The notes under the pieces: generated by a model
The model's input: only the letters and a program-made list of their open reading frames with translations
Databases searched by the model: none
Told to the model about the DNA's origin: nothing
Position numbers and translations under genes: made by a program
DNA from: Elusimicrobiota bacterium
GTDB taxonomy: Bacteria > Elusimicrobiota > Elusimicrobia > JACQJP01
DNA length: 64,000 bases
Direction of reading: 5' to 3'
Assembly: GCA_016204975.1 (NCBI GenBank)
Contig: JACQJP010000055.1
Location: 2,098 to 66,097, forward strand
In this document: positions 1 through 64,000 of the stretch, piece after piece
Layout: each line of letters begins with the position of its first letter
How positions within the stretch are numbered: the stretch's first letter is position 1

Positions 1-1166
1 GGAGGCAGGGAGGCCAGGAGATTTCCGGCATAATCTTCCGCCATCCAGTGGTTGCGCCGAAGATTCTTTTCCCATCGCCCCCATAACGCATGGAGCCCCC
101 CAAAAATACATATTGCTACGAAAGCCCTGCGCCGGAAGCTGGGAACGAAGGCCTCTCCTTGCCGAAGCATCCGAATCCCAAAGGCCAAGGCCATCGCCAA
201 GAAAAAGTCCGGCAAGAGGTAGTGGGCCTCTAAGATCGCCACCGCATGGGGGTTGGGGGGGAGGTTGGCTAAAAGAATAAAGAGGGGGCCGCTGCATAAA
301 AATCCAACCCAAAGAAACCTTCTCCAGGGGCCGGCGGCTCCCAGACCCAGAAGGCTCAGGAGTCCCATGGCGCCCCAGGAGCCCCAAAGGTGCTCCAGAT
401 AAAGCCGCATCTGCGGCCAAAAGAGGCTACCCAAGGCATAGTTTTTGGAGAGAAGGTCTAGGGTTCCGCCGTGCGTTTGGCGGGTCAAAGTGGACCAAAA
501 ACGCTCCAGAGTGGCCGGATGGTTCCAGTCCAGCCAGGGAAACTGAGCGGAGCGCAAGGGCAGGTAGAGATAGACCGAAAATCCCAGGAGCCAGAAGAAT
601 AAGATGTGTCCCGCCAAGGGGAATGCGCGGGGCTTCCTTTTATAAAAAAGTACCAGCCACGCCGGAAGGACCAGCAACAGATCCATACGGACCCCCAGGC
701 CCAGGCCATATAGAAAACTCCCCAAAAAAAGATAACGGCCTTCTTCAGTGCGCTCCCAAAAAAACCAGCAGAGGAGGGCGGCGCTCAAGAAGAAAATACC
801 TAAACTGTACATTTCGGAAACGAGGGCCAGCTCCCAAAAAATGCTCGAAAAACCCAAGGCGCACAGAGCCAGGAGCATCGGCGCGGTTCCACAGAGGCGC
901 CGGAGGAAGGCCGCCAGACAAACCAAGCAGAGAGCCGCCGCCAGGGCGGAACCCAGGTTGAGCCGGTAAGCGAGGTTTCCGAAAGGCAATCCCCGGAAGA
1001 GCCGGGAAACAAGCAGATAGAGGGGATAGCCCGGAGGATGGAGGACCCCTAAGGTCTGGGCCCCCACTGCCATCTCCCCCGCATCCCGATAAGGGGCCAG
1101 GGCCGGATACAGGCAATAAAGGTAGAGGCCGAAAAATGCAAGAAAAATAAGGATCGGCAACCTCAT
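1..1166 (-). CDS. DUF2723-family (GT-C / O-mannosyltransferase-like) polytopic membrane protein, partial; C-terminus lies beyond the window start; third tandem paralog
   Basis: Manual translation of the minus strand from ATG (1166-1164) gives MRLPILIFLAFFGLYLYCLYPALAPYRDAGEMAVGAQTLGVLHPPGYPLYLLVSRLF... and stays open to base 1 (about 388 codons, no stop). It has the same HPPGYPLY motif and the LDWNHPATLERFW segment seen in the two downstream paralogs. It is absent from the ORF track because it is edge-truncated. Confidence 0.7.
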   Translation of the reverse strand, partial: MRLPILIFLAFFGLYLYCLYPALAPYRDAGEMAVGAQTLGVLHPPGYPLYLLVSRLFRGLPFGNLAYRLNLGSALAAALCLVCLAAFLRRLCGTAPMLLALCALGFSSIFWELALVSEMYSLGIFFLSAALLCWFFWERTEEGRYLFLGSFLYGLGLGVRMDLLLVLPAWLVLFYKRKPRAFPLAGHILFFWLLGFSVYLYLPLRSAQFPWLDWNHPATLERFWSTLTRQTHGGTLDLLSKNYALGSLFWPQMRLYLEHLWGSWGAMGLLSLLGLGAAGPWRRFLWVGFLCSGPLFILLANLPPNPHAVAILEAHYLLPDFFLAMALAFGIRMLRQGEAFVPSFRRRAFVAICIFGGLHALWGRWEKNLRRNHWMAEDYAGNLLASLP

Positions 1167-1194
1167 CGAGGTACCTCTTCCCGCACCCAGGGAG

Positions 1195-3159
1195 TCATCG
1201 AACCCGCATGGACCGGGCCTGCGGGAGAAATCTTCCGGCTCCCTCGTGGCTTGGGTCCAGAGCCAAGACTTTTTCAAAAGCCTTCACTACCTCCTCCCAC
1301 CTGCCCTGCCTCCAGTAAAGCACGCCCAGATTGTAGTGGGCGTCAATCGAGCGGGGCTCTCGCCGCAGGGCCTGGAGGTAGGCCCGCTCCGCCTCCGGGA
1401 AAAACCCCCGCTCAAAAAACTGGGCCCCGACCCAGGGCCACCAGGCATAGGAAGGCGCCTCCAGCGCCAACCAAGAAAAATGCCGATAGGCCGCCCCCCT
1501 CCTTCCCTGCTCCAAAAGGGCGCTCCCCAGGAGGCTGTCGGCGTTGGCCCTCAAAGACATCTCCCGGCGGCCTCCCGAGGCGGGGCCTCTCGAGGCGGGG
1601 CCTCTCGAGGCGGGGCCTCCCGAGGCAGTCCGCCGAAAGATGTAGAGTTGGGACCAATCCGTTTGGATCGCCTTGCCCCGCAGAGGCAGGCACTCCCAGA
1701 GGATCCCCTGGCGCCGCCTCGGGACCGCCACCATCTGAGGATCCACCGTGGCGTAATAGACGGGCCTGGGAAAACGGCGGGCCCACAGCCCTTCCAGCCT
1801 CTCCCGAATTCGCAATCGAGGAGGCCCCCAAATCCGGTAATACTCCTTTCCGTAAAGGCTGCGGGTGACGCCGGCGTTGCAATCCACAAAGACCACATCC
1901 AGCCTCCTGGCCTCCGCCTTCTGCAGATAGGCCAGGACGAACTCCGTCTCGTCGGCGCGGTCCGCAAACAGGGTGCTGCCCGCAGGCAAAGTCCGCAGGA
2001 CGTTTCGGCCGTAATCCCAAAGCCAGAAGCTTTGCCGTCCGGAATGCTCCCGGGCGGCCCCAATCGCGGAGCCTCCCAGAAACAAAACCAGCCCAACCCC
2101 GGCCAGGCGCCGCGCTGTGCGGGGCAGGGACCTGCCCGGAAAATCCCAGGAGAGGTTTCCGATCCCCACTGCGGAGAGCCAGAGGGGAGCCAGCAAGAAA
2201 CGCTCCATCATCTCATGGGTGGAGAGCCCGGAGCGCACCTTGGCCAGCACGAAAAAGAGAGGGCCGGCGCAGAGAAAGGCCGCAAGCCAGAGCCAGAAAT
2301 TAGAGGGGTTCCTTCTCCACATCTGAAAGGCTCCCAAAACGGCCAACCCGGCCCCAACGATCCCCAACTGGGACGCCCATAAAGTAAAAAAAGCCAGGAC
2401 CGATTCCCAGGCCCGAGCCAGCGTCCAGGGAGTCTCTGCGCCTCCCTGGGCCAGGGCCAGCGTGCCGTATCGCGAGCGGCTCACCACCCCCCAAAAGCGC
2501 TCCCAGGACTCCGGGTCCTCCCAATCCAGGAGGGGAGCCTGAAGGGAACGCAGGGGCAGATAGACATAGAGGGAAAGTCCCAGGGCGAGAAAAAACAGGG
2601 ACTCCAACGCTCGCCTCTTGGAATCCGCCCGGAAGATCCCCGCGCCAAAAAAAATCGCCGGCGCCAGCAGCAAAAGGGTGTGCTGGTTGCCCAGCCCCAA
2701 GCCCCAAAGAAGAAAACAAAGCCTAAACCGTCCGCCACAGAGGCTCCACCACACGCCCCCCAGGCAAGCCAGGTTTAGGGCGAATACCTCGGAGGATAGG
2801 GAGGACTTCAAAAAAGCGGGGGCTTGGAGCAAGACCAGCGAGGCCAACAAAAAAGGACCCGCACTGGATGAAGAAGCGCGACCGGCGCCGGAGCGCGCCA
2901 ACAAAAGCAGGGAAAAGGCCGCTGCCATAGCAGAGAAAAGATTCATCCGGTAGGCGGGGTTTCCCAGGGGGAGAAGCGAGGAAAAAAGCCTGCCCCCCAA
3001 GACATAGAGAGGATATCCCGGAGGATGGGCGATCCCCAAGGTGCCGGCAGCCGCCGCCAGCTCCGCCGAATCCCCGAAGGAAACGCTGGGAGGCAGATGG
3101 ATGAGCAACCAGAGGAGGCTGACGATAAAGAGAATCGTCCCCATTCGGGCAGTGGTCAT
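1195..3159 (-). CDS. DUF2723-family membrane protein with C-terminal TPR repeats
   Basis: 654-aa ORF. N-terminal GDSAELAAAAGTLGIAHPPGYPLYVL motif and multiple TM helices. C-terminal TPR (AHYNLGVLYWRQGRWEEVVKAFEKVLALDPSH). Contains a PASRG x3 tandem repeat. Confidence 0.75.
   Translation of the reverse strand: MTTARMGTILFIVSLLWLLIHLPPSVSFGDSAELAAAAGTLGIAHPPGYPLYVLGGRLFSSLLPLGNPAYRMNLFSAMAAAFSLLLLARSGAGRASSSSAGPFLLASLVLLQAPAFLKSSLSSEVFALNLACLGGVWWSLCGGRFRLCFLLWGLGLGNQHTLLLLAPAIFFGAGIFRADSKRRALESLFFLALGLSLYVYLPLRSLQAPLLDWEDPESWERFWGVVSRSRYGTLALAQGGAETPWTLARAWESVLAFFTLWASQLGIVGAGLAVLGAFQMWRRNPSNFWLWLAAFLCAGPLFFVLAKVRSGLSTHEMMERFLLAPLWLSAVGIGNLSWDFPGRSLPRTARRLAGVGLVLFLGGSAIGAAREHSGRQSFWLWDYGRNVLRTLPAGSTLFADRADETEFVLAYLQKAEARRLDVVFVDCNAGVTRSLYGKEYYRIWGPPRLRIRERLEGLWARRFPRPVYYATVDPQMVAVPRRRQGILWECLPLRGKAIQTDWSQLYIFRRTASGGPASRGPASRGPASGGRREMSLRANADSLLGSALLEQGRRGAAYRHFSWLALEAPSYAWWPWVGAQFFERGFFPEAERAYLQALRREPRSIDAHYNLGVLYWRQGRWEEVVKAFEKVLALDPSHEGAGRFLPQARSMRVR
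1571..1626. repeat. 15-bp tandem repeat (cgaggcggggcctct), about 3.7 copies, inside the DUF2723 paralog; encodes a (PASRG)n tract
   Basis: Direct reading: cgaggcggggcctct cgaggcggggcctct cgaggcggggcctcc cgaggcag. Confidence 0.5.
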
Positions 3160-5192
3160 CGGTTCTTTCGACCTTCCAGCTCCCGCGCCCTAGCCAAATA
3201 TCCGGCGGCCTGGCCATGGGAAGGATCCAGACGCAGAACCTCTTCGAAGGCCTGGACCACCCCGTCCCATCTTTTTTGACGCCAATACAGGACCCCCAGG
3301 TTATAGTGGGCCTGGACGGAGCGGGGGTCCAGCTCCAAGGCCCTGCGATATGCCTTCTCGGCCTCTGGAAATTTCTCCCGCTTCTCGAGGCTAACCCCTA
3401 AATTGAGAGGAAACTCCGGGTCCTCCGGAAATTCCCACATCCCTTCCCGGTAGAAAGCCTCCGCCCGGAGCCATTGGCGGCTCTCGGCGAAACGGTATCC
3501 CTGCCGGATCCACTCCCACCTCAGGTTGGGCTCCAACCATTCCACATCCCCGCCCGCTCGATGGGCCCACCGTCCCCACAACAGGGCCGGCTGCAAATTG
3601 TTCCGACCGATCTCCCACTGCGCCCGGGCATAAGGAAAGAAGGCCGCCAGGGCCCTCTCCCGATAACGCGGGAAACGGAGGCTCTCCCTATTTCTCAAGA
3701 CGGACAGGGGCCAGAGATTCTCCGCTTCCTTTTCCGAGAGGACCTTTTGAACCAAGCCTATCCATCCCAGCCTCAGCCCGGGCACCAGATCGGAACGCAT
3801 GGTGGAGTAATAAACCGGGCGGAACCCCACCAAGGACCTTTCCACGCGGACCCGCCGCCTTTCCTTTTCCTCGCGGCTCAACTGTCGAAAATCCGGACCG
3901 TAAAGGCCGGGAAACACCAGGCCTCCCCGGTCCGCCAGGGTCACCTCCGGAAGCTCCCCGCGGACGTAGCGGAGGTATGCGGAGGTGTAAAAGGTATCAT
4001 CCCCTCCCTCCATGAGAAAAAGAGCCCGCTGCGGCAAACTGCGCAGGAGATTGCGTCCGTAATCCAGGGCCAGCCACTGAGACCTCAGGCTTCTTGAGGG
4101 AAGCCGCCAAAAAGCGAAAAGTAGGGGGAACGCAGCCGCCAAAACCTTCCAGCCCCTGCTCAGGCGCGGCGAGGCATCGGCGATAAATTCAAAAAAGGCC
4201 ATCCAGGCAAAACCCATGGCCACCGCCGGCAGGGCATAAAACCGCCCCAGGGCTCCTTCCACTTGGGCCGAGGCGGGAGGGTTGCCCAACCATAAGAAAA
4301 AAGGTCCGGAAAAAAATAACCAAAGGAGCGCGACCCCCAGCCCCTCCCGCTCTCTTCTGCGATAAAACCACAGAAGAAAACCGATGCCCCCAAAAAAAAG
4401 GCCCCAGGGGGAGCTGCTCTTCCGGAAAGCCTCCAGAAATCTTTTGGACTGGACGGCCCAGGAGCTCCAACCTCGGGCCTGAGTTTCTTCCACCGTCAGG
4501 GAAAAGGTTCCATAGTCCTTGCGACTGAGCACCCGCCAGAAGCGTTCTGTGCTGGTGGGGTTTCCCCAATTGAGCGGCGGCTGCTGGGCGGCCCGGAAGG
4601 GCAGGATCGCATAGATGGAAAAACCCAGCAGGAAAAAAAATACGGCCACGCCCCATCGGCGAAGCGCCCCCCATCCCGCGCCTTCCCGCAGAACCGCCCA
4701 CAGAAGCGCCGGCCCGATCAAAACCAGGGTGTGGTGATTTCCCAAGCCGAGTCCAAAAAGAAGGCCGATCCAGGAAAGGCTGCGCCGGCGCCGCCAGCCC
4801 CACCCGATACCTATGGCACACAAAAGATTCAAGGAAAAAACCTCCGTCTGAAGCGCGGTATCCAGAAAGTCCAGATTGCAGGCCAATAGGGCCGTCCCCC
4901 AAAGGGAGGCCCCCGGGGAAAACCCCAAGAGCCGGCCCCACCGGTAGAACAAGGAGAGCCCCAGGGAGGCGCAGAATCCGGAAAAGAGGTTCATCCTGTA
5001 TCCCCAGTCTCCCAGCCTCAGAAGCTCGCCGAAGGCTCGGGCCAAAAGAACGTACAGAGGATAGCCGGGGGCATGGGGGAGACTCCAGGTGGCCGCGGCG
5101 GTCATAAACTCCCCGGAGTCGCCGACCGTCACCCCGGGCGCCGACAGGGAGAGATAAGCCCCAAAAGAGGCTAGAAAAACAAAAAAGCCCAT
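3156..5192 (-). CDS. DUF2723-family membrane protein with C-terminal TPR repeats (paralog)
   Basis: ORF track gives 3156..5261. The likely start is the ATG at 5192-5190 (MGFFVFLASFGAYLSL...), which overlaps the upstream TGA as TGATG. Carries the GDSGEFMTAAATWSLPHAPGYPLYVL motif and a C-terminal TPR (AHYNLGVLYWRQKRWDGVVQAFEEVLRLDPSH). Confidence 0.7.
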   Translation of the reverse strand: MGFFVFLASFGAYLSLSAPGVTVGDSGEFMTAAATWSLPHAPGYPLYVLLARAFGELLRLGDWGYRMNLFSGFCASLGLSLFYRWGRLLGFSPGASLWGTALLACNLDFLDTALQTEVFSLNLLCAIGIGWGWRRRRSLSWIGLLFGLGLGNHHTLVLIGPALLWAVLREGAGWGALRRWGVAVFFFLLGFSIYAILPFRAAQQPPLNWGNPTSTERFWRVLSRKDYGTFSLTVEETQARGWSSWAVQSKRFLEAFRKSSSPWGLFFGGIGFLLWFYRRREREGLGVALLWLFFSGPFFLWLGNPPASAQVEGALGRFYALPAVAMGFAWMAFFEFIADASPRLSRGWKVLAAAFPLLFAFWRLPSRSLRSQWLALDYGRNLLRSLPQRALFLMEGGDDTFYTSAYLRYVRGELPEVTLADRGGLVFPGLYGPDFRQLSREEKERRRVRVERSLVGFRPVYYSTMRSDLVPGLRLGWIGLVQKVLSEKEAENLWPLSVLRNRESLRFPRYRERALAAFFPYARAQWEIGRNNLQPALLWGRWAHRAGGDVEWLEPNLRWEWIRQGYRFAESRQWLRAEAFYREGMWEFPEDPEFPLNLGVSLEKREKFPEAEKAYRRALELDPRSVQAHYNLGVLYWRQKRWDGVVQAFEEVLRLDPSHGQAAGYLARARELEGRKNR

Positions 5193-7282
5193 CAGGGCTG
5201 TCCCCGCCTCCTTCTTAAAAACCACTCCGTCCCTAAAATCCCCATCAGCCCCAGCACCCAAGCCGGAAAGGAGGCCGGCTCCACCTTGCGCCGAACTTCC
5301 TCACGCAGGGCCGTGGGGGGAAGGCCCTCCAACCAACTTCCCAGATCCAGCTCCTCCAAACGAGCGAACCCCCCTCCGGATAGAGAGGCCCACTCCTCCA
5401 GCCTCTCCCGCAGCATCGGCCCCGCCTCCTCCCCGGAAGGAGAGGTCTCCAGCTCCAGATGGTCCTCCCCCCATAAAACTCCCGCACGCCGCGCCACGGC
5501 CCGGATTCGATAGGTCCCTCCCCGCCCGATCCACTCCGTTGCGGCGTAGATTCCCTCGCCCACCTTTTCGACGGGAAGAGACTGGGTTTCTCCCCGAGGG
5601 TCCCGCAAGCCCATCTCCACCGCCAGGGAGGCATCCTCCAAGGGCCGGAGGGCTTCATCCCGTACCTGCACCCGGAAGGTAACCTTCTGGGAGGGGCTCT
5701 CCGGCGAAAAAGGCTCCTGCAAATCCAGGACCACCCGCGGCTCGCCCTCCGCACCGGTGACCCAGCGGATCCCCTGATTCCAAAAACGGTTGTAGGCCCA
5801 ATAAAACTCTCCCTGATCCACGGCGCCGGCCTTCCATAACCAGGTGGAGTGGGTCCCGATGGCCAGCACCCGCCCCTTCCCTTTTTTCCAAGCCGCCAGG
5901 ATGGGGCTGCCCTGGGCGCTCGCCAAAACGAGGGCCCCTGGCTTGGGCCCACCCCAGCGGTTTCTCCCTTCCGTGGGCGGCAAAAGCCCCCAGTGGGAAA
6001 ACGGAGTCCCTCCCTCCCCGATCCGCAGCACCGGGTGATTCGGCTCCTGAACCTGCCATTGGAAGCTCCCCGGTTCGTAATCCCCGGAGTTCAGCTCAAC
6101 AGGCAAAACGGCCTCCAAGGGAGTGCCCTGATAGCCGCCGGCTCCGAAGGAGTGAGGACCTCCCAAGACGATCCAGCCGCCCCCCTCCAAAACGAACCGA
6201 ACCACCTGAGCGAGATACGCATCCGGGAGCTGAAACCGCACATGGGAAAAATTCTCCAGGATAAACAGATCAAATTGGAATAAATCCTGGTGAAAGATCT
6301 GATGAGCGGGAAAGGGAATGAGGGAGAGATCTCTTTCCGGAACGGGCGGGATATCCTGGGGATCCCTCAAGATCACAAAAGAAACCAGCTCCACCTTGGG
6401 ATCGGATTTCAAAAGCCGCCTCAAGGAAGCATACTCCGGGCTGGGGCTGCCGCAAAGGTAGAGGACCCGCAGGGTTTGGCGCGCCACCTCCACGGAGATC
6501 TCCCGACGATTGTTGTGCGGATTCGTTTCCCCGGCCAGCGGGGGGACCTCCACCCCGTAACGCAGGGTTCCCAACTGCTGAGGAACTTCCTCAAAGACGA
6601 GCTCCATGCTTTCTGAGCGCCCTGTCCAGCGGACCTGCTGGGTTTGCAAGAGCCGCCCTTTTTCCCCATACAGCTTGAGAGGGAACGATTGAGGCGAGAG
6701 GCCAAAAACCTCCAGGCGAACCCGGAGCCGGAAGGGCTGTCTCAGATAGGCGAAGCGGGGAGCCCAGATCTGGGAGACCCTCAAGTCCCTGGGCACCTTT
6801 TCCCAAGAGATACCGACGGAGGAGAGGGGAACCCCCCAAGAACCGAGGAGCTTGCGGGGATCCTCCGGACCATTGTCCCTGCCGTCCGAAAAGAGCCAGA
6901 CCGCAGACCGTGAAAGATCCTGGGTGGAAAGCTCACTCAGCGCCTCTCCCAGGTGGGTCGCACCTCCCTCCGGAAAAGAGGAGGAGGAACCCAGGTCCTC
7001 CCACCGGATCTTGCGCAGGCGGTCTGAAAAAACATAGAGGCTGACCTCGGCCCGGCGCGCAAGCTCCCTTTCGTGCCGCCGCAGCCAATCCAGGCTTCGG
7101 CGCAGGGCGGACCCCGAATCCTGCCGGGACCCCATGCTGCCCGAGACGTCCAACAAGAGCTTCAGGCGAGGCAGAGCATGCACCTTCTCCTCAAGGACCC
7201 AAACCGGGTTCCAAAGCAAAACCAGAAAAAATACCCACCCCAAGGCCCGCAGCCAGATTCGGACGGAGATCTTGCGCCTCAC
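5192..7282 (-). CDS. membrane-anchored vWA-domain protein (BatB-like) with a C-terminal class-I glutamine amidotransferase-like / DUF1355-like region
   Basis: 696 aa. N-terminal TM helix, vWA MIDAS-like LLLDVSGSMGS, and a C-terminal GGWIVLGGPHSFGAGGY segment. It sits in an operon with MoxR and DUF58. Confidence 0.6.
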   Translation of the reverse strand: MRRKISVRIWLRALGWVFFLVLLWNPVWVLEEKVHALPRLKLLLDVSGSMGSRQDSGSALRRSLDWLRRHERELARRAEVSLYVFSDRLRKIRWEDLGSSSSFPEGGATHLGEALSELSTQDLSRSAVWLFSDGRDNGPEDPRKLLGSWGVPLSSVGISWEKVPRDLRVSQIWAPRFAYLRQPFRLRVRLEVFGLSPQSFPLKLYGEKGRLLQTQQVRWTGRSESMELVFEEVPQQLGTLRYGVEVPPLAGETNPHNNRREISVEVARQTLRVLYLCGSPSPEYASLRRLLKSDPKVELVSFVILRDPQDIPPVPERDLSLIPFPAHQIFHQDLFQFDLFILENFSHVRFQLPDAYLAQVVRFVLEGGGWIVLGGPHSFGAGGYQGTPLEAVLPVELNSGDYEPGSFQWQVQEPNHPVLRIGEGGTPFSHWGLLPPTEGRNRWGGPKPGALVLASAQGSPILAAWKKGKGRVLAIGTHSTWLWKAGAVDQGEFYWAYNRFWNQGIRWVTGAEGEPRVVLDLQEPFSPESPSQKVTFRVQVRDEALRPLEDASLAVEMGLRDPRGETQSLPVEKVGEGIYAATEWIGRGGTYRIRAVARRAGVLWGEDHLELETSPSGEEAGPMLRERLEEWASLSGGGFARLEELDLGSWLEGLPPTALREEVRRKVEPASFPAWVLGLMGILGTEWFLRRRRGQP

Positions 7283-10068
7283 CTCTGGAGCTTCCTCTCA
7301 ATAAAGGGTTGATGTACCGGGTCCAGTTTGTAGGTGCCGGTCAAGGCATAGAGAATCAGGTTGGCGGTCAACTTCATCGCCTCCAACCTCTGCGGCTCCG
7401 CGCCCGGCACACAGGGGTAGAGAAAATTGCCCAAGGGATCCTTCTTCCAGGCGCCCAGGATGTCGTTGCGCGAATAGAGGACGCAGGTTCTTCCCTCCCA
7501 AGAAATTCCCTCCAGATAGGGCGCGACCATCCGGCGGCCGCCGAGGCTGCGCAAAAGATAAAAGGAACGGTAGACGGGATGGTCCGACGGCAAGATGCGC
7601 AGCCCCTCCTCCGGAAAGACCTTCTTCAACTCCCGGCGGACGATCTCATCAAAACTGCTGACCGCCTGTCCTGAGACATCCTCGATCCATAAGGTCCCCC
7701 CGGCAATCAAGAAATTCCGAAGCCGCAGGGCCTGCTCATTGGAAAAAGGGGGGGAGGCGGAGTGTCCCGCCCAAACCAGAAAGTGGGCACGCTGCAAATC
7801 CTGCGCGGAGTCCAAGCCGGCGATTCGCCTTTCCGGCTCCGGATCGACGCTGGTGGTGGACTCCAAAAAAGCCAGAATATCGCGGTGAACCTCCGGGTAG
7901 GGATCCCAAGACTCCCCCTGCCGCAGCTGTGTCCAGATCAACTCCTCGGCCCTGAGCCCCTGGGAAGCCGATGCTCCCAAAACGATCGCCATCCCCAATG
8001 CCCCGGTTCCCCACAACCTCCGTTTGCGAAACCCCGCCAAGATTACCAGCAGCGTCTCCACCCCGAACAGCCCAACCACCGCAAATGCGAGAGGGCGCCG
8101 AACGGGGCGCCCAGAAAGCCTCCCTTGCCACTCCTGGGCAAATCGGGCGAAGTGGAGCCTCTCCCACGGCACGGACTGCGAGGGCGTCAGATCGCTCTCC
8201 CTGGACGGGTCCAGATTGACCGCCAGAATTTCCTGCTTCCAACCCCGGGGGGTGCGATAGGATATCTCATAGAGCCCGGGGTGGGAGAACGGCCCGACCC
8301 GCAGGCGGCCATCGGAGTCCACCGCCAGACTTTCCGCGGGGCCGCTCGGAGGCTGGACGCGGACCCTGGAAACGACCGGCTCCCGAAAGCCGCGCACCCA
8401 GGACTGCCCCACGAAAATTTCTTTCCGCCACTCCTCCTGAAGGGGGACCAGCCTTTGAAGTCCTTCCCGCACCCAAGGCAGATACATCGGCCGCAGGGGC
8501 CAGTTGGTCCAATCCCGGTCCAGGGAGCTGGTCCAAAGCAAGACCATGCCCCTCCCGAAATCCCTCTCCAGCCAGACCGGCATTCCTCCCTGCAGGCGCA
8601 TCAAAACTCGGGCTTGGTCCCTGAGAGCCGTGCGATAGATTTGAAAGACCCGGGATCCCTGCCACTCAAAATCCTTCCAGAAAGCGGGTTGCAACTCCTC
8701 CCCGGGCTCCGGAAGGCCCAGGGGGTGCAGCGGAAAACCCGGCAAAATCTCTGAAAGGGGAGCGTATCCCTCCGGCACAACCCGATCCCCCAAGGTCACC
8801 CACAGACCGCCCCCCCCTCGGACAAATTGAACCAAACGCGAAGCCCAGGCAGGATCCACCCTCTCCAGGTTGGCCAACAGCACGACATCGTATCCCGCCA
8901 GATCCGCCCCAGCGGCCTCCTCCGGCGGGAGGACCTCCAGACGATGGGAGCTCAAGGGACCTTGGGAAGCAACGGCACTTCTAAAAAAATAGGTTTCACT
9001 GAGTCTCTCCGAGAATTTCCTGTCTCCATCCACGCACAAAATCTTCAGGGAGCTCTCCAAGGGAACGGCGAAGTAATACACATCATCCATGGAAAGTTCG
9101 TCCTTCTGCAGGCGCAGAGCCCCATGGACGAAACTTCCGGTGCCCGCCTCGACCCTCCAGAGGACCGTCTGCGCCCTGCCGGGCCGCAGGGAAACCCCTT
9201 GCTGGGCGCGCGGGTTTCCAAACAGCCAAAGCTGACTCGGCCAAGCGGGGCGCCCGGAGGTCCCCCACAACATAGCCTGCATCCGCAACTCCGCGGCCGC
9301 GCCCTTGCGGGGAGGGATTTGCCAAACCACATTCTGGATGTAGGCATTTTGCGCGATCGGCGGCCAAAGAACCCCGAGATGCCCGATGGAGGAGTCATAG
9401 CCCGGAACCCCTTCCAACCAGCTCCTGCTTAGCTTCCTCTCCACTGGAGATTCTCCGAAACCATGCGCGGCATGATCCGAAAACAGCAAGATGGCTCTGC
9501 GGCGGCCCGAGGCAGGCCCCAGTTGGCGGTAGGCCTCCTCCAGGGCAAGCCGGAAATCCGTTTGCCGGTAGCTTGCGGCGTGCGAGCGGATGAGGCGCAG
9601 GATCTGCGTAAAATCCCGACCGACTCCACGGGAACCGGCCTCGACGCGGTCGGAAAAAAAAATCACCCCGGCGCGGTCCTGAGGACCCAAATCCGCCAAG
9701 ACCCCCTGGGCCAGCTTCTGGGCCCAGCTCCATAAGGACTCTCCCTGCCAACGCGCAGACATCGAGTAGGAGAGATCCATTGCAAGCAGCACATCCCAGC
9801 CCTCTTCCCCCTGAGCGCCCACGGAACTCCGAAGCCTCGGTCCGGCCAGGTAAAAAATCAAAAACAATAAAAGCCCCGCCCTCAAAATTCTCAGCACCCT
9901 CTCCAAAAGGCGATGCTGGGCCAAGCCCTTCTCCAAGGTTTTCTGAAGAAAATGCACATCCGAAAAAATTCTGCGGGTCAGATTGCGTCGAAGCCACCAC
10001 TCAATCCCCCAGGGCAAAAATACCAAGGGCACCAAAAAAAACCAACCTGGAGAAAAAAAGGTAAGCAT
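7279..10068 (-). CDS. BatA_N (aerotolerance-regulator N-terminal) + vWA + DUF4159-like multidomain membrane protein
   Basis: 929 aa. N-terminal two-TM BatA-like segment (FLVPLVFLPWGIEWWLRRN), vWA (LLAMDLSYSMSA), and a C-terminal DUF4159-like region (FLVWAGHSASPPFSNEQALRLRNFLIAGGTLWIED). Confidence 0.6.
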   Translation of the reverse strand: MLTFFSPGWFFLVPLVFLPWGIEWWLRRNLTRRIFSDVHFLQKTLEKGLAQHRLLERVLRILRAGLLLFLIFYLAGPRLRSSVGAQGEEGWDVLLAMDLSYSMSARWQGESLWSWAQKLAQGVLADLGPQDRAGVIFFSDRVEAGSRGVGRDFTQILRLIRSHAASYRQTDFRLALEEAYRQLGPASGRRRAILLFSDHAAHGFGESPVERKLSRSWLEGVPGYDSSIGHLGVLWPPIAQNAYIQNVVWQIPPRKGAAAELRMQAMLWGTSGRPAWPSQLWLFGNPRAQQGVSLRPGRAQTVLWRVEAGTGSFVHGALRLQKDELSMDDVYYFAVPLESSLKILCVDGDRKFSERLSETYFFRSAVASQGPLSSHRLEVLPPEEAAGADLAGYDVVLLANLERVDPAWASRLVQFVRGGGGLWVTLGDRVVPEGYAPLSEILPGFPLHPLGLPEPGEELQPAFWKDFEWQGSRVFQIYRTALRDQARVLMRLQGGMPVWLERDFGRGMVLLWTSSLDRDWTNWPLRPMYLPWVREGLQRLVPLQEEWRKEIFVGQSWVRGFREPVVSRVRVQPPSGPAESLAVDSDGRLRVGPFSHPGLYEISYRTPRGWKQEILAVNLDPSRESDLTPSQSVPWERLHFARFAQEWQGRLSGRPVRRPLAFAVVGLFGVETLLVILAGFRKRRLWGTGALGMAIVLGASASQGLRAEELIWTQLRQGESWDPYPEVHRDILAFLESTTSVDPEPERRIAGLDSAQDLQRAHFLVWAGHSASPPFSNEQALRLRNFLIAGGTLWIEDVSGQAVSSFDEIVRRELKKVFPEEGLRILPSDHPVYRSFYLLRSLGGRRMVAPYLEGISWEGRTCVLYSRNDILGAWKKDPLGNFLYPCVPGAEPQRLEAMKLTANLILYALTGTYKLDPVHQPFIERKLQR

Positions 10069-10941
10069 TTATTGGCGGGCTAAATAATTCCCCAGGGCGG
10101 TCTCCAAAGGCTCAGCAGTCAGAAAAAGCTGGTAGGAGGCCCCCATCCCCTTCAACCTCCAACGATAAGCATCCAAAATCTCTCCCAACAGCCGCCGATA
10201 GAGTTGGGACCACTCCCCGCGCCCCAAACGGAGCTGTGCCCCCTGCTCCAAATCCTCCACGAGAATGTTGCCCTCCCAGGGAAGCTCCCGCTCATCCGGA
10301 TCTAAAACCTGAAAGATCCGGCACTCATGGCGCCTGCCCCGCAAGGCACGCACCCAGGCCAAAAAGTCTTCCGGATCCCCCAAGAGGTCGGAGATCAAAA
10401 TCATCAAGGCCCTTTTCTTGACCCGCCCCTCCAGTTCCCGGAAAGCGAGCCCCAAGTCCGCTCCCCGCTGAGGAGAGTTTTTTTCCAACACCTTAAGCAT
10501 CTCGTGGAAATGATATTGATCGGTATGGGGAGGCAAAAAGGTGGTGGGACCGGGCCCCAAAAGCGCGAGTCCCACGGCGTCCCTCTGGGAGATCAGCAGA
10601 TATCCCAGGCAAGCGGCCAGAAAACAGGAGTACTGCCATTTTGAAATCGCCCCCCGGCTCCGATATCCCATGGACCCTGAGGCATCCAAAAGCAGATAAG
10701 CCTCCAAATTTCTCTCTTCCTCATACTGCTTGACGAAAAAGCGGTCGCTCCTGCCGTAGATCTTCCAGTCCAAACGTTTTAAATCATCCCCGGGGGCATA
10801 CTCCCGGTGCCGGGAAAATTCCAGACTGGATCCCTGAAAACGGCTCCGGTGCAACCCCACCTGCAGACCCTCTACCACCGTCTTGGCCACCAATTGGAGA
10901 TTGCGAAGACTCGCCAGGAGGGAAGGATTTAGATAACCCAT
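10069..10941 (-). CDS. DUF58-family protein (vWA-like, MoxR partner)
   Basis: Classic DUF58 motif FSRHREYAPGDDLKRLDWKIYGRSDRFFVKQYEEE and LLDASGSMGY. The ORF track extends the start to 11178 by reading through a MITE fragment. The ATG at 10941-10939 (MGYLNPSLL...) gives a typical DUF58 length of about 290 aa. Confidence 0.7.
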   Translation of the reverse strand: MGYLNPSLLASLRNLQLVAKTVVEGLQVGLHRSRFQGSSLEFSRHREYAPGDDLKRLDWKIYGRSDRFFVKQYEEERNLEAYLLLDASGSMGYRSRGAISKWQYSCFLAACLGYLLISQRDAVGLALLGPGPTTFLPPHTDQYHFHEMLKVLEKNSPQRGADLGLAFRELEGRVKKRALMILISDLLGDPEDFLAWVRALRGRRHECRIFQVLDPDERELPWEGNILVEDLEQGAQLRLGRGEWSQLYRRLLGEILDAYRWRLKGMGASYQLFLTAEPLETALGNYLARQ

Positions 10942-11075
10942 GGAAGAAGACGAAACAGCAATAACCGGACTCTTGCAAAGATATTGAGAAGGGGACTGGG
11001 CGGGGATTGCCTGGAGAAAACCCTGTGCAGCTTGGCCCTGGGCTACGAGCGAAGCGAGAGCCAAGCTGCACTCGG

Positions 11076-11154
11076 GAGCGAGCCTCGCAAATGGCAAGCG
11101 TTTTCCGGAAGGCAACCCCGGACAGGCCCCTAAAGTACCTCTTTGCAAAAGTCC
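11076..11154. mobile_element. partial MITE-like element (right half with terminal TTTGCAAAAGTCC) in the moxR-DUF58 intergenic region
   Basis: The sequence gagcctcgcaaatggcaagcgttttccggaaggcaacc...ctctttgcaaaagtcc aligns with the right halves of the full copies at 55106-55335 and 60176-60350. Confidence 0.5.
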
Positions 11155-11155
11155 A

Positions 11156-12232
11156 TCAATAGGACAACAACTTCTCAACGATCTTGTCCGTGCGAATCCC
11201 CTCCGCTTCGGCCTGAAAACTGGGGATGAGGCGATGCCGGAGGACCGGCGCCGCCAGCGCCCTCAGATCTTCTTCCGAAACGGCGTAGCGGCCATGGAGG
11301 ATGGCTCGGGCCTTGGCTCCCAAAATGAGCGCCTGGCTGGCGCGGGGCCCTCCTCCCCAAGCCACCCACTTGGCAATGAAGTCCGGAACGCCGCCGTCAG
11401 TGGGGCGGGTGAGCCGCACCCACCGCACCGCCTGTCCCACCGCCTCCTCCGAGGCCGGAACCCGGCGCACCACCTCCTGAAGACCCAGGATCTGGCGGGC
11501 ATCCAGCACCTTGCGCAAGCTCAGGCTCTTCTCGCCGGTCGTCTCCGAGACGATGCGCTGCTCCTCGCGCTCATCGGGATAATCCACATGAACCTGAAAC
11601 AGAAACCGGTCCAGCTGGGCCTCCGGGAGGGGATAGGTGCCTTCCTGCTCGATGGGATTTTGAGTGGCCAGGACAAAAAAGGGCTCCGGAAGGGAGTGGG
11701 TGCGGCCGGCCACCGTCACCTGCCACTCCTGCATGCCCTGAAGGAGCGCGGACTGCGTCTTGGGGGAGGTGCGGTTGATCTCATCGGCCAGCAGAATCTG
11801 GGCAAAAACAGGACCCGGAATAAACCGGAAATGCCGCTCTCGGGTAGCGGGATCCTCTTGGATGACTTCCGTGCCGGTGATGTCGGAAGGCATCAGGTCC
11901 GGCGTAAACTGGATGCGCCGAAACTCCAAATCCAGAATCCTCGCCAAACTGGAAACCATCAGGGTCTTGGCCAGGCCCGGAACCCCCACCAGCAGGCAGT
12001 GCCCGCGGCAAAAAAGCGCGATCAAGAGCTCCTCGATCACCGCCTCCTGGCCGACGATGACTTTGCGGAGCTCCCCCACGATCGCCTTCCGAGCCTCGGA
12101 AAGCCGCTCCACCAGCTCCAAATCCTTCTTGGGGGGATTTTCTTCCACCGGCCGCACCCTCACCCTCTCCGCCTGAGTCGCAGAATAGACGCCCCAAAAA
12201 AGATAACATGAAAAACCCTCATTTTCAATCAT
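11156..12232 (-). CDS. MoxR-family AAA+ ATPase
   Basis: Walker A LLVGVPGLAKT and conserved MoxR-like architecture. Operon partner of DUF58 and the vWA proteins. Confidence 0.85.
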   Translation of the reverse strand: MIENEGFSCYLFWGVYSATQAERVRVRPVEENPPKKDLELVERLSEARKAIVGELRKVIVGQEAVIEELLIALFCRGHCLLVGVPGLAKTLMVSSLARILDLEFRRIQFTPDLMPSDITGTEVIQEDPATRERHFRFIPGPVFAQILLADEINRTSPKTQSALLQGMQEWQVTVAGRTHSLPEPFFVLATQNPIEQEGTYPLPEAQLDRFLFQVHVDYPDEREEQRIVSETTGEKSLSLRKVLDARQILGLQEVVRRVPASEEAVGQAVRWVRLTRPTDGGVPDFIAKWVAWGGGPRASQALILGAKARAILHGRYAVSEEDLRALAAPVLRHRLIPSFQAEAEGIRTDKIVEKLLSY

Positions 12233-12284
12233 AAAAGCATCATAAAAACTGCCCGGAAAATGTGGATTTTGTATAATCCGGAGG

Positions 12285-13634
12285 GTGAAGATTCAGTCCA
12301 AGAAAATCGTCCTCTGCGCCGGGGTCCGCACCCCCTTCGGCCACATCGCCCGCTCCCTGGCCCAAGTCTATCCGGAGGAGCTTTTCCGGCAGACCTTGGA
12401 AGCTCTCCTGCGGAAGGCCTCCCTCTCCAAAGAAGCGGTAGATGGGGTGATCTGCGGCTGGGTGGGGCAAGGCTTCCATGCCCCCAATATCGCCCGCGTC
12501 ACCGCCCTAAAGGCGGGCCTCCCGGAGCGCGTCCAGGCCTTCACCGTCCAGAACAACTGCATCTCCTCGATTGAATCCGTAGCCGCCGCCGCCCGTTGCA
12601 TCCTCAGCGGCGAGGGGGAAGTTTATCTGGCCGGTGGCACCGAGTCCATGTCGCTATTGCCCTTCACCCTGCAGGGCTCCCGCGCCTCCAAAGAGCTGAG
12701 GAGCCTGGAGGCCTTGAAAAACCGCTGGGGGGAAATCCCCAAGAGCCAGGAGGTTGCTGTGGTGGACTCTCTGGAACAGGGCCTGACCGATCCCGTCCAA
12801 ACGATCAACATGGCGGCCACGGCCGAGGTATGCGCCCAGATATACGAAATCTCCCGGGAAAAACAGGACGTCTACGCTTTGGAGAGCTTCTCCCGGTGCC
12901 TGGCGGCCTGGAAAGAAGGCTTCTACCGTAGCCATGTCTTCCCGGTCACCCGCAACGGGGCGACACTTTTAGAAAAAGACGAATATCCCTTCCTGCGGGA
13001 GGAGCTCGTCTCCAAGCCGGAAAAATTCGCCAAAGCTCCCCTTTCCTTCGACACCTCCAGCTATCCCATCCAGAATTTCTACCACGATTTCGAGCGCCAC
13101 ATGCCGGGCAAAAACTACCAGGCGGGAAAAACAAAGGGGACGGTGACCCTGTTCAATTCCTGCGCCAGATCGGACGGCGCCTCCGCGGTGCTTCTCGCGA
13201 CCGAAGAGAAAGCCCGGAAGCTGAAACTACCCGTTCTGGCGGAAATCGCGGCCTGGGGATTTTACGGAAATAACCCCGCCCACATGGGGATCTCACCCGC
13301 CCTGGCCGCCCCCGTCGCCTTAGAGCGCGCGGGCATCTCTTTCGAGGAACTGGACTCCATCGAGCTCCACGAGCCCTTCGCCGCCACCGTCTTGTCCATC
13401 TTTAAGGTGGGAGAAGAGCGCTTCGGGAACCGATGGGAAGAAAAATGGAAACAGGGCCGCTTGAACCCCCATGGCGGCTCCATCGCCATGGGCCATCCCT
13501 TGGGGGCCACCGGCACGCGCCTGGTCTTAAACCTCCTCTACGCGCTCCAAAAAAAACCCTCCGCCCAATGGGGCCTGCTGGCGGCCTGTGCCGGCGGCGG
13601 CATGGGCGGGGCCATGGTGCTGAAAAAAGTTTAA
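12285..13634 (+). CDS. thiolase-family acetyl-CoA C-acyltransferase
   Basis: GTG start after GGAGG. Thiolase N- and C-terminal signatures: CAGVRTPFG, NNCISS, GGTESMS, C-terminal GGMGGAMVL. Confidence 0.8.
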   Translation: MKIQSKKIVLCAGVRTPFGHIARSLAQVYPEELFRQTLEALLRKASLSKEAVDGVICGWVGQGFHAPNIARVTALKAGLPERVQAFTVQNNCISSIESVAAAARCILSGEGEVYLAGGTESMSLLPFTLQGSRASKELRSLEALKNRWGEIPKSQEVAVVDSLEQGLTDPVQTINMAATAEVCAQIYEISREKQDVYALESFSRCLAAWKEGFYRSHVFPVTRNGATLLEKDEYPFLREELVSKPEKFAKAPLSFDTSSYPIQNFYHDFERHMPGKNYQAGKTKGTVTLFNSCARSDGASAVLLATEEKARKLKLPVLAEIAAWGFYGNNPAHMGISPALAAPVALERAGISFEELDSIELHEPFAATVLSIFKVGEERFGNRWEEKWKQGRLNPHGGSIAMGHPLGATGTRLVLNLLYALQKKPSAQWGLLAACAGGGMGGAMVLKKV

Positions 13635-14524
13635 CCCCGGGGATGGTATCTTTGGTGGTGGGACTTCAGGTGCCTGCGATCGAGGTGGGTATAGATTTGG
13701 GTGGAGGAGAGACTGGCATGTCCCAGCATCTCCTGGACGGAGCGCAGGTCCGCCCCGCCCCGAAGCAGATGGGTGGCAAAGGAATGCCGGAAGGTATGGG
13801 GGGAAATCTGTTTGGAGATTCCGGCGCGCCTGGCTGCATCCTTTAAATCCCGCCAAAACTGCACCCGGCTCAGTCTCTTGCCGCCCCGCCCCAAAAAAAC
13901 CTCCGGAGCCGTCTTGCGCTGCGCAAATCTCCTCTGCCGGAAATCCAGGTAGCGCCCCAAAGCCTCCACAGCGCGCGCATGAATGGGAATCAAGCGCTCC
14001 CGATTGCCCTTGCCGACGACCCGAACCCAACGCTCTTCCAATTGCAGCTGCTCGCGTTTGAGGCCGACCAGCTCCGAAACCCGCATGCCGGTGGCATAGA
14101 TCACCTCCAGCATGGCATGCATGCGGATCGCCTGCTCCTTTTTGGAGCCGGCACACTGCCACAACAACCTCTGGACCTCCTCAGGCTCCAAGACCACGGG
14201 GAGCCTCGCGGTCCGGCGGGGCAACCCCAGTCTGGCCACGGGATTTTTGGAGAGCTCTCCCTCGAAGATCAAGTAACGATAGAAGCTGCGCAGGGCCTGC
14301 ATCTTTCTGGATAGACTGGCCGGCTTCAGGGACAGCTTGGAATGCAAAAACCACAGGTAGTCCGAGATCTGCGAAGGCGTAATCCGCAGGAAGGGAATCC
14401 CTTTTTTCTGCAAAAACTGTAAGTAGTGTTCTAAATCCCTGCGGTAGGCCTGACAAGTATGGACCGAAAGACCGCGTTCCAGCGCCAGCTGCTTAATAAA
14501 CTCCGAGAGGTGATCGGTGATTTC
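13631..14524 (-). CDS. XerC/XerD-family tyrosine recombinase; N-terminus has no canonical start codon
   Basis: C-terminal catalytic region HTFRHSFATHLL...LGHASLSSTQIYTHL. The frame stays open upstream of the track's TTG start (14413) and encodes the expected core-binding N-terminus EITDHLSEFIKQLALERGLSVHTCQAYRRDLEHYLQFL. This frame runs directly into the recA stop codon (14525-14527) in the same frame, with no ATG, GTG or TTG in between. Confidence 0.75.
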   Translation of the reverse strand, partial: EITDHLSEFIKQLALERGLSVHTCQAYRRDLEHYLQFLQKKGIPFLRITPSQISDYLWFLHSKLSLKPASLSRKMQALRSFYRYLIFEGELSKNPVARLGLPRRTARLPVVLEPEEVQRLLWQCAGSKKEQAIRMHAMLEVIYATGMRVSELVGLKREQLQLEERWVRVVGKGNRERLIPIHARAVEALGRYLDFRQRRFAQRKTAPEVFLGRGGKRLSRVQFWRDLKDAARRAGISKQISPHTFRHSFATHLLRGGADLRSVQEMLGHASLSSTQIYTHLDRRHLKSHHQRYHPRG

Positions 14525-15586
14525 CTACCTCTTGCCGGCTACCTTTTCCTTGGCGGCCGCGGCCGCTCCGGAGACCGGCGCGGCGGAGGCGGGGGAGGGC
14601 AGGAGCTTTCCCTTGATGGCCGCTTCCAACTCCCGCGCAAAGGCAGGGTTGGCCCGCAAATGATTTTTGGCATTATCCCGTCCCTGGCCGATCCGGTCCC
14701 CTTTATAGAGGAACCAAGCCCCGTTTTTTTCCAGGAGGCCGATTTCCGCTCCCAGGTCCAGCAGGCCTCCTTCGCGAGAGATGCCGCTTCCATGGAACAT
14801 CTCAAACTCCGCCACCCGAAAAGGCGGGGCCACCTTGTTTTTGACCACCTTGACCCGCACCCGATTGCCGACCGCCTGGTCTGCAATCTTCAGGGTCTCA
14901 ATCCGGCGAATGTCCAGACGGACGGAGGCATAAAACTTCAGAGCCAAGCCTCCGGGAGTCGTCTCCGGGTTGCCGAACATCACCCCGATCTTCATGCGGA
15001 GCTGATTGATAAAAATCACCAAGGTCTTGCTGCGGGAGACGCTCGAGGTGAGCTTCCTCAAGGCCTGAGACATGAGCCTCGCTTGAAGCCCCACCTTCAG
15101 ATCCCCCATCTCCCCTTCGATCTCCGCTCGAGGCACCAGCGCCGCCACCGAATCCACGACAATCACGTCCAACGCCCCGGAGCGCACCAAGCGCTCGGTA
15201 ATCTCCAAAGCCTGCTCCCCCGAGTCCGGTTGGGAGATCAAAAGGCTGTCCACGTCCACCCCCAGCTTGGCGGCATAAATCGGATCCATCGCGTGTTCCG
15301 CATCAATGTAGGCGGCCATCCCTCCCTTTTGCTGGGCCTGGGCCACCACATGCAAGGCCAAGGTGGTTTTCCCGGAAGACTCCGGGCCGTAGATTTCCAC
15401 AACCCTTCCCCTGGGAAGCCCGCCGATCCCCAGGGCGCAATCCAAGGCAATGGCCCCGGTGGAGACAGACTCCATAGGAGTCAAAGCCCCTTGATTGCCC
15501 AGCCGCATGACGGCCTCCCGGCCAAAATCTTTCTCAATCTGACTCAGCGCCAGCTCCAACGCCTTATTTTTTTCGTCCTTAGCCAT
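14525..15586 (-). CDS. recA: recombinase RecA
   Basis: [22 protein letters not shown]..., Walker [10 protein letters not shown] and full-length RecA similarity. The start is trimmed to the ATG at 15586, which has an upstream GAGGGGG RBS. Confidence 0.95.
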
Positions 15587-15661
15587 ATCGCACCCCCTCG
15601 CAATCTCCCGATCCACTGACCCCATTCTAGTAAAATCCCCGGAGTGGAACAAGGAGGGAAA

Positions 15662-17425
15662 CTAGGGTTGGGAGGTGACCCATTCCCGGACCAGGCGCCG
15701 AAGGACGGGGAGAGGCACCGAGCCGTTTTCCAAAACGGTATCGTGAAACTTGCGGATATCGAAACGCACGCCCAACCGCTCCTGGGCCTCCCGGCGGATG
15801 GAGCGGATTTCCCTGGAGCCCACCATATACGCCAGGGCCTGCCCCGGCCAGATGATGTAGCGGTCGGTCTCCACCCCGATCTCCTCATCGGACAAGGGGG
15901 CGTTCTCCCTTAAAAACTCGATGGTCTGCTCCCTTTCCCAGCGCATAGAATGAAGCCCGGTATCTACGACCAGCCGGCAGGCGCGCCAGGCCTGAAAGGT
16001 GAGCATCCCCATGCGGGACAACTCCTCCTGGTAAAGCTCCATCTCCTCGGCCAGTCTCTCGGCATACAGCGCCCACCCCTCGATAAAGGCGGTAAAACCT
16101 ACATGGCGGCGAAAATCGGGCAAATCCCTGTTTTCCATCGCCAGGGCGATCTGGAGATGGTGGCCCGGCAACGCCTCATGCGCCGCCAAGGCGGACGTTC
16201 CGTAGCGGTCGCGGGAAGCCGGATCGTAGGTATTGATGTAGTAGATCGCCGGGCGCTCCCCCCGGTCATCCGCAGGATAGTAAAAAGCGGCGGGGGCATC
16301 CTTCTCGCGGTAGTCCTCGATGGGCTTGACCACGCACTCCGTCTTGGGCAAACGCCCGAAAAATCGGGGGAGGCGCCGAGTGGCTCTCTGAAGTTCCCCG
16401 CGCGCCGTTTCCAGAATTTCCTCGCGAGTCGTGAAGAAATTTCCCGTGTCCTTGCGCATTTTCTCCAGGAACGCGGACAGGCTCCCGGCGTGCCCCATTC
16501 TTTTTGCGATGCCCTTCATCTCTGCCTGAATCCGGGAGAGCTCCTCCCGCCCGATCCGGTGAAGCTCGCCAGGGGAAAAATCCAGCGTGGTATGGTAGGT
16601 AATGAGATAGCGGTAGGCCTGGGAACCCCCCGGCAAGGCCCACAACCCTACCCGCGTCTTTCTGGATTTGGCCAGGTAACTCTGCCTAAAAAAATCCCGG
16701 AGTTTCTCAAAGGCGGGGTAGACGGAGTTTTGAATTTCTCCGAGGGTCAAATTCCGGTATTTTTCTGAAAGCTCCGAGGGCAGCTCCTGAACCTTGAGGC
16801 CAAAGGGGGAGCTTTCCGGGGGTGTTTGAAGCAGGCCTTCCAGCTGTTTTAAAACCCGCTGGACCGCCAGGCGGGGAGCCACCCGGCCTTCTAAAACTCC
16901 TTCCTTTAGATTGCCGATGTATTGATCTATGTATTTGGGAATTTTTTGAAAGCGGGCGATCAAGTCCTGGACGTCTTTCTCCGTTTTGAGGGGGGTAAAA
17001 TTCATGAGCTGTGGGAACCAGCTTTGCGGGCCGTCGATCTGGTCCACGTTCCACTGGTAAAGCTTTTGGGGATACCACCGGCGGTCCAAGTCTAGCCGAA
17101 AACGCAAAACCTCCCAACTGACCCGATCCGGACGGGAAAGACCCTCCGGGTCAATGCCCCCGGCACGATTCCATAACCCATCCAGCCGGTCCTGCCAGGC
17201 TTTTCTGCCCTCCGAACCGATCTCCTCGAGGAGTCCGTTGTAGCGTGGGTCTCCCAAAAAGGTGGCGTAGGTGGGGCTATTCTCCAGAACCGCTTCCCAG
17301 TAATCCTCCTGAAGATTCTCCAGCCTTCGGGTTTGCTCCTGCGAGACGCTCCGAGAAGAAAGAAGGGGAGGAAAGGCGATGAGGAGAACGGCCCACCATC
17401 CGGCGACAGTCAGAGCGCGAGACAT
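15662..17425 (-). CDS. DUF885-family secreted protein (putative metallopeptidase-like; HEALPGHH motif)
   Basis: 587 aa with an N-terminal signal peptide. The conserved DUF885 region includes HEALPGHHLQ. Confidence 0.7.
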   Translation of the reverse strand: MSRALTVAGWWAVLLIAFPPLLSSRSVSQEQTRRLENLQEDYWEAVLENSPTYATFLGDPRYNGLLEEIGSEGRKAWQDRLDGLWNRAGGIDPEGLSRPDRVSWEVLRFRLDLDRRWYPQKLYQWNVDQIDGPQSWFPQLMNFTPLKTEKDVQDLIARFQKIPKYIDQYIGNLKEGVLEGRVAPRLAVQRVLKQLEGLLQTPPESSPFGLKVQELPSELSEKYRNLTLGEIQNSVYPAFEKLRDFFRQSYLAKSRKTRVGLWALPGGSQAYRYLITYHTTLDFSPGELHRIGREELSRIQAEMKGIAKRMGHAGSLSAFLEKMRKDTGNFFTTREEILETARGELQRATRRLPRFFGRLPKTECVVKPIEDYREKDAPAAFYYPADDRGERPAIYYINTYDPASRDRYGTSALAAHEALPGHHLQIALAMENRDLPDFRRHVGFTAFIEGWALYAERLAEEMELYQEELSRMGMLTFQAWRACRLVVDTGLHSMRWEREQTIEFLRENAPLSDEEIGVETDRYIIWPGQALAYMVGSREIRSIRREAQERLGVRFDIRKFHDTVLENGSVPLPVLRRLVREWVTSQP

Positions 17426-17539
17426 TCGGATATCTTCATGCTATCACATTCCAAAAACTTTTACCGAAAATTTACCCTCCTTTTACCGATTTTTTACCTG
17501 GATCCCCTACACTTTGGGGGACAGACGGAGGAAGACAAG

Positions 17540-18502
17540 ATGATCCCCAGGAACTCTTCAAACCGCTGGATGTTGTGGGTGTCCGGAACCAGCCTGGCTT
17601 TGGCTTCAGGAGCCTCTGTGAACCTGATGGGATGGGATGTTTCCCTTCTTTTGGGCCTGACGGGTCTGGCGGGGGCCGCCCTCTTTTTCTTCCTATTAGG
17701 GGGTCCCCCCAACCTCTCTTGGGGCTCTGGACTCTCCGAAACGCTCTCCCAGCTCTGGCTGGCAGGCAGCACAGCCGGCACCGCCCTTCTGTCAGGAGCT
17801 GTGGTGATGTATGCCTTAAGCGGCGCCCCAGTCTCCTGGAAACAAGAGGCTCCCTTGACCAGCTCTCCTTTTCCGGTAGAATCGGCCTTGGAGGAAACCG
17901 GGGAGATAGTTTTAGAAAGCTCCCCTGGCCTTTCCTCCTTGGAATACCTAGGGCAGGTGATTCAGAGGGTTCCCGCTCCACCGGTCCTTCCTCAATCTAA
18001 ACCGGCGGTTGCCTGGGGCGTTCCCGTTCCCCAGCCCAAGCAAAAGCTAAAGGCGGTTCATGTGGGGGCCAAAAACCAGGTGAGCCAACGCTCCGCGGCG
18101 GTCTCCCCGGTCAAACTTTCCAACAACGCAGGGAGGGCCAAAAGCGGGATAAATCCCGCTTTTACAGCCGCGATGGAACCTTCCATTACTGATCCAAACC
18201 CCGGCGTCTTTGAGGTTCCACAGCTGCTACAAGCTCAAACCCAGGAGCCGGCCGGTCAGATTGCCGGCCAGATCTCGACCGTTGCCAATACCCCCCCTGC
18301 AAGTGAGCAGGCCGGACAGGCTCCGCAGGAGCTGAAGTCGTTGGAGCAAAGAAAGGTGGAAAACCCAGAGGGGACTCGCAAAGAGGAGGAAGCCTCTTCC
18401 GCCAGGATCGTCTCCGGAATCTTCCTCTTTCAGGGAGCAAAGAATCAGTTTCCCTCCAATCAACCTTCGGGAGAAAGCCATGACCCCCAAAAACCCTTTT
18501 GA
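17540..18502 (+). CDS. hypothetical membrane protein with a Pro/Gln/Ala-rich low-complexity extracellular region
   Basis: ATG at 17540 after GGAGGA. TM segments near the N-terminus. No recognizable domain. Confidence 0.4.
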   Translation: MIPRNSSNRWMLWVSGTSLALASGASVNLMGWDVSLLLGLTGLAGAALFFFLLGGPPNLSWGSGLSETLSQLWLAGSTAGTALLSGAVVMYALSGAPVSWKQEAPLTSSPFPVESALEETGEIVLESSPGLSSLEYLGQVIQRVPAPPVLPQSKPAVAWGVPVPQPKQKLKAVHVGAKNQVSQRSAAVSPVKLSNNAGRAKSGINPAFTAAMEPSITDPNPGVFEVPQLLQAQTQEPAGQIAGQISTVANTPPASEQAGQAPQELKSLEQRKVENPEGTRKEEEASSARIVSGIFLFQGAKNQFPSNQPSGESHDPQKPF

Positions 18503-18622
18503 GCGTTGTGCTCCGGCTCTCTATTTTACCGCACTCCCTTACACCATGGGTGAAGGACGCATCAAAGATCCTTCAGATCAAGTTGAGGAGGTGGAACTAA
18601 AATGCAAACGTTAGAGAAAGGA

Positions 18623-19036
18623 ATGTCCAAGATCCTCTTGATTGCGGGTCTAGGACTATTCGGCTGGTTGGGAGGGGTGAGTCAGGGATGGGCTGCTTGG
18701 CCCGGTGAGCCGACCATCCAGAATCCAAACAACGGTGCTACAGTGAGGAAGGGCGCAACCGTCCCCATATACGGCACGATAAAACCCATAAACTGCGTCG
18801 GTGCCTGCCCCAGACCTCGGTATGTAAGAATAACTCTCAAGTCTGGGGGGAGCGTCATTAGGGTTCTTGGACAGGCCTCCATCAATGGGACCAACTGGGG
18901 TACAATCTCCTGGAAGGTAACCGAGTCGGGCAATAGCAACGGCACTGCCAGAAAATACTCCCTGAAGAGGGAAGTTATCTACTCCAACCAGTCTGTGAAG
19001 TCGTATGAAGGTCACGTGGTTTACGTGAAGAACTAG
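18623..19036 (+). CDS. small secreted hypothetical protein (signal peptide), in a lower-GC patch
   Basis: MSKILLIAGLGLFGWLGGVSQGWA signal peptide. Local GC content is visibly lower than the surroundings. Confidence 0.4.
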   Translation: MSKILLIAGLGLFGWLGGVSQGWAAWPGEPTIQNPNNGATVRKGATVPIYGTIKPINCVGACPRPRYVRITLKSGGSVIRVLGQASINGTNWGTISWKVTESGNSNGTARKYSLKREVIYSNQSVKSYEGHVVYVKN

Positions 19037-19072
19037 AAATCCGGCCTCAGTTCCGGAGAAGTGTTCAGGGAA

Positions 19073-19104
19073 GGGCCGCATGACGCGGTCCTTCTCTTTT
19101 TTGA
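19073..19104 (+). terminator. candidate intrinsic terminator downstream of the small secreted protein gene
   Basis: GC stem gggccgc/gcggtcc with loop atgac, followed by ttctcttttttgag. Confidence 0.35.
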
Positions 19105-19195
19105 GTTCACTCAGGATTGCCTGTGTGTTCCTGATGGATGATGGGTCTATTTGGGTTTAGGGAAGTAGCTGTAGCGGAAGTTGAGCACGCCTAAG

Positions 19196-20155
19196 CTAAC
19201 GAGAGGCGGTCAGGAAGGTGGGCTCCTGTTCCTTCTGGTAGTAGGGGAAGGTCTTTCCCGCCAGGCCGGCGATCCACTCCTTCGCCTGGCGGTAGCTGCG
19301 GTTTTTCCCGGTCAAGACGCACAGCACATAGTCCCCCTGGGGACTGAAGATGATTCCGACATCGTGACAGGCCCGCCGCAAGAGCCCCGTCTTATGGGCC
19401 AGCTCCCAATCCGGGGGAAGCCTCTTGGCGATGCGCGTCCGCTGGGAACTCTTTTTTAGAATCTCCAGCATCCTGCGGCTCACTTCCCGATTGAGAAAAC
19501 GGCCCCGGTAGATTTTCTCCAGCAGCATCCCCATCTCCCGGGCGGTCGTATAGTTTTCTTCTCGAACGGGGCGCGAGGTCAAGTCCAGTCCCGCTTCCCC
19601 AATGTTGGTGTGGATCAGCCCCCAGGGCATAAACGCCCCTTTCAGATAATCCATGCCCACTAAATCCACCAACATCTGCATGGCGGTGTTGTCGCTGTCC
19701 GCGATGAGACGCTCCAAAACCGACTCCAGCGCAAACAGGGTGCCCGCCGACTGCCTCCGAAGCCGTCCGGATCCCTTCCGGCGATGCTGGGGCAGCAAAA
19801 CGACCGGAGTCGTCAGCGCAAGCTCCCCCTGGGCAATCCTTTGAAACACCGCCCCCATGACGGGGAGCTTGATCAGGCTGGCGCTGGGAAAAAGGCGATC
19901 CGCCTGATAGCTCCATTCCCGCGCGCTGCCCAGATCCTTGAGATAAATCCCCACCTCTCCCCGGTAGCCTTTGGCGGACTTTTCCAATCGCTTGACCATG
20001 GCTTCCCAAGTCGGGTCCGGAAGAAGGCCTGAATCCAAAACCGAAGAGGAGGAAGTCGAAGGGGGAAGATAGGCCCACAAGCAAACCGCCAAAAGGAGGC
20101 TCAGGAAAAAAACCCAAAAGCGGTAACTCCTGAGAACCCCACGCAGCCGAGGCAC
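19196..20155 (-). CDS. class A beta-lactamase-like serine hydrolase
   Basis: Signal peptide plus the SxxK (SLIK), SDN (ADSDNTAMQ) and KTG (AHKTGLL) motifs in the correct order. Confidence 0.65.
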   Translation of the reverse strand: MPRLRGVLRSYRFWVFFLSLLLAVCLWAYLPPSTSSSSVLDSGLLPDPTWEAMVKRLEKSAKGYRGEVGIYLKDLGSAREWSYQADRLFPSASLIKLPVMGAVFQRIAQGELALTTPVVLLPQHRRKGSGRLRRQSAGTLFALESVLERLIADSDNTAMQMLVDLVGMDYLKGAFMPWGLIHTNIGEAGLDLTSRPVREENYTTAREMGMLLEKIYRGRFLNREVSRRMLEILKKSSQRTRIAKRLPPDWELAHKTGLLRRACHDVGIIFSPQGDYVLCVLTGKNRSYRQAKEWIAGLAGKTFPYYQKEQEPTFLTASR

Positions 20156-20251
20156 CCCATCAGCCTAACAGGAGTTTTTATTTTCCGCAAGCCCCCGTCC
20201 CCCGCCACCGCGGAATATTGAAAAGGAGGGCCCTTTCTGATAGACTGGGCC

Positions 20252-21892
20252 GTGTCTTGGAAATTTTTTGGGCCCTGGATCTTGCTCCTGGCGGGGGCCC
20301 ACCTCTTCTTGGGTTTTCAAGCCATCCGCCATGCCGCCCCCGCCTACGATGAATCCTCGCACCTAGCCTCCGGATACACCTACTGGGCACACGGGCGCTA
20401 CCTCCTCAATAACCTCTATCATCCTCCCCTGGCCAGGCTCGCGGCGGCCCTGCCCCTATTGGCTTTAAAGCCCCTCCACTTCTCCCACCATCCGTATTGG
20501 ACCTCTTTGCGCCAGTATCCCTACGCCCATCTTTTCCTCTACGAAAACCGCTACCCGGCCGAGAAGATGCTCCACCTGGCCCGGGGGTTCCAGTTTGTGC
20601 TCTGGACCCTGGTCCTGGGCAGCTTTCTTTTTCTTTGGACCCGCCGGGTGGCGGGGCCCCTCGCCGCCGGGGCGGCGCTTTTTTTCCACGCCTTCTCCCC
20701 GAATATCCTGGGCTACGGCACTCTCATCACGACCGACTTCGCTCCCACCGTACTCTTCTTCACCCACTTCTACTGCCTCTACCGCTTCAATGAAAACTCC
20801 TCCAAAAAATGGAGCTGGGCCGGCGCGGCCGCAATCTTGGCCGGGCTGGCTCTGGGATCCAAATTCAGCATGGCCATCCTCCTGCCCATGGGCGTTCTCT
20901 TTTTCGCAGTCTTGCGGCAATGGAAGTTCCTTCCCCTCTACCTGGCCCTGGCCCTGTTGAGCCTGGCCGGCCTCTACCGGTTTACGGATTTTTCCCTGTA
21001 CTGGCAGGGTCTAGGCTACTTAGCCGGCGACCTGGAGCGCGGGCGCTCCTCCTTTCTCCTTGGAAATCACTCCACGACCGGATGGTGGTACTACTTTCCC
21101 GTCGCCATCCTGGTCAAGACTCCTCTGAGCCTGCTCCTGTCGGCCTCACTGGGAGCGGCGATCTGTGTTGCGGGTACCGGCCGGGAGGCCGGAGGCCTCC
21201 CGCGCGCCGGCACCCGCTTCCAAAAACTGATTCTGTTTCTGCCGCCGCTGCTGTATCTATTGGCCGCGTGCTCTTCCAAAGTTCAGATCGGCGTTCGGCA
21301 CGTGCTGCCGATCTACCCCTATCTCTTCCTGTGCGCCGGAGTGGGCGTCGCAGCCCTCTGGTCCCACAGGCGCTACGCTCTCCTGGTGCCGCTGCTTTGC
21401 TCCTGGCAGGGAATCAGTCTTTTTCGCGCCCATCCCTATCCCCTCACCCACTTCAATGAGTTGGCGGGAGGGCCCTCCGGGGGCTACCGAATCCTCACCG
21501 ACTCCAACCTGGATTGGGGGCAGGGCCTCCAGGCCCTGGGGGACTATCTGCGGGAGAGGGGATCGCCTTCCATCCTCCTTTCCTATTTTGGAACCGCCGA
21601 TCCGCATCATTACGGCATCCGTTACCTCCCCACACTCTGCGTGACCAATATTGAGCTTCCAGGGAACCTTCCCGCGTCCCAGAAAATGCCGGAGCTTTTG
21701 GCGGTCTCGGCGACCAACCTGCAGGGAACCTACTACGCCGACAAAGGGATCTGGGAGTGGCTCCGCGAGAGGCGCCCCCTCTTTCGAGCCGCCCACTCGA
21801 TCTTCCTCTATGATCTGAGCCGGGACCCGGAAGGCCTAAAAAGGGTGGGCAGGCTCCTCGGCGACTTCCATGGCGGCACGCAAAGAAATTAA
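20252..21892 (+). CDS. glycosyltransferase family 39 / ArnT-PMT-like (GT-C) membrane protein
   Basis: N-terminal YDESSHLASGYTYWAHGRYLLNNLYHPPLARL and about 11 TM helices. Confidence 0.7.
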   Translation: MSWKFFGPWILLLAGAHLFLGFQAIRHAAPAYDESSHLASGYTYWAHGRYLLNNLYHPPLARLAAALPLLALKPLHFSHHPYWTSLRQYPYAHLFLYENRYPAEKMLHLARGFQFVLWTLVLGSFLFLWTRRVAGPLAAGAALFFHAFSPNILGYGTLITTDFAPTVLFFTHFYCLYRFNENSSKKWSWAGAAAILAGLALGSKFSMAILLPMGVLFFAVLRQWKFLPLYLALALLSLAGLYRFTDFSLYWQGLGYLAGDLERGRSSFLLGNHSTTGWWYYFPVAILVKTPLSLLLSASLGAAICVAGTGREAGGLPRAGTRFQKLILFLPPLLYLLAACSSKVQIGVRHVLPIYPYLFLCAGVGVAALWSHRRYALLVPLLCSWQGISLFRAHPYPLTHFNELAGGPSGGYRILTDSNLDWGQGLQALGDYLRERGSPSILLSYFGTADPHHYGIRYLPTLCVTNIELPGNLPASQKMPELLAVSATNLQGTYYADKGIWEWLRERRPLFRAAHSIFLYDLSRDPEGLKRVGRLLGDFHGGTQRN

Positions 21893-24800
21893 AGAAATTG
21901 AGGCCCGAATCACCTTCCTTCTGTGGAGAGCGAGGTTCCAAAACCTGCTCTTCTGGACGGCCTCCGCCCTAAGCCTATTGAGTCTGACCCTCCTTCTGCT
22001 GCTTCTTTTGGACCGGAGGTTCTCCCTGCCCCATGGACTCCGCCTCCTGTCGGGCGGGGCACTGTGGGCGGCCGCTGCGCTCAGCGCGGCGGCCGTGGGA
22101 TGGCACCTCTTCGGAAGGATCCGCCCGATATGGATCATCCAGAAAATTCAGTCCCGTTTTCCGCAGATGCGCGATCATCTTCTGCACGCCTGGCTCCTGG
22201 GACGCGAGATTCAAGAGGGCCGCCTGCGGCACGTCTCGGAGGAGTTGGCCCAAAAGCATATCCTGGAAACCTTGCGCAGGCTCAGCGAGCTGCCGCTTCA
22301 AAAATGCCTGCGCCTGCCCGGAGACTGGAGAATCTTCTCCGGGTGGACCCTGGCCCTGTGCCTGCCCTTGTGGCTCGCGGGAAGGCCCGACTCCGGCCCC
22401 CGCGCCCTCCAGCGCCTGCTCGCACCCTGGAGGGACCCCACCCTGGAGGAGCTGCTGGAGATTTCTCCTAAAGATGCGGCAGTGGCCTGGGGGAACTCCG
22501 TCTCGGTCTCCGCCGCTTGGAAAACCCCTCAAAAGACTCCCCCGGAGCTCTGGGTGCGCGGAGCCTCCGGCCAAGCCCCTTACCAAAAGGGGTGGGAGAC
22601 GTCCCAGGAGACCTCCTATGCCTTCACCTTCCCGGAACTGACGCAGTCCCTGGAATACTGGATACAGTGGCAGGACCTGCGCACCCGCCGTTACCAGTTG
22701 CATCCCATTCCCGCCCCCCAGTTCTCCAGTCTGGAGATCACCCTGGAGTTTCCGGCCTATACGCAGAAGGAGAAGTGGAAGACCTCCGCAGGGGACCTGG
22801 AGGCGCCGGCCGGCACCCGCATCGAGTGGAGGGGCTTCTCCGAAGAGCTCCTTCGCAGCGCCTTCCTGCAGGTGCTGGGAGGCCCTAAAAAAATCCTGCG
22901 GCATATCCCTTCAAAAAAAGGCCCTCACCTCTACGCCGCTTCCCACAAACTCCAGGAATCGGCGGAATATTCTTTCCTTTTGGAAAACGCCTGGGGGGTG
23001 TCCAACCCCCATCCCATCCGCTACCGCATGGCTGTGCTCCCGGACCAAGCTCCACAGGTGGATCTCCTCTCCCCCACCTTCGAGGTTCAGATCGGCCCCC
23101 GAGGCATCCTGCCCCTGACGGTGCAGGCCTCAGACGACTACGGCTTGACGGAGATTTCCCTGGTTTACCAAAGAAGGCATCCCAACGCCCACCCCACCTC
23201 CACAGTGCTCAAAAGCCTGCGCCCCTCCGCCCCGCGCCACCTCCTCACCCACCTATGGCCGCTGGCTCCCCTGGCCCCTTCCCTGGGGGAAAAAATAGAC
23301 TTTTGGATCGAAGCCAAAGATGACCGCCCCCCCGCGCCCCAAACCGGACGCTCCCGAAAAAACACCCTCCTCCTCGTGGATTTTGAGGAAACACACCGGC
23401 AGAGCGAAGCGACCCTGGAGAAGTTTCGGGAAAAGCTCCTGGAAACCCTGGCGGAACAGATCGCCGCCCATGATCTATTGGCCCAAACTCTGCCGCAACT
23501 TCAACGCCTTCAGATTCCGCCCGAAACCCTTCAGGCGCTTCAAGCAAAACAGAACCGGGCGACTCAATCCCTGGAAGCCTCCCGGCGCCACCTGGAAGAA
23601 GGCCTCCAGGCCCTTTTGCGGGATCCCTACCTCAACCCTGCCGCCCTCTCGGAATACCAGGCCATGCAACAAAACCTTCAGGCCCTCGCTCAGGGCCCTC
23701 TCCAGGACCTCCAGGAGGCGCTCGCCCAACGGAGATGGCCGCAGGCCCAAAACCTGCAAAACTCCCTCATCTCGGAGCTGGAAAAAATGGCGCTCCTGGC
23801 GGAGGAGGTGCTGAAATTTCAGCGCATGCGGGACGTCTTGACCGCCTCCCACAGCGCGGAACTCTCCACCCAGCGCCTCTCGGGGCTCCTCAAAGAACTG
23901 GCGGAGCAGTCCTCCGCACTCTCGGCCGCCCAAGCCCAGGAGCTGGCCGGCCTCCTGGGACACATCCAGAAAGACCTGCAGGATATCTCCAGGCTCCTCC
24001 AGGAACTCCCCCAGGATCTGCCGGAGGAATTCGTCAACCGCGCCGCCGCAGATTCCCTGGAGCTTCCAGAGATGCACTCCCTAACCGCCGGGCTTTCGGC
24101 AGCCTTAAGAGCAGGCGACTTCCAAAAAGCGGCGGAGCTGGCCAGGGAGCTTTCCAGAAAGCTCCAGACCCTCAAACAAAAACTCGGGGAGGCCGTCTCC
24201 CAAACGGGCCTATCCCAAACCCGGTCCGTCGCCGGCTCCTTAGACAGCGAGGCTCAAACCCTTCGCCAACTGATCCAAGAACAGGCAAAAACAGTGGAGG
24301 CGATCCGCGCGCAGGAAGAAAAACGCCTCCGAAGACTGATGGCGGCGCAGCAGGACCTTCTGGAGAAGCTGGAAAAAAGGCAGAGGGCGGTTCTTGAAAA
24401 GGCGGGGGGGCTCGCGCCCCACCTGATCCCCCAGAACACCCTGGACACCATGCGGGCGGTGGAGAAGGAGTTCGCGGACCGACAAGTCCTCCATGCCCAG
24501 CTCTACCTGGACAAAATCCTCCAAGAGCTGGAAAACCAAAAGCGGACGCACCCCAAGCAGACCCCCAACCTGGACCCCATCCAGCAGGAGGAAGGGGACA
24601 TCCTCAAAGAACTGCAAAAGAAACTCCCCAGCCCGCCTTGGAGAGGGGGGGAGGCAAAGGAGTTCACACAGCTCTCCCAAAAGGAGCAAGGGATTGAGGA
24701 GAGGGTGCGCAACCTCCACCGAGAGCTTCAGGAGATGACCCGAAAGACGGCCCTGATTCCCCGCGCATTCTTCGAGAAGAGTCTCCAGGCTCAGGAGGAG

Positions 24801-25142
24801 CTGGGTCGCTCCTCTCAGGCCCTAAGCCAGGCACACTCCCAAGGGGGGCTGGAAAGCGCCCAGAAGGCCCTGGAGCTTCTTGAGGAGGGAAGCTCCCAAC
24901 TTCAGTCGGCGGCCTCCAGAAGAAAATCCCTGGAAAGCCTGGCGGGACAAAGCGTCTCCACCTTCTTGCCCACCCAGGGACTCACCCCCGCAGGAGGCAT
25001 GGAGACGGGCTGGGTAAAAATCCCGGAGCCCAAACCGCTCCCCAGCTCGCTGCGGGAGGAAATCCTCAAGGCGCTTCAAGAAAAACTTCCCCAGGCCTAT
25101 GAATCGGCGGTGGAAAAATACTTCAAAAAAATTGTTGAGTAA
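21870..25142 (+). CDS. large (1090 aa) N-terminally membrane-anchored coiled-coil, Gln/Leu-rich protein of unknown function
   Basis: Two N-terminal TM helices. It is followed by a mixed beta-rich region and a long Q/L/E-rich coiled coil. Its start overlaps the GT39 gene. Confidence 0.5.
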   Translation: MAARKEIKEIEARITFLLWRARFQNLLFWTASALSLLSLTLLLLLLLDRRFSLPHGLRLLSGGALWAAAALSAAAVGWHLFGRIRPIWIIQKIQSRFPQMRDHLLHAWLLGREIQEGRLRHVSEELAQKHILETLRRLSELPLQKCLRLPGDWRIFSGWTLALCLPLWLAGRPDSGPRALQRLLAPWRDPTLEELLEISPKDAAVAWGNSVSVSAAWKTPQKTPPELWVRGASGQAPYQKGWETSQETSYAFTFPELTQSLEYWIQWQDLRTRRYQLHPIPAPQFSSLEITLEFPAYTQKEKWKTSAGDLEAPAGTRIEWRGFSEELLRSAFLQVLGGPKKILRHIPSKKGPHLYAASHKLQESAEYSFLLENAWGVSNPHPIRYRMAVLPDQAPQVDLLSPTFEVQIGPRGILPLTVQASDDYGLTEISLVYQRRHPNAHPTSTVLKSLRPSAPRHLLTHLWPLAPLAPSLGEKIDFWIEAKDDRPPAPQTGRSRKNTLLLVDFEETHRQSEATLEKFREKLLETLAEQIAAHDLLAQTLPQLQRLQIPPETLQALQAKQNRATQSLEASRRHLEEGLQALLRDPYLNPAALSEYQAMQQNLQALAQGPLQDLQEALAQRRWPQAQNLQNSLISELEKMALLAEEVLKFQRMRDVLTASHSAELSTQRLSGLLKELAEQSSALSAAQAQELAGLLGHIQKDLQDISRLLQELPQDLPEEFVNRAAADSLELPEMHSLTAGLSAALRAGDFQKAAELARELSRKLQTLKQKLGEAVSQTGLSQTRSVAGSLDSEAQTLRQLIQEQAKTVEAIRAQEEKRLRRLMAAQQDLLEKLEKRQRAVLEKAGGLAPHLIPQNTLDTMRAVEKEFADRQVLHAQLYLDKILQELENQKRTHPKQTPNLDPIQQEEGDILKELQKKLPSPPWRGGEAKEFTQLSQKEQGIEERVRNLHRELQEMTRKTALIPRAFFEKSLQAQEELGRSSQALSQAHSQGGLESAQKALELLEEGSSQLQSAASRRKSLESLAGQSVSTFLPTQGLTPAGGMETGWVKIPEPKPLPSSLREEILKALQEKLPQAYESAVEKYFKKIVE

Positions 25143-25146
25143 CGTT

Positions 25147-26466
25147 TTGAAAAGTCTAGTTCTGATCCTGCTGCTTTTCTGGAGCCCGGCACAGCTTCGG
25201 CCGTCCTGGGCCGCCGTTCAGCCGGACTGGGAGCATCGCCAAAGCGCCCACTTTCTGCTGTACTACCAAAAACGGGACGGAATTCTCGTGGAAGGCTCCC
25301 TGGAGGCCTTAGAGAGCGCCTACCGGGAAATCGGAAACGATCTCCGCTATCATCCTCCGGATAAAATCCGGGTGGAGATCTACCGCACCAAAAAAGAATT
25401 CGCCCTCGCCTCCACCCTGGGAGAAAAAATTTTGGAGCATGCCGGGGTCATCGGCATCTACAAGTTCAACCGCCTCATGATCCTGACCCCCGAGGCCCTG
25501 GCCTTCGGGTACCGTTGGCAAGATGCCCTGGCGCACGAATACACCCACCTTCTGATCGACCGAATCTCTGCGGGACCCGACTACGGTCGGGGAGTGCCGG
25601 CTCAACACGCCTTTGGGGCCCGGCCTGCGGCCGCTGTCCCCCTGTGGCTCCATGAAGGAATCAGCAAGTACGAAGAAACCCGTTGGCGTCTGGCGACACC
25701 GCAGCCCCTAAGCCCGGGAGACTCCGATGAACTGGCCCAGGGCCTAGAGGCTTCCCGTCTCATCCCCTTCTCCGCCATGGAGCCCTCCCTGGTCTACCTG
25801 GACAGCCAGGAGGCGGTCTCCCTGGCCTTCGCCCAGGTGGCCCATGCCGTGGGGACCCTGGTTCAAACGCGTGGACCGGCGTCTCTGTCGGAGCTTTTGC
25901 GAAACCCCTCCCAACGGCCGGCCTTTACACAAGACTTCTACTTGGAATGGAAAGAGGCTCTGAAGGAAAATCCTCCGCCCCGCCTTCCGGGAGCCGCCAA
26001 AGGCCGCACCCACTTCAAAGGGGAAACGGAGGAGGTCTTCCTGGGAGCGGACCTGCGTGGGCTCATCCGCCTGGGGGACCGCTTCCGGCAAAGAAAGCTC
26101 CCGGAGATCGCCCTCCGAGAATACCGAAAGGCGCTGGAGCGGGAACCCTATAACCCCATCGCCCTCTACAAAACGGCCATGACCCTGCTGGAGACCCGCC
26201 GGAAGGATATCGCCCTGGAACACCTGGAAACCTCCACCCGCTACAATCCCCATCACGCCGCCGGCTGGATTCTTTTGGCGGATCAATATGTTACACTGAA
26301 GAACTGGGAGAAGGCGATCGCCGCATATACCGAGGCCCTCCGCATCAATCCCTTTAACCCCCATCCCTATCGGCAACTCCAGGTGATCCATACCCGGCTC
26401 GGAAACAAAGCGGAAGCGGAAAAACAGAATCAAAACCTGCAGCGGTTACAAACCGAGGGGCCATGA
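25147..26466 (+). CDS. secreted HExxH-motif (zincin-like) protein with C-terminal TPR repeats; carries an in-frame 55-bp repeat-element insertion
   Basis: Signal peptide, AHEYTHLL ... LHEGISKYEE, and C-terminal TPR repeats. The start lies somewhere among TTG codons at 25126-25147. Confidence 0.55.
   Translation: MKSLVLILLLFWSPAQLRPSWAAVQPDWEHRQSAHFLLYYQKRDGILVEGSLEALESAYREIGNDLRYHPPDKIRVEIYRTKKEFALASTLGEKILEHAGVIGIYKFNRLMILTPEALAFGYRWQDALAHEYTHLLIDRISAGPDYGRGVPAQHAFGARPAAAVPLWLHEGISKYEETRWRLATPQPLSPGDSDELAQGLEASRLIPFSAMEPSLVYLDSQEAVSLAFAQVAHAVGTLVQTRGPASLSELLRNPSQRPAFTQDFYLEWKEALKENPPPRLPGAAKGRTHFKGETEEVFLGADLRGLIRLGDRFRQRKLPEIALREYRKALEREPYNPIALYKTAMTLLETRRKDIALEHLETSTRYNPHHAAGWILLADQYVTLKNWEKAIAAYTEALRINPFNPHPYRQLQVIHTRLGNKAEAEKQNQNLQRLQTEGP
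25571..25625. repeat. 55-bp palindromic repeat element, copy A (in frame inside the HExxH-TPR gene)
   Basis: cgggacccgactacggtcggggagtgccggctcaacacgcctttggggcccggcc is near-identical to the copies at 37610-37663 and at 55204-55258 (reverse complement). It is translated as AGPDYGRGVPAQHAFGARPA. Confidence 0.7.
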
Positions 26467-27599
26467 CTCAAAACCTCCTTCAAAGCCTCTCTCCACCCCA
26501 GTTCAAACTCCTGCGCCAGATACGGAAATCGGCCCAAAAGTTCCGCCGCCCCGCCTATCTGGTGGGGGGATGCGTGCGGGACCTGCTCTTGGGAAAAAAA
26601 TCCCCGGACTGGGACGTGGCCACCGAAGGAGACCCTAGGCTCCTAGTGGAGGACTGTGCCCGCAGGTGGCGCAGGCCCTTTCACCAGCACGCCGCCTTCG
26701 GCACATACACCCTCACCCTTCGCACCTTGAGGATGGACTTCGCCACCTCCCGAAAAGAAACCTATCCCCATCCCGCGGCCCTGCCCCGGGTCTGGCCCGC
26801 CTCTATCGCCCTGGACCTTTTCCGAAGGGACTTCAGCATCAACTCCATGGCCCTCAAGCTCTGGCCGGAGCCTTTCGGAGAACTCCTGGACCCCTACGGA
26901 GGGCGCCGGGACCTTCAGGCTACGGTCCTGCGCGTGCTCCATCCGGGCAGCTTCGCGGACGATCCCACCCGCATCTTCCGCGCCGCGCGCTTCGCGGCTC
27001 GTTTCCGCCTCCGCCTCGATTCGGAGACAAAAGAATGGATGCAGCAGGCCCTCCGGGAACGGCTGCCGGATCATCTCTCCGAAGAACGTCTGAGCCATGA
27101 GCTCTGGAAGCTCCTGGAAGAAAAAGAGCCCCTACCGGCGCTTACCCTGCTCAAAAAATGGGGCGCCCTGACCTTTTTTCATCCACACCTGCGTCTGGCG
27201 CCAAAAATCTTCAAACCTTCGGATCCCATGACCCGCTTGGGGCTGTTTCTTTTGGAGCTGCCTTCTCCACAGGCCCAAGAACTCCTCGGGCGCCTGAAGC
27301 TGCCCAGGGAAAAAAGCCGGATCCTGCAGACCGCCCTGGAGGTCTGGGCCCAAAAGCAGTCTCCACTCCACCCCCTGCCGACGACCGCCTCCAAAATCCT
27401 GGCGGAGAAGCTGGGAGCCAAAAAGCTCTCGGCCCTAAAACCGATTCTTTTAACCGGCAAAGACCTCCAGGCTCAAGGAATTCCAGCCGGCAAAAACTAC
27501 AAAACCCTGCTGAAGAAGCTGGGAAAAGCCCAGTGGCGCGGCAAGCTCCGCACCCGCCCCCAAGCCTTCAAGCTCTTAAAATCCCTCCTCAGTTTGTAG
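26463..27599 (+). CDS. CCA-adding tRNA nucleotidyltransferase / poly(A) polymerase head-domain family
   Basis: LVGGCVRDLLLGKKSPDWDVATEGDP nucleotidyltransferase motif. Confidence 0.75.
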   Translation: MTQNLLQSLSPPQFKLLRQIRKSAQKFRRPAYLVGGCVRDLLLGKKSPDWDVATEGDPRLLVEDCARRWRRPFHQHAAFGTYTLTLRTLRMDFATSRKETYPHPAALPRVWPASIALDLFRRDFSINSMALKLWPEPFGELLDPYGGRRDLQATVLRVLHPGSFADDPTRIFRAARFAARFRLRLDSETKEWMQQALRERLPDHLSEERLSHELWKLLEEKEPLPALTLLKKWGALTFFHPHLRLAPKIFKPSDPMTRLGLFLLELPSPQAQELLGRLKLPREKSRILQTALEVWAQKQSPLHPLPTTASKILAEKLGAKKLSALKPILLTGKDLQAQGIPAGKNYKTLLKKLGKAQWRGKLRTRPQAFKLLKSLLSL

Positions 27600-27628
27600 C
27601 TCCCATGCAAAGATGTTAGAATCCCGCC

Positions 27629-28264
27629 ATGGACTGGATTCTTCAGCTTCCCATCCTGTTTTTTTCCGTGGTGATCCATGAGTTCTCCCACGGCTGGCTG
27701 GCCTTAAGACATGGAGACGATACCGCCTACCATTCGGGGCGCCTGACCCTCAATCCCCTTCCCCATATCGACCCCTTCGGCACGATCCTCCTGCCGGTCC
27801 TGTGCATCCTCTCCCACGCTCCGGTCTTCGGCTGGGCGAAACCGGTCCCCGTCAATCCCCTACGCCTGAACAATCCCTCCAGGGACATGGTCCGCGTCGC
27901 AGCGGTGGGGCCCCTCTCCAACATCCTCCTGGCCTTTTTGGCCGCTCTCCTGTTTCGCCTCAGCTTCGAACTCCCCGGCCTTCCCCGGGAGTTCCACTCC
28001 CTGCTGCGCCAGGTCCTGCACTTTACGGTCCAGATCAACCTCTTCCTGGCTGTCTTCAACCTCCTCCCCATCCATCCTTTAGACGGCAGTCAAGTGCTCT
28101 CCGGGCTCCTGCCGGACTCTTTGGGAGAAACCTACGACCGGCTGGCTCCCTACGGCTTTTTCCTCATCGTGTTTCTTCTGTGGACCGGCCTCCTAAGCCG
28201 AATCCTGATGCCTCCTGTCTCAATCCTTTACCAGAGCCTCCGGGCCTTGGGGCTCCTGCCATGA
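27629..28264 (+). CDS. site-2 protease (M50)-like membrane metalloprotease family protein
   Basis: HEFSHGWLA HExxH within a TM helix, followed by LNPLPHIDPFG. The gene is about 210 aa, as is typical. Confidence 0.65.
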   Translation: MDWILQLPILFFSVVIHEFSHGWLALRHGDDTAYHSGRLTLNPLPHIDPFGTILLPVLCILSHAPVFGWAKPVPVNPLRLNNPSRDMVRVAAVGPLSNILLAFLAALLFRLSFELPGLPREFHSLLRQVLHFTVQINLFLAVFNLLPIHPLDGSQVLSGLLPDSLGETYDRLAPYGFFLIVFLLWTGLLSRILMPPVSILYQSLRALGLLP

Positions 28265-29238
28265 CGGTCGTCGTCTCCGGGGCCCGGCCGACCGGCAGGC
28301 AGCACCTGGGCAACTACTGGGGAGCCCTCAAAAACTGGGTGGAGCTGCAGGAAAACTTCCAGTGCTACTTCTTCATCGCGGATTGGCATTCCCTGACCAC
28401 CGGCTATGAACAAACCGCCGCACTCCAAGAGGACATTCGGGAGATGTTCCTGGATTGGCTGGCGGTGGGGCTGGACCCGGAAAAAAGCACCCTGTTTCTT
28501 CAGTCCCGCATCCCGGAGCATGCCGAGCTGGCGCTGCTTTTAGGCATGACCGTGCCCTTGGGTTGGCTGGAGAGAAACCCCACCTATAAAGAGCAACTCC
28601 GGGAGTTGAGTGGACGGGAAATAAAAACCTATGGTTTTTTAGGCTATCCAGTCCTGCAGGCGGCAGACATCTTCCTTTATAAAGCCGAAAAGGTGCCTGT
28701 GGGGGAGGACCAACTGCCCCATCTGGAACTGGCTCGCGAGATGGCCCGGCGCTTTGCCCATCTCTACCGCCCCGTCTTTCCGGAGCCGGAGGCCCTGCTG
28801 ACGCCCACCCCCAAGGTACCGGGCACAGATGCCCGAAAGATGTCTAAGTCCTATGGAAACGCCATCGAGCTGGCGGAGGAAGAAAAGACTCTTTCCGATA
28901 AAATCCTGCAGATGTACACCGATCCAAAAAAAATCAGGGCTAAAGATAAGGGGCACCCCGAGGGGTGTGTCGTCTTTGCCTTCCATAAATTGTATAGTGA
29001 CTACTGGAAAAGGCGCGAAAGCGAGTGCCGCAACGGCGAGATCGGCTGCGTGGCCTGCAAAGGGGACCTGACCCGCTCGATCGAGCCCGCCCTCCGGCTC
29101 GTCCGTGAAAAAAGGCGGGAGCTGTCCGGTCGGCGAAACCAGCTGGAGGAGCTTCTGGAGCAGGGCTGCCAAAAGGCCCGCCGGGTCGCCCGGCAAACCC
29201 TGGAAGAAGTCAAAGAGGCCATGAAGCTAAGTTACTGA
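28261..29238 (+). CDS. trpS: tryptophan--tRNA ligase
   Basis: MTVVVSGARPTGRQHLGNYWGA HIGH-type motif and KMSKS. The ATG overlaps the upstream TGA (ATGA). Confidence 0.85.
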   Translation: MTVVVSGARPTGRQHLGNYWGALKNWVELQENFQCYFFIADWHSLTTGYEQTAALQEDIREMFLDWLAVGLDPEKSTLFLQSRIPEHAELALLLGMTVPLGWLERNPTYKEQLRELSGREIKTYGFLGYPVLQAADIFLYKAEKVPVGEDQLPHLELAREMARRFAHLYRPVFPEPEALLTPTPKVPGTDARKMSKSYGNAIELAEEEKTLSDKILQMYTDPKKIRAKDKGHPEGCVVFAFHKLYSDYWKRRESECRNGEIGCVACKGDLTRSIEPALRLVREKRRELSGRRNQLEELLEQGCQKARRVARQTLEEVKEAMKLSY

Positions 29239-29252
29239 GCCACGCAAAAATA

Positions 29253-29960
29253 ATGGTAGATATCCACCTGGAAATCTTTGAAGGCCCCCTGGATCTCCTC
29301 CTGCACCTCATCAAGAAAAACGACCTCAATATCTACGACATCCCCATCTCCCAAATCACACAGGAATACCTGGAGTACCTGGAACTGATGAAGGATTTAA
29401 ACCTGGAGGTGGCGGGAGACTTTCTGGTCATGGCCTCCACCCTCCTGCAGATCAAGGCCAAGATGCTGCTCCCCACGCCTCCCAGCGAAGAGGAGGAAGG
29501 GCCCGATCCCCGCCAGGAGCTGGTGGAGAGGCTCTTGGAGTACCAAAAATACAAGCAGGCCGCCCATTTTCTCCAAGGCCGATACGAGCAATTCAAGGAC
29601 ATTCATTATCGTGAGACCCCGCGCTTCAAAGACGAGGAGAAGGTGCTCGCCGTAAACCTCTTTGAGTTGTTGGAAGCCCTCAAGGAGGCTTTGGAGAACG
29701 CCCAGCGCGTCCCCCAGGAGATCGCCGGGGAGGAATTCCCCATTGAGGAGAAAGTCCAAAAAATCCTATTTTTGTTGGACAAGGCCCCCCTGATCACCCT
29801 CCGGGAAATCTTCCGGGGAGAATACAAGAGACTGGGGGTGATTGCCTGCTTCCTGGCCCTGCTGGAGCTGGTCAAAACGGGAAAAATCTTCTGCCGTCAA
29901 AAAGAGCTCTTTGGAGAGGTGCAGATCTTTAAGAAGGAAACCGCCCTGGCTTCGGCCTAA
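29253..29960 (+). CDS. scpA: segregation and condensation protein A
   Basis: MVDIHLEIFEGPLDLLLHLIKKNDLNIYDIPISQITQEYLEY. Confidence 0.85.
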   Translation: MVDIHLEIFEGPLDLLLHLIKKNDLNIYDIPISQITQEYLEYLELMKDLNLEVAGDFLVMASTLLQIKAKMLLPTPPSEEEEGPDPRQELVERLLEYQKYKQAAHFLQGRYEQFKDIHYRETPRFKDEEKVLAVNLFELLEALKEALENAQRVPQEIAGEEFPIEEKVQKILFLLDKAPLITLREIFRGEYKRLGVIACFLALLELVKTGKIFCRQKELFGEVQIFKKETALASA

Positions 29961-29963
29961 ACC

Positions 29964-30560
29964 ATGCCGCAACTTCCATCCAAAAAAGACATCCTGGAAA
30001 CCCTCCTCTTCATTACCGACCGCCCGGTAGCTCTTGCGGAGTTGGCCCACATTCTCCAGGAAGAGCAGCCTGTGGCCCGCACCCTGATCCAGGACTTAAG
30101 GCGCGAATATGCCCAGAGAAAATCCCCCATCCAGATATTGGAGGTGGCGGGGGGATTTCAGATGGCCACCCGGCCGGAATATGTCCCGCAGATCCGGCAG
30201 CTCTACCAGGAAAAGATGACGACCCGGCTGACCACGGCGGGACTGGAGACCCTCTCCATCATCACCTATCGGCAACCCATCACCCGAGCGGAGATCGAGC
30301 AGGTCCGGGGGGTGGAGGTGATTGCCTCTCTGGAAACCCTGCTGGAAAAACGCCTGATTGCAGTCGTGGGCAGGAAGGAAACCATCGGCAGGCCGCTCCT
30401 CTACGGCACGACGGAGGAGTTCTTAAAACGCTTCGGGCTCAACGCCTTGAAGGACCTGCCGCCCTTCGAGAAGTTTCTCCCGCAAAAAGAGCAAACCGCC
30501 GCCCCCGCCGTATCAGAACCTACGGTCCCGGTGACCCCCGCCGACCCACCAAACTCCTAA
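29964..30560 (+). CDS. scpB: segregation and condensation protein B
   Basis: ILETLLFITDRPVALAELAHIL winged-helix ScpB signature, immediately after scpA. Confidence 0.8.
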   Translation: MPQLPSKKDILETLLFITDRPVALAELAHILQEEQPVARTLIQDLRREYAQRKSPIQILEVAGGFQMATRPEYVPQIRQLYQEKMTTRLTTAGLETLSIITYRQPITRAEIEQVRGVEVIASLETLLEKRLIAVVGRKETIGRPLLYGTTEEFLKRFGLNALKDLPPFEKFLPQKEQTAAPAVSEPTVPVTPADPPNS

Positions 30561-31864
30561 GGAGAAAAAACCTGAGGTTGGCCGGTGCGGAAGGCGCCGG
30601 CCTTGAGCTTTTCCCGGCTCAAATCATAAAAGCGATCCAGCAGCCCGACCTCGGCGAGAATTCCCATTCCTCTCAGAAAATTCCCGCTCCCCGGTGGAGC
30701 GCCCTCTTTTCGGCCTCCGTCATGGTAGTCCGCGCCCGGCGTATAGGTCAGTCCCTTGCCCTGCGCCATGCGAATCAAATGCGCAAAAATCCAACCCACC
30801 CTGGCATCCTTCCGGAAATAGCTGAAACGAAGCGCCTCCAGGGCGGTGAGAAAATCCTTGGCGTATTGGTCCAGAAACTCTCCCAGCCTGGGGATTCCAA
30901 AGGGATGGGCGATGGAAATGCCTCCGCCGGCCTCCAGGATGGCCTCCGCGCCTTCCCGGAAGGAGATGGGTTGCAAAGAAACGTAAGCCGGATTCTTGCT
31001 CCCATCAGGCAACGTCGGCTCCAAATAGCGGTCAAAGGCCTGTCGGGTGTCTTTGGCGTATTTTCCTTTCTTCAGCTTGACGATGGCCCGAGCCACGATG
31101 GGATCGCCCCCCGTTCCCTGCTCCCCCTGGGGCATCTCCTTGAGGACCTGTCGCAAGGTGATGGGGAGCGGCTCCGGCACCGCCAGCTTGGAGAGCTTCT
31201 CCACCTGCTCCTCCATGCGCGACATACGCCTTCGGCGATTTTCGTTAACCCTCCGGATCAAGAGCTTGTTTTTGGGATCAATGAACATTCCCAAAAGGTG
31301 CATGGCTCGACGATACTTCTTGGAAGGGGCGGAAACGCTCAACTCCACTCCCGGAATAACGATCATGCCGGGAAATTTTGCGCCCACCTCCTTGCGAATT
31401 TTTTCCACCACCTGCTCGGCCAGGGGAATCCCGCTTAAATTTTCATGGTCCGAGATGGTCAGGGCCTGAAGCCATTTGGAAAATGCCAGCCGGACCACCT
31501 CCTCAGCGGTGTCCTCGCCGTCCGAAAAATTGGTGTGCAGATGCCCATCCCAGTAGAAGCTCCGGCCCTCGGGATTGACCCGGATGCGAACCTTGCCGAG
31601 GTTGCCGACCAGCACCTCCCTCTCCTCCCACTGTCCCACATCCTCGCCTCGAATGGCCTGACGCTCCAGAGCGGCGGGGAATTCCGAAACAGGCGCCTCC
31701 CCCAACCGGTCCAGCCCAAAATCCCTCGCCGGAACACCGATGGAGCCGCTGGGGGCATAAATCCCAGGGCCTTTCCACGGCCTCGCCCTTCCGCGCTGGC
31801 CCCATCCACCGGCAGGAAGGCAAAGAGTCAGTAAGAAAAACAAAATCAGACGCTTCGGTGCCAT
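30557..31864 (-). CDS. secreted PHP-domain (polymerase/histidinol-phosphatase-like) phosphoesterase
   Basis: DGHLHTNFSDGEDT ... ISDHEN PHP metal-binding motifs. Start trimmed to the ATG at 31864 (MAPKRLILFFLLTL, signal peptide). Confidence 0.6.
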   Translation of the reverse strand: MAPKRLILFFLLTLCLPAGGWGQRGRARPWKGPGIYAPSGSIGVPARDFGLDRLGEAPVSEFPAALERQAIRGEDVGQWEEREVLVGNLGKVRIRVNPEGRSFYWDGHLHTNFSDGEDTAEEVVRLAFSKWLQALTISDHENLSGIPLAEQVVEKIRKEVGAKFPGMIVIPGVELSVSAPSKKYRRAMHLLGMFIDPKNKLLIRRVNENRRRRMSRMEEQVEKLSKLAVPEPLPITLRQVLKEMPQGEQGTGGDPIVARAIVKLKKGKYAKDTRQAFDRYLEPTLPDGSKNPAYVSLQPISFREGAEAILEAGGGISIAHPFGIPRLGEFLDQYAKDFLTALEALRFSYFRKDARVGWIFAHLIRMAQGKGLTYTPGADYHDGGRKEGAPPGSGNFLRGMGILAEVGLLDRFYDLSREKLKAGAFRTGQPQVFSP

Positions 31865-31973
31865 TCCCCTGATTGTAGGAGAAACCCACCCGGGGACACA
31901 TGAGCCCTTTGGGCCTTTGGGGGAGGGCAAAAGACCCACCCCAAAATGGGTCCAAAGTCCCAGGTCAGTAAGT

Positions 31974-32000
31974 CCCCAATTCCATTTTGCCAAAGCCCGC
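31974..32000. repeat. degenerate MITE-terminus remnant upstream of glgA
   Basis: ccccaattccattttgccaaagcccgc versus the consensus cccccaattccattttgcaaaagtcc. Confidence 0.25.
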
Positions 32001-32024
32001 AATAAATATACAATTCCAAAAACA

Positions 32025-33488
32025 ATGAAAATCGCCCTGGCGGCCAGCGAGGCGGTGCCCTACGCCAAAACAGGGGGGCTGGCGGATGTGGTGGGCGCCC
32101 TGGCCAAGCTCCTGCCCCAAAACAACTGCCAAACCCTCCTCTTTCTACCCAAGTACAAATCCATCGAGGAGCAGCGATGGAAGCTCCGGCGCCTACCGGG
32201 GAGCCTCGCCGTTCCCGTCGGCTCCCGGCAGGAACCGGCCACCCTGTTTCGGAAAGATCAGGGAAGGCTGAAGGTCTATTTCATCGCCCACCCCCGCTAC
32301 TTCGAGCGCGAGGGACTCTATACTGCGCCCCAAGGAGATTATCCGGACAACGACGAGCGCTTTCTCTTCTTCAGCCGGGCCGTGCTGGAGAGTCTGAAAA
32401 AATTGGGATGGCAGCCGGACATCCTGCACTGCCACGACTGGCAGACCGCCCTGATCTGCGCTTATCTTGAGACCCTTTACCGCGAGGATCCCTTCTTCCG
32501 CCGGACCGGCACCCTGCTCAGCCTTCACAACCTCGCCTACCAAGGTCTTTTTCCCAAAGAGTCTTTGCTGAAGGCGGGATTTGGATGGGGGGAATTCACC
32601 CCGGAGAAATTTGAATTCTACGGGTGCATGAGCTTCTTAAAAGCGGGGATCGTCTCGGCGGACCTGTTGACCACCGTCAGCCCCACCTACGCCCGGGAGA
32701 TCCAATCGGACCCCGAAAAGGGCAAGGGGTTGGAAGGGGTGCTCCAAAAAAGATCGCAAGACCTGACCGGCATACTCAACGGTTTGGACATCCAGCTTTG
32801 GACCCCCTCCAAAGACCCCCACCTGAGCTGCCGCTACTCCGCTTCCACAGTCCTCAAGAAAAAGCCCCTCTGCAAGGAGTTTCTACAGAAAAGATGCGGC
32901 TGGACCCCGTCCCCCACAACCCCTCTTCTGGGAATCGTCTCCCGATTGGACCCCCAAAAAGGAATTGACCTGGCCTGCGAGGTGCTCCTGCCTTACCTCA
33001 AAGAAAAGAGTCTTCGGACCGTCCTGCTGGGCTGTGGGGATTGCGCCCTCCAGGAAACCCTTCGGGAGCTGGCCCGGCGGCATCCGGAGCAGATATTCGT
33101 CTCCAATGACTTCGACGAACCCCTGGCCCACCAGATCTACGCCGGATGCGACTTCTTCCTGATGCCCTCGCGCTTTGAGCCCTGCGGCCTGGGACAGATG
33201 ATCGCCATGCGCTATGGAACCCCGCCCATCGTGGTCCGGACGGGGGGCCTGGCGGACACCCTCCGGGATCCAAAATCCCACCCGGAACAGGCCACGGGCT
33301 TTCTGGCGGAAGCTCCCACCTCAAGCGCCGTCCAAGAGGCTTTGGAACGAGCGCTCCAAACCTGGCGCCAACCCGAACAATACCGCCGGATGGTCCACAA
33401 CGCCATCCGGCAGGACTTCTCCTGGAAAAAGTCCATCCCCCTCTATCTGGAAACTTACCAAAGAGCTCTTTTCAAGAAGTCGAAGTGA
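32025..33488 (+). CDS. glgA: glycogen synthase (ADP-glucose type)
   Basis: MKIALAASEAVPYAKTGGLADVVGALAKLLP N-terminal signature and a GT1/GT5 C-terminal domain. Confidence 0.85.
   Translation: MKIALAASEAVPYAKTGGLADVVGALAKLLPQNNCQTLLFLPKYKSIEEQRWKLRRLPGSLAVPVGSRQEPATLFRKDQGRLKVYFIAHPRYFEREGLYTAPQGDYPDNDERFLFFSRAVLESLKKLGWQPDILHCHDWQTALICAYLETLYREDPFFRRTGTLLSLHNLAYQGLFPKESLLKAGFGWGEFTPEKFEFYGCMSFLKAGIVSADLLTTVSPTYAREIQSDPEKGKGLEGVLQKRSQDLTGILNGLDIQLWTPSKDPHLSCRYSASTVLKKKPLCKEFLQKRCGWTPSPTTPLLGIVSRLDPQKGIDLACEVLLPYLKEKSLRTVLLGCGDCALQETLRELARRHPEQIFVSNDFDEPLAHQIYAGCDFFLMPSRFEPCGLGQMIAMRYGTPPIVVRTGGLADTLRDPKSHPEQATGFLAEAPTSSAVQEALERALQTWRQPEQYRRMVHNAIRQDFSWKKSIPLYLETYQRALFKKSK
33423..33482. repeat. 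left direct repeat (glgA 3' end) of the island
   Basis: tggaaaaagtccatccccctctatctggaaacttaccaaagagctcttttcaagaagtc is repeated at 35530-35588 with 2 mismatches. Confidence 0.7.
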
Positions 33489-33694
33489 CTCAAGCTGCAG
33501 CAGAAGTCCCAAAGTAGCCGGCCACTCACTGCTGAAGTAGGCCCTCTGGCCTCTATTCCTAGGACTTTCGTCCTACCTCAAAAGTAGGTCCTTTTTCTTA
33601 AATTTTTTTCCCTTTTGGCCTATGGAAAACTAAATGGGCTGTGATAAAATTCCGATCGTTGTAGAAAGTGACACAAGCAGGAGGAACAGCCAAA

Positions 33695-34741
33695 ATGAAA
33701 AACTGGATTGTTGCATTTGCACTCCTTCTAAGCTTCGAGCCCACATGGAGCCAAACAACTACTCAAGATTCCACAAGCGACTTTTCTAAAATTCTGTCTA
33801 CTCCCAAAGCCAGAACTGTGGTTGAGACGTTCTTTGAGCAAGATCCAATACTGGCTCAAAGCCCATACGTAGGCAGTACCTATTTGCATCATTTGGGTGT
33901 ATTCCGCTGGCTTTTGACTATGAGCTCCGAGGAACTAGCGACTCAGCTGAGGATTGATAAGGAAGAAGCTGAGCAAGTTCAATCTAGAGCTAGAATAGTG
34001 TACAACACATTAGAGATTGCCTCAGCACAAGGAGCGGTAAGCGACGTAGCAACCAATCTGCTAGCAGAAATCAATATCAATTCGGCTCATATTGAGAGCT
34101 CACCTTCCCAAAGGCAGGGGGTAGAAGAAGAAGGTGGAAAACAGTCCGGAGGTTTCTCTTGGATTGAGAGGACGAACCTCAAACAGAGCGGCATTGCTTC
34201 TACGGGGGTGATGGTTCTGATTGGCGGGGGCGAGGGCATCGTCCCAGAGCCTTTCCGGCAAGACATCCGCTGCTGTAATGTGGGTTCTAACGGTCGGTAC
34301 ACGCTGAAGGGGGGCGGCGCCCATGTCCTTTTCGGTGTGCCATTCAACTCCTGGTCTGAGGGGCGCTTGTCCGTAGGGGCCTTCTTGAACGACAGCCCCA
34401 TTCAGAGTTGGCTAGCCTCTTCGAATCTAGAGGATTATGATCAAGATTCAGCTGTGATTCTGAATCTTGAGGCATTGGTCAAGCCGGTGAGGTTTTTTCA
34501 ACTTATGGCTCCCTATGTGGGAGGAGGCCTGGGATTTGCGACAGATGGGCTATGGTTTCCTGTTACAGTTGGGGTGGATTTCAAATTGAGCAGGTCCCTG
34601 AACCTTCTTGTCGAGCATAAGAGATTCCTTCCTGGACTGGGCCGGGCTTTGGATCAAACGAATAAGATTCCAAGCACTTGGGTTCGTTCCCTCCAAGCAT
34701 ATGCTGTGGGCTTGGTTTATACATTTCGGGATAAGGAATAG
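33695..34741 (+). CDS. hypothetical secreted / outer-membrane-like protein (island cargo)
   Basis: AGGAGG RBS, ATG at 33695, signal peptide MKNWIVAFALLLSFEPTWSQ. Low GC. No recognizable domain. Confidence 0.45.
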   Translation: MKNWIVAFALLLSFEPTWSQTTTQDSTSDFSKILSTPKARTVVETFFEQDPILAQSPYVGSTYLHHLGVFRWLLTMSSEELATQLRIDKEEAEQVQSRARIVYNTLEIASAQGAVSDVATNLLAEININSAHIESSPSQRQGVEEEGGKQSGGFSWIERTNLKQSGIASTGVMVLIGGGEGIVPEPFRQDIRCCNVGSNGRYTLKGGGAHVLFGVPFNSWSEGRLSVGAFLNDSPIQSWLASSNLEDYDQDSAVILNLEALVKPVRFFQLMAPYVGGGLGFATDGLWFPVTVGVDFKLSRSLNLLVEHKRFLPGLGRALDQTNKIPSTWVRSLQAYAVGLVYTFRDKE

Positions 34742-34866
34742 CGTCTGTAACTTCCCAAGCCTCATTCCATCGTCGCTGGACCCCATAGCTACACTAAATA
34801 AAATCCTTGACAGGAGTGGTTTCTAATGTTAAACTATTGTTGAACAAATAGCCAGGGAGGCTCTTT

Positions 34867-35232
34867 ATGAACGCAGTGACCTTACTCAAAGAAATGGAAA
34901 CCCTTGGAGCGAGGGAGTTCCGGCATAGACTTGATAAGATGCTTAGAAACCCTTCCCGTCCCTGCCGTGTCATGCTCCACAATAAACCCACCTTTGTTGT
35001 TTTGCCCGATGGAGACTTTCTCCAGATTATGGAAGTAATCGAAGAGATTAAAGATTCGGGCCTGTGGAAGAAAACAGTCCAGAAGCTCCAGAAGGAAAGC
35101 AAGAAGAAACACCCCTGGTTCTGGAGCAAGGAATGGCAAAAGAAGGAAAGGGAGGTAGACCAGGAGATCAAGGCTGGCCGGGTCCATCGCTCCAGCTCCG
35201 TTGAAGAATTCCTCAAAGAGCTCAAGGCGTGA
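34867..35232 (+). CDS. Phd/YefM-like type II antitoxin with a C-terminal extension
   Basis: GAREFRHRLDKMLRNPSRPCRVMLHNKPTFVVLPDGDFLQIMEVIEEIKD. Overlaps the downstream toxin gene by 4 nt. Confidence 0.55.
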   Translation: MNAVTLLKEMETLGAREFRHRLDKMLRNPSRPCRVMLHNKPTFVVLPDGDFLQIMEVIEEIKDSGLWKKTVQKLQKESKKKHPWFWSKEWQKKEREVDQEIKAGRVHRSSSVEEFLKELKA

Positions 35233-35489
35233 TTATCAGGTGGACCCATAAGGCCAAGGAGGACTACCAATCCCTTCCTGAGGCCATTCAAGAGAAGGCT
35301 GATAAAGCGTTTCGACTTTGCCAGCGCAATCCCAGGCATCCCTCTCTCCATGTAGAAAAGATCGACCATAAAAGAGACATTTGGTCGGCCCGTATAGATC
35401 TGAATTACCGATTCACTTTCCAATGGGTTCATGGCGGTATCTTCGTCAGGCGGATCGCCTCTCACCAGGAGGCTTACCGAAGGCCTTAG
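35229..35489 (+). CDS. RelE/ParE-superfamily type II toxin
   Basis: 86 aa. The WTHKAKEDYQSLPEAIQEKADKAFRLCQRNP ... DIWSARIDLNYRFTFQWVHGGIFVRRIASHQEAY pattern matches the RelE/ParE fold order. Confidence 0.6.
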   Translation: MIIRWTHKAKEDYQSLPEAIQEKADKAFRLCQRNPRHPSLHVEKIDHKRDIWSARIDLNYRFTFQWVHGGIFVRRIASHQEAYRRP

Positions 35490-35529
35490 GTGGCGCGGGC
35501 TTTGGGTAGGCACCTGTTCGTTGATTTCC

Positions 35530-35588
35530 TGGAAAAAGTCCATCCCCCTCTATCTGGAAACTTACCAAAAAGCTCTTTCCAAGAAGTC
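35530..35588. repeat. right direct repeat of the island (copy of the glgA 3' end)
   Basis: See 33423-33482. Confidence 0.7.
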
Positions 35589-35664
35589 TCGACCTTGAAA
35601 AACCACCAGGCCTCTGTTATACTCACTTCAGAAATTCTCTGTCAAAGAGATTGAGAGGCGCGCG

Positions 35665-37560
35665 ATGCTCCAGAGATTGCTTTGGGAGCGGTGGTCCTAT
35701 TTGGCCTGTCTTTTAGGATGCCTTTTAGGAATCGGGGGGGGGTATCTTTCCCTCACCCATCGCCACGCGCGGCAAGCGGAGCAGGCCTTACGCAAAGAGT
35801 TCCGGGTCCTGGTATTCCTCTCGGACGGCAAAAAGGCCGACCCCTCCTCCTGGCGCCGCCGTCTGGGCGCTTTTCCGGAAATCCGCAGCGCCCGGTACCT
35901 CTCTAAAACAGATGCCCTCCGGGAGATGGAGAGGGCGGACCCCGAAGCGGGGCAGGCCCTGCGCGGGCTGCCGGAAAATCCCCTGTCAGCCTTCTTCTCC
36001 ATTGAGCTTAAGCCCCGGGCTTTTTCCCAGCTTTCTCTGCTGCAAAGGAAACTAGAGGTGCTCCCATTCGTGCAATCCGTTCACGCCCCCCAGGCCCCGG
36101 CCCAAACCATTCTCCAGTTGCAGCGCTACCAGCGCCTGGCGGAGGTGGCCGGCTCCGCGTGCCTGTTTCTGCTTGCCGTCCTGCTGTTTATCTCCTTTTA
36201 TCTGCTCTGGCGGCACAGTCCGGACTCTCCGGAAGCGATACGCCGCGGCCTTCTTTTCTCTTGCCTGTCCCTCTGCTTTGGACTGGCGAGCTGGGAACTG
36301 ATCCAGCTTCTGGCGCCCCCCATCCAGACCCCCTCCCCATTGACTCCAACTGTTTTCCCATCGGGACTGCTTCTGCCGGCCATGAGTTTTGCCGCCTCAG
36401 GATGGATCCTGGCCATCTGGAGTCAGGGAAATGCGAGGGGTGCGCCCCCGGGATTGGCCGGTCTCATGGTTCTCTCCCTCCTGGCCCCGGAAGCCCTCTA
36501 CAGCCAGCCGGGGAAACTGAGCCAAAACCGGGAGGAACTGAGCGCAGTGCAACAAAAGATCCAAAAGAAAAGCGCCAGCCTTCAGAAAACGCAAAAACAG
36601 GAATCGCAGCTGGAGAAGTCCCTGCAGGTACTTCAGGAAGATCTGCAAAGCTCTTTTCAAAACGCGGAGAGGCTGGACGGCCGTATCGCCCGGCTTCAGA
36701 CGCAGCAGGAACGTCTCGAGGAAAAAGAAGAAGTTTTACAACAAACCATCCAGGACCAGAAAAAGCACCTTGGGGAATCCGCCCGGCGATACCAAAAACA
36801 GCCGGACCCCCTGCTTGTTTTCCATCGCACCGCCCTTCTGAGACAAATCTCTGAGTTCCGGGAACTGGAGCAAAAAGAGTCCGGTCTGGCGGACTCCCTG
36901 GAAAAACTGGGTCAAAATGCGCAAGAGCTCCGCCGCCGCCGGCAACAGGCCTTGGGAGAAAACGAGCGAGCCAAAGAACGCTATGCGAAGGCCCAGGAAA
37001 AAATGGATCTCGCCCAGGAGAGAAAACGAAGGCTCTCTCAATCCCTGGCCCAACTCCATCGCTCCGCCCAAAATCTGGAGTTCTTAATCGAGCGCCTCCA
37101 AAAATCCTCCCACAGCCCCCGGCGTCTGGCCTGGAAAAGGCGGGAACTTCCCTGGCCGGTCCGGGGAGATCCCCTGAACCGCTTCGGCAAGCAAAAACAT
37201 CCGGAGCTGGACTCTTGGATTCTTCACAACGGAATCCACGTCCGCACGGACCCCCGTTCCCCCGTCCGGGCGGTGGAGGCGGGCCAGGTCCTCTACCGAG
37301 GGCCCTTCGGATCCTATGGCTCCATCGTCCTGCTCCGCCACGACTCCCAACTTTTCACCATCTACGGCGGCCTCCAGGAGATCCGTGTTCAAGAAAAAGA
37401 GAAGGTGCCGGCGGGGGGTGTTTTGGGGCTGGCAGGCACCGCCCCCACCGGGATCTGGAACCCCCTGCCCAAGGAGCCGGCGGGAATCGTCTATTTTGAA
37501 ATCCGGCAAAACGGAGACCCGGTGGACCCGCTCACCTGGCTAAGGACCCGATCCGACTAA
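35665..37560 (+). CDS. FtsX-like permease fused in frame to an EnvC-like coiled-coil + M23/LytM peptidase domain
   Basis: The N-terminal half has the FtsX periplasmic domain (FRVLVFLSDGKKADP...IRSARYLSKTDALREM...ENPLSAFFSIEL) plus 4 TM helices. A coiled-coil Q/E/K-rich segment follows. The C-terminal LytM region reads HNGIHVRTDPRSPVRAVEAGQVLYRGPFGSYGSIVLLRHDSQLFTIYGGL. The reading frame is continuous at 631 aa. Confidence 0.65.
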   Translation: MLQRLLWERWSYLACLLGCLLGIGGGYLSLTHRHARQAEQALRKEFRVLVFLSDGKKADPSSWRRRLGAFPEIRSARYLSKTDALREMERADPEAGQALRGLPENPLSAFFSIELKPRAFSQLSLLQRKLEVLPFVQSVHAPQAPAQTILQLQRYQRLAEVAGSACLFLLAVLLFISFYLLWRHSPDSPEAIRRGLLFSCLSLCFGLASWELIQLLAPPIQTPSPLTPTVFPSGLLLPAMSFAASGWILAIWSQGNARGAPPGLAGLMVLSLLAPEALYSQPGKLSQNREELSAVQQKIQKKSASLQKTQKQESQLEKSLQVLQEDLQSSFQNAERLDGRIARLQTQQERLEEKEEVLQQTIQDQKKHLGESARRYQKQPDPLLVFHRTALLRQISEFRELEQKESGLADSLEKLGQNAQELRRRRQQALGENERAKERYAKAQEKMDLAQERKRRLSQSLAQLHRSAQNLEFLIERLQKSSHSPRRLAWKRRELPWPVRGDPLNRFGKQKHPELDSWILHNGIHVRTDPRSPVRAVEAGQVLYRGPFGSYGSIVLLRHDSQLFTIYGGLQEIRVQEKEKVPAGGVLGLAGTAPTGIWNPLPKEPAGIVYFEIRQNGDPVDPLTWLRTRSD

Positions 37561-37589
37561 AGGGCCCGATCTTACCAAAGGAGCAACCG

Positions 37590-38960
37590 ATGAAAAAAAT
37601 CCATCCTGTGGGACCCGACTACGGTCGGGGAGTGCCGGCTCAACACGCCGTTGGGGCCCGGCCTCTCAAAACCGTTTTAGGAGCCCTGCTGATCCTTCCG
37701 GCGCTCTATTTCCTTCCCAAGGCCTACTCGGCGGTGGATCGAACCTATGAGCAGATCAAAATTCTGGTGGACATCTTGGACTATATCCGTGACAACTACG
37801 TGGAGGAGACCGAGACCCAGGAACTGATCTACGGCGCCGCCCAGGGCATGGTCCGCAGCCTAGACGACTTCTCCCAGTTTATGGAACCCCGTGAGCACAA
37901 GGAGATGAAAACAGAGACGGAAGGACAGTTCGGAGGCTTGGGGATCCGCATCGGCATCCGGGACGGATACTTGACCGTCATTACCCCGCTGCCTGGAACC
38001 CCCGCCTACAAGGCAGGGGTCATGCCGGGCGACCGCATCGTGAAGATCCAAAACGAAGGGGAGAAAGAACCGATCCTGGTGGACATGCAGAAGTGGACCC
38101 TCTTCGATGCGGTGGATGTGCTCCGTGGAAAGCCGGGCTCCAAGGTGGTCATCAGCGTCTCCCACCGGCAGATGGTCGAAGAGAAAGAAACCTGGAGCGA
38201 ACTGCAGGAGATCACCGTCGCCCGGGAATGGATCAAGATCCAAACCACCTACTCCAAATTCCTGGATCCGGACATCGCCTACCTGAGGCTCGTGGAGTTC
38301 ACCCAAAAGACGGTGCCGGATGCGGTTAAAGAGCTGAGGGCAAACCGCCAGAAAGGCATGCGCTCGGCGATTCTGGATCTGCGCAACAACCCAGGGGGAC
38401 TCTTGAGCTCGGCGGTAGAGTTCTCCCAGCAATTCCTAGGGCAGAACAAGCTGATCGTCTATACCCAGGGCAAAAATCCCGAAAACCGCCAGGAGTTCCG
38501 GGCCAAGACCAAGGGAGAATTCGAGGACATTCCTCTGGTGGTTTTAGTCAATGGGGGCTCCGCCTCCGGCAGCGAAATCGTAGCCGGAGCTCTCCAAGAC
38601 CACAAACGCGCCATCGTGATCGGTTCCAATACTTTCGGCAAGGCCAGCGTACAATCCGTCATTCCGCTCGCAGACGGTTCCGGGCTGCGGCTGACTGTGG
38701 CCAAATACTATACCCCCCTGGGACGCTCCATCCAAAGGGATAAAAAAACCAAGGAAGGGGGAATCCAGCCCGACATTCGAATTGAGGTCCCGAGGGAACA
38801 AGAGGCCAAGCTGCAGGCCCAGTGGCAGGAGATATACACCCCCGGGGAAGAATCCCAATCCGCCATCAAAAAAGAGGAGCAGGTCAAAGACATGCTCCTG
38901 GAGCGGGGGATAGAACTCCTCAAAGCCCGGCACGTCCTCTCCAGGCTGCAGGAAGGATAG
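37590..38960 (+). CDS. ctpA: carboxyl-terminal processing peptidase (S41, PDZ); 55-bp repeat element inserted in frame just after the start codon
   Basis: PDZ region IRDGYLTVITPLPGTPAYKAGVMPGDRIVKI. S41 catalytic region LVVLVNGGSASGSEIVAGALQDHKRAIVIGSNTFGKASVQ. N-terminus reads MKKIHPV[GPDYGRGVPAQHAVGARP]LKTVLGALLILPALYF. Confidence 0.8.
   Translation: MKKIHPVGPDYGRGVPAQHAVGARPLKTVLGALLILPALYFLPKAYSAVDRTYEQIKILVDILDYIRDNYVEETETQELIYGAAQGMVRSLDDFSQFMEPREHKEMKTETEGQFGGLGIRIGIRDGYLTVITPLPGTPAYKAGVMPGDRIVKIQNEGEKEPILVDMQKWTLFDAVDVLRGKPGSKVVISVSHRQMVEEKETWSELQEITVAREWIKIQTTYSKFLDPDIAYLRLVEFTQKTVPDAVKELRANRQKGMRSAILDLRNNPGGLLSSAVEFSQQFLGQNKLIVYTQGKNPENRQEFRAKTKGEFEDIPLVVLVNGGSASGSEIVAGALQDHKRAIVIGSNTFGKASVQSVIPLADGSGLRLTVAKYYTPLGRSIQRDKKTKEGGIQPDIRIEVPREQEAKLQAQWQEIYTPGEESQSAIKKEEQVKDMLLERGIELLKARHVLSRLQEG
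37610..37663. repeat. 55-bp palindromic repeat element, copy B (in frame inside ctpA)
   Basis: gggacccgactacggtcggggagtgccggctcaacacgccgttggggcccggcc. Confidence 0.7.
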
Positions 38961-38992
38961 CAACCGGACCAAAGCGAGTGAGGGCGCGACCG

Positions 38993-40093
38993 ATGCGGAT
39001 CCTGGGCATTGAGACCTCCTGCGATGAGACCGCCGCGGCAGTCGTGGAAAACGGAACCCGGATCCTCTCCGACGTCATCGCCAGCCAAGCCTCCCTCCAC
39101 GCCGAATTTCTCGGGGTGGTCCCAGAAATCGCCAGCCGAGCCCACCTAGAGCTTCTGTTGCCCTGCATCCAAAAGGCCCTGTGTGAGGCGTCTCTGGATC
39201 TTTCCCACCTGGACGCCATCGCCTTCACCCGAGGCCCCGGCCTGCCGGGGGCCCTTCTGATGGGCAAAGTCATCGCACAGACTCTTTCCTGGACGCATTC
39301 CAAACCCCTTTTGGGCATCCAACACCTAGAGGGCCACTTTTTCTCCAACCTGCTTCAAACAAACGGCCGCACGGTTCCCGACCCCCTGCCGCTTCCCGCC
39401 GTAGCCCTGATCGTTTCCGGGGGTCACACCGACCTCCTCCATATCCGGTCCCTTGGAAAATATCACGTTCTGGGAAGAACATTAGACGATGCCGCCGGAG
39501 AGGCTTTCGACAAGCTGGCGAAGCTCTTGCGCATGGGCTATCCTGGTGGACCCTTGATTGATCGCGCCTCCCGTGCCGGAAATCCCGGCGCCTTTTCCCT
39601 GCCCAGACCCACCCTGCCCGGCTCCTTCAACTTCTCCTTCAGCGGACTGAAGACCTCCGCCCTCTACCTCCTCAAAGACGCGGGCTTCCCCATCCAATCT
39701 CCGAAAGGCATGGAGAAACTGGCGGCCGATCCTGCCCAGTGGCGTAGACGCCTCGGCGCCAGCCTGGAAGATCTCTGCGCCTCCTTCCAGGAAGCCATCG
39801 TGGACACCCTAGTCCAAAAAACCCTCCATGCCGCCCAAGTGTGCTCCGCGCGGAGCCTCTTTTTGGGAGGGGGGGTGGCCTGCAACAGGCGTCTGCGAGA
39901 AAAAATGAAGCGGGCCTGCGGCAGGGAGAACCTGCCTCTCTTTTGTCCACCCCCGCCGCTGTGCACCGACAACGCCGCCATGATCGCCTCAGCGGCCTAT
40001 TTTCAACTCCGCAGTGGAAAATTCCCTAAAAAATCTTCCCTCTCCATCCATCCCAGTCTCCCCTTTATCAACTGGAATGCCGAGCATGACTGA
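38993..40093 (+). CDS. tsaD: tRNA N6-adenosine threonylcarbamoyltransferase
   Basis: MRILGIETSCDETAAAVVENG..., GPGLPGALLMG and the Kae1/YgjD family fold. Confidence 0.85.
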   Translation: MRILGIETSCDETAAAVVENGTRILSDVIASQASLHAEFLGVVPEIASRAHLELLLPCIQKALCEASLDLSHLDAIAFTRGPGLPGALLMGKVIAQTLSWTHSKPLLGIQHLEGHFFSNLLQTNGRTVPDPLPLPAVALIVSGGHTDLLHIRSLGKYHVLGRTLDDAAGEAFDKLAKLLRMGYPGGPLIDRASRAGNPGAFSLPRPTLPGSFNFSFSGLKTSALYLLKDAGFPIQSPKGMEKLAADPAQWRRRLGASLEDLCASFQEAIVDTLVQKTLHAAQVCSARSLFLGGGVACNRRLREKMKRACGRENLPLFCPPPPLCTDNAAMIASAAYFQLRSGKFPKKSSLSIHPSLPFINWNAEHD

Positions 40094-41342
40094 GGGCTTG
40101 GAAACCGTCACCAAGCTCTGGGTTCTTCCCAATAACGGCGCCCCCACCAAGAATGTCTTGGAGGAGGAGCTACGCGATTTCTTGAAGACTCCTTCCCATC
40201 CCCGGGTAGAGATATCCGTCTTCCACCCCAAAACCCTCTGGAAAAACCTCATCCGCGCCCTAAAAAAATCAGAGACCGAGAACCTTCCGGACCTCGTGCA
40301 GATCCGAGGCACCTGGACCGGCACCCTGGCTTCCCTGGGCTTGCTGCAAGAGCTCCAGGAACCGGAGTTCCTCAAACAGCTCCCCCTATTTCACCCCGCG
40401 GCCCTGCCCTCCTGCACGCTGGGGGCCTCCCAGGGCAGGCTCTTTGCCCTCCCTTGGATGATGGGTCTGAGGCACCTCTTCTACCGCAAAGACATTCTAA
40501 AAACCTTTGGGCTGGATCCCAAAAAGGATTTGGGTACCTGGGAAGGTTTCGTCGAGGCTTGCCGCCACATCAAAAAATCCTGCACGCCGGGAAGCTCACT
40601 GTTCCCTCTCGCGTTCCCCGGCTGCCGGGAAACCCTCACCCTCGCCGACCTGGCCCCCTGCGTCTGGGGATTCTGCGGGGACTTCGTCCATCCCCAAGAG
40701 CACCGGAGCCTCCTGTACCGGAAAGAAACCCGCCGCGGATTTGCCGCCTACCTCCACCTCATCGTCGAAGGGATCCAGCCCCTCTTCGGCCTGGGAGGCC
40801 TCCCCTACGGCAACTTCTTCCAGGGGAACTTCGCCTTCTCCCTTTCCGGCGAGATACCCAAAAAGACCTCTTTAAATCCCCGCCATCCAGACTTTTGCCC
40901 CGCCGTCCCCAAAAACTTAGGGCTGGCTCCCTATCCCCTCCCCTCCCCCAATCCCACGCCGCTGCTGGAAGTCCAGTGCCTGGCCCTCGTGAAAAAGGCG
41001 TCCACGCCGTCAAACGCCTTGGAGCTCTTAAAGGTCCTGCTCTCCCCACGGATGCAAAACCGCTATCCCCAAACCCTGGGACGTCTCCCATGCCTTCGGG
41101 AAAGCCTCGCCGGGGAGTTGGACAGAAAGCCGGAGCTCCAAACGATCTTCCAGGCCTCGATCGGACGCGCCCGATCCCTGCCGAACTTCGTGGCCTCCGG
41201 GGCGGTGGAGAAAATCATCGAGGAAGCCTTAGAAAACATCCTGAAAGCCATACTGAAAAAGGAGTACAGTGAAAAGCTTTTAGAACGCGAGCTCCTGCAT
41301 GCCAGCGCCGAAATAGACTATGTGGTCTCCCTATATGACTGA
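40077..41342 (+). CDS. extracellular solute-binding-protein family 1 homolog that lacks a signal peptide
   Basis: SBP_bac_1-like pattern (LDPKKDLGTWEGFVEACRHIKK, NRYPQTLGRLPCLRESL) with a non-hydrophobic N-terminus. Start at the ATG at 40077 or 40086, overlapping the tsaD end. Confidence 0.5.
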   Translation: MPSMTEGLETVTKLWVLPNNGAPTKNVLEEELRDFLKTPSHPRVEISVFHPKTLWKNLIRALKKSETENLPDLVQIRGTWTGTLASLGLLQELQEPEFLKQLPLFHPAALPSCTLGASQGRLFALPWMMGLRHLFYRKDILKTFGLDPKKDLGTWEGFVEACRHIKKSCTPGSSLFPLAFPGCRETLTLADLAPCVWGFCGDFVHPQEHRSLLYRKETRRGFAAYLHLIVEGIQPLFGLGGLPYGNFFQGNFAFSLSGEIPKKTSLNPRHPDFCPAVPKNLGLAPYPLPSPNPTPLLEVQCLALVKKASTPSNALELLKVLLSPRMQNRYPQTLGRLPCLRESLAGELDRKPELQTIFQASIGRARSLPNFVASGAVEKIIEEALENILKAILKKEYSEKLLERELLHASAEIDYVVSLYD

Positions 41343-42777
41343 GGGCTTTCCCTTCCCCTTCAGCCTCCCCGAAACGATCTCCAGGGGGCTGCGGCTTCTT
41401 TATCGCCAGAGCCGGGCGCAGGAGATAGACCTGTTTTTGAAGCGTCCTTACTGCGACGCTCTCCAGCTGGAAAAAAGCATCTACCTTGGGGAGCTTTGGG
41501 AGGCGGAGGAATCCCTGCCCATTTTTGAAGGCAGCCCCCTTCAGGCGCTCCTGACCGGCCACAAAAAGATCCTCTCCCACCCCTTCCTCTACCTGCCCCT
41601 GACGGCGCAAACCCAAAAGCTTGAGATCCAAACGATCGGGCTTTTGCGCTTAAAGCGCCGCAAATCCGCCCGAACCCTGCGCCCCCGGGAAAAAAAGCGG
41701 CTCCAGCAAGCGGCGGCGGAGTTCGCCCGGGCCCTCTATTACGCCCAGCTCCTGCAAGGACATCAAGAACGCCTGAAACGCCTGGGCACTCTGACGGAGC
41801 TCTCCTCCATGTTCGCGGCCTCCCTGCAGGTGGAGGACCGCCTGCGCCTCATCCTACAGGCGGTTCAGCAGCATTTCGGCTTCGACCGGGTGCGTCTGTA
41901 CCTGGTGGATCCGGAGGAGAAATTTCTCCAGGGAGAGCTGAGTGTGGATGTGCGCGGGCGCGTTCAGAACCTCCATGCCGAACACATCCCCTTAAGTCCC
42001 GCAAGTCATCGCTTCGCCCAGGCGATCCTGGGAGAAACCGCCGGCGCCATCCAGGAGGAGTTTGAGGACACCCTGATCTACCTGCCGCTGCGCAACCAAG
42101 GAAAACACATCGGGCTTCTAGCGGTGGACAACCTGCTTTCCCAAGAACCTATCGAAAAGGAGGACCTGGCCCTCATCCAATCCTTCGCCGGGCAGATCTC
42201 CATGGCGCTCTCCAACGCCCGGCTCTTCAAGGAGGTGGAGACCCTTTCCCTCCATGACAGCCTCACCCACCTGCCGGTGCGGCGCTACTTTATGGAAAGA
42301 CTTAAAGAGGAGATCTACCGCGCCGAAAGGTTCCGACAGTCCCTCTCCCTGGTCATTCTGGACCTGGATTTCTTCAAGCAGACCAACGACACCTATGGGC
42401 ACCAGATCGGAGATCTCCTTCTACAGGCAGTGGCTCAGAGGGTGCTTTCCAACATCCGCAAAATCGATTTTCCCTCCCGCTATGGGGGAGACGAGATTTT
42501 GATCCTGCTGCCGCAGGCGGCCCAGGAGGAGGCCCGCACCATCACCCAACGCATCCGAAACGCCATCCGCCAGATCCGCATCCCGGTGCCCTTCGCCCGG
42601 GCGCGCGAGATTTCGGCGACCGCCAGCCTGGGCATCGCCATTTTTCCACAGGACGGGCGCAAGATCGAGGAACTTATGGATAAGGCGGACGACGCCCTCT
42701 ACTGGGTCAAGGCCCATGGCAGGGACGGCATCTGCTTTTACCAAGAAATCCCCAAACAAACCCAGCTGTTTGAATGA
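41335..42777 (+). CDS. GAF-domain diguanylate cyclase-family protein (GGDEF with variant GGDEI motif)
   Basis: GAF region and a C-terminal GGDEF fold: ILDLDFFKQTNDTYGHQIGDLLLQAVAQRV ... RYGGDEILILLP. Confidence 0.65.
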   Translation: MTEGFPFPFSLPETISRGLRLLYRQSRAQEIDLFLKRPYCDALQLEKSIYLGELWEAEESLPIFEGSPLQALLTGHKKILSHPFLYLPLTAQTQKLEIQTIGLLRLKRRKSARTLRPREKKRLQQAAAEFARALYYAQLLQGHQERLKRLGTLTELSSMFAASLQVEDRLRLILQAVQQHFGFDRVRLYLVDPEEKFLQGELSVDVRGRVQNLHAEHIPLSPASHRFAQAILGETAGAIQEEFEDTLIYLPLRNQGKHIGLLAVDNLLSQEPIEKEDLALIQSFAGQISMALSNARLFKEVETLSLHDSLTHLPVRRYFMERLKEEIYRAERFRQSLSLVILDLDFFKQTNDTYGHQIGDLLLQAVAQRVLSNIRKIDFPSRYGGDEILILLPQAAQEEARTITQRIRNAIRQIRIPVPFARAREISATASLGIAIFPQDGRKIEELMDKADDALYWVKAHGRDGICFYQEIPKQTQLFE

Positions 42778-44135
42778 AAATTTTTCTTGCTTGTTCTTGC
42801 GTTCTCTTGCTTCCGGTGCTTTCTTTTGCCGCCTTCGAGGATTTCGGGGTGGGGGCGCGGGCGGCGGGCCTGGCCAACTCCTTCACCGCCGTCTCGGACG
42901 ACCTTTCGGCGCTGGCCTTCAACCCGGCCGGGTTGGGAAATCTCGGAAAGACCGAAATCTCCTCCCAGTTCGCCCGGTTCTTCGCGGCTCCGGGAGGCCG
43001 GGCGGATGTGGAATCCATTTTCTTCGGCTTTTCCCAACCCCTCCAGCTCGGGGAACGTCCCGGCAGCCTGGCCTTCGGCTTCCAAAGGCAGATGCGGCGG
43101 GATTTTTCCAAAGACACCGCTTTTTCTTTCCATTACGGAACCCGCGGGATCTATCCCCTGTGGGGAGGCCGGGCCGGATGGGGGGGGAGCCTCAAGATAC
43201 TCAAAAGGGACTCCCTCATAGCCTCCGACTCCACAAGCGGCCTGGGCCTGGACGCCGGCGCCTTTTACCTCTATCGGCAGCGCTACGCCTTGGGACTCTC
43301 CCTTTTGAACTTCAACCAACCGGACCTGAGTCTTAACCAAACTGCGGACCGGGTCCCGAGGATCCTGCGCCTGGGCCTGGCGACCAAGACGAGGGGCCTG
43401 CTTTTGACGACCGACCTGGTGCACCGCGCCAGCTCCAGAAAACAGGGGGGATTCTCACTGGCCATGGCCTCCGAGAGGTGGTGGAGCACCCGCAGACATG
43501 GATCTTATGCCCTGCGCTCCGGGCTCTCCCTGGGCAACCGCTCCAAGCTCTGGACGCTGGGGGCTTCCCTGCGCCTCTTCGGCACCCGCTTGGATTACGC
43601 CCTCTCCACCCCCTTGAGCGGCTCCATCATCCTAGGACACACCCTCTCCCTGACCCACCGCTTCGGGGAGCCCAGCCCCCAAGAAGAGTACGAGCGCCTC
43701 CTCCAGATGGAGATGGAATCCAGAAAAGAGATCCAGAAAATGCTGCAAAGGACCGAGCGGGAGGAAGAAAAGCTCCGCCTGGAAGTCTTCAACCTGAAAC
43801 TCGAGCTGGAGACCCTGAGAAAGAAACTGGCGGAGCGCGGGGAAAAAGAAGAAGCCCTACGGCAAAAATTGGAAAGTCTGGAGGGGCGTCGAGAAAAGGC
43901 GGAGAAGGAACTTAAAAAGATCCAGGAAAAACGCCGGGAGCAAAAAGCCGTGGACAAGCCCTCCGCCCTGCAGGCGTTTCAAAAGGATTGGGGCGAGTAC
44001 CTCAAACTCGAAAAGAGCGGGGCTCCAAAATCCATCCGCCTGCAGAAGCTCCGCACCCTCCTAAGCACCTATAGAGGAAAAAAAATAGACCTAGGCCCCG
44101 CCAACCGCGAACTCCTCGAAACCATGAAGGAATAG
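42774..44135 (+). CDS. outer-membrane beta-barrel-like protein (NPAGLG family) with a C-terminal about 150-aa charged coiled-coil tail
   Basis: Signal peptide MKIFLACSCVLLLPVLSFA. Motif FGVGARAAGLANSFTAVSDDLSALAFNPAGLG is shared with the OMP at 49527. C-terminal tail EEYERLLQMEMESRKEIQKMLQRTEREEEKLRLEVFNLKLELETLRKKL... Confidence 0.5.
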   Translation: MKIFLACSCVLLLPVLSFAAFEDFGVGARAAGLANSFTAVSDDLSALAFNPAGLGNLGKTEISSQFARFFAAPGGRADVESIFFGFSQPLQLGERPGSLAFGFQRQMRRDFSKDTAFSFHYGTRGIYPLWGGRAGWGGSLKILKRDSLIASDSTSGLGLDAGAFYLYRQRYALGLSLLNFNQPDLSLNQTADRVPRILRLGLATKTRGLLLTTDLVHRASSRKQGGFSLAMASERWWSTRRHGSYALRSGLSLGNRSKLWTLGASLRLFGTRLDYALSTPLSGSIILGHTLSLTHRFGEPSPQEEYERLLQMEMESRKEIQKMLQRTEREEEKLRLEVFNLKLELETLRKKLAERGEKEEALRQKLESLEGRREKAEKELKKIQEKRREQKAVDKPSALQAFQKDWGEYLKLEKSGAPKSIRLQKLRTLLSTYRGKKIDLGPANRELLETMKE

Positions 44136-44235
44136 GGCACCAGCACGCTGGGAGCCTCCGGCTCCCCGGCGGGTACCCGCAGTACTGCGGAGGGCATTGA
44201 CTGGAAGAGAAAACCTGTTAAACTAAACTGAACAT

Positions 44236-46062
44236 ATGGACTCCGATAGATTGGATAAAGCCTTAAACGAACTTTGGGAAAGGGTGGCCAGCCGGGAGAC
44301 GGCGCTCCCAGCCCTGGAATTTCCGATCCCAAGCCCCGAAGGGGACCTTCAAAAGGCCCAGAAGGAGGCCACCCAAGAGGCCTTCAAAAGCCTTCAGGAG
44401 CGCCAGGAGCAGGACCGCCTCTTTTGGCAGGAACTTTTAGAGCTCAAGGAAAAAAATATCGAGCAGTTGGGCGAGCGCCTGAGGGCGGCGGAGGAAAAGC
44501 TGTTAAGCCTCCACCAGGAGCACCGCGCCCTCCAGGAACATCTCTTTGAATCCTCCCTGGAATCCGCCTCCGAAACTCAGGAGGAAAAAAGAAACCTGGA
44601 GAAACAAAAAGAGGCCCACCGTCAGGAAATCCTCCTCCTCCAAGACATCGCGGAGGAAGCCCGCAAGAAGCTTGAGACGAGCTTCCGGCATCTGAACGCC
44701 CTCCAACACCAAAAAGAGGTGGAGGACCAGGAGCGCCATCGGCAGATACTCAAGCTGCGGGCCGCCATCCAGGCCGGGGAGAAAAGAGAGGCGGAGCTGA
44801 AAAGGGAGATTCAAGACTGGAAGTCCAAACTCCAGGAACTGGAAAAGAGTCTGCAGACGGAAAAAGAAGAATACGAGCGCAAGCTCCAGGAAGCCAAGAA
44901 GGCCCTGGAATCCACCCTGGGAGAGTTTTTAAAGGAAAGGCAGGAAAGAAACCAGGCCGAGCAGGACAAAGAGCTCGCCCTTCAAAAAACGGAGGAGCTG
45001 GAGAACCGCCTCCAGGAGATGAAGCTGGCCTGGGAGGCGGAGAGAAAACAGTGGCGGGACCTCTGGGACCGGGAAAGGTCCCTCTGGGAGACTCACCGCA
45101 AGGAGTTCGCCACCTGGGAGGAGCGCTTAAGGCGGGAGCGAGAGGTTTGGCACCGCCAGCTCCGGGGCCGAGAGGACATGGAACTTCAGCAAGCGGCCCA
45201 AATGACCCGGATCTTAGAAAACACCACCCACTGGATCCTCAAGGTAACGGCAGTCCTGAAACATTTCGCCATCCACGGCGTGGAGCATCCCCAGGTCATC
45301 ACCACCGTCCAGCCGATCGTCGCCAGATCCAAAAGAAGCCGCCTCTATGCGCTGGCGGCCCCGCTGGCCTTGCTCATCCTAGCCGGCGCCGGATGGTTGG
45401 GATATAAAAACCTTTACCTGGGGCTTCACCCAAAAGCCGCCTACTCCCTGGCTGCCCCGGAAAACCCGACCGCCCTGGCCTGGGACGGGAGCCGCCTTTG
45501 GATTGCGGACTGGTCCGGAAGCTGGAGCGCGCTGGCTCCGGAGAAACTTCCGGAAAGCCGGGGACCCGCCTCTTTTACCCTCTCCGCCGGAGCCTACCAT
45601 CCGGTGGCCCTGGCCTACGGAGCCGGGGCCTTCTGGTCCGCGGACGCGGGGCAGGGAAGAATCCTCAAACATGACCCCCAAGACCCTTCGAAGATTCTAG
45701 CCGAGTATCCCAGCCCCGGCCCCTCCCCCATCGCCCTGGGCTTTCGGGGGGAAGACCTCTGGTCCTTCGACGCCCTCTCCAACAAACTGAGCCTTCACTC
45801 CCTGCAAAATCCGCAGATCCTCTGGGCCGAACGGTCCCTCCCCGAAGGGATATCTCCCGCCGCCTTCCAGTGGCAGGAAAACTTCCTGTGGATTTTGGAC
45901 GTCCAAAAAAAGAAGCTGCTCCAGTTGAAAGCGCTGGAAAAAACCTTCCAGATCCAAAGGACCTTTCCCCTTCAGATCCCCTGGAATTCTTTTGTCTTCG
46001 CCGGCCCCCACACCCTCTGGGCCCTCTCCGAGGGGAAACTCCTCCAATACCGCCTCCGTTAA
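44236..46062 (+). CDS. hypothetical protein: N-terminal coiled coil, single TM helix, C-terminal beta-propeller-like repeats
   Basis: Long E/K/R/L coiled coil. TM helix LYALAAPLALLILAGAGWLGY. Repeated LW..D.. blades in the C-terminal 230 aa. Confidence 0.45.
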   Translation: MDSDRLDKALNELWERVASRETALPALEFPIPSPEGDLQKAQKEATQEAFKSLQERQEQDRLFWQELLELKEKNIEQLGERLRAAEEKLLSLHQEHRALQEHLFESSLESASETQEEKRNLEKQKEAHRQEILLLQDIAEEARKKLETSFRHLNALQHQKEVEDQERHRQILKLRAAIQAGEKREAELKREIQDWKSKLQELEKSLQTEKEEYERKLQEAKKALESTLGEFLKERQERNQAEQDKELALQKTEELENRLQEMKLAWEAERKQWRDLWDRERSLWETHRKEFATWEERLRREREVWHRQLRGREDMELQQAAQMTRILENTTHWILKVTAVLKHFAIHGVEHPQVITTVQPIVARSKRSRLYALAAPLALLILAGAGWLGYKNLYLGLHPKAAYSLAAPENPTALAWDGSRLWIADWSGSWSALAPEKLPESRGPASFTLSAGAYHPVALAYGAGAFWSADAGQGRILKHDPQDPSKILAEYPSPGPSPIALGFRGEDLWSFDALSNKLSLHSLQNPQILWAERSLPEGISPAAFQWQENFLWILDVQKKKLLQLKALEKTFQIQRTFPLQIPWNSFVFAGPHTLWALSEGKLLQYRLR

Positions 46063-46065
46063 GAA

Positions 46066-46080
46066 TTTTTGCAAAAGTCC
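46066..46080. repeat. solo MITE terminal repeat (TTTTTGCAAAAGTCC) immediately after the gene stop
   Basis: Exact match to the right terminal inverted repeat of the MITE family. No partner terminus nearby. Confidence 0.35.
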
Positions 46081-46148
46081 AGAATTAACATTTCTTTAAC
46101 AATTTTTTAATACGTTGGTAACACCCTTCCTTTAAAATTCCCTTCACC

Positions 46149-49100
46149 ATGCAGCAGCTCCTGTCGCAGCGGTCCTGTCGCAGACTTACCTTATATATGG
46201 GCAAAGCGCTTCTCGCCGCCCTGGGCCTCTCCTGCCTGCCTCTCTCTTTCTCCCGAGCCCTCAAAGTCACCGATGCCTGGGTGGAAGAAAGGGTCCTTAC
46301 CTCAACAAGCCCCGTAACATTCACAAACACCAGAACCAACAACGACCCCCGCATTGAATTTGAACAAAGACCTGGATTTAGCACCAATCCAGACAATCTT
46401 GGCACAGCCCAACGGACAAGCGCCAGGCTGTGCGCCAACATCGATGAGGTCGCAGATGAGCTGACCATAGACATCATCAAATTCGACGGAGTAAATTGCG
46501 TCAGCGGCGCTCTAAACGAGGGCTGCAACCCCGTCCGGACCTTTCAGTTTCCAAACCCCACTGCGGGAGATCACTGTGACGCTTGGGAGGGAGACTACAA
46601 CATCCTGGGGGAGTTCGGGAAAACCAACGGGCAGTATGGCTTTAAGGCCACGGCGCAGATCATCACTACCTCCACTGCCACCGGGACCCTTCAGGAGACC
46701 CACGTCTTCGCCTTTCCGGGCGCGGGGCAGGACCCTCTGAGCATTGACGTAGTCAACATCCATGTCGTGCGCAGCTCCCCGACCGTAGTCGGAAACGTCA
46801 CGCCGGTGGCCGCCGCTCCTTATAATATCACCTTCCGGCTCTCCAAAGCGGCCACGACCACGCTGGATATCATAGACACCCAAACCGGCAATAAGGTCCG
46901 GGACGTCGTCTTCAACCTGCCCAACCAAGGAGAAATCGAGCCGGACGGCACCCTGACCGTGGGGTTCTCCTGGGACGCCAGGGACAACTCCGCCGTCCGG
47001 GTCTCCTCCGGGATCTATACCGCCGTGATCCACGCTACCAATACCGATTTCTTCGGTCTGGACCATGCCGTCAGCAAAAGCCGCCAGATCGCGGTGGATC
47101 CCCTCCAGATCACCGACGTCAGCGTCAGCCCCCTCCAAGCCGACTCCACCGCCCTGGCGCTGCTCAGCTTCATGACCGCCGAACCCATGGAGATCACCTG
47201 GCGCATCTACCATCCCTCCACCACCTTCGATAACGTCAACAATCCCATCCCCCAGCCGACCGCCGGAACCCTGTTGCGGGAATTCGTAGAGCAAAAACCG
47301 GCTCGCCTGACGGAGGTGATGTTCTGGGACGGCAGGGACTCGGCCGGCAATTTTCTTACGGACGGAAACTACAAATTCGTCCTCTTCGGACGGGACCTGG
47401 AAAATCCCATCCGCACCACCTCCAAGCCCACCGTCAGCACGGTGGAGATCAAAAGGGGCTTCGTGGACATCAGCCAGCTCCAGCCTCAGTCCACGACCAT
47501 CGGCACCGCCCCATCCATCAACGCAGTGGCTCCCTTCACCTTCAGCTACTCCATGTCCCGGGAAGGGATCGTCTCCTTAAGGATTTTAAAACCTCTGGTC
47601 GGAGGCGCGACCCAGTTCATCCGGACCCTGGTCAACGGCGAGACCCGCTCCGGAAACACCCTCATCGTGGACCCGGTGGGCACCGGCGGCTGGGACGGAA
47701 AAGACCAGTTCGGGAGTCCGGCCTCCTCCGGCACCTATGCCGCGGAGCTGACCGTCCGGGACCCGGTCTTCACCAACCGCGTGACCACCACCACCGTCTT
47801 TTTCCCCATCCAGCTCTTCCGCATCACCGACGTCGCCACCTCCCCCCTGATCTCGGACTCCACCGCCGCCGCCACCCTGACCTACCAGCTTTCGGAGGGG
47901 GGGACGGTCTTTTGGCGAATCTATCCCCCGGGGACGGATGTGGTCACCAACTGGCCTTTTCCCAACCCCTCCGGGGTCAGCTCTGTGCGCACCCTCTCGG
48001 GCTTTCGCCCCGGAAGAAAAAAAATCACCGAATTCTGGGACGGCCGAAACGAAGAGGGGCTATTCGTCCCGGACGGGGACTACGTCTCCACCCTGATCTT
48101 TCACGAGGGTTTCGGCAATCGCAGCTCCGACCTCCTGACCCCGGATGCGGACGTGGCCCGGGGACAGATCGTGTTCACCGTCTTCCAGGTCATCCCCACC
48201 CTCCCCCAGCTTTTCAACTCCTCCCAGACGATCACCCTGCCGCCCTTCGAGATTGACTACACCGTCACCCGGGAATCCACGGTCACCATCCGCGTCATTC
48301 AAAACGACACCGGCCAAACGGCGCGCACCATCATCAGCGGCCAGGTGCGCTTCGGCAACATCTTAAATAAAGAATTCTGGGACGCCCGGGACGACCAGGG
48401 CCGCTTCGTCCGCCCCGGCCTCTACACGGTCAAGGCCGTCGCGCAGGATTTTGCCTCCGTCACCGCCTCCACCTCCACCGCCCAGGCTACGGTCTCCGTG
48501 GACCCCCTGCGCATCTACGACGTCTCCATCCAGGAGCTCTTGGCCCCGGGCGGCGAGCCCCGGGCCCAGATCAGCTACCAGGTCTCGGAAGCCATGAAGG
48601 TCGCCGTCCAAATCTACAAGCCCGGAACCCTCACCAACGGGTTCGGCAATGAGAACCTCCTGGTGCGAAAATTTGTGGGGTTTCGCCCCAGCCGCACCCT
48701 GATCCGGGAGTTCTGGGACGGAACCAACGAGGCTAAAACGCGCCTGGAAAACGGGGCCTATGTCTTCCGGATCATCGCCTCCACCGCTTCCAACGCCATT
48801 GACGACGAGGGAAATGTGGTGGCCGGGGCCCAGGGCCTGTTGGTGCCGGACCAGATCGTCAGCGAGCTTTCCGTGGTTCAGGTGGGCTCGGCGGATCCCC
48901 AGGGAGATTTCGAGAAGAACACCATCGTCTTTCCAAACCCTTTAAAAAATCTGACCCTGAATGTGACTCAGTGCACCCAACCGGTGGCCAGCGCCTCCGC
49001 CTGCAACGCCTCCACCCCATCCTCCGGAGACGCCTGCTTTCTGATCGCCCTCCCGTTAAAAGCGCAACTTAATTTCAAACTCTACACCTTAAGCGGCGAG

Positions 49101-49292
49101 ATGGTGCGCTCCGAAAGCTGCGGCATCCAGGGAGACGCCTCCGAGCTTTCCTACGTCTATTACCTCTGGCGCAGGGACAACCAAGCCGGAAATAGAGTGA
49201 CGGGCGGGGTTTACTTTGCCGTCTTCCGCGCCGAGACGACCGAAGGAGACCAAAAGGTTTTACAGACCGTAAGAAATATATTGATTCCTTAA
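46149..49292 (+). CDS. giant (about 1030-1047 aa) secreted protein composed of at least 6 FlgD-Ig-like (PF13860-type) repeats
   Basis: Each repeat ends with the WDG(R/T)(D/N)..G..V.DG.Y pattern, e.g. FSWDARDNSAVRVSSGIYTAV, MFWDGRDSAGNFLTDGNYKFVL, EFWDGRNEEGLFVPDGDYVSTL, EFWDARDDQGRFVRPGLYTVKA, EFWDGTNEAKTRLENGAYVFRI, plus a C-terminal YYLWRRDNQAGNRVTGGVYFAVF. Signal peptide present if the start is the ATG at 46197. Confidence 0.6.
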   Translation: MQQLLSQRSCRRLTLYMGKALLAALGLSCLPLSFSRALKVTDAWVEERVLTSTSPVTFTNTRTNNDPRIEFEQRPGFSTNPDNLGTAQRTSARLCANIDEVADELTIDIIKFDGVNCVSGALNEGCNPVRTFQFPNPTAGDHCDAWEGDYNILGEFGKTNGQYGFKATAQIITTSTATGTLQETHVFAFPGAGQDPLSIDVVNIHVVRSSPTVVGNVTPVAAAPYNITFRLSKAATTTLDIIDTQTGNKVRDVVFNLPNQGEIEPDGTLTVGFSWDARDNSAVRVSSGIYTAVIHATNTDFFGLDHAVSKSRQIAVDPLQITDVSVSPLQADSTALALLSFMTAEPMEITWRIYHPSTTFDNVNNPIPQPTAGTLLREFVEQKPARLTEVMFWDGRDSAGNFLTDGNYKFVLFGRDLENPIRTTSKPTVSTVEIKRGFVDISQLQPQSTTIGTAPSINAVAPFTFSYSMSREGIVSLRILKPLVGGATQFIRTLVNGETRSGNTLIVDPVGTGGWDGKDQFGSPASSGTYAAELTVRDPVFTNRVTTTTVFFPIQLFRITDVATSPLISDSTAAATLTYQLSEGGTVFWRIYPPGTDVVTNWPFPNPSGVSSVRTLSGFRPGRKKITEFWDGRNEEGLFVPDGDYVSTLIFHEGFGNRSSDLLTPDADVARGQIVFTVFQVIPTLPQLFNSSQTITLPPFEIDYTVTRESTVTIRVIQNDTGQTARTIISGQVRFGNILNKEFWDARDDQGRFVRPGLYTVKAVAQDFASVTASTSTAQATVSVDPLRIYDVSIQELLAPGGEPRAQISYQVSEAMKVAVQIYKPGTLTNGFGNENLLVRKFVGFRPSRTLIREFWDGTNEAKTRLENGAYVFRIIASTASNAIDDEGNVVAGAQGLLVPDQIVSELSVVQVGSADPQGDFEKNTIVFPNPLKNLTLNVTQCTQPVASASACNASTPSSGDACFLIALPLKAQLNFKLYTLSGEMVRSESCGIQGDASELSYVYYLWRRDNQAGNRVTGGVYFAVFRAETTEGDQKVLQTVRNILIP

Positions 49293-49306
49293 ACCATGAA
49301 ATCCCG

Positions 49307-49506
49307 GGACTTTTGCAAATTTACAGAGAAGGGGGTGGCCGTGGGGATTGCAACCCCCGGACAGACCCCCAATTCCACTGGGGAAAACCTCAGGGACTTT
49401 TCCAATAAGAGATGGCAAAGTCTTACCGCAGGCGGGTGGCCAGGGATTGCAACCCCTGGACAGGACCCGCCTGCAAAAAAACAGAAATTCCATTTTGCAA
49501 AAGTCC
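49307..49506. mobile_element. MITE-like element (200 bp) with 13-bp terminal inverted repeats GGACTTTTGCAAA / TTTGCAAAAGTCC; internally rearranged copy
   Basis: Both termini read directly. The interior shares gggattgcaaccc..ggacag(a)cccccaattcca blocks with the copies at 55106 and 60176. Confidence 0.6.
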
Positions 49507-49526
49507 TGTTCCTATTTGGATTATTC

Positions 49527-50459
49527 TTGCTTTGCCTATGGTCCCCCGCACGGGCCATTGACTCCGACGCGGGCACCGGGGGAGCGCAGTTTCTAAAGAT
49601 CGGCGCCGGAAACCCCCGAGCCATGGCCCTGGGCCGCGCCTACGTCGCGCAGGCCGAGGGCGCCGACGCCCTCACCTGGAACCCCGCGGGGCTGGGACGC
49701 ACCCAAAGAAAAGAGGCCGTCTTCGGCTACACCAACTGGCTGCAGGGTTTTAACGGCCAGTATCTCGCCTACGCCCATCCCTTGGGCCGCACCGTCTGGG
49801 GAGCTAATCTCGCCTACTTCACCCTGGACGACTTCGATGTTCGCAACGAACAGGGCATCCCCCAGGTGGGAACCACGGTCTTAGTCCGGGATTTCTTCTC
49901 CACCTTCGCGGTCGCCCGCTCTCTCTTGACCGAAAGGCTCTTTCTGGGGGGGGGCCTGAAGTGGGTGCATGAAGACAACTCCGGCCCCATCCAGGACAGC
50001 TTCGTGGCGGACCTGGGAGCCCTGGTGCGCATTCGGGAAAACCTCCATGCAGGATTTGCCCTGCAAAACTTCGGCGCCCCTAAAGCGGATGTGGCCAGCA
50101 CCTTAAGGTTCGGAGGAGTCCTCAACATCCGCAAGACCTTCAACCTCTCCCTGGAGATCTCCCAAGCCAACGACAATGAGACCCGGGTGGGAATCGGAGG
50201 AGAGTTTATCGTCCCGGAATATCTCCTGCAACTGGGCCAGATCGCCTTCCGGGCGGGATTTTTCTCCACCGACAACCTGGGCCAGAACCTGAGCTCCTTT
50301 TTAAAAACGATTCAGATGGACCGCACCTCCGGCCTGAGCCTCGGAATCGGTCTGTTTTCCAACCGCGCCTTTGGATACGGGATGGGATTGGACTACGCCT
50401 TCGCTCCCATGGGGGCTTTGGGCTTGACGCACCACCTGACAGTAAAGATGAAATTCTGA
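49527..50459 (+). CDS. outer-membrane beta-barrel-like protein (NPAGLG family, C-terminal Phe)
   Basis: FLKIGAGNPRAMALGRAYVAQAEGADALTWNPAGLG and a terminal ...TVKMKF. The ORF track start (49296) reads through the MITE. The first post-MITE start is the TTG at 49527. Confidence 0.5.
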   Translation: MLCLWSPARAIDSDAGTGGAQFLKIGAGNPRAMALGRAYVAQAEGADALTWNPAGLGRTQRKEAVFGYTNWLQGFNGQYLAYAHPLGRTVWGANLAYFTLDDFDVRNEQGIPQVGTTVLVRDFFSTFAVARSLLTERLFLGGGLKWVHEDNSGPIQDSFVADLGALVRIRENLHAGFALQNFGAPKADVASTLRFGGVLNIRKTFNLSLEISQANDNETRVGIGGEFIVPEYLLQLGQIAFRAGFFSTDNLGQNLSSFLKTIQMDRTSGLSLGIGLFSNRAFGYGMGLDYAFAPMGALGLTHHLTVKMKF

Positions 50460-50479
50460 TGAAGGCAAAATGACATTCC

Positions 50480-50508
50480 TTGACAATTTTTCAAGCCCCT
50501 GTTACACT
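50480..50508 (+). promoter_or_regulatory. candidate sigma-70-type promoter (TTGACA-N17-TACACT) upstream of the first Flp pilin gene
   Basis: TTGACA at 50480-50485 and TACACT at 50503-50508, with a 17-nt spacer. The GTG pilin start lies 8 nt downstream, suggesting a possible leaderless transcript. Confidence 0.35.
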
Positions 50509-50515
50509 CAGACAG

Positions 50516-50674
50516 GTGAAAAGGCTTGGGGGAAAAGGACAAGCCACCACGGAGTACCTGCTGGCCACCGTGGCCTTCCTGGTGCTCTTTGCGGCGCTCC
50601 ATGCCGTGATGCATACCAGCTTGACCGAGATATTCAAAAAGGCGGCCTTGGCAATCCTGTTGCCGCATTATTAG
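50516..50674 (+). CDS. Flp/Fap-family pilin 1
   Basis: MKRLGGKGQATTEYLLATVAFLVLFAAL has the G/XXXXEY prepilin cleavage motif followed by a hydrophobic helix. The ORF track start at 50480 is the TTG of the -35 box. Confidence 0.6.
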   Translation: MKRLGGKGQATTEYLLATVAFLVLFAALHAVMHTSLTEIFKKAALAILLPHY

Positions 50675-50689
50675 GGAAAGGAGGAAAAA

Positions 50690-50878
50690 TTGAAAAACTG
50701 GCTCAGAAAACCAAAATCCCAACGTGGCCAAAGCGCGACCGAATATCTTCTGATGGTCACCGTCATCGTGGGAGCGGTCCTGATCGTCGGCGTGGCCATC
50801 AAACGGTTCTTGCCCAACCTCTTCGATCAAATCTCCCAGATGATCACCGGGGCCGCCTCCAGCCTCGGAGGAGGATAA
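50690..50878 (+). CDS. Flp/Fap-family pilin 2
   Basis: AAAGGAGG RBS, TTG start, MKNWLRKPKSQRGQSATEYLLMVTVIVGAVLIVGVAI. Confidence 0.65.
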   Translation: MKNWLRKPKSQRGQSATEYLLMVTVIVGAVLIVGVAIKRFLPNLFDQISQMITGAASSLGGG

Positions 50879-50880
50879 TT

Positions 50881-51354
50881 TTTACCTTCCAGAAGAGCGC
50901 GACAAAGGGACAGACCCTGGTAGAGCTGATCCTCATTCTGCCCGTCTTCTTCCTGGTGGTCTTCGCCATCATGCAGATCGGGCATTTGGCCTTTACCACC
51001 ATCCTTTTAAATCATGCCGCCTTTGAAGTGGCCCGGGTGGGATCCATGACCTCCCGCCCGGGGGCCCCCAACGAGCCGCAGATGGAAAGGATCCTGCGCC
51101 AGATGCTTCCCCAGGCCTCGATCGCCGACATCGATGTGGAACCCACGTTTCTGGACCGGGAAGTGGCCGAGCGCGGCCAGAGGGCCGATCCCATGAACTA
51201 CGACATCGTGGTGACGCTCCGCTACCACATGCCCCTGATCTTTCCCATCGTCAACATTCTTTTTCAAGATCCTGAGCACCCAGGCACGCGCGAGCTCCGA
51301 GCCACCGTTCGCATGCCGATAGAACGGCCTTTGGTGGACATCGTGGGCTTTTAA
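50881..51354 (+). CDS. TadE/TadG-like pseudopilin; no canonical start codon
   Basis: TadE-like N-terminus GQTLVELILILPVFFLVVFAIMQIGHLAF. The frame has no ATG, GTG or TTG between the pilin-2 stop and this motif. The only candidates are ATT (50881) or ATA (50878) after GGAGGA. Confidence 0.55.
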   Translation, partial: FTFQKSATKGQTLVELILILPVFFLVVFAIMQIGHLAFTTILLNHAAFEVARVGSMTSRPGAPNEPQMERILRQMLPQASIADIDVEPTFLDREVAERGQRADPMNYDIVVTLRYHMPLIFPIVNILFQDPEHPGTRELRATVRMPIERPLVDIVGF

Positions 51355-51367
51355 GGGAGAACAAACC

Positions 51368-52123
51368 ATGCAAAAAAAGAACATGCTCTTGCCGCTCCTG
51401 CTGGCGTTGTTTGCCTCCATCTTCTTCTTTCTCTGGCTGCGCTCCAAGGAGATCGCGATCACCCGCGCCTATGAGACGGCACAGGTGATCGTGGCCAGGC
51501 GAGACATCCCGGAGCGGACCGTCTTGACTCGTGGGCTTTTGGAAACCCAAACCCTTCCCAGAAAATACATCCAACAGGATGCCTTTGAGGTGCGTTCCCC
51601 GGCGGACATCAAGCAGGTGGAAAACCTGGTGAGCAAGATCCGCATCCCCAAGGGCAACCAGGTCACCGCCGCCGCCCTGTTGACCTTGAGTCCGGAAGCG
51701 GGGCTGAGCCTGAAGGTCCCTCCGGGCTACCGGGGCATGGTGCTTCCGGTGGAAAACGACCTCCTACAGCTCATCAAACCCGGAGACCGAGCGGATATCC
51801 TGGTCACTTTCGACGCCCTCATGGCGGATGGGCGCAAAGAGAAGGTGACCGCCACCATCCTGCAAAACATCCTGGTCCTGGGAGTGGGCATCAACCTCGG
51901 ACAGGGCATGGCCGAGGAGGAGGCGGAGAGAAAGAAGAAAACGGAAGTGGAGCGGGCGCAATTCAGGGAGAAAGGCGCCCTCAGCGTGGCCCTCAATCCC
52001 AACGAGTCGCAGTACCTGGCTCTGGCCCTCCTCCAGGGGAACGTGCAGGTGGTGGTACGGGGAGTGGGGGACGCCGCGATGCACCCTATCGAGATGGCCA
52101 GCTTTAGAAAGTTGTTCCGATAA
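51368..52123 (+). CDS. cpaB: Flp pilus assembly protein CpaB/RcpC (SAF domain)
   Basis: N-terminal TM helix and ARRDIPERTVLTRGLLETQTLPRKYI. Confidence 0.7.
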   Translation: MQKKNMLLPLLLALFASIFFFLWLRSKEIAITRAYETAQVIVARRDIPERTVLTRGLLETQTLPRKYIQQDAFEVRSPADIKQVENLVSKIRIPKGNQVTAAALLTLSPEAGLSLKVPPGYRGMVLPVENDLLQLIKPGDRADILVTFDALMADGRKEKVTATILQNILVLGVGINLGQGMAEEEAERKKKTEVERAQFREKGALSVALNPNESQYLALALLQGNVQVVVRGVGDAAMHPIEMASFRKLFR

Positions 52124-52127
52124 TACC

Positions 52128-52868
52128 ATGGACCGCTACCATAGATATTCCGGGGTGAACCTGCTCCCGATCCTGCTGGCTCTTTCCTGGGCGGCCCCCG
52201 CCGGGGCCGAAGATCTGATCGCCGTCAGCGCCGACATAGTGGAGATCAGCGGCTCCCTGGAAGGGCAAAGAGGATTCAGTTGGAACGAGATTCTGGAGTT
52301 CGGAGAAACGGTGATCCCGGGGATCATCAAGGTAGGAGAGTTGCAGCGCAAAACACAGCTCCAAAGCACCCTGCGGTTTTTGGAGACGGAAGGCAAGGCC
52401 CAGCTTCTCTCCAACCCCCGGGTCATCGCTAAAAGCGGCGCCTCGGCCAATTTTGTGGTGGGGGGAGAGATTCCCTTCCCGGTGGTGAACGTTCAGGGAG
52501 TGGGGGTAGAGTTCAAGAAATTCGGGGTGATCCTCAACATTCTGCCGAACCTGGTGGACAAAAAGAAAGAGCTCATCAACGCCCAAATCCAGCTGGAGGT
52601 GTCCAACCCCGATTTTTCCAAACCCCTGGTCATCCAAAACGTGGCGGTTCCCAGCCTCGTCACCCGCCAGGCCCAAACGGAAGTGGCGCTGAAAGGGGGG
52701 GAGACCCTGGTGATCGGGGGCCTCAAGCGCAGCGAACGCACCAAAACCAAAAGACGGGTCCCGGTCCTGGGTCACATTCCCCTTCTGGGGCTTTTGTTTA
52801 CCAGCACCGCCACCCTGGACCAGCAGTCCTCCCTCTTCCTTTTCGTCACCTTCGAGATTGTAAAGTAG
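52128..52868 (+). CDS. minimal secretin (CpaC/RcpA-like; secretin C-domain only, 246 aa)
   Basis: Signal peptide, then LSNPRVIAKSGASANFVVGGEIPFP...TLVIGGL...VPVLGHIPLLGLLF secretin signature. Far shorter than typical RcpA/CpaC. Confidence 0.65.
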   Translation: MDRYHRYSGVNLLPILLALSWAAPAGAEDLIAVSADIVEISGSLEGQRGFSWNEILEFGETVIPGIIKVGELQRKTQLQSTLRFLETEGKAQLLSNPRVIAKSGASANFVVGGEIPFPVVNVQGVGVEFKKFGVILNILPNLVDKKKELINAQIQLEVSNPDFSKPLVIQNVAVPSLVTRQAQTEVALKGGETLVIGGLKRSERTKTKRRVPVLGHIPLLGLLFTSTATLDQQSSLFLFVTFEIVK

Positions 52869-52889
52869 GAGGCTCAGGCGTAGACGAAA

Positions 52890-55100
52890 ATGGCGGAAGT
52901 TAAATCCAGAATTGTGGCCTTCACCGGCCCCAAGGAAGGGGTGGGGAAAACCCAGATCGCCTTAAACCTGGCCTTGGGCTGGGCCGGCTCCAAAAACCGG
53001 GAGACGATCCTGGTCTGCCTGGATCCACTCTGTCGCCCGGACGCCTCCTACTTTCTTAACCTTCCCAATCCCCCCAGCTTAGCGGAGCTTGTCCAATTGC
53101 GCAAAGGCGTGGAAAGCCTGCCGCCCAAACTCCTCAGGGGCCGCATCCCCACCTCCACCTATGGCGTCGGCGTCTTGCCCATGGCCAAAAAGAGGACCGA
53201 GGCTCTGGGCCTTTCCCCCGCGCTGATCCTGCCGGTCCTGGCCAGTCTCTCCGAGTCCTATGACCTCTTCCTGGACATTGACCCCTTCTTCCCCATCCAG
53301 CTTTTCAGCTTCGATCTGGCGGACCTCGTCTTCTGGGTTCTGCTGCCGCAAAGAACCCACCTGGAGGCCAGTTTCATCCTGCTGCGGGAGGTCCGAAATC
53401 TCCACTTTCCGCTGGACCGATTCTCAATGCTCGTCAACCAGTCGGACATTCCGGGAGCCCTCGTGGCGCAAGAGATCGAAAGGTCGCTCCAAACCGTAGA
53501 AAAAGAGGTGACCGCCTATCTGCCCTGGGAGGACAGGCTGCCGGAGTTCGCCAACCTCCAGAAGGCGCTCTGGATCGACCGCCCCCACTCCCCATGGATC
53601 CGGAGTTTGAAGGGCCTGCTCCCGCTCCTCGAAAACACGCCGCCCGTGGCCCGCGATTGGAATGCGGAACGCTTTGCGGTGGGAGGCTTCTCTTCCGCCG
53701 CGGATATGTTCTGGCGAGGCGGCCCCGGCGCCATCGAGGACGGCTCCCCCGCCCAACCCTTCCCCGCCTCCGCCGGCCGGACCTCCGCCCCGAGAGGTTC
53801 CTCCCGCCCCTCCCAATGGGAAGGCCTCAAAAACAAGCTGCATAAGCAAGTGGTCCAGGCCTTGGAGACCGAGCGCATCCGCCTGGTGGACAACCCGGAG
53901 GAGGCCCAGGGCCTTCGGTCCAAGGTGGAGGAGATCATCAAAAACCTGCTGGGCCGCGAACAAAACCTGGAGCTGACCCGCGAGCAGCGCTCCCGCTTTC
54001 TGACCGAGCTCTTGGACGAAATCCTGGGGCTGGGACCCCTGGAGGACCTGATGCGGGACCCCTCCGTCACCGAGATCATGGTGAACCAGCCGCATCAGAT
54101 CTACATCGAACGAGGAGGGCGCCTGAGCCTGTCGGACAAACAGTTCCGGGACGAGGAACAAATCGTGCAGGTGATCAAACGCATCGTGGCCCCCATCGGC
54201 CGCCGGATTGATGAGAGCGTTCCCATGGTGGACGCGCGCCTCAAAGACGGATCCCGGGTCAACGCCATCATCCCTCCCCTGGCCGTCTCCGGGCCCACCC
54301 TGACCATCCGAAGATTTTCGGCAAAACCCCTGGGCACCGAGGAGCTCCTGCGCCTGGGCAGCGTCACCGAGCCCCCCCTCCAGTTTTTGAGAGCCTGCGT
54401 GCAGATCCGGAAAAACGTTCTCATCAGCGGAGGCACCGGCACCGGAAAAACGACCTTTCTCAATCTCCTCTCCTCCTTCGTCCCATCGGCCGAACGCATC
54501 GTCACCGTGGAAGACGTGGCGGAGCTGAAACTTCAGCAGGAGCACTGGGTGCGCCTGGAGAGCCGCCCGCCCAATATCGAGGGCAAGGGGGAGATCACCA
54601 TCCGGGACCTGGTGCGAAACTGCCTGCGCATGCGCCCGGACCGCATCGTGGTGGGAGAGTGCCGAGGGGCGGAAGCCTTGGACATGCTGCAGGCGATGAA
54701 CACAGGGCACGAAGGATCCCTTTCCACCATCCACGCAAATTCCCCTAGAGACGCCCTGAGCCGCCTGGAGGGCATGTGTCTGATGGCCGGGTCCGACCTT
54801 CCCATCTGGGCCTTGAGGGAGATGGTCTCCTCCGCCATCCATCTGATCGTTCAGTTGGTGCGCTTCTCGGACGGGTCCCGCAAGGTCACCTCCGTCTCCG
54901 AGATCACCGGGCGTGACGAGAACACCATCTTGATGACGGAGCTTTTTCGTTTCGAGCAAAAGGGAATCGGCCCCAGAGGCGATATCTTGGGGGAGCTGGC
55001 GCCCTGCGGTCACCCCCCGCGCTTTTTTCCGGAGTTTAAAACCAAGGGGATCGAACTGCCGGTCGCCCTCTTTTCAGACCCAGCGGCACAAGCAAGATGA
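52890..55100 (+). CDS. fusion of a TadZ/CpaE-like ParA/MinD-type domain with the TadA/CpaF secretion ATPase
   Basis: N-terminal 250 aa have [21 protein letters not shown], a deviant Walker A. A Pro/Ala/Ser linker follows. The C-terminal VirB11/CpaF ATPase region has [14 protein letters not shown] and [12 protein letters not shown]. Confidence 0.75.
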
Positions 55101-56806
55101 GAACAGGACTTTTGCAAATCTATGAAGAAGGGGATGGGCAGGGATTGCCTGGAGAAAACCGTGGTTTGGCCGGCACGGGCATACAGCCGGCCAAATTGCC
55201 GGAGGCCGGGCCCCAAAGGCGTGTTGAGCCGGCACTCCCCGACCGTAGTCGGGTCCCGCAGCGAGCCTCGCAAATGGCGAGCGCTTTTCGAAAGGCAACC
55301 CTGGACAGACCCCCAATTCCATTTTGCAAAAGTCCAATAAAAATTTATCTTTTACCGCGACCTTTCCCGTGCCTTCTGCTGGGGCTTGCCCTGGCGACGG
55401 CCTTTCCGGGGCCGGCCACGGGCCTTTCCGAGTCCCAGATACAAACTCTGGAGACCTCCAAGCGCCTGACCCAGGAGATCTACCACCACCCCAGCTTTCA
55501 GAAACCGGAGCTTCAGAGCCCGGCCTGGAACGACCCCAACGAGGGCCTCCTGAGCCAAGCCCGGCTTTGGCAGGACGCCGTCGCCGTTCTCTATGAGTTT
55601 TTTGAGATCACCCGCCGAAGCTATCCTAAAAAACTGGGAGGGGAGGACCTCCCGCCGGGCGTCTTGATGGTGGACTACCAATCCAACCGGGTGCGCTTCC
55701 AAATGGCGCTGGACCGTCTCTACCGGGCCCACCTCGGAGATTCCCTGGACGGCAAGGGAAGATCCCTGATCAGCATGATGGAGATGGCGCTCAAGGAGAT
55801 GGACAGCTTCTTAAACGCCATCGCCACCAGCCGCGCCAAACAATACCAGGACTCCCTGCTGGCCATCGGGCAGTTCACCGCCATCCTCCATCGCACCTTT
55901 GAGGCCCCTCCCCGGGGAGGGGGAGGAGCCGCTCCCCGGGTTCCGGGCGCGATCACTCTGGGGCTCGTCCTGGGATGTCTGATATTCGCCTTCCTGGCGC
56001 TCTGGAGCCTGCTCTCCCAATACCACGATATCCTGGACCGGCAAATCCACCAGCACTGGGAAAGATCCAAGATGTGGGCCTATGAATTCAATAAGCAGTT
56101 TATCCAGATCCGGGTCCAATACCTGGTCTTGGCGCCGGCAGGCCTGGGAATACTGTTGGGGGTGCTCTCCGGGAGCGTTTTCGGCTTCCTGCTCTTGTCC
56201 GCGATGGGAGCGCTCACCGGTTTCTATGCCCCAAAGTGGCTCTTGAACTCCATCCGCCAAAGGCGGGGGCGCAAAATCGAGGCGCAGTTGATGGATGCCC
56301 TGATCCTTTTATCCAACGCCCTCAAGTCCGGCTTAGACCTCGTGCAGGGCTTTGAGCTGGTGCAAAAGGAGCTTCAGCCTCCCATCTCGGAGGAATTCGG
56401 GCTGGTGCTCAAAAACTATCAACTGGGCACTCCCTTTGAAACCGCCTTGGAAGGGTTGGAGGAGCGCGTAGAAAGCCGGCTCCTGAGCTACTTGGTCAAA
56501 GCGGTGCTCATCCAAAGGCAGGTGGGCGGCAACCTCACCCGCATCTTCGACCGCATCGTGGAGAGCATCCGGGAGGAAGGAAAACTCCAGCAGAAGGCCC
56601 GGGCCTTGACCGCTCAGCAACGCATGCAGGCGCTGGTGGTGGGATTTATGCCCTGGATCATGTTTCTGATTCTGTTCATGATCCAGCCCAAACTGATGGC
56701 CGATTTCTACTTGAAGCCCATGGGGTTGCTGGTGCTGCTGGGAATGATCCTGTGGGAGATGATTGGCCTGCAGATCATTCGAGGCATGGCCAACATCCGG
56801 GTGTAA
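55097..56806 (+). CDS. TadB-like (T2SS-F domain) inner-membrane platform protein; N-terminal about 80 codons are the in-frame read-through of a MITE
   Basis: ATG at 55097 overlaps the tadA TGA (ATGA). Codons 4-80 are MITE sequence. The C-terminal 300 aa form the TadB/GspF-like domain (LSNALKSGLDLVQGFELV...). Confidence 0.6.
   Translation: MRTGLLQIYEEGDGQGLPGENRGLAGTGIQPAKLPEAGPQRRVEPALPDRSRVPQRASQMASAFRKATLDRPPIPFCKSPIKIYLLPRPFPCLLLGLALATAFPGPATGLSESQIQTLETSKRLTQEIYHHPSFQKPELQSPAWNDPNEGLLSQARLWQDAVAVLYEFFEITRRSYPKKLGGEDLPPGVLMVDYQSNRVRFQMALDRLYRAHLGDSLDGKGRSLISMMEMALKEMDSFLNAIATSRAKQYQDSLLAIGQFTAILHRTFEAPPRGGGGAAPRVPGAITLGLVLGCLIFAFLALWSLLSQYHDILDRQIHQHWERSKMWAYEFNKQFIQIRVQYLVLAPAGLGILLGVLSGSVFGFLLLSAMGALTGFYAPKWLLNSIRQRRGRKIEAQLMDALILLSNALKSGLDLVQGFELVQKELQPPISEEFGLVLKNYQLGTPFETALEGLEERVESRLLSYLVKAVLIQRQVGGNLTRIFDRIVESIREEGKLQQKARALTAQQRMQALVVGFMPWIMFLILFMIQPKLMADFYLKPMGLLVLLGMILWEMIGLQIIRGMANIRV
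55106..55335. mobile_element. MITE-like element (230 bp) with terminal inverted repeats GGACTTTTGCAAA / TTTGCAAAAGTCC, carrying a nested 55-bp palindromic element
   Basis: Termini read directly. The interior is collinear with the 60176-60350 copy except for a 55-bp insertion at 55204-55258. Confidence 0.65.
55204..55258. repeat. 55-bp palindromic repeat element, copy C (reverse orientation, nested inside the MITE)
   Basis: Reverse complement of ggccgggccccaaaggcgtgttgagccggcactccccgaccgtagtcgggtcccg equals copy A. The insertion site in the MITE-60 copy is empty (gctcgc|tccggcaat). Confidence 0.7.
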
Positions 56807-56808
56807 AA

Positions 56809-57696
56809 ATGAGCGTTGGGATCCTTCTCACCATTCTCGCTGCGTTCGGGGTGTTTCTCATCGTCTACCAGCTTCTCCGCCCGGCTCCCGCTCCGGGATC
56901 CGCCGGCTTTGCCGAGGCAGGCCTCCCCAAAACTGGACCGGGGGGCTACGTGGAACCGAATCCCCAGGGCAGCCTTTGGGAGAGGCTGGACGCCAAAATG
57001 CTGAAGATAACCTTTTTGAAAAACAGCCTGGAACGATACTATCTCCTTTTAGGGCAACCCAGCCGCTTCAGTCCGGTGGCCATACTGCATGCCAAGCAGG
57101 GGACGGCCTTCTGCGCGGTCTTGGCCGGGGCCTTGCTGCTGGGCACCCTCCATCCCCTGACCCTGCTGATCCTGGCCCTGTTGGGATTCTCCCTTCCGGA
57201 CCTCCTCTTCAGCCAACGCATCCGCAAAAGGCAGGACCAGATCTTGCGGAATTTCCCCACCCTGGTGGATCTTGTGGCGCTGACCGTCGAATCCGGACTG
57301 GATTACCTGGCCTCTTTCGAACGCATCCTGCGCAACACCCGCCAGCACAGCCCCTTGGAGGAGGAATTGCAAAAAAGCTTGAACGAAGTCCAGCTGGGGT
57401 ATCTGCGGCGAGAGGCCCTGCGTCATTTTGCGCAGCGAACCGGCATCCAGGAGCTGCGCTCCTTTGTGGGTCTCATCCTGCAATCGGATGAGCTGGGAAC
57501 GAGCCTCGTGGAACTTTTGCGCAACTTCGCCCAGGACATGCGCTTTAGGCGCCTCAGCCGCGCGGAGCGCCTGGCTTCTGAAGCCTCCACCAAGATGCTT
57601 TTTCCGCTGTTCTTTTTTATCTTCCCCACCGTTTTCGTCTTGATGTTCGCGCCTCTGCTCAACGCCTTGATCAAAGGAGGGGGGCTTCCCTTTTAA
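56809..57696 (+). CDS. TadC-like (T2SS-F domain) inner-membrane protein
   Basis: MSVGILLTILAAFGVFLIV... and a T2SSF-type helical domain. The ORF track start is upstream, inside tadB. Confidence 0.65.
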   Translation: MSVGILLTILAAFGVFLIVYQLLRPAPAPGSAGFAEAGLPKTGPGGYVEPNPQGSLWERLDAKMLKITFLKNSLERYYLLLGQPSRFSPVAILHAKQGTAFCAVLAGALLLGTLHPLTLLILALLGFSLPDLLFSQRIRKRQDQILRNFPTLVDLVALTVESGLDYLASFERILRNTRQHSPLEEELQKSLNEVQLGYLRREALRHFAQRTGIQELRSFVGLILQSDELGTSLVELLRNFAQDMRFRRLSRAERLASEASTKMLFPLFFFIFPTVFVLMFAPLLNALIKGGGLPF

Positions 57697-58979
57697 TGAA
57701 CCGCCTATTGCTGTGGGTAGGAGCTCTCCTGTACCTGCCGGCGGCCGCGCAGGCTCAATCCTTGCGCTCGGCGAGCACGCAACCCTCCGTCAGCGAAAGG
57801 CTCTTCTGGGACCTTTCCAAGACCCAGGTGGGGACCCTCTCCACCCAACAGGAAAGAAAACGCTATCTCACCACCATCCAGGCGGAAAAGGGCCGCATCA
57901 CCCAAAGCTCCCTGGATATCATCTACGAAAACGCCATGGACCTCTATCGGAGAGGCGAATATGAAGAGGCAGCGGAGCTCTCCGGAACCATCCTCTCGGT
58001 GGACCCCAACTTCCGTGGGGCCTTAGCCCTGCGGGACGCGGCCACCAAGCTTCAATCCGGAAAGGGCACCGGCCTTTCCCCCCAAAGCCTTCTGGAAGAC
58101 AAATTTGAAAGAGGCCTGGCCCTCTACCGCCAGGGCCGCCTGGTGGAGGCGGCGCGCCTCTTCGAAGAAACCGTCCAGCTGGACCCCTGGAACCTGAAGG
58201 CCAGGGACTGGCTCCGGCGCACCCATTATCAAATCGCCGAAAGGCGCACCCTGCGGGGGCAGGCGCTGTACGCGCAGGGAAAAATCGAGGAGGCCCTCCA
58301 AATGTGGTACGGAGCGGTGGTGCTCAACCCGCAATTTCCGGGCTTGCGGGGGCAGATCACCCTGGCGGAATCGGCGCTGCGGGACCGGGAAACCGGCGAA
58401 TCCCTGGCGCAGGCCCTAGGCCACTACAACCGCAAGGAACACGAAAAGGCATTGCAAAGCCTGAGCGAAGCCCTACAGATGGACCCCGCCAACCTCCGGG
58501 CGCAACGCCTGACGCAGGAGATCCGCCGGGAGATGGGAGTGAAGTATCTCCAAGAAGGCCAAAAGCTCTATCGCCAGGAGAAACTCAACTCCGCCATCCA
58601 CCAGTTCCAAAAGGCCCGCCCCTACGGCCTAGAGCAAGAGGCGGACCTTTGGATCGCCCGTTCCCGGGGAAAAATTCAGCAGCTCAAGAAGGCCCGCGCC
58701 GAAATGGCCCGCGTGGAGCGGAAAAGAAAGGAGAAGGAAAAAGAGCAGCCTTCCGCCGCCCAGGCCCAAGCCCCCGAATCCGCCGCCCCTTCCGCCGTCC
58801 TGCCCACCGAGGAGGCCAAGCGGATGGCCAACAAACACTACTTCTCCGGGGTCATATATTTTCAGAAGGGGGATTACGAACACGCCCGGAACGAATGGCA
58901 GATCGCCAATCAGCTCGACCCGGCCCATGAGGACGCCCACATCGGTCTGCAGCGCATCCAAGGCATCCTCGGTCCCTAG
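57696..58979 (+). CDS. secreted TPR-repeat protein (TadD-like position in the Tad locus) with a K/E-rich tail
   Basis: Signal peptide MNRLLLWVGALLYLPAAAQAQ and multiple TPR-like helices. TAATG overlap with tadC. Confidence 0.55.
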   Translation: MNRLLLWVGALLYLPAAAQAQSLRSASTQPSVSERLFWDLSKTQVGTLSTQQERKRYLTTIQAEKGRITQSSLDIIYENAMDLYRRGEYEEAAELSGTILSVDPNFRGALALRDAATKLQSGKGTGLSPQSLLEDKFERGLALYRQGRLVEAARLFEETVQLDPWNLKARDWLRRTHYQIAERRTLRGQALYAQGKIEEALQMWYGAVVLNPQFPGLRGQITLAESALRDRETGESLAQALGHYNRKEHEKALQSLSEALQMDPANLRAQRLTQEIRREMGVKYLQEGQKLYRQEKLNSAIHQFQKARPYGLEQEADLWIARSRGKIQQLKKARAEMARVERKRKEKEKEQPSAAQAQAPESAAPSAVLPTEEAKRMANKHYFSGVIYFQKGDYEHARNEWQIANQLDPAHEDAHIGLQRIQGILGP

Positions 58980-59038
58980 GACGCTGGCGAGCGCTGCGAG
59001 CCCGCCTGGTACCCGAAGCTCTGCGGAGGGTGCTAGCT

Positions 59039-60172
59039 ATGTCCATTAAGCTCAAATGGGGAGTGACCTTTTTGATGATCGCCGTCTATGCGATGGTGTT
59101 GGGAGGAATCTTCTACTACAACCTCTTCCGGTGGACCTTCGAGGAGCAGCTCAAAAACGACACCCTGCAGATCATCCGGACCCATGCCCCCTCGCTTCTG
59201 AAGGGTCTGCAGAAAAACCCCGCCGTCATCACCTTGGAGGAGATGGACATCCTGCAAACCTTGGCCCGCAACAAAAACATCGCCCAGGTGCTCTACCTCA
59301 ACAAATATGGGGAGGTACGCTGGCACCGCGACCCTTCCCGCATCAACCTGCCCTTCGAGGAGCACCAAAAGCAGGCCGGGCCGACCACCGACGCCATCCA
59401 GCAGGCCTACCTGGCCAAGGCCCCCAAGATCCGCAGCTTCGAGCGGGAAAACCAAAGATTCTACGAGATCGCCGCTCCCATCCTCTCTCGCAACGAACCC
59501 ACCGGCATCCTCTCCCTGCATGTGACCCGAGAGGAGGTCTCCCAAACCATCGGGGCGGCCATGAAAAAATACGCCGTGGGGGCCCTGGGAATCGTTCTGA
59601 TCCTGGGCATCCCCCTCCAGATATTCTTCAGCCGATTTGTCTTTCATCCCCTGCAGATGCTGCTGGATGCGGTGGAAAACCTGAATACCCGAAACCTGGA
59701 GCTAAAGTTTCCTAAAAGGCGGGACGAATTTGGTAAACTAGCCCAAAACCTCCAGTCCCTGCTGGGACGCCTGCGGGAGGAGTTGGCTGCGGTTCAGCAT
59801 AAAGGGGAGCAGCGAGGCCGCTGGGAGCAGAGGCGCTGGGAATCCTTGGTGCGCGTTCTGGCCCAGAGCCGCCAGGCCATCATCGTGGATGAAAACAACA
59901 ACGTCCTCTACACCAATTTTCCGGTCCTCAAGGCCGCCACCCAAGGCATGGGGACCTCCAAGCTCCACCTGTTGGACGTGGTGGACAGCCGGCAGCAAGA
60001 GCTTCTGCGCTTGGTCAACTGGGCCCTGGAACACCCCAATGAGCCGGCGGAAGGAGACACCGACTTTCGGGGCCGCCCCTGCCACGTGCGCATCCTAAAC
60101 CTGGAGGACACCGGGGAAGACCGTCGGACCATCATACTGTTCGAACCTAAAAAAGAAAGCACCTGGATATAA
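59039..60172 (+). CDS. two-TM sensor-like protein with a periplasmic domain and a HAMP domain but no kinase output
   Basis: TM1 WGVTFLMIAVYAMVLGGIFYY. TM2 plus HAMP: LGIVLILGIPLQIFFSRFVFHPLQMLLDAVENLNTRNLELKFPKRRDEFGKLAQNLQSLLGRL. Confidence 0.5.
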   Translation: MSIKLKWGVTFLMIAVYAMVLGGIFYYNLFRWTFEEQLKNDTLQIIRTHAPSLLKGLQKNPAVITLEEMDILQTLARNKNIAQVLYLNKYGEVRWHRDPSRINLPFEEHQKQAGPTTDAIQQAYLAKAPKIRSFERENQRFYEIAAPILSRNEPTGILSLHVTREEVSQTIGAAMKKYAVGALGIVLILGIPLQIFFSRFVFHPLQMLLDAVENLNTRNLELKFPKRRDEFGKLAQNLQSLLGRLREELAAVQHKGEQRGRWEQRRWESLVRVLAQSRQAIIVDENNNVLYTNFPVLKAATQGMGTSKLHLLDVVDSRQQELLRLVNWALEHPNEPAEGDTDFRGRPCHVRILNLEDTGEDRRTIILFEPKKESTWI

Positions 60173-60175
60173 AAT

Positions 60176-60350
60176 GGACTTTTGCAAAATGGAATTGGGG
60201 GTTCGTCCGGGGGTTGCCTTCCGAAAAACGCTCGCCATTTGCGAGGCTCGCTCCGGCAATTTGGCCGGCTGTATGCCCGTGCCGGCCAAATCACGGTTTT
60301 CTCCAGGCAATCCCCCGGCCACCCCCTTCTCTATAAATTTGCAAAAGTCC
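60176..60350. mobile_element. MITE-like element (175 bp), the shortest and cleanest copy, with terminal inverted repeats GGACTTTTGCAAA / TTTGCAAAAGTCC
   Basis: Termini read directly. Internal gggttgccttccgaaaaacgctcgccatttgcgaggctcgc is the reverse complement of the 55-kb copy's interior. Confidence 0.65.
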
Positions 60351-60375
60351 AGTATAAACAAAAAGGAGGTCGTAC

Positions 60376-60669
60376 ATGAGCTATGAAATTCGCTCCATCC
60401 CGATCAAGTCCCTGATCGTTTCGGTGGTCCCTGCGGTTCTTTTCTTCCTGGGACTTTTCGGGGGCATCGTCACGTTCTTTCTCGTCCCCAACCCGCAGTT
60501 GGGGGGGCTGGGCCCCAGCGTCCGCCTCATGGCCACGGGCCTATTCGCCCTGCTCTACATGGCCCTGATGAACGCGCTCTTGGTGGTGGCCGCCTTCCTC
60601 TATAACCTCTTTGTCAACTCCATAGGCCTGCGGGGCATCCGCGTGGAGATGGAATCGGAAGAAACATAA
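60376..60669 (+). CDS. small two-TM membrane protein, hypothetical
   Basis: 97 aa, two hydrophobic helices, AGGAGG RBS upstream of the ATG at 60376. Confidence 0.3.
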   Translation: MSYEIRSIPIKSLIVSVVPAVLFFLGLFGGIVTFFLVPNPQLGGLGPSVRLMATGLFALLYMALMNALLVVAAFLYNLFVNSIGLRGIRVEMESEET

Positions 60670-60701
60670 CCTGCGGAGGCGATCCGCAAGGAGGGGCCTA
60701 A

Positions 60702-61406
60702 ACCATCGTCAAGCTCATCTTTGCCTCAAACGAGCCCGCCCGCGCGCTCTCCATTCTGGAGGAACTCTCCAAGCAAAAGTTCGAGGTCTCCACCCTCCAC
60801 AGCGCCAAAGAGGTGCGGGAAAAAATCGCCCGGGGGGAGTGCGATCTCCTGGTCCTCAACAAAAGTCTCCAGGATGGCAGCGGCCTCCAGCTCCTGCGCG
60901 CCTTGCGGGAGCGCCGGGAAACCCGCCACCTGGCCGTCGTCGCCCTCCTGGGCCCCCAAGAAAGCGGCCAACGCCTGGAGTACTTCCAGGCCGGGGCGGA
61001 CGAATGCCTTTCTTTAAATCAGGACATCCAGGAGTGCGTCGCCCGCATGAAGGCGGTCCTGCGGCGGCTCCACCCCCAGGTCCGGGAGGAGATCCTGCGC
61101 GCCGGGGACATCGAACTCAACCTTTCCCACTATGTGGTGCGGGTCAAAGGCCGGGAGATCCGCTTGACCTCCAAGGAGCTGGATCTTTTATACGTCTTCA
61201 TGAACGCGCCCCAACGGGTCCTGAGCCGTCCCTACTTGATCGAGCGGGTCTGGGGGTACAACTACTTCGGCTCTCCCAGGACCGTGGACGTCCATGTCCG
61301 GCGCCTGCGGCAGAAACTCGGAAAAACGGCAGCCGCCTATATCCAAACCCTCTCCTGCGTCGGCTATAAGCTGGTGCCCCCGGACGCGGGCACAAAACGC
61401 AAATGA
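60702..61406 (+). CDS. OmpR/PhoB-family DNA-binding regulator with a degenerate (pseudo-)receiver domain; no canonical start codon
   Basis: Receiver fold KLIFASNEP..FEVSTLHSAKEV..CDLLVLNKSLQDGSG has N at the phospho-acceptor position and ASNEP in place of the acidic pocket. C-terminal winged helix LTSKELDLLYVFMNAPQRVLSRPYLIERVWG...TVDVHVRRLRQKLG. The ORF track starts at the GTG at 60813, inside the receiver. Confidence 0.6.
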   Translation, partial: TIVKLIFASNEPARALSILEELSKQKFEVSTLHSAKEVREKIARGECDLLVLNKSLQDGSGLQLLRALRERRETRHLAVVALLGPQESGQRLEYFQAGADECLSLNQDIQECVARMKAVLRRLHPQVREEILRAGDIELNLSHYVVRVKGREIRLTSKELDLLYVFMNAPQRVLSRPYLIERVWGYNYFGSPRTVDVHVRRLRQKLGKTAAAYIQTLSCVGYKLVPPDAGTKRK

Positions 61407-61792
61407 GCACCATCCTGATTGTAGACGACGACGCAAATCTCCGGGAGTCCCTGGCGGAGATCCTGGAGCTGGAGGGTTTTGATTGTCTGACCGCAGCCAC
61501 CTTCAAGGAGGGCATCCAGACCGCCCGCTCGAAATCCCCTCATGCAGTGGTGATGGACATCCAACTGCCGGACTCCACGGGTTTCCAGCTCTGCCAGGAA
61601 CTGCGCAAAAGCTCGCCCCACACTACGCTCATCTTGATGTCGGGCAGGTTTCTATCCAGCGAGGAGAAAAGACAGGGGTTTGACCTGGGGGCGGACGAGT
61701 ATCTGACCAAACCCTTCGATCCAAAGGAGCTGATCCTGCGCATCCGGCAGCTCCTGAAAGGGCATCAGGGAGGAGACTCGAAAGCCAGATGA
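61403..61792 (+). CDS. single-domain CheY-like response regulator
   Basis: MSTILIVDDDANLRESLAEILELEGFDCL...VVMDIQLPDSTG...TKPF is canonical. Confidence 0.8.
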   Translation: MSTILIVDDDANLRESLAEILELEGFDCLTAATFKEGIQTARSKSPHAVVMDIQLPDSTGFQLCQELRKSSPHTTLILMSGRFLSSEEKRQGFDLGADEYLTKPFDPKELILRIRQLLKGHQGGDSKAR

Positions 61793-63684
61793 AAAGAGGC
61801 AAGCTTTTCTCCAAATTCCTGTTTTGGTTTTTGCTGATTTCACTCATTCCCCTGGTCGGCATGGGATACCACCTGGTCACCCTCACCCAGGATTCCCTGC
61901 GGGAGGAATCCCTGCGCGTTCAGGAGGCGGCCACCCGCCGAATCTCCGAGACGGTCGTGCACTACGTCAAAACCTTTCGCAACGTCCTCGCGGTCACCGC
62001 CCGCATTGAATCCTTCACCTCCATGGACCCGGACGTCCAACGCCGGATACTGGAGCGGATCATGGAAGCCCACCCGGTCTTTCTGAGGCTCTCCGTCCTC
62101 AACCTAAACGGCGTGGAAACCGTGCACCTGGAAAGATTCTCCGGATCTCCCGTCCCTTCCTCCCCAGACCACGCCACCTCCCTGGCGTACCTGACCGCCA
62201 TTCGGGAAGGCGAATACATCGGATCGCTGGAGCACATTGAAAACTATCCCATCGTCACCATCGCTCTGGTGGTGGAGGACCCCTCCCGAAGAAAAGCGGT
62301 GGGGACCCTGCAAGGCAAAATCAACCTGATCGGCCTAAGCTACATGCTTCAGCAGGTCCCTGCCAGCGAGGCCGGGGCGGCCTTCGTGGCCGGTCCCCAG
62401 GGCTTTCTGATCGCTCACTCCGATCCCCAAAAGGTCTTAGCGCCCAAAGAGACCCTCTCCCCCACAATCTCGGAGGCCATCCAAACAAGCCAAGAGGACT
62501 CCGGGGGTAGAGAGATGCAACTGGAAAGCGGCGAAAAAATTCTAGGCAGCTTTACCCACATCAAGGAACTGGGTTGGGTCGCCTTTCTGCAACAGCCCCT
62601 GGAAGAGGCCCTGGGCACCGCCCGAACCATGAGAAAGCAGATCCTGACCGCCTTGTGGATAGTCATCCTGGCCACCTTTCTGTTGAGCTTCATGGTGGCC
62701 AATCACATCACCCAGCCCATCCGCGCCCTGCAGGCGGCCTCGGCCCAGATCGCCGCCGGAAACTTCGATCTGCCGGAGATGGCGGATACCGGAGACGAGA
62801 TCGGGGAGCTGGGGCAGGCCTTTCAAAAGATGGGTTCCATCATCCAGCAAAAAACCCAGCAGCTCCTTGGAGCCAAAGAGGAGCTGGAAAAACTCAACCG
62901 CTCTCTGGAAAACCGGGTGGATGCGCGCACCCGGGAGTTGCATGCCGCGCAGAATGAGCTCATCCACAAAGAGAGGCTGGCGGCGATCGGGCAGATGGCT
63001 TCGGTGGTCGGCCACGAAATCCGGAACCCCCTGGCGGTCATCAACAACTCCATCTACTTCATCAAGGCCAAGATGAGCGCCAACGGAAAGGACCTGGACC
63101 CAAAACTCCTCAAGCATATCCAGATCATCGAGTCCGAGATTCAGCAGGCCAACTCCATCATCAACGAGATATTGACCTTCGCCCGCACCCGGGAGCTCAA
63201 GCCCGAGCGGCACAACTTCCACCACTTCTTAGAAGAACTTCTGACCTCCTATCCCTTCCCGGATGCCGTGGAACTGCGCAAGCAGATTCCCCCGGGGGAA
63301 ATCTGGGTGATCATGGACGCCGACGAGATCCGCCAGGCCCTGCGCAATATCCTGGGAAATTCCATCCAGGCCATGACGGAGGGGGGAAAAATCTTCGTGA
63401 GCCTAAAGCCGCATCCCCCAAAATCCATCCAACTGGAAATCTCGGATACCGGCCCCGGCATCCCCGCGGAAATCCTGGACAAGGTGTTCACGCCTTTTTT
63501 CACCACCAAACCCAGCGGCACGGGGCTCGGCTTGGCGGTGGTAAGAAAGGTGATGGATCGCCACCACGGCACGGTAGAGGTCCGCTCCGTGCCGGGCCAG
63601 GGAACCTCCTTCACCCTGCACCTGCCCCTGCCCGCTGCTGCCGCCCCCTCCCCGGGCGCCGCCCAGAAAAAAGACCATGCCTGA
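61789..63684 (+). CDS. sensor histidine kinase (two TM helices, periplasmic Cache-like domain, HAMP, HisKA, HATPase_c)
   Basis: H-box VGHEIRNPLAVINNSIYF, N/G boxes NILGNSIQAM, DTGPGIPAE, GTGLGLAVV. Confidence 0.8.
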   Translation: MKRGKLFSKFLFWFLLISLIPLVGMGYHLVTLTQDSLREESLRVQEAATRRISETVVHYVKTFRNVLAVTARIESFTSMDPDVQRRILERIMEAHPVFLRLSVLNLNGVETVHLERFSGSPVPSSPDHATSLAYLTAIREGEYIGSLEHIENYPIVTIALVVEDPSRRKAVGTLQGKINLIGLSYMLQQVPASEAGAAFVAGPQGFLIAHSDPQKVLAPKETLSPTISEAIQTSQEDSGGREMQLESGEKILGSFTHIKELGWVAFLQQPLEEALGTARTMRKQILTALWIVILATFLLSFMVANHITQPIRALQAASAQIAAGNFDLPEMADTGDEIGELGQAFQKMGSIIQQKTQQLLGAKEELEKLNRSLENRVDARTRELHAAQNELIHKERLAAIGQMASVVGHEIRNPLAVINNSIYFIKAKMSANGKDLDPKLLKHIQIIESEIQQANSIINEILTFARTRELKPERHNFHHFLEELLTSYPFPDAVELRKQIPPGEIWVIMDADEIRQALRNILGNSIQAMTEGGKIFVSLKPHPPKSIQLEISDTGPGIPAEILDKVFTPFFTTKPSGTGLGLAVVRKVMDRHHGTVEVRSVPGQGTSFTLHLPLPAAAAPSPGAAQKKDHA

Positions 63685-64000
63685 AAAAATTCCCTCTCCC
63701 ACCGTTTTGATCGTGGACGACGACAAAAACCTTCGGTCCACCCTGCGGGACCTGCTGGAAGAAGACGGCTACCAGGTTCTGGAAGCTGCCAACGGCAAAG
63801 AGGCCCTGAAACAGGTCCGTGCGAACTCCCCGCCTCTGATCCTGATGGATTTTCAGCTCCTGGACCGCACCGGAATCGACGTGGTCCGCGACATCCGCAG
63901 TCTTAAGGGGGAAACCCTCATCATCATGATCACCGGACACGCCTCCCTGGAAACGGCGGTTTTGGCCATCCAAGAATCGGTCTATGACTTTTTGATCAAA
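63677..64000 (+). CDS. response regulator receiver domain (probably NtrC/sigma-54-activator type), partial at the window end
   Basis: MPEKIPSPTVLIVDDDKNLRSTLRDLLEEDGYQVLEAANGKEALKQV...LILMDFQLLDRTGIDV..IMITGHASLETAVLAIQESVYDFLIK. Edge-truncated, so absent from the ORF track. Confidence 0.75.
   Translation, partial: MPEKIPSPTVLIVDDDKNLRSTLRDLLEEDGYQVLEAANGKEALKQVRANSPPLILMDFQLLDRTGIDVVRDIRSLKGETLIIMITGHASLETAVLAIQESVYDFLIK

Follow-up and report, generated by a model that had tools for sequence, protein, structure and literature searches.

A small GC-rich repeat appears to have inserted recently into two intact protein-coding genes and into another small transposon within a single 64-kb stretch of Elusimicrobia DNA (the window), as repeats have been known to do in Rickettsia and other bacteria. 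The three checks proposed in the preliminary description of this DNA all favour the view that a small mobile repeat inserted secondarily at these sites, and the element is probably a non-autonomous, MITE-like mobile DNA of 55 bp with a 2-bp CT duplication that is mobilised in trans. In our view the family is new but the kind of element is not, and it takes its place beside the intragenic REP, RPE and MITE repeats and the mitochondrial GC clusters of yeast. The window is an unusually clear and complete illustration of how a very small repeat can remodel proteins: it contains a filled site together with the matching empty site, and insertions both between the catalytic zinc ligands of a peptidase and within a signal peptide. 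It also adds the Elusimicrobia, which are known here from metagenome-assembled genomes (MAGs) alone, to the groups whose genes are colonised in frame by repeats.

The element and its copies in the window

A 59-nt block, CTG[C/T]GGGACCCGACTACGGTCGGGGAGTGCCGGCTCAACACGCC[T/G]TTGGGGCCCGGCCT, occurs three times in the window with pairwise identities of 57-59 out of 59 positions, in the locations given in the preliminary description of this DNA, namely a peptidase gene, ctpA and, in reverse orientation, a MITE. The 40-nt core has exactly three matches in the window (25572-25611 and 37610-37649 on the forward strand, 55218-55257 on the reverse strand), and no match was obtained in any of 100 dinucleotide-preserving shuffles. 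Copy 1 occupies positions 25568-25626 of the forward strand, where the 55-nt element (25570-25624) lies between a CT at 25568-25569 and a second CT at 25625-25626. Copy 2 (37606-37664, forward strand, with the element at 37608-37662 and CT on either side) differs from copy 1 by two substitutions and has the same orientation and frame, while copy 3 (55203-55261, reverse strand), which is nested in the larger MITE, is identical to copy 1 at all 59 positions. It is this near-identity of the copies alone that points to recent mobility.

The element is composed of 74% G+C and contains two short hairpins, a 6-bp hairpin near the left end (CCCGAC/GTCGGG, pairing 25576-25581 with 25586-25591 in copy 1) and a 5-bp hairpin in the right half (GCCGG/CCGGC, pairing 25596-25600 with 25620-25624). 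The hairpins of what had been called a palindromic element are present, as two short structures and not as one long palindrome, and the folding energies give z-scores of only -0.1 to -2.5 when compared with shuffled sequences. The terminal inverted repeats are short and imperfect: G[C/T]GGGACCCG agrees with the reverse complement GCCGGGCCCC at 7 of 10 positions, and the 7/10 match of GCGGGACCCG with GCCGGGCCCC is to be set against the 15-30 bp or so that such repeats span in MITEs. A search of the whole window against Rfam found no match at gathering thresholds, and one of the element at E<=10 brought up nothing meaningful; the element is not a known RNA family. The motifs GCTCAAC and GTTGGGG, which we take to resemble those of integron attC sites, are separated by just 5 nt and one of the two occurs in a single copy, so that an attC-like nature was ruled out.

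Insertion into a peptidase and into CtpA

The first host gene (25099-26466, forward strand) has an intact reading frame and encodes a secreted protein of 455 residues that combines a Peptidase_MA-like domain (HExxH...E) with TPR repeats. Copy 1 lies between the HEYTH motif (H146-H150) and HEGISKYEE and is translated as A158-P176. Exactly 19 residues are absent at this site in all 27 aligned homologues, which share 35-50% identity with the host protein; this identifies the segment as an insertion, and the alternative that it is an ancient conserved part of the protein fails. In the AlphaFold2 (AF2) model, the mean pLDDT is 90 but falls to 57-61 over residues 161-180, and the insert is predicted as a low-confidence loop between the confident helices 140-157 and 182-192, that is, the loop joining the two helices that carry the zinc ligands. 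The match of the host protein to Peptidase_MA_2 is below the Pfam gathering cut-off, an illustration of how such elements lower domain scores. A fold search of the model against the PDB returned mostly TPR matches and was uninformative on the peptidase domain.

The second host gene (37590-38960, forward strand) encodes a C-terminal processing peptidase of family S41, similar to CtpA, with 456 residues; its reading frame is intact, with an AGGAG 6 nt upstream of the ATG. Copy 2 is translated as V7-P25, ahead of the hydrophobic core of the signal peptide. The insertion had been placed at this side of the signal peptide, which is correct, and after codon 7, which is not, given that it is codon 6 (CCT) that precedes the insert. 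Removal of the 57 nt restores MKKIHPLKTVLGALLILPALYFLPKAYSA, a canonical signal peptide. The window CtpA has 47 residues ahead of the conserved AVD motif versus 31 in its best relative (60% identity), making its N-terminus about 16 residues longer; the N-termini of the relatives are much shorter. The insert lengthens the n-region of the predicted signal peptide.

In both genes the element adds codons in frame and without a stop, as had been described, and no significance can be attached to the lack of stops: five of the six frames of the 59-nt block are open, and at least five are open in 47% of composition-matched shuffles, which makes selection for an open reading frame unnecessary as an explanation. 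The use of the same frame in the two genes was likewise observed and carries no statistical weight (n=2, with a 1-in-6 chance of a match).

Size of the insert and its target

The larger MITE that carries copy 3 (55106-55335, forward strand) is made of 173 nt plus the 57-nt insert, has the termini GGACTTTTGCAAA...TTTGCAAAAGTCC and is intergenic, between a cpaF-like and a tadB-like gene. A second MITE copy (60176-60350, reverse strand) has its target CT at 60251-60252 and reads GCTCG-CT-CCGGCAAT on the forward strand. The two align collinearly except for one clean gap of 57 columns, which bears out the earlier view of the MITE at 60176 as an empty site and argues for mobility of the element.

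An insertion of 54-55 nt, or 18 codons, had been proposed. The insertion itself stands, and its net size is instead 57 nt (19 codons) according to three independent comparisons, namely the MITE empty site, the peptidase homologues and the period of tandem copies. Empty-site comparisons number only three, and two of these are at the protein level against homologues of at most 50% identity. All four complete copies, including one from a second genome, have CT on each side, and the empty MITE site has a single CT where the filled site has CT on both sides. This arrangement is best read as a 55-bp element with a 2-bp CT duplication, although the insertion of a 57-bp element next to CT, with nothing duplicated, would look the same, and the duplication is to that extent presumptive. 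The four target sites have only CT in common, followed by [G/C]CGG in three of them. At the protein level, all frame-a copies are preceded by S or P, residues in keeping with NCT codons. A target duplication of 6 bp (CTSCGG) was ruled out, since the left hexamer is always CTG[C/T]GG regardless of the right flank and the empty site reads CTCCGG.

The repeat could also have spread without transposition, by microhomology-mediated template switching or gene conversion between loci followed by local amplification through replication slippage. Copy 1 has a perfect 6-nt repeat (CTGCGG...CTGCGG) at its flanks and copy 3 one that agrees at 5 of 6 positions, and the tandem arrays and partial units found elsewhere could be slippage products. 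However, such a process would be expected to leave variable end points, whereas the boundaries are the same in all copies, including that in ctpA, where the microhomology is 2-3 nt, and that in the other genome; the combination of conserved termini with an interior that varies between genomes indicates that the ends are recognised by a protein. We therefore consider this origin very improbable.

Copies beyond the window

The same MAG (locus tags HY402_) contains at least eight more copies, spread over four other contigs. They fall within small ORFs annotated as hypothetical, in some cases at the ORF ends, and it is apparent that such elements seed spurious small ORFs. The tandem copies P0121 and P0125 are arranged head-to-tail with a period of 19 residues, P0122 is a diverged copy, and fragments of the 3' end ('ARP', 'GARP') occur just ahead of some of the full copies. 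A second Elusimicrobia MAG, JACQJM01, with 51% G+C versus 59% in the host MAG, contains two to three variant copies in which the termini are conserved and the interior varies. One of them (on contig L001) is identical to copy 2 of the window over 42 nt. The copies of this second genome are at contig ends, as expected of repeats; such elements break MAG assemblies. Contigs L004-L006, retrieved in a metagenome scan with a looser core pattern, are high in GC and match only a pattern of 22-25 nt, for which reason they were set aside as chance matches. Viral contigs and plasmids gave no match to the element.

These copies bear on whether the repeat could be an artefact of a collapsed or chimeric assembly, as the metagenomic origin of the genome might lead one to suspect, or a native segment of 19 residues of ancient origin. 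Both host reading frames are intact and the repeat is present on five contigs of the MAG as well as in an independently binned MAG, which disfavours the local assembly artefact envisaged in the preliminary description; as for the native segment, it is missing from all 27 peptidase homologues and the same DNA also occurs as non-coding sequence in reverse orientation. Taken as a pair, these explanations have almost no probability.

Proposed mechanism of mobility

The element would insert at a CT dinucleotide and leave CT on both sides, adding 57 bp per insertion. Because 57 is a multiple of three, an insertion into a gene would keep the downstream frame. With stops confined to one of the six frames of the GC-rich element, most insertions would simply add a peptide of 19 residues rich in Gly, Pro, Ala and Arg. 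The surviving genic copies would be those that landed where additional residues are tolerated, such as a surface loop between the zinc-ligand helices of the MA-type peptidase and the n-region of the CtpA signal peptide, and the inserts may be neutral. Movement would occur in trans, the enzyme coming from another part of the genome, and with a preference for insertion beside sequences resembling the right end of the element itself, which would give rise to head-to-tail arrays with a common CT and to arrays preceded by a fragment of the 3' end. Transposition is the process that these features suggest. In keeping with a MITE, the copies are multiple, dispersed and near-identical, and none is large enough to code for a transposase. 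A DDE-type enzyme may be responsible, by a logic of abutted ends with a 2-bp spacer as in the IS30- and IS3-like families. The CT flanks, tandem arrays and 3'-end fragments provide concrete handles for finding the mobilising enzyme.

Neither the 64-kb window nor the 12 kb covered of the second genome (L001-L003) yielded a transposase or RAYT gene. The sole recombinase in the DNA searched is a XerC/D-like integrase at 13631-14413. Tyrosine recombinases have overlaps of 6-8 bp, and this integrase was ruled out as the mobiliser because the overlap is not one of 2 bp.

A different route would be that of a REP/REPIN-like or IS200/IS605-derived (PATE-like) element, a unit of 57 nt moved as single-stranded DNA by a HUH tyrosine transposase (RAYT or TnpA) and inserted 3' of a short target ending in CT without target duplication. 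The two subterminal hairpins with almost no terminal inverted repeat and the constant dinucleotide of the left flank are in line with such a route, an intermediate of 55-57 nt is physically easier as single-stranded DNA, and, of the six copies with DNA sequence to hand, as many as three lie in or adjoin other hairpin-rich repeats. On the other hand, the ends of IS200/IS605 elements carry similar hairpins and their targets measure 4-5 nt, whereas the two hairpins here are unlike in sequence and just 2 nt of the left flank are conserved. The GTAG/CGTC tag is absent from the foot of both stems (hairpin 1 is flanked by GYGGGA and GAGTGCC, hairpin 2 by GGAGT and CT), and the only occurrence of GTAG spans the hairpin 1 loop on the minus strand. 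On the favourable side, REPs are documented both in clusters and within known genes, to which they contribute some 20-30 residues; nonetheless, the tandems described here are head-to-tail and not inverted dimers of the kind that REPINs and BIMEs usually form (PMC3733652). No copy has an inverted partner within the window, nor was a Y1 transposase found there. Overall, movement of this kind appears unlikely.

Another candidate is a bridge-RNA recombinase of the IS110/IS1111 type with a CT core, for which the repeat would be either a minimal donor acted on in trans or mainly a target. CT on both sides of the element and a single CT in the empty site reproduce the CT-core geometry of IS621, where CT is common to the element junctions and the empty target, but the guide RNA requires a match of 11-14 nt (PMC11208160), and the four targets seen here are alike only in CT. 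Adjacent units of the tandem arrays also have CT in common. The element is nevertheless far too small, being unable to encode a bridge RNA, and a double-stranded circle of 57 bp is sterically implausible; a conserved 11-14-nt target, a recombinase and a bridge RNA are absent, no DEDD recombinase having been found in the window. The probability of this reading is accordingly slight in the extreme.

Comparison with known repeats

The comparison with the palindromic elements of Rickettsia (RPEs) and with Correia repeats, made when the element was first described, is apt for its behaviour and does not extend to family membership. Correia/NEMIS repeats measure 100-155 bp, with terminal inverted repeats of 26 bp and a TA duplication, whereas the present element has 55 bp, weak inverted repeats and a duplicated CT. 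Among bacterial MITEs in general (ERIC/YPAL, Correia/NEMIS, QMITE1 of Coxiella and those of Anabaena) it shares the non-autonomous character, short target duplications, occasional intragenic positions with in-frame fusion and the possibility of nesting in other repeats (PMC10969869), but those measure 70-300 bp with terminal inverted repeats of 15-30 bp, as opposed to about 55 bp, an imperfect inverted repeat of about 10 nt and a duplicated CT. RPEs are similarly short repeats found in frame in many unrelated and apparently functional genes, with a peptide predicted to be tolerated (PMC10969869; PMC3733652); by description, however, those of the RPE-1 type are set apart, with about 100-150 bp in Rickettsia versus 55 + 2 bp in Elusimicrobia, and consist of one long palindrome where the element has two small hairpins and defined CT flanks. 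The intragenic REPs with GTAG/CGTC tags (from Opitutus terrae, and RPE-4/6 of R. conorii) are GC-rich stem-loops that also form clusters (PMC3733652), and the element differs from them in lacking the tag at the foot of the stem, in its head-to-tail arrays and in that no RAYT was seen nearby.

The likeness in form is to the GC clusters of yeast mitochondria (GC42 or M class), which measure about 42 nt, have AG dinucleotide flanks, occur singly and in tandem, and are accompanied by free-standing fragments of the 3' end (GC18), with a mobilising enzyme that is unknown (PMC4478555, citing Weiller 1989). These clusters and the double-hairpin elements of fungal mitochondria are, like the present element, very small GC-rich hairpins, and AG is the reverse complement of CT; given the different genetic compartment and host, the analogy is one of form only. 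By this analogy, the element could stand as the bacterial equivalent of the GC-cluster/double-hairpin class of mitochondria, moved by a new mechanism and exchanged horizontally between Elusimicrobia lineages, which we consider a rather improbable proposition. The class so drawn would comprise GC-rich elements of about 40-60 bp with a CT/AG duplication, head-to-tail arrays, free 3'-end fragments and no cognate IS. Were the proposition true, movement would take place, for example, by insertion targeted to the element's own end or by copying through RNA or single-stranded DNA, processes undescribed for bacterial repeats. Horizontal exchange would be based on the 42-nt identity between L001 and copy 2 despite the difference of 8 percentage points in G+C.

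Copies and boundaries of the element

The window contains a 40-nt core, GGGACCCGACTACGGTCGGGGAGTGCCGGCTCAACACGCC, in exactly three places (25572 (+), 37610 (+) and 55218 (-)), and 100 dinucleotide-preserving shuffles gave no match, which bears out the three-copy repeat of the preliminary description. When the loci are aligned with their flanks, the similarity begins and ends abruptly, and the common block is 59 nt long (CTG[C/T]GGGACCC...GGCCCGGCCT; 25568-25626, 37606-37664 and, as the reverse complement, 55203-55261). The first and third copies are the same in sequence and the second differs at two positions. No additional partial copies were found in the window with each half of the element as query and six mismatches allowed.

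The net insertion is 57 nt by three independent comparisons. The copy of the larger MITE-like repeat at 55106-55335 is collinear with the reverse-oriented copy at 60176-60350 save for one gap of exactly 57 columns, the empty site claimed earlier reading GCTCG-CT-CCGGCAAT and the filled one GCTCG-CT-[55 nt]-CT-CCGGCAAT. In the HExxH/TPR peptidase, the proposed comparison with orthologues showed the insert to be absent from all aligned homologues (27/27; 35-50% identity), with a gap of exactly 19 residues from the conserved S157 to the conserved PLWLHEG motif. Tandem copies elsewhere in the genome have a period of 19 residues (protein P0121). Given this agreement, the insert is 19 codons and not 18 as first proposed, and in ctpA it follows codon 6, not codon 7. 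CT is found on both flanks of all four complete copies readable as DNA, one of them from a different genome, and at the protein level frame-a copies are always preceded by S or P, in keeping with NCT codons. A 6-bp duplication was ruled out, given that CTG[C/T]GG is the left hexamer throughout while the right flank varied (GCGG, CTCA, CCGG, CCGG).

Anatomy and folding

The 57-nt unit has a G+C content of 74%. Folding as DNA and folding as RNA lead to the same prediction of two local hairpins, one near the left end (CCCGAC-TACG-GTCGGG) and one that closes the right half (GCCGG...CCGGC). Folding energies are only 0.1-2.5 SD better than those of shuffles and, therefore, the element is not a long palindrome; the earlier label "palindromic" holds for the two short predicted hairpins only. 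The two ends match weakly as an inverted repeat (7/10 positions). The variant found in a second genome (contig L003) is identical to the window copies at 49-51 of 59 positions; it keeps the last 8 nt and, apart from a single base in the hairpin 1 loop, the first 36 nt, and it differs at seven interior positions. Judged from sequence, conserved ends with a free interior are the pattern that would be expected for protein-recognised sites. The variant has no compensatory changes, so the stems of both hairpins stay predicted rather than proven. Five of the six frames of the element are open, and 47% of composition-matched shuffles are equal or better, which indicates that coding compatibility is a by-product of the G+C content and of a length that is a multiple of three.

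Host proteins

The intact ORF at 25099-26466 encodes a TPR protein that also has an HExxH...E domain of the Peptidase_MA_2 type. Its Peptidase_MA_2 Pfam score (26.3 bits) lies below the gathering cut-off of 32.4 bits, the annotation is present on most homologues without the insert, and the domain match is probably split by the 19 residues. An AlphaFold2 model built from a 28-sequence alignment has a mean pLDDT of 90 and a pTM of 0.87, falling to a pLDDT of 57-61 for residues 161-180, between helix 140-157 (HEYTH) and helix 182-192 (LHEG...). This dip suggests that the insert loops out between the two zinc-ligand-bearing helices, in line with the loop placement raised in the preliminary description.

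The ORF at 37590-38960, with AGGAG 6 nt 5' of the ATG, encodes an S41/CtpA-like peptidase that carries the insert in the n-region of its signal peptide; after in-silico removal the N-terminus reads MKKIHPLKTVLGALLILPALYFLPKAYSA. The protein has 47 residues ahead of the conserved AVD motif versus 31 in its best relative (P0126, 60% identity). We infer that both host proteins are still functional.

Distribution

The window is part of a 72.5-kb contig of an Elusimicrobia MAG; database protein P0001 is 100% identical to a window protein and corresponds to MBI4055878.1. A protein search with five open-frame element translations concatenated into one artificial sequence brought up five more proteins, encoded on four other contigs; all of them have HY402_ locus tags and accessions in the same MBI4054xxx-MBI4055xxx range. 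P0121 has two tandem copies at its C-terminus, P0123 one copy after a transmembrane anchor, P0124 one near the N-terminus, P0122 two reverse-frame copies, one of them diverged, and P0125 two tandem reverse-frame copies. The genome thus holds at least 11 copies, a count that covers copies overlapping annotated ORFs; several of these ORFs may be spurious. At three of the five loci, a piece of the element's 3' terminus ("ARP", "GARP", "AG") stands ahead of the complete copy or array, as read in the orientation of the element, which suggests that insertion took place beside sequence resembling the element's own terminus, or that array members have decayed.

Among 185,579 species-representative genomes, the core was found in one other MAG only, Elusimicrobia JACQJM01 (51% G+C versus 59% for the window MAG), where the copies are intergenic. 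Of its three matches, two are no more than 50 nt from a contig end, while the third runs off the end of the stretch read; two contigs, L001 and L002, have a 44-nt overlap inside the element. No genuine match came from JGI metagenomes, viral contigs or plasmids.

Probable mode of movement

The reading as a mobile repeat stands, with size and label corrected, and the observations are consistent with a non-autonomous transposable element that is mobilised in trans. At this size it can encode nothing of its own, and no transposase was found among the 47 larger ORFs of the window, only a 260-residue tyrosine recombinase at 13631-14413 (-) with Phage_integrase and Phage_int_SAM_1 domains. This recombinase, probably XerC/D-like, is the sole one in the window and has no evident mobile element around it.

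The preferred reading is a DDE-type element, which a transposase supplied in trans would move with duplication of 2 bp, and which would be drawn to sequence like its own right end. Tandem copies separated by the same 2 bp are reminiscent of the abutted-end junctions known from IS30- and IS3-type elements; the apparent attraction to the right end resembles end-targeting in the same families. Spread by template switching is unlikely because the end points are invariant. The main rival is a REP/RAYT or IS200/IS605-like single-strand mechanism, of which REP/RAYT is opposed by the lack of the GTAG/CGTC tag and of inverted dimers (PMC3733652). The element has the CT geometry of the IS621 CT core (PMC11208160), but the target sites have nothing in common beyond CT, which argues against RNA-guided insertion.

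That short repeats colonise genes in frame is already established for the intragenic REPs of Opitutus terrae and others (PMC3733652), the RPEs of Rickettsia (PMC10969869, PMC3733652), and ERIC, QMITE1 and Anabaena MITEs (PMC10969869). In size and flanks, the nearest formal counterpart is the GC42 cluster of yeast mitochondria, of 42 nt with AG direct repeats, tandem arrays and a free 3'-terminal fragment, GC18 (PMC4478555). What is new is the sequence family and the phylum, not the kind of element, which here lies towards the lower end of the size range.

Other repeats and neighbouring loci

The larger MITE-like family (~175 nt, termini GGACTTTTGCAAA...TTTGCAAAAGTCC) has four copies in the 64 kb (10966-11140, 49307-49518, 55106-55335 and 60176-60350) and, in addition, fragments (31974-32010 and 46067-46100), all intergenic. 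The conserved core of the family (GGGGATTGCCYGGAGAAAA ... CGCAAATGGCGAG..GGCAACCC.GGACAG) is also found in JACQJM01 (L003, 4200-4330), ~60 nt from the small-element copy. From this conservation across two genomes of different G+C, the family could represent structured RNA and not simply a MITE; it had no Rfam match. The filled copy sits between the CpaF-type ATPase gene and the first T2SSF gene of a Tad/Flp pilus cluster (49296-58979: TadE-like, RcpC/CpaB, secretin, CpaF-type ATPase, two TadB/C-type T2SSF and a TPR protein), and from this position it is presumably co-transcribed, with its nested element, with these genes.

If L001 4190-4295 is joined to L002 3165-3060 (reverse complement) through the 44-nt overlap, the element lies centrally in a ~150-nt palindromic repeat with arms TTTAGAACTTCCCCGAA...CCCTC.CCCC, which would be a second case of nesting in another repeat; the right flank of this copy is CC, not CT.

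A 62-nt direct repeat of 97% identity (TCCTGGAAAAAGTCCATCCCCCTCTATCTGGAAACTTACCAAAGAGCTC...) lies at 33420-33481 and 35527-35588, one copy at the 3' end of a glycogen-synthase-like ORF and the other upstream of an FtsX/M23 ORF at 35665. A tandem 15-nt repeat (GGCCTCYCGAGGCGG, ~4 copies) at 1569-1626, inside the TMEM260-like/TPR ORF 1195-3159 (-), encodes an in-frame 5-residue repeat, and the neighbouring paralogue (3156-5261) has a 71-nt stretch in common with this ORF at 77% identity.

Follow-up and report, generated by a model that had tools for sequence, protein, structure and literature searches.

A compositionally foreign islet at the 3' end of glgA in an Elusimicrobia bacterium, probably the att-flanked remnant of an integrated element

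The glycogen synthase gene (glgA) of an uncultivated Elusimicrobia bacterium is followed by a short stretch of foreign DNA that lies between two direct copies of the gene's own terminus. We think it probable that this 2,045-bp islet (33482-35526) is a CIME-like remnant, bounded by att sites, of an element that had inserted itself site-specifically into the glgA 3' end. CIMEs (cis-mobilizable elements) are defined by an attL-cargo-attR anatomy and by the absence of genes for integration or transfer (PMC5704250). The islet lies within a 64-kb window, which is the whole stretch of DNA analysed and belongs to a metagenome-assembled contig; all coordinates refer to this window, and glgA, the repeat copies, the promoter-like sites and the parts of the islet are given on its + strand. 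The Elusimicrobia form a phylum with few cultivated members, and to our knowledge almost nothing is known about their mobile elements or the attachment sites that such elements use.

The islet is flanked by syntenic housekeeping blocks that are common to other Elusimicrobia, with TrpS-ScpA-ScpB-GlgA on the glgA side and an ftsX-like gene, M23 and CtpA on the opposite side. Direct repeats with two mismatches had been noted at its borders in the initial annotation, and these are indeed present, with a length of 62 nt rather than about 60. The left copy, a putative attL, occupies 33420-33481, in frame within glgA codons 466-486, and the right copy, a putative attR, occupies 35527-35588, with a further 10 nt extending to 35598. 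The two are 97% identical, the initial 43 nt being exact and the mismatches falling at 33463 (G; A at 35570) and 33472 (T; C at 35579). Exactly two copies of the 43-mer occur within the window, where none is expected (100 shuffles), and a repeat scan of the whole window found the repeat to be a unique two-copy family. Its edges are sharp on both sides, and similarity stops beyond either end. A perfect 12-bp palindrome, AAAGAGCTCTTT, is found in the left copy and is missing from the right one. A hairpin within the repeat was also considered and rejected, since the folding is no stronger than that of shuffled sequence. The repeat covers the codons of a conserved GlgA C-terminal motif, in which W467 and Y474 do not vary across 24 homologues.

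The target gene itself (32025-33488) is intact and encodes a glycogen synthase of 487 aa (TIGR02095, E = 4e-160; PF08323, E = 6e-82); an Elusimicrobia MAG carries an annotated protein of identical sequence (P0001). The final 23 codons of the gene pass across the left repeat copy and finish on the islet side (..YQRALFKKSK*), the islet supplying the last 7 nt of the gene, stop codon included. The repeat had been described as the last 60 bp of glgA, which is accurate as to its place within the terminus and inaccurate as to its limit, 7 nt short of the end of the stop codon. Read in the same frame, the right copy and the 10 nt beyond it (35527-35598) give SWKKSIPLYLETYQKALSKKSRP*, a terminus ending in ..SRP*. 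Each copy is in the glgA frame with a stop codon of its own. Joining 32025-33419 to 35527-35598 yields an uninterrupted GlgA of 488 aa, and removal of one repeat copy together with the insert leaves an intact GlgA separated from the ftsX-like gene by a spacer of 66 nt in which a promoter-like site lies. The right copy is probably the original glgA terminus, now a detached relic; a comparison with distant GlgA C-termini could not decide which copy is ancestral. The proposal that the glgA 3' end had been regenerated thus holds, as the present gene is whole and the duplication of its terminus brackets the insert.

The insert is compositionally foreign, and its horizontal acquisition is supported by several measures. 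The segment between the repeat copies has a GC content of 48.9%, compared with 59.7% in the remaining window (z = -6.6), and is both the lowest-GC 2-kb stretch and the top tetranucleotide outlier of the 64 kb. GC at third codon positions is 0.50 in the first gene of the islet, 0.62 in the second and 0.58 in the third; the value for glgA is 0.75, and host-like ORFs longer than 140 aa span about 0.60-0.81. The sharp fall in GC between the copies that had been reported earlier is thus confirmed.

Three ORFs lie between the repeat copies, and none of them encodes a recombinase, relaxase or transposase. The first (33695-34741) is preceded by an AGGAGG ribosome-binding site and most likely encodes a protein of 348 aa, starting from the ATG at 33695, the length that databases likewise list. 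The initial annotation had called it a hypothetical secreted protein of 357 aa; that length is probably too great. The N-terminus (MKNWIVAFALLLSFEPTWSQ) is signal-peptide-like. The reading frame is open for 358 codons, compared with a maximum of 232 in 2,000 shuffles. The protein is an orphan: it has no match in Pfam, NCBIfam, PHROGs or PADLOC, and no homologue beyond self-hits was found in sets of 5.8 billion and 1.84 billion proteins. A single non-self match (P0138) was rejected as a tandem-repeat artefact, and a 350-aa protein encoded beside a related toxin-antitoxin pair at another locus (L005) is unrelated. An AF2 model built from the single sequence has a pLDDT of 35.7 and is unusable. 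Having no homologues, the orphan cannot be traced to integrase-bearing elements.

The other two genes form a toxin-antitoxin (TA) pair, in which the start of the toxin gene (35229-35489) overlaps the stop of the antitoxin gene (34867-35232) by 4 nt. The pair had been taken to be of Phd/RelE type. The toxin half of that assignment is sound: the 86-aa protein belongs to the RelE/ParE superfamily (PF05016, E = 1.1e-5, 26.3 bits against a cut-off of 23; PHROG 1213, RelE-like, E = 2e-9) and is YoeB-like, YoeB being its best PDB profile match (E = 0.033). The antitoxin half is weaker. This 121-aa protein matches PF02604 with E = 0.05 and 13.8 bits, below the cut-off of 29.8, and belongs to a small family, mainly from Elusimicrobia, with 11 full-length relatives at 53-80% identity, five of which are matched by PF02604 (best E = 0.0011). 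In a Foldseek search its top six matches were YefM chains, at E values of about 1-3 and from a model with a pLDDT of 65.5, so that it is best described as weakly Phd/YefM-like.

The same pairing is found at 11 other loci, and the operon of two overlapping genes, led by that of the antitoxin, is conserved. Other Elusimicrobia carry the cassette in unrelated settings. The relative nearest to it (L003) shares 79% nucleotide identity and is likewise low in GC amid higher-GC surroundings; homology to it starts at 34821, within a promoter-like site (TTGACA-17-TAAACT with TG, 34807-34835) that lies upstream of the TA operon. The TA unit is a self-contained 0.67-kb cassette that moves independently among Elusimicrobia. 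It was considered as the maker of the flanking repeats and rejected, since none are present at the other TA loci. No recombinase was found beside the TA relatives, which is weak evidence given that most of the comparison contigs are short. The TA pair may serve to stabilise the islet.

The remaining part of the islet is a left non-coding arm (33482-33694), which has a GC content of 45.6% from 33489 to 33694 and includes a terminator-like hairpin followed by a T-run (33572-33598). The motif AAGTAGGYCC occurs in this arm twice, as exact copies at 33535 and 33582, 47 nt apart; the window has no others that are exact, but the significance of the pair is weak. These 10-mers were rejected as arm-type binding motifs because allowing one mismatch makes their count non-significant. 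Beyond the other end of the islet, a second promoter-like site (TTGAAA-17-TATACT with TG, 35595-35623) is situated in host DNA: it overlaps the stop codon of the relic terminus and precedes the ftsX-like/M23 gene, whose start is at 35665.

No integrase had been seen in the islet initially, and the present searches agree: there is neither a gene nor, in any reading frame and with the non-coding stretches included, a recognisable remnant of a recombinase. The sole recombinase in the window is a housekeeping-type XerD (NF001399, 294.7 bits against a cut-off of 279) with a host-like GC3 of 0.755, encoded 19 kb from the islet. Integration of the Xer-dependent (IMEX) type by this protein was rejected on account of its housekeeping type, its host-like composition and its distance, and of the position of the repeat inside glgA. 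A transposon or insertion sequence with a target-site duplication was also rejected, there being no transposase and no terminal inverted repeats at the islet ends; a MITE-like end motif present in the window is absent from the islet boundaries. The att core, searched with third codon positions degenerate, had no match among metagenome and viral contigs, nor did the islet DNA among plasmids and phages, and public collections yielded no attP, no circular junction and no parent element with an integrase. With no recombinase linked to the islet, it is the anatomy of the locus that argues for site-specific recombination.

These features suggest the following origin. An element-borne attP, made up of a mimic of the glgA terminus with a short replacement end of its own (..SK*), would have recombined with an attB consisting of the last ~62 bp of glgA, bringing the islet into the chromosome. 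Strand exchange would most likely have taken place inside the 43-nt exact part of the repeat. The left copy would then owe its 3' part, including the perfect palindrome, to the element, and the right copy would keep the original chromosomal ending (..SRP*). In this scheme glgA would have stayed functional, with the terminator-like hairpin of the islet now behind it, and the ftsX-like gene would retain its own promoter. The cargo appears to be a mosaic of an orphan secreted or envelope protein and a TA cassette of RelE/ParE plus Phd/YefM-like type. The recombinase would since have disappeared, leaving attL, cargo and attR with no genes for integration or transfer. We infer the recombinase mechanism and the position of the crossover, and likewise that the element decayed and lost its integrase, rather than having been a cargo-only element served in trans.

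That last alternative is the strongest of those considered, though an unlikely one. The islet might be a still-mobile, cargo-only satellite, with an integrase of the same glgA att specificity acting in trans from elsewhere in the genome, another contig of the MAG or a co-resident element. Several features speak for this: all three ORFs are intact and have good ribosome-binding sites, the repeats retain 97% identity and a 43-nt exact core, the GC content of the islet shows no drift toward the host value, and the two exact 10-mers of the left arm could be arm-type binding sites. There is also a precedent in the streptococcal CIMEs, whose trans-mobilisation by related elements has been documented (PMC5704250). 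Against this stand the housekeeping type of the only candidate integrase in the 64-kb window, the lack of an attP/attB junction in the public collections searched, and the 10-mer count, which loses significance at one mismatch. A more specific version, in which the islet is a live, integrase-less 2.1-kb mini-element with a glgA-terminus attP, shuttled by an unlinked recombinase and carrying the orphan envelope protein as its selected cargo, seems to us slightly less likely still. Were it true, glgA would be an unreported integration hotspot and the locus would offer a first handle on the mobile-element biology of groundwater Elusimicrobia.

There are two further readings, and we consider each improbable. 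The first holds that no dedicated recombinase was involved, and that a circle with 62 bp of homology to the glgA terminus entered by a RecA-dependent (Campbell-type) single crossover, or that the repeat arose by some other illegitimate duplication. A single crossover between circle and chromosome does yield the same topology, with direct repeats flanking the insert; a length of 62 bp is sufficient for homologous recombination, and the islet indeed has no recombinase gene. However, the homology ends abruptly on each side of each copy, so the only glgA-like DNA on the donor circle would have been a 62-bp mimic of the gene's end, precisely delimited and joined to a replacement stop; such a sequence amounts to an attP. 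Moreover, the repeat restores glgA in the correct reading frame, which evolved att sites typically do. An illegitimate duplication fares no better, as terminal inverted repeats and a transposase are missing and 62 bp exceeds by far the length of known target-site duplications.

The second is an artefact of the metagenome assembly, in which glgA and the ftsX-like gene would meet at an empty site in the true chromosome, and the assembler would have used the 43-nt match to thread in 2.1 kb from another molecule or organism. The metagenomic source and the sharply different composition of the islet are in keeping with this. Independent support for the insert sequence comes from Logan unitigs of two sequencing runs; one unitig (L001) matches window positions 33433-35556 exactly, the span expected at k = 31 between the repeat copies. 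That this unitig stops right at the repeat shows a branch of the k = 31 graph at this point, which is also in keeping with an artefact. Because the exact repeat of 43 nt is longer than k, these data do not tell an integrated islet from a 2.1-kb circle beside an empty site. That said, the reads contain both variant copies and all four half-junctions, and standard assemblers would probably have run to a final k above 43 and thereby resolved the repeat. A separate molecule would, moreover, be a 2.1-kb circle of orphan and TA pair with no replication gene, and would still need a mimic of the glgA terminus, which is the same biology in its excised form.

Taken as an att-flanked remnant, the islet invites comparison with several known systems. 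Like the streptococcal CIMEs, it has attL/attR repeats and a target gene whose regenerated 3' end is formed by one of them, together with foreign cargo and no integrase or transfer genes. Those CIMEs are remnants of ICEs or IMEs in gene 3' ends, whereas the islet has no known relative among ICEs or IMEs that shares its att specificity. It also differs in its host, an uncultivated member of the Elusimicrobia, in its target, glgA, and in its size of only 2.1 kb. A literature search found no reported precedent for glgA as an integration target. Islands formed by tyrosine recombinases at the 3' ends of tRNA and protein genes share with it repeats of tens of bp, a replacement terminus, atypical GC and TA cargo; unlike them, the islet has only three genes and no integrase, excisionase, replication or transfer module. 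Judged from sequence, its TA pair resembles type II YefM/Phd-YoeB/RelE/ParE modules in its upstream antitoxin, 4-nt overlap, ParE/RelE/YoeB toxin matches and promoter-like site of its own. It departs from them in its antitoxin, which has 121 aa, belongs to a small, mainly Elusimicrobia family and scores below the Pfam Phd/YefM threshold. The locus reveals no new mechanism, and resembles the common scar left by an element that integrates site-specifically, here without an integrase of its own. Its value lies in being a clean, precisely bounded case of horizontal acquisition at the 3' end of a protein gene, and in showing a small RelE/ParE TA cassette that circulates within Elusimicrobia. On the practical side, 2 kb of a MAG contig can be flagged as foreign.

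The closest GlgA relative among 5.8 billion proteins is just 54% identical, so an empty site is not available in public data; a contig scan for one among relatives gave only six Elusimicrobia loci, all too distant. Exact-sequence look-ups of GlgA, the ftsX-like/M23 protein and the toxin returned no record. In the distant relatives, the gene downstream of glgA varies by lineage, and other genes separate glgA from the ftsX-like gene. The initial annotation had also remarked that the ftsX-like gene beyond the islet lacks an adjacent ftsE. Three relatives (L007, L009 and L030) have an ftsX-like gene of ~265 aa followed by an envC-like M23 gene, likewise with no ftsE; the absence of ftsE is a trait of the lineage, unrelated to the islet.

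The 3' end of glgA (32025-33488; TIGR02095, E = 4e-160) is marked by a 62-nt direct repeat, with one copy at 33420-33481 (the putative attL) and a second at 35527-35588 (the putative attR), a spacing of 2,107 nt. The two copies differ at two positions (33463, G vs A; 33472, T vs C), and their first 43 nt form an exact core, TCCTGGAAAAAGTCCATCCCCCTCTATCTGGAAACTTACCAAA, that is found twice in the window and never in shuffled sequence. A repeat scan of the whole window places them in a unique two-copy family, and similarity is lost sharply beyond both edges of each copy. The left copy corresponds to glgA codons 466-486, and the gene ends 7 nt farther on, inside the insert (..YQRALFKKSK*). The repeat of about 60 bp duplicating the glgA terminus, as described in the initial annotation, is real, with its length corrected to 62 nt and its edge placed 7 nt short of the stop codon's last base. 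Read in the same frame, the right copy continues to a separate stop codon at 35596-35598 (..YQKALSKKSRP*); it is an alternative end of glgA, now detached from the gene. Within the repeat lies the coding sequence for a conserved C-terminal GlgA segment, SW...Y.E.Y, of which W467 and Y474 are invariant among 24 homologues. A perfect 12-bp palindrome, AAAGAGCTCTTT, is located in the 3' part of the left copy and is absent from the right copy.

The DNA between the copies (33482-35526) has a GC content of 48.9%, compared with 59.7% for the remaining window. This puts it 6.6 standard deviations under the other 2-kb windows and makes it the lowest-GC stretch of the 64 kb, in full agreement with the drop reported at the outset; it is also the top tetranucleotide outlier. 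The GC3 values of its three genes are 0.50 (an orphan), 0.62 (an antitoxin) and 0.58 (a toxin), while that of glgA is 0.75 and host-like ORFs longer than 140 aa lie between about 0.60 and 0.81. The insert sequence is real in reads, as two independent runs yielded Logan unitigs that contain it. Of these unitigs, L001 matches window positions 33433-35556 exactly, which is the extent expected at k = 31 given 43-nt exact repeat copies at both ends, though at this k an integrated islet and an empty site plus a circle are indistinguishable.

Joining 32025-33419 to 35527-35598 restores an uninterrupted GlgA of 488 aa, after which come 66 nt of spacer, including a promoter-like site (TTGAAA-17-TATACT), and the ATG of an ftsX-like gene. 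Judged from its sequence, this islet-free reconstruction makes up a fully coherent pre-insertion locus. No close relative with an empty site was found, the nearest GlgA being 54% identical. Among the distant Elusimicrobia loci recovered, the gene downstream of glgA varies by lineage: alkaline phosphatase in L009 and L030, TrmO and then an RND efflux cluster in L007, and a DUF5693-like membrane protein in L008 and L010. The att core, searched for in degenerate form, had no match in metagenome or viral collections, and the islet DNA has no relatives among plasmids or phages.

Site-specific integration into the 3' end of a gene leaves, as its standard footprint, a foreign insert between sharp-edged direct repeats tens of bp long; one repeat serves as the regenerated gene end, and the insert contributes a new stop codon and terminator. 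The anatomy here is of this kind, with the replacement provided by a non-coding left arm (33482-33694), which gives glgA its stop codon and carries a terminator-like hairpin with a T-run. The islet is probably the product of site-specific integration into the glgA 3' end. Strand exchange within the 43-nt exact part would make the 3' part of the left copy element-derived and would leave the ancestral glgA terminus preserved in the right copy. The action of a recombinase, the crossover position and the preference for decay over supply in trans are all inferred. The integrative-element reading offered initially was largely right as to anatomy, with the mechanism unproven. The islet itself is a small, integrase-less, att-flanked genomic islet, a known kind of element, in this case from a little-studied phylum and located at glgA, a target for which no precedent was found.

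As had been reported, no integrase is left in the islet: no recombinase was found between the repeats, and no remnant in non-coding frames. The only recombinase in the window is a housekeeping-type XerD (13631-14413, reverse strand; NF001399, 294.7 bits vs a cut-off of 279) with a host-like GC3 of 0.755, situated 19 kb from the islet. Compared with family models, its 260-aa ORF lacks roughly 35 residues from the start of the N-terminal SAM-like domain; the start codon may have been misplaced, or the truncation may be genuine. The ORFs are intact, the repeats nearly identical and the GC un-ameliorated, which would fit an islet that is still mobile and moved in trans by an unlinked integrase, but neither a helper nor junctions were found, and we consider present mobility unlikely.

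Two further explanations seem more doubtful still, and to a similar degree. A RecA-dependent single crossover, or another illegitimate event, agrees with the topology, yet it would require a donor that already carried an exact in-frame mimic of the gene end, 62 bp long, and such a mimic is effectively an attP. The other is that assembly mis-threaded a separate molecule into the contig: this is compatible with the Logan k = 31 data, but such a molecule would still bear the glgA-end mimic, and it would have no replication gene. A transposon with a target-site duplication was rejected: the islet lacks both a transposase and terminal inverted repeats, and 62 bp exceeds the length of such duplications.

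The islet carries a toxin-antitoxin (TA) pair and an orphan gene. The TA operon has its own promoter-like site (34807-34835), followed by an antitoxin of 121 aa (34867-35232) and a toxin of 86 aa (35229-35489) that overlap by 4 nt. The pair had been called Phd/RelE-type. The toxin half of that assignment holds, with a Pfam ParE_toxin score of 26.3 bits against a 23-bit threshold, a match to a PHROG RelE-like family (E = 2e-9) and YoeB as best PDB relative. The antitoxin is weakly Phd/YefM-like by sequence (Pfam E = 0.05, with 5 of 11 family members matching), and its top Foldseek matches are YefM chains with non-significant E-values. The GenBank antitoxin, HY402_07150, is only 86 aa long, starting at an internal Met; the full 121 aa are conserved in the family alignment, including the N-terminal MNAVTLL..GAREFR.

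At least 11 further loci carry the TA pair, several belonging to Elusimicrobia MAGs, and the context differs each time: the pair lies after queA, close to an H+-pyrophosphatase gene, adjacent to giant proteins or beside gcvP. On the contigs compared, most of them short, none of these loci has an adjoining glgA, an adjoining recombinase or flanking repeats. The closest copy, on the ENA Hainich groundwater contig L003, shares 79% nucleotide identity, and homology is confined to window positions 34821-35485. On L003 the cassette (1182-1877) is 48% GC amid DNA of 57-59% GC; it sits between queA and the following gene and has no flanking repeats. The limited homology and the low GC of the L003 copy argue for a mosaic islet whose TA cassette is independently mobile. 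The family seems to spread among groundwater Elusimicrobia as a bare 0.67-kb unit.

The orphan gene (33695-34741) encodes a product whose N-terminus resembles a signal peptide; counted from the ATG that is served by a ribosome-binding site, AGGAGG, the product is 348 aa rather than 357. It is probably a real gene, because its stop-free run of 358 codons exceeds the maximum (232) in 2,000 shuffles. There was no family match in Pfam, NCBIfam, PHROGs or PADLOC, and neither 5.8 billion clustered proteins nor 1.84 billion representatives, searched exhaustively with HMMER, yielded a homologue; a single extra match, P0138, was dismissed as a tandem-repeat artefact. A single-sequence structure model was unusable (pLDDT 35.7).

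The islet is flanked by housekeeping genes in an order common to other Elusimicrobia, TrpS-ScpA-ScpB-GlgA upstream and an ftsX-like gene, an M23/EnvC-like gene and CtpA downstream. The absence of an adjacent ftsE, remarked on initially, is unrelated to the islet: ftsE does not adjoin the short ftsX-like gene in any Elusimicrobia locus examined, whether in the window (35665-37560), L007 (19462-20256), L009 (2862-3659) or L030 (9012-9809). The lack of FtsE from this FtsX-like/EnvC-like/CtpA cluster appears characteristic of the lineage. In the window, 35665-37560 is one ORF of 631 aa in which an FtsX extracellular domain, a transmembrane part, a coiled coil and an EnvC-like M23 peptidase are combined, and in L007, L009 and L030 the corresponding parts are two overlapping genes of about 265 and 387 aa; the single ORF is a genuine in-frame fusion unless a frameshift or assembly error in the MAG has joined the two. 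Upstream, a PHP-domain gene (30557-32002, reverse strand; host-like GC3 of 0.68) separates scpB from glgA. Since glgA follows scpB by only about 100-300 nt in L008, L010 and L030, this gene is a lineage-specific addition.

The window also holds a dispersed MITE-like family, unrelated to the islet boundaries, with elements of about 180-250 nt and inverted ends GGACTTTTGCAAA...TTTGCAAAAGTCC. Copies lie at 10964-11154, 49307-49515, 55103-55347 and 60167-60353, with identity reaching 96-98%, and fragments at 25565-25631, 37606-37665, 31974-32010 and 46064-46100. Some copies contain a nested module of 60-67 nt, which stands alone at 25565-25631 and 37606-37665. Against an expectation of 0.19, there are 8 occurrences of the end motif, and a degenerate solo end is found just upstream of the glgA start.

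Follow-up and report, generated by a model that had tools for sequence, protein, structure and literature searches.

The region studied here is an Elusimicrobia-wide composite locus, in which a Tad (type IVc) pilus machine carries a two-gene cassette at its 5' end. The first cassette gene encodes a secreted protein of ~1050 aa, and the one immediately following it encodes an outer-membrane barrel of the PorV/PorQ family (OMP2). The most likely reading is that OMP2 serves as the anchor of a surface adhesin next to a Tad pilus with a minimal secretin. The fuller model, which we regard as reasonably probable, envisions an Ig-repeat surface adhesin or coat anchored by OMP2 and cooperating with the pilus, a scaffold made of a second barrel (OMP1) and a 608-aa inner-membrane protein (CC608), and two-component control. 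The cluster is conserved in a poorly known phylum, and the combination of Tad pilus, giant Ig-repeat surface protein and T9SS-like barrel was not found described in the literature.

The composite locus and its Tad genes

The window (the whole 64,000-nucleotide stretch that was analysed) comes from an Elusimicrobia MAG and contains the following features.

40077..41342, +, SBP-like protein (PF13416 49 bits; start codon uncertain)
41320..42777, +, GAF-GGDEF diguanylate cyclase (PF00990 161 bits, PF01590 48 bits)
42774..44135, +, OMP1, PorV/PorQ-like outer-membrane beta-barrel with coiled-coil tail (NF033709 38.7 bits, cutoff 90)
44236..46062, +, CC608, bitopic inner-membrane protein (AF2 and fold search)
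46149..49292, +, Ig1047, 1047-aa FlgD_ig secreted protein (PF13860 92 bits, weak CHU_C match)
49296..50459, +, OMP2, PorV/PorQ-family outer-membrane beta-barrel (NF033709 112 bits, cutoff 90)
50480..50508, +, predicted sigma70-type promoter of the flp genes (TTGACA, 17 nt, TGtTACACT)
50516..50674, +, Flp-type pilin 1 (processing motif G/QATTEY)
50690..50878, +, Flp-type pilin 2 (processing motif G/QSATEY)
50878..51354, +, TadE-like minor pilin (PF07811 44 bits; no canonical start codon evident)
51368..52123, +, CpaB/RcpC periplasmic alignment protein (PF16976 48 bits, SAF)
52128..52868, +, minimal secretin, 246 aa (PF00263 132 bits)
52890..55100, +, TadZ-TadA fusion (PF00437 217 bits, CbiA 25 bits, TIGR03819 339 bits)
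55097..56806, +, TadB platform protein with long N-terminal extension (PF00482 68 bits; start uncertain)
56809..57696, +, TadC platform protein (PF00482 57 bits)
57696..58979, +, secreted TPR protein in the TadD position (TPR families; no lipobox)
59030..60172, +, HAMP-only membrane sensor (HAMP 22.9 bits)
60376..60669, +, small polytopic membrane protein
60702..61406, +, OmpR-type DNA-binding regulator with pseudo-receiver (Trans_reg_C 91 bits; no canonical start codon)
61403..61792, +, CheY-like single-domain response regulator (PF00072 93 bits; DD...D...K intact)
61789..63684, +, dCache-HAMP-HisKA-HATPase sensor histidine kinase
63677..64000, +, receiver domain, gene truncated at the window end (PF00072 85 bits)

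The gene order of the original prediction (GAF-GGDEF, OMP1, CC608, Ig1047, OMP2, Tad, regulators) is real, and every gene from 41320 through the window end lies on the plus strand, with short or overlapping junctions. Its tally of 23 genes comes to 20-21 from 41320, and a spurious 294-aa ORF conceals the two Flp pilin genes (50516-50674, 50690-50878). By our own count, the strand switches at ~9 of 24 gene junctions in the first 35 kb versus none of 23 in the last; at the former rate, the probability of zero switches is roughly 0.625^23 ~ 2e-5. The same-strand run had been placed at 41335; it begins at 35665, within housekeeping genes, and takes in an FtsX_ECD/M23 protein, an S41 protease, TsaD and the SBP-like protein. 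Because these upstream housekeeping genes share the orientation and are equally syntenic, co-orientation does not delimit the system.

The core order (Ig-repeat protein, OMP2, Flp pilins, TadE, CpaB, secretin, TadZ-TadA, TadB, TadC, TPR) is found without exception in ~50 Elusimicrobia-type loci whose proteins share 30-65% identity (L003-L014, L018-L021 and L022-L057, judged where long enough to show the order). The predicted neighbourhood is thus kept across Elusimicrobia at that divergence, and its gene content fits the surface or adhesion system that had been suggested.

The Tad genes themselves span 50516-58979 (+). The nearest pilus systems are the Tad/Flp (type IVc) pili, represented by tad-rcp of Aggregatibacter and Pseudomonas and cpa of Caulobacter; shared with these are Flp pilins with G/XXXXEY, a TadE-like minor pilin, RcpC/CpaB, a secretin, TadZ and TadA functions, TadB, TadC and a TPR protein, all in a single locus. 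Unlike in those systems, the secretin is cut to 246 aa, the TPR protein lacks a lipobox, TadZ is fused to TadA and has no receiver-like domain, an Ig-OMP2 cassette is fixed ahead of the flp genes, and prepilin peptidase, TadG and RcpB are absent from the window. Tad systems have previously been noted in Elusimicrobia (PMC6668835, PMC8809381).

Several of the machine's components deserve separate mention. The position of the promoter suggests a GTG start at 50516 for pilin 1, which has orthologues in L005, L006 and L022-L054. Pilin 2 has a strong AGGAGG ahead of a TTG start and a weak Class_III signal match, and its orthologues in L003, L004, L019 and L020 match PF16982 Flp1_like. CpaB/RcpC, a periplasmic conduit in Tad systems (PMC12307814), is 56-62% identical among loci. 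The minimal secretin consists of a signal peptide and secretin domain only; Elusimicrobia orthologues measure 239-271 aa, versus 526-563 aa in outgroup TadZ-TadA loci, whose secretins carry an N-terminal domain. In the TadZ-TadA fusion, a ParA/CbiA-like domain at the N-terminus precedes a TadA/CpaF secretion ATPase; Planctomycetia and Omnitrophota loci have this fusion too. TadB orthologues align only from residue ~119-143, and a TPR gene follows TadC in every locus reaching that far.

OMP1 and CC608 as a possible envelope scaffold

OMP1 combines a barrel (residues ~20-297) with a C-terminal coiled-coil tail of ~155 aa that ends in a conserved domain. Judged by hhalign against the OMP2 family (probability 98.9%, E 3e-17), it is a paralogue of OMP2. 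Its family comprises ~37 clusters with a conserved length of ~450 aa and, where source names are given, only Elusimicrobia among them; the same holds for the source names of the CC608 family.

CC608 has no Pfam or NCBIfam match and no sequence match in the PDB. Its predicted layout is a cytoplasmic two-helix coiled coil (38-345) with an invariant Trp/Arg/Glu helix at residues 266-305, a TM helix (374-394) and a periplasmic five-bladed beta-propeller (397-607). The original coiled-coil/TM/beta-propeller reading is borne out for the propeller by both the AF2 model (pLDDT 78.7) and fold search, in which it resembles the glutaminyl cyclase fold (2iwa, 3mbr, 3nol; TMt 0.70-0.77); with ~10% identity, the likeness to these plant/bacterial-type enzymes is one of five-bladed fold only.

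PodJ of Caulobacter crescentus, the polar organiser of the Cpa/Tad pilus, joins an extended coiled coil in the cytoplasm, through a single TM helix, to a periplasmic domain that binds proteins (TPR plus peptidoglycan-binding domain). CC608 resembles it in topology, and both are tied to a Tad pilus locus; the periplasmic domain of CC608 is instead a propeller, and CC608 is missing in some Elusimicrobia that retain the Tad locus. In our model, OMP1, with its periplasmic tail, and CC608 would together build a scaffold across the envelope, by which the machine is positioned or stabilised around the unusually short secretin.

Both proteins are optional parts, present in many lineages: OMP1 is missing from L003, L004 and L013, OMP1 and CC608 are both missing from L021, and in L001/L002 a homologue of CC608 occurs by itself. 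That homologue, together with the dispensability seen in L021, L013 and L003, counts against the overall model.

These patterns bear on a different role, in which OMP1 and CC608 serve the upstream envelope/division block (FtsX-ECD/M23 EnvC-like protein and CtpA-like protease) as an outer-to-inner-membrane tether, not the pilus. The solitary CC608 homologue and the presence in L021 of Tad with Ig-OMP2 alone would suit such a role, as would the position of OMP1/CC608 between TsaD and the Ig gene, after M23-S41-TsaD, in L005, L018-L020, L038, L045, L051 and L054. The window also has no conserved promoter ahead of OMP1, whose gene overlaps the GGDEF gene by 4 nt. However, CC608 remains with Ig-OMP2-Tad where the upstream block is absent (L003, L004, L013), OMP1 is paralogous to OMP2, and in the loci examined OMP1 never occurs without CC608 and the Tad cluster. 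We consider this role rather unlikely, and continue to favour a scaffold for the pilus machine.

The Ig-repeat protein and its barrel

Ig1047 consists of a signal peptide, an N-terminal beta region, FlgD-Ig-like domains and a C-terminal domain (CTD). Mapping of internal repeats resolves residues 220-915 into three tandem pairs of FlgD-Ig-like beta-sandwich domains, and the AF2 model is all-beta (pLDDT 77). The CTD (residues ~930-1047) is T9SS type-A-like: the best PDB matches of its family profile are the CTDs of PorZ (5m11) and PorU (6za2), and 12 of 13 Ig-family CTDs match PorZ, PorU and TIGR04183. The family numbers >100 clusters, the named ones nearly all from Elusimicrobia.

In every locus the gene for OMP2, which ends in KF, comes immediately after the Ig gene, and in orthologues the Ig stop shares 4 nt with the OMP2 start. 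Within 428 kb of Elusimicrobia sequence, the CTD profile matches the Ig protein alone, and the OMP2 profile matches only OMP2 and, weakly, OMP1. The association extends further: among distant OMP2 relatives (26-37% identity) on unrelated, diverse metagenome contigs, a CTD-ending ORF directly precedes the barrel gene in 27 of 42 evaluable cases, with diverse cargo heads and no Tad genes.

In the T9SS of Bacteroidota, PorZ and PorU are anchored by PorQ and PorV through CTDs that are not cleaved (PMC5562754, PMC10947112). The Porphyromonas attachment complex (PorQ-PorZ, PorV-PorU) is the closest counterpart of the cassette, with a PorV/PorQ-family barrel gene adjoining that of a surface protein whose CTD is closest to these uncleaved ones; the original statement that the non-Tad parts have, as a set, no characterized counterpart does not hold for this pair. 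In contrast to the attachment complex, the locus lies in a phylum outside Bacteroidota and has no T9SS core genes nearby, OMP2 falls well short of the equivalog cutoffs for PorV and PorQ (31 vs 250 and 42 vs 220 bits), the cargo is a string of Ig repeats and not a sortase or beta-propeller protein, and a Tad pilus locus adjoins the pair. Pairing is also one to one, where T9SS uses one shuttle for many cargos.

We propose that OMP2 is the cognate anchor for the Ig1047 CTD. Modelled on PorZ-PorQ and PorU-PorV, the Ig protein would be exported by Sec, pass onward to the cell surface, and there be held non-covalently by its uncleaved CTD bound to the OMP2 barrel. Two features peculiar to the window count against the model: its own Ig1047 CTD, which has a Cys-rich insertion, matches T9SS models weakly (E 0.013-0.11), and its OMP2 gene has an unusual ~62-aa insertion in the signal-peptide region. 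The lack of any T9SS core gene in the window weighs the same way.

A canonical or divergent T9SS encoded elsewhere could instead export the Ig protein, with OMP2 as a dedicated PorV/PorQ-like shuttle or anchor and the Tad linkage reflecting co-regulation of two adhesion devices. The CTD matches to T9SS type A, PorZ and PorU models point that way, as do the family membership of OMP2 and the NCBI name of one homologue (T9SS type A sorting domain protein). Against it stand the low OMP2 scores and the lack of any core gene in profile annotation of the 64-kb window or among Pfam labels of ~430 kb of related loci; moreover, T9SS is described in PMC11611037 and PMC12365241 as confined to Bacteroidota, and no paper was found linking it to Elusimicrobia. 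Such a system is an unlikely exporter in our judgement.

Linkage to the pilus genes and the flanking control genes

OMP2 and the first flp gene are separated by a strongly conserved sigma70-type promoter, which reaches a score of 9/12 or more in 35 of 40 distinct loci versus 8% in background; its -35 and extended -10 elements are invariant and its spacer variable. The cluster therefore comprises more than one transcription unit and is not one simple operon.

This promoter raises the question of whether the modules are mere neighbours, with Ig-OMP2 an independent surface-protein unit and OMP1 and CC608 independent envelope proteins, all beside Tad in a chromosomal region that rearranges slowly in Elusimicrobia. 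Synteny is just as strong in the FtsX_ECD/M23-S41-TsaD block, and even in the upstream ScpAB-GlgA genes, so conserved order alone is no proof of shared function; the cassette also occurs without Tad in other taxa. The synteny of the FtsX_ECD/M23-S41-TsaD block, the occurrence without Tad and the promoter that splits the cassette from the flp/tad genes count against our overall model as well. Yet the adjacency of Ig, OMP2 and flp has no exception in the ~50 loci, even in distant Elusimicrobiales (L010, L012) and a gut-type lineage (L021), CC608-Ig-OMP2-Tad is retained in L003 and L004 despite broken upstream synteny, and only ~20 nt lie between the OMP2 stop and the flp promoter. Coincidental proximity accordingly strikes us as quite improbable.

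Equally doubtful is a role for the Tad machine as a T2SS-like exporter that would push the Ig protein, already folded, out through the minimal secretin, leaving OMP2 to capture the emerging CTD in the manner of PorV at the SprA translocon. In all loci the genes for cargo and anchor hold a fixed place immediately before the pilin genes, the window contains no T9SS core genes, Tad and T2SS are members of the same filament superfamily (PMC6668835), and CTD cargo is collected by PorV at the translocon (PMC5562754), but the many contigs that have a CTD and barrel cassette and no Tad or secretin gene nearby indicate that the pair does not need Tad in general, and the typical strong pilin promoter of the flp genes suggests a real pilus.

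Control genes flank the core and vary more among lineages. The SBP-like and GAF-GGDEF genes are optional, lineage-specific parts, and the c-di-GMP control originally envisioned is not conserved: only ~4 of ~15 loci have a GGDEF gene upstream of the cluster (orthologues only in L013, L021 and L055), its place elsewhere being taken by a TMEM260-like glycosyltransferase or by nothing. The SBP-like protein has no obvious signal peptide, and its gene end overlaps the start of the GGDEF gene, whose product carries RKID five residues ahead of a GGDEI motif. Found again in L021, the pair may be an add-on c-di-GMP input in some lineages, the window included.

Downstream, the two-component proteins would set expression. 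The HAMP-only sensor (periplasmic domain, HAMP, ~130-aa C-terminal domain) follows the TPR gene in most lineages (L006, L008, L013, L014, L021, L035, L038, L041, L045, L051, L056) and is missing from L010, L012 and L055. The OmpR-type regulator reaches 40 bits for REC once extended upstream; alignment by eye to orthologues and the CheY gene shows DD, D, T and K all substituted, the phospho-acceptor Asp being Asn in the window and Gly in orthologues. The predicted phosphorelay is conserved solely within the closer clade of the window, L008 and L014; Elusimicrobiales loci have a GAF-PAS kinase instead. In L008 and L014 are found orthologues of the small membrane protein (140-143 aa), the CheY-like protein (61-64% identity) and the histidine kinase. 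The last gene, of which the window shows the receiver domain only, had been called NtrC-like; it is probably a REC-HisKA-HATPase hybrid, as is its 379-aa, 60% identical orthologue in L014.

Gene order and conservation across Elusimicrobia

From the GAF-GGDEF gene at 41320 to the window end, 20-21 genes can be counted rather than the 23 of the original prediction, which opened this same-strand run at 41335. The predicted order stands, but the run itself begins four genes earlier, at the FtsX_ECD/M23 gene. The window has a GC content of about 0.59 along its whole length. Three open reading frames were set aside: a 294-aa "TadE" frame that is an over-extension spanning the two flp genes, and two spurious frames that lack a family match, one of 70 aa (60174-60386) and one of 98 aa (60721-61017) that overlaps the OmpR-like gene in another frame.

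Genes of the same-strand run in the window, from Pfam/NCBIfam scans and direct reading (the two Flp pilins from direct reading)
35665-37560, plus strand, FtsX_ECD/M23 protein
37590-38960, plus strand, S41 protease
to 40093, plus strand, TsaD
40077 to 41342, plus strand, SBP-like protein
41320-42777, plus strand, GAF-GGDEF protein
42774-44135, plus strand, OMP1, outer-membrane barrel
44236-46062, plus strand, CC608, 608-aa coiled-coil/TM/propeller protein
46149-49292, plus strand, Ig1047, 1047-aa FlgD-Ig repeat protein
49296-50459, plus strand, OMP2, outer-membrane barrel
50516-50674 and 50690-50878, plus strand, two Flp pilins
to 51354, plus strand, TadE-like protein
51368-52123, plus strand, CpaB
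52128-52868, plus strand, 246-aa secretin
52890-55100, plus strand, TadZ-TadA fusion
55097-56806, plus strand, TadB
to 57696, plus strand, TadC
57696-58979, plus strand, TPR protein
59030-60172, plus strand, HAMP-only protein
60376-60669, plus strand, small membrane protein
about 60702-61406, plus strand, pseudo-receiver OmpR regulator
61403-61792, plus strand, CheY
61789-63684, plus strand, dCache-HAMP kinase
63677 to window end, plus strand, receiver domain

Conservation of this neighbourhood was followed in four sets of homologous loci: the genomic surroundings of homologues of CC608 and OMP1, a genome scan queried with TadZ-TadA, the surroundings of an Ig homologue of 1495 aa belonging to a gut-type lineage (L021), and a metagenome scan with an OMP2 alignment. 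Genes in all four sets were located with tblastn, blastp and HMMs. Among the Elusimicrobia-type loci that are long enough, about 15 from genomes and 36 from metagenomes, the order Ig, OMP2, Flp, TadE, CpaB, secretin, TadZ-TadA, TadB, TadC, TPR recurs without exception. Tad core proteins are 56-66% identical between loci, accessory proteins just 30-50%. The HAMP-only gene lies 3' of the TPR gene in 11 further loci, including L021, and is missing from L010, L012 and L055. The proposal of one inherited surface system is supported for a core of Ig, OMP2, Tad, TPR and usually HAMP genes; c-di-GMP synthesis, OMP1, CC608 and the phosphorelay vary between lineages and fall outside it.

Conserved order is by itself no proof of shared function, since the upstream housekeeping block (ScpAB, GlgA, FtsX_ECD, M23, S41, TsaD) is equally syntenic. 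In two loci (L003, L004) that block is gone and CC608-Ig-OMP2-Tad is retained. In the window, FtsX extracellular domain and M23 peptidase domain share one 631-aa frame (35665-37560); they form two separate genes, of about 246 and 370 aa, in L005 and L018-L021.

Elusimicrobia are widespread and barely cultivated, and we know of nothing on their attachment to surfaces or hosts; a locus so tightly conserved across the phylum makes a strong candidate for the main device by which they adhere. The papers searched contained no description of this composite locus and nothing relevant on Elusimicrobia with type IX secretion (T9SS) or on PorV with a Tad pilus; they report only that Elusimicrobia have Tad loci (PMC6668835, PMC8809381). 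Endomicrobium endosymbionts have tad pseudogenes. A 6.5-kb contig labelled Candidatus Micrarchaeota archaeon (JAOAJI010000037.1) has the series CpaB-secretin-TadZ-TadA-TadB-TadC-TPR, 45-57% identical to that of the window, and is almost certainly a mis-binned Elusimicrobia contig.

Ig1047, OMP2 and the pairing of CTD protein with barrel

The Ig1047 protein has a signal peptide, FlgD-Ig-like domains in three tandem pairs, and a C-terminal domain (CTD) with YPNP and GVYF motifs. Its AF2 model is all-beta, and a fold search with that model returned just generic multi-Ig matches (mastigoneme, alpha-2-macroglobulin, S-layer) at very low TM, with no functional lead. A profile of 13 CTDs from the family finds as its best PDB matches the CTDs of PorZ (5m11) and PorU (6za2), at E 0.002, and 12 of the 13 orthologous CTDs match PorZ (best 9.7e-12), PorU (1.3e-8) and TIGR04183 (1.9e-7); the window's own CTD gives weak matches, to PorZ (E 0.013) and PorU (E 0.11) only. 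The Ig family comprises more than 100 clusters, the named ones nearly all from Elusimicrobia, and NCBI calls one a T9SS type A sorting domain protein.

Next to this protein, OMP2 passes the PorV/PorQ family model NF033709 (112.1 bits, cutoff 90) and falls far below the equivalogs for PorV (NF033710, 30.6 bits, cutoff 250) and PorQ (NF033711, 42.2 bits, cutoff 220). By these profile scores it is a member of the family and an orthologue of neither. It ends in KF, which is common among barrel proteins. OMP1 reaches 38.7 bits against the NF033709 cutoff of 90, and hhalign relates it to the OMP2 family with 98.9% probability (E 3e-17), which identifies its barrel, at the level of profiles, as a paralogue of OMP2; it has an additional coiled-coil tail of about 155 aa with a conserved end.

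The 5' end of the window's OMP2 gene holds an in-frame element of about 200 bp (49307-49506) with perfect 13-bp inverted ends, GGACTTTTGCAAA and TTTGCAAAAGTCC, and a 26-nt direct repeat inside it. The encoded protein is longer by about 62 aa, placed between the start and the core of the signal peptide. The element is missing from five orthologues, and no second copy occurs in the window. Its features suggest a small MITE-like insertion or possibly an assembly artefact.

PorZ and PorU are the two T9SS proteins that retain their CTDs, and they are held at the surface by the barrels PorQ and PorV (PMC5562754, PMC10947112). Three lines of evidence suggest that Ig1047 and OMP2 may work in the same way. 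In orthologues the Ig stop and the OMP2 start overlap by 4 nt. Across 428 kb of Elusimicrobia DNA the CTD profile matches the Ig protein only and the OMP2 profile matches only OMP2 and, weakly, OMP1, so that the pairing appears one to one. Finally, among distant OMP2 relatives (26-37% identity, on contigs of GC 0.41-0.71 that lack Tad genes), 27 of the 42 that could be evaluated have directly upstream a same-strand frame with a CTD-profile match at its extreme C-terminus, beneath diverse cargo heads (fn3, Kelch, TIG, CBM11). A CTD protein with its own PorV-like barrel is accordingly a widespread two-gene cassette, and in Elusimicrobia this cassette is fixed in front of the flp genes. The non-Tad components had been described as lacking, as a set, any characterized counterpart; for the core, the CTD-barrel pairs of the T9SS attachment complex provide one. 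Ig1047 would be anchored by binding of its CTD to the barrel and would cooperate with the pilus.

One-to-one pairs of a PorV/PorQ-type barrel and a CTD protein occur here well outside the Bacteroidota T9SS context, beside a type IV filament machine. This raises the testable question of how the CTD proteins cross the outer membrane, and Ig1047-OMP2 offers a simple two-gene model for CTD-barrel recognition. The T9SS core (SprA/Sov translocon, PorK/L/M/N) is not among the genes of the 64-kb window, the remainder of which are ordinary. It is conceivable, if rather improbable, that CTD and PorV-like barrel form a surface-display module independent of a T9SS translocon, in which the Tad machine with its minimal secretin gives the Ig protein its exit through the outer membrane, and OMP2 docks at the secretin and captures the CTD. 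Were this so, the locus would combine a type IV filament machine with T9SS-style sorting in one hybrid, and CTD/PorV sorting would be older or more modular than T9SS itself.

The Tad machine and its transcription

Two small frames with GKG/QATTEYLL and RG/QSATEYLL fit the Flp prepilin motif G/XXXXEY; Flp orthologues are flagged by PF16982, and the window's own flp frames fall below Pfam thresholds. The TadA/CpaF ATPase is recognized by PF00437 (217 bits) and comes just below the TIGR03819 cutoff (339 bits against 373). Its N-terminal 220 aa score 25.1 bits against CbiA/ParA, just short of the 25.4 cutoff, with no receiver-like N-domain present; this probable TadZ-TadA fusion is conserved. TadB and TadC are two adjacent PF00482 genes, and CpaB (PF16976, 48 bits) precedes the secretin (PF00263, 132 bits). 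No peptidase A24 match was found for a prepilin peptidase (TadV/CpaA) among the window frames scanned, and this enzyme may be encoded elsewhere in the genome.

The secretin is short in all Elusimicrobia loci (239-271 aa), unlike those of Planctomycetia and Omnitrophota TadZ-TadA loci, which are 526-563 aa with an N-terminal domain; the latter loci lack Ig or PorV-like genes. RcpC/CpaB is a periplasmic conduit to the secretin (PMC12307814), and we infer that CpaB makes up for the missing secretin N-domains, possibly along with the OMP1 tail, the CC608 propeller and the TPR protein. With its 246-aa secretin and TadZ-TadA fusion, this is a pared-down Tad machine and may lend itself to structural studies. 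Two genes of the run lack a canonical start: the TadE-like gene (50875-50890, AGGAGG ATA ATT TTT) and the OmpR-like gene (60699-60813, TAA ACC ATC GTC..., where orthologues begin MRIN). This suggests ATC/ATT/ATA starts or small sequence errors.

A sigma70-type promoter, TTGACA-17 nt-TGtTACACT, lies about 20 nt past the OMP2 stop, and the flp1 start follows only a few bases from where transcription is expected to begin. Of 40 distinct loci, 35 reach at least 9/12 and 27 reach 10/12, against backgrounds of 8% and 2.8%; both elements stay invariant and the spacer varies freely. The regions before OMP1, CC608, Ig, OMP2, CpaB, secretin, TadZ-TadA, TPR and HAMP yielded no further conserved promoter of sigma70-like type. 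Ahead of CC608, a promoter-like site (44197-44224) was rejected as not conserved, with just 4 of 16 loci reaching 9/12 or more. With a conserved promoter before flp1, the cluster would comprise at least two transcription units, one up to OMP2 and one from flp1 on. Since GGDEF and OMP1 overlap by 4 nt in the window and a promoter-like site occurs at 35595, the first unit there may begin with housekeeping genes. Terminator scans gave counts equal to the shuffled expectation and were given no weight.

Lineage-variable components and their possible roles

The c-di-GMP link that had been proposed is not a conserved part of the locus. A GGDEF gene precedes the cluster only in the window, L013, L021 and L055; elsewhere its slot holds a TMEM260-like glycosyltransferase (L005, L018, L020) or nothing (L019). 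The window's cyclase has the motif GGDEI and an RKID I-site. The gene of the SBP-like protein, which has no apparent signal peptide, overlaps that of the soluble GAF-GGDEF protein (40077-42777), and the pair recurs in L021; the SBP-like protein may sense a ligand in the cytoplasm as a partner of the cyclase.

At the 3' end, the set of small membrane protein, pseudo-receiver OmpR, CheY, kinase and receiver-kinase is found in the window, L008 and L014, which are all three of the window-clade loci that reach so far; Elusimicrobiales loci L010 and L012 have a 271-281-aa secreted protein and a GAF-PAS kinase in its place. The OmpR regulator does have the pseudo-receiver assigned to it at the outset: its DD, D, T/S and K positions read SN, N, L and L in the window, replacing acidic pocket and acceptor Asp, and the phospho-acceptor position is Gly in L008 and L014. 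Its winged-helix domain is intact (91 bits). The last gene had been called NtrC-like; the window shows just a receiver, and the 60%-identical L014 orthologue runs into HisKA-HATPase.

OMP1 and CC608 are present in most loci. Both are missing from L021, OMP1 also from L003, L004 and L013, and a CC608 homologue stands alone, apart from the rest of the cluster, in L001/L002. CC608 is identical to HY402_07190 of an Elusimicrobia MAG at NCBI, and its full architecture is limited to about 45 representative clusters. The AF2 model shows two long cytoplasmic helices and one TM helix, followed by a confidently predicted five-bladed propeller that resembles the glutaminyl cyclase fold (TMt 0.70-0.77). 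The propeller sequence matched no solved structure in the PDB, so this resemblance is not taken as an enzymatic assignment. The family's most conserved part, above the periplasmic propeller, is a cytoplasmic helix (residues 266-305, window 45031-45150) with six invariant Trp and many invariant Arg/Glu (WEAERKQWRDLWDRERSLWETHRKEFATWEERLRREREVWHRQL). Some proteins from the representative search (P0275, P0290) match the CC608 profile at about 318-505, the TM helix and first propeller blades, and have an N-terminal response-regulator receiver where CC608 has its coiled coil. This hints at cytoplasmic control of the TM-propeller module, which would act as an output.

In eukaryotes, TMEM260 adds mannose to Ig-like IPT domains. 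A TMEM260-like (GT-C) protein O-mannosyltransferase gene lies directly 5' of OMP1-CC608-Ig in L005 (5826-7385), L018 (8384-9982) and L020 (8381-9946), in the slot held by SBP-GGDEF in the window. From this adjacency and the eukaryotic activity, the Ig-repeat protein may be glycosylated. The window has, elsewhere (1195-5261, 20252-21892), two TMEM260-like genes with TPR tails and a PMT_2 gene. An operon of BatA/VWA/DUF4159, DUF58 and MoxR AAA+ genes on the minus strand (7279-12232) adjoins two TMEM260-like/TPR genes. Further along the window, a XerC-type recombinase gene (13631-14413) neighbours recA (14525-15652); a gene resembling class A beta-lactamases occupies 19196-20155.
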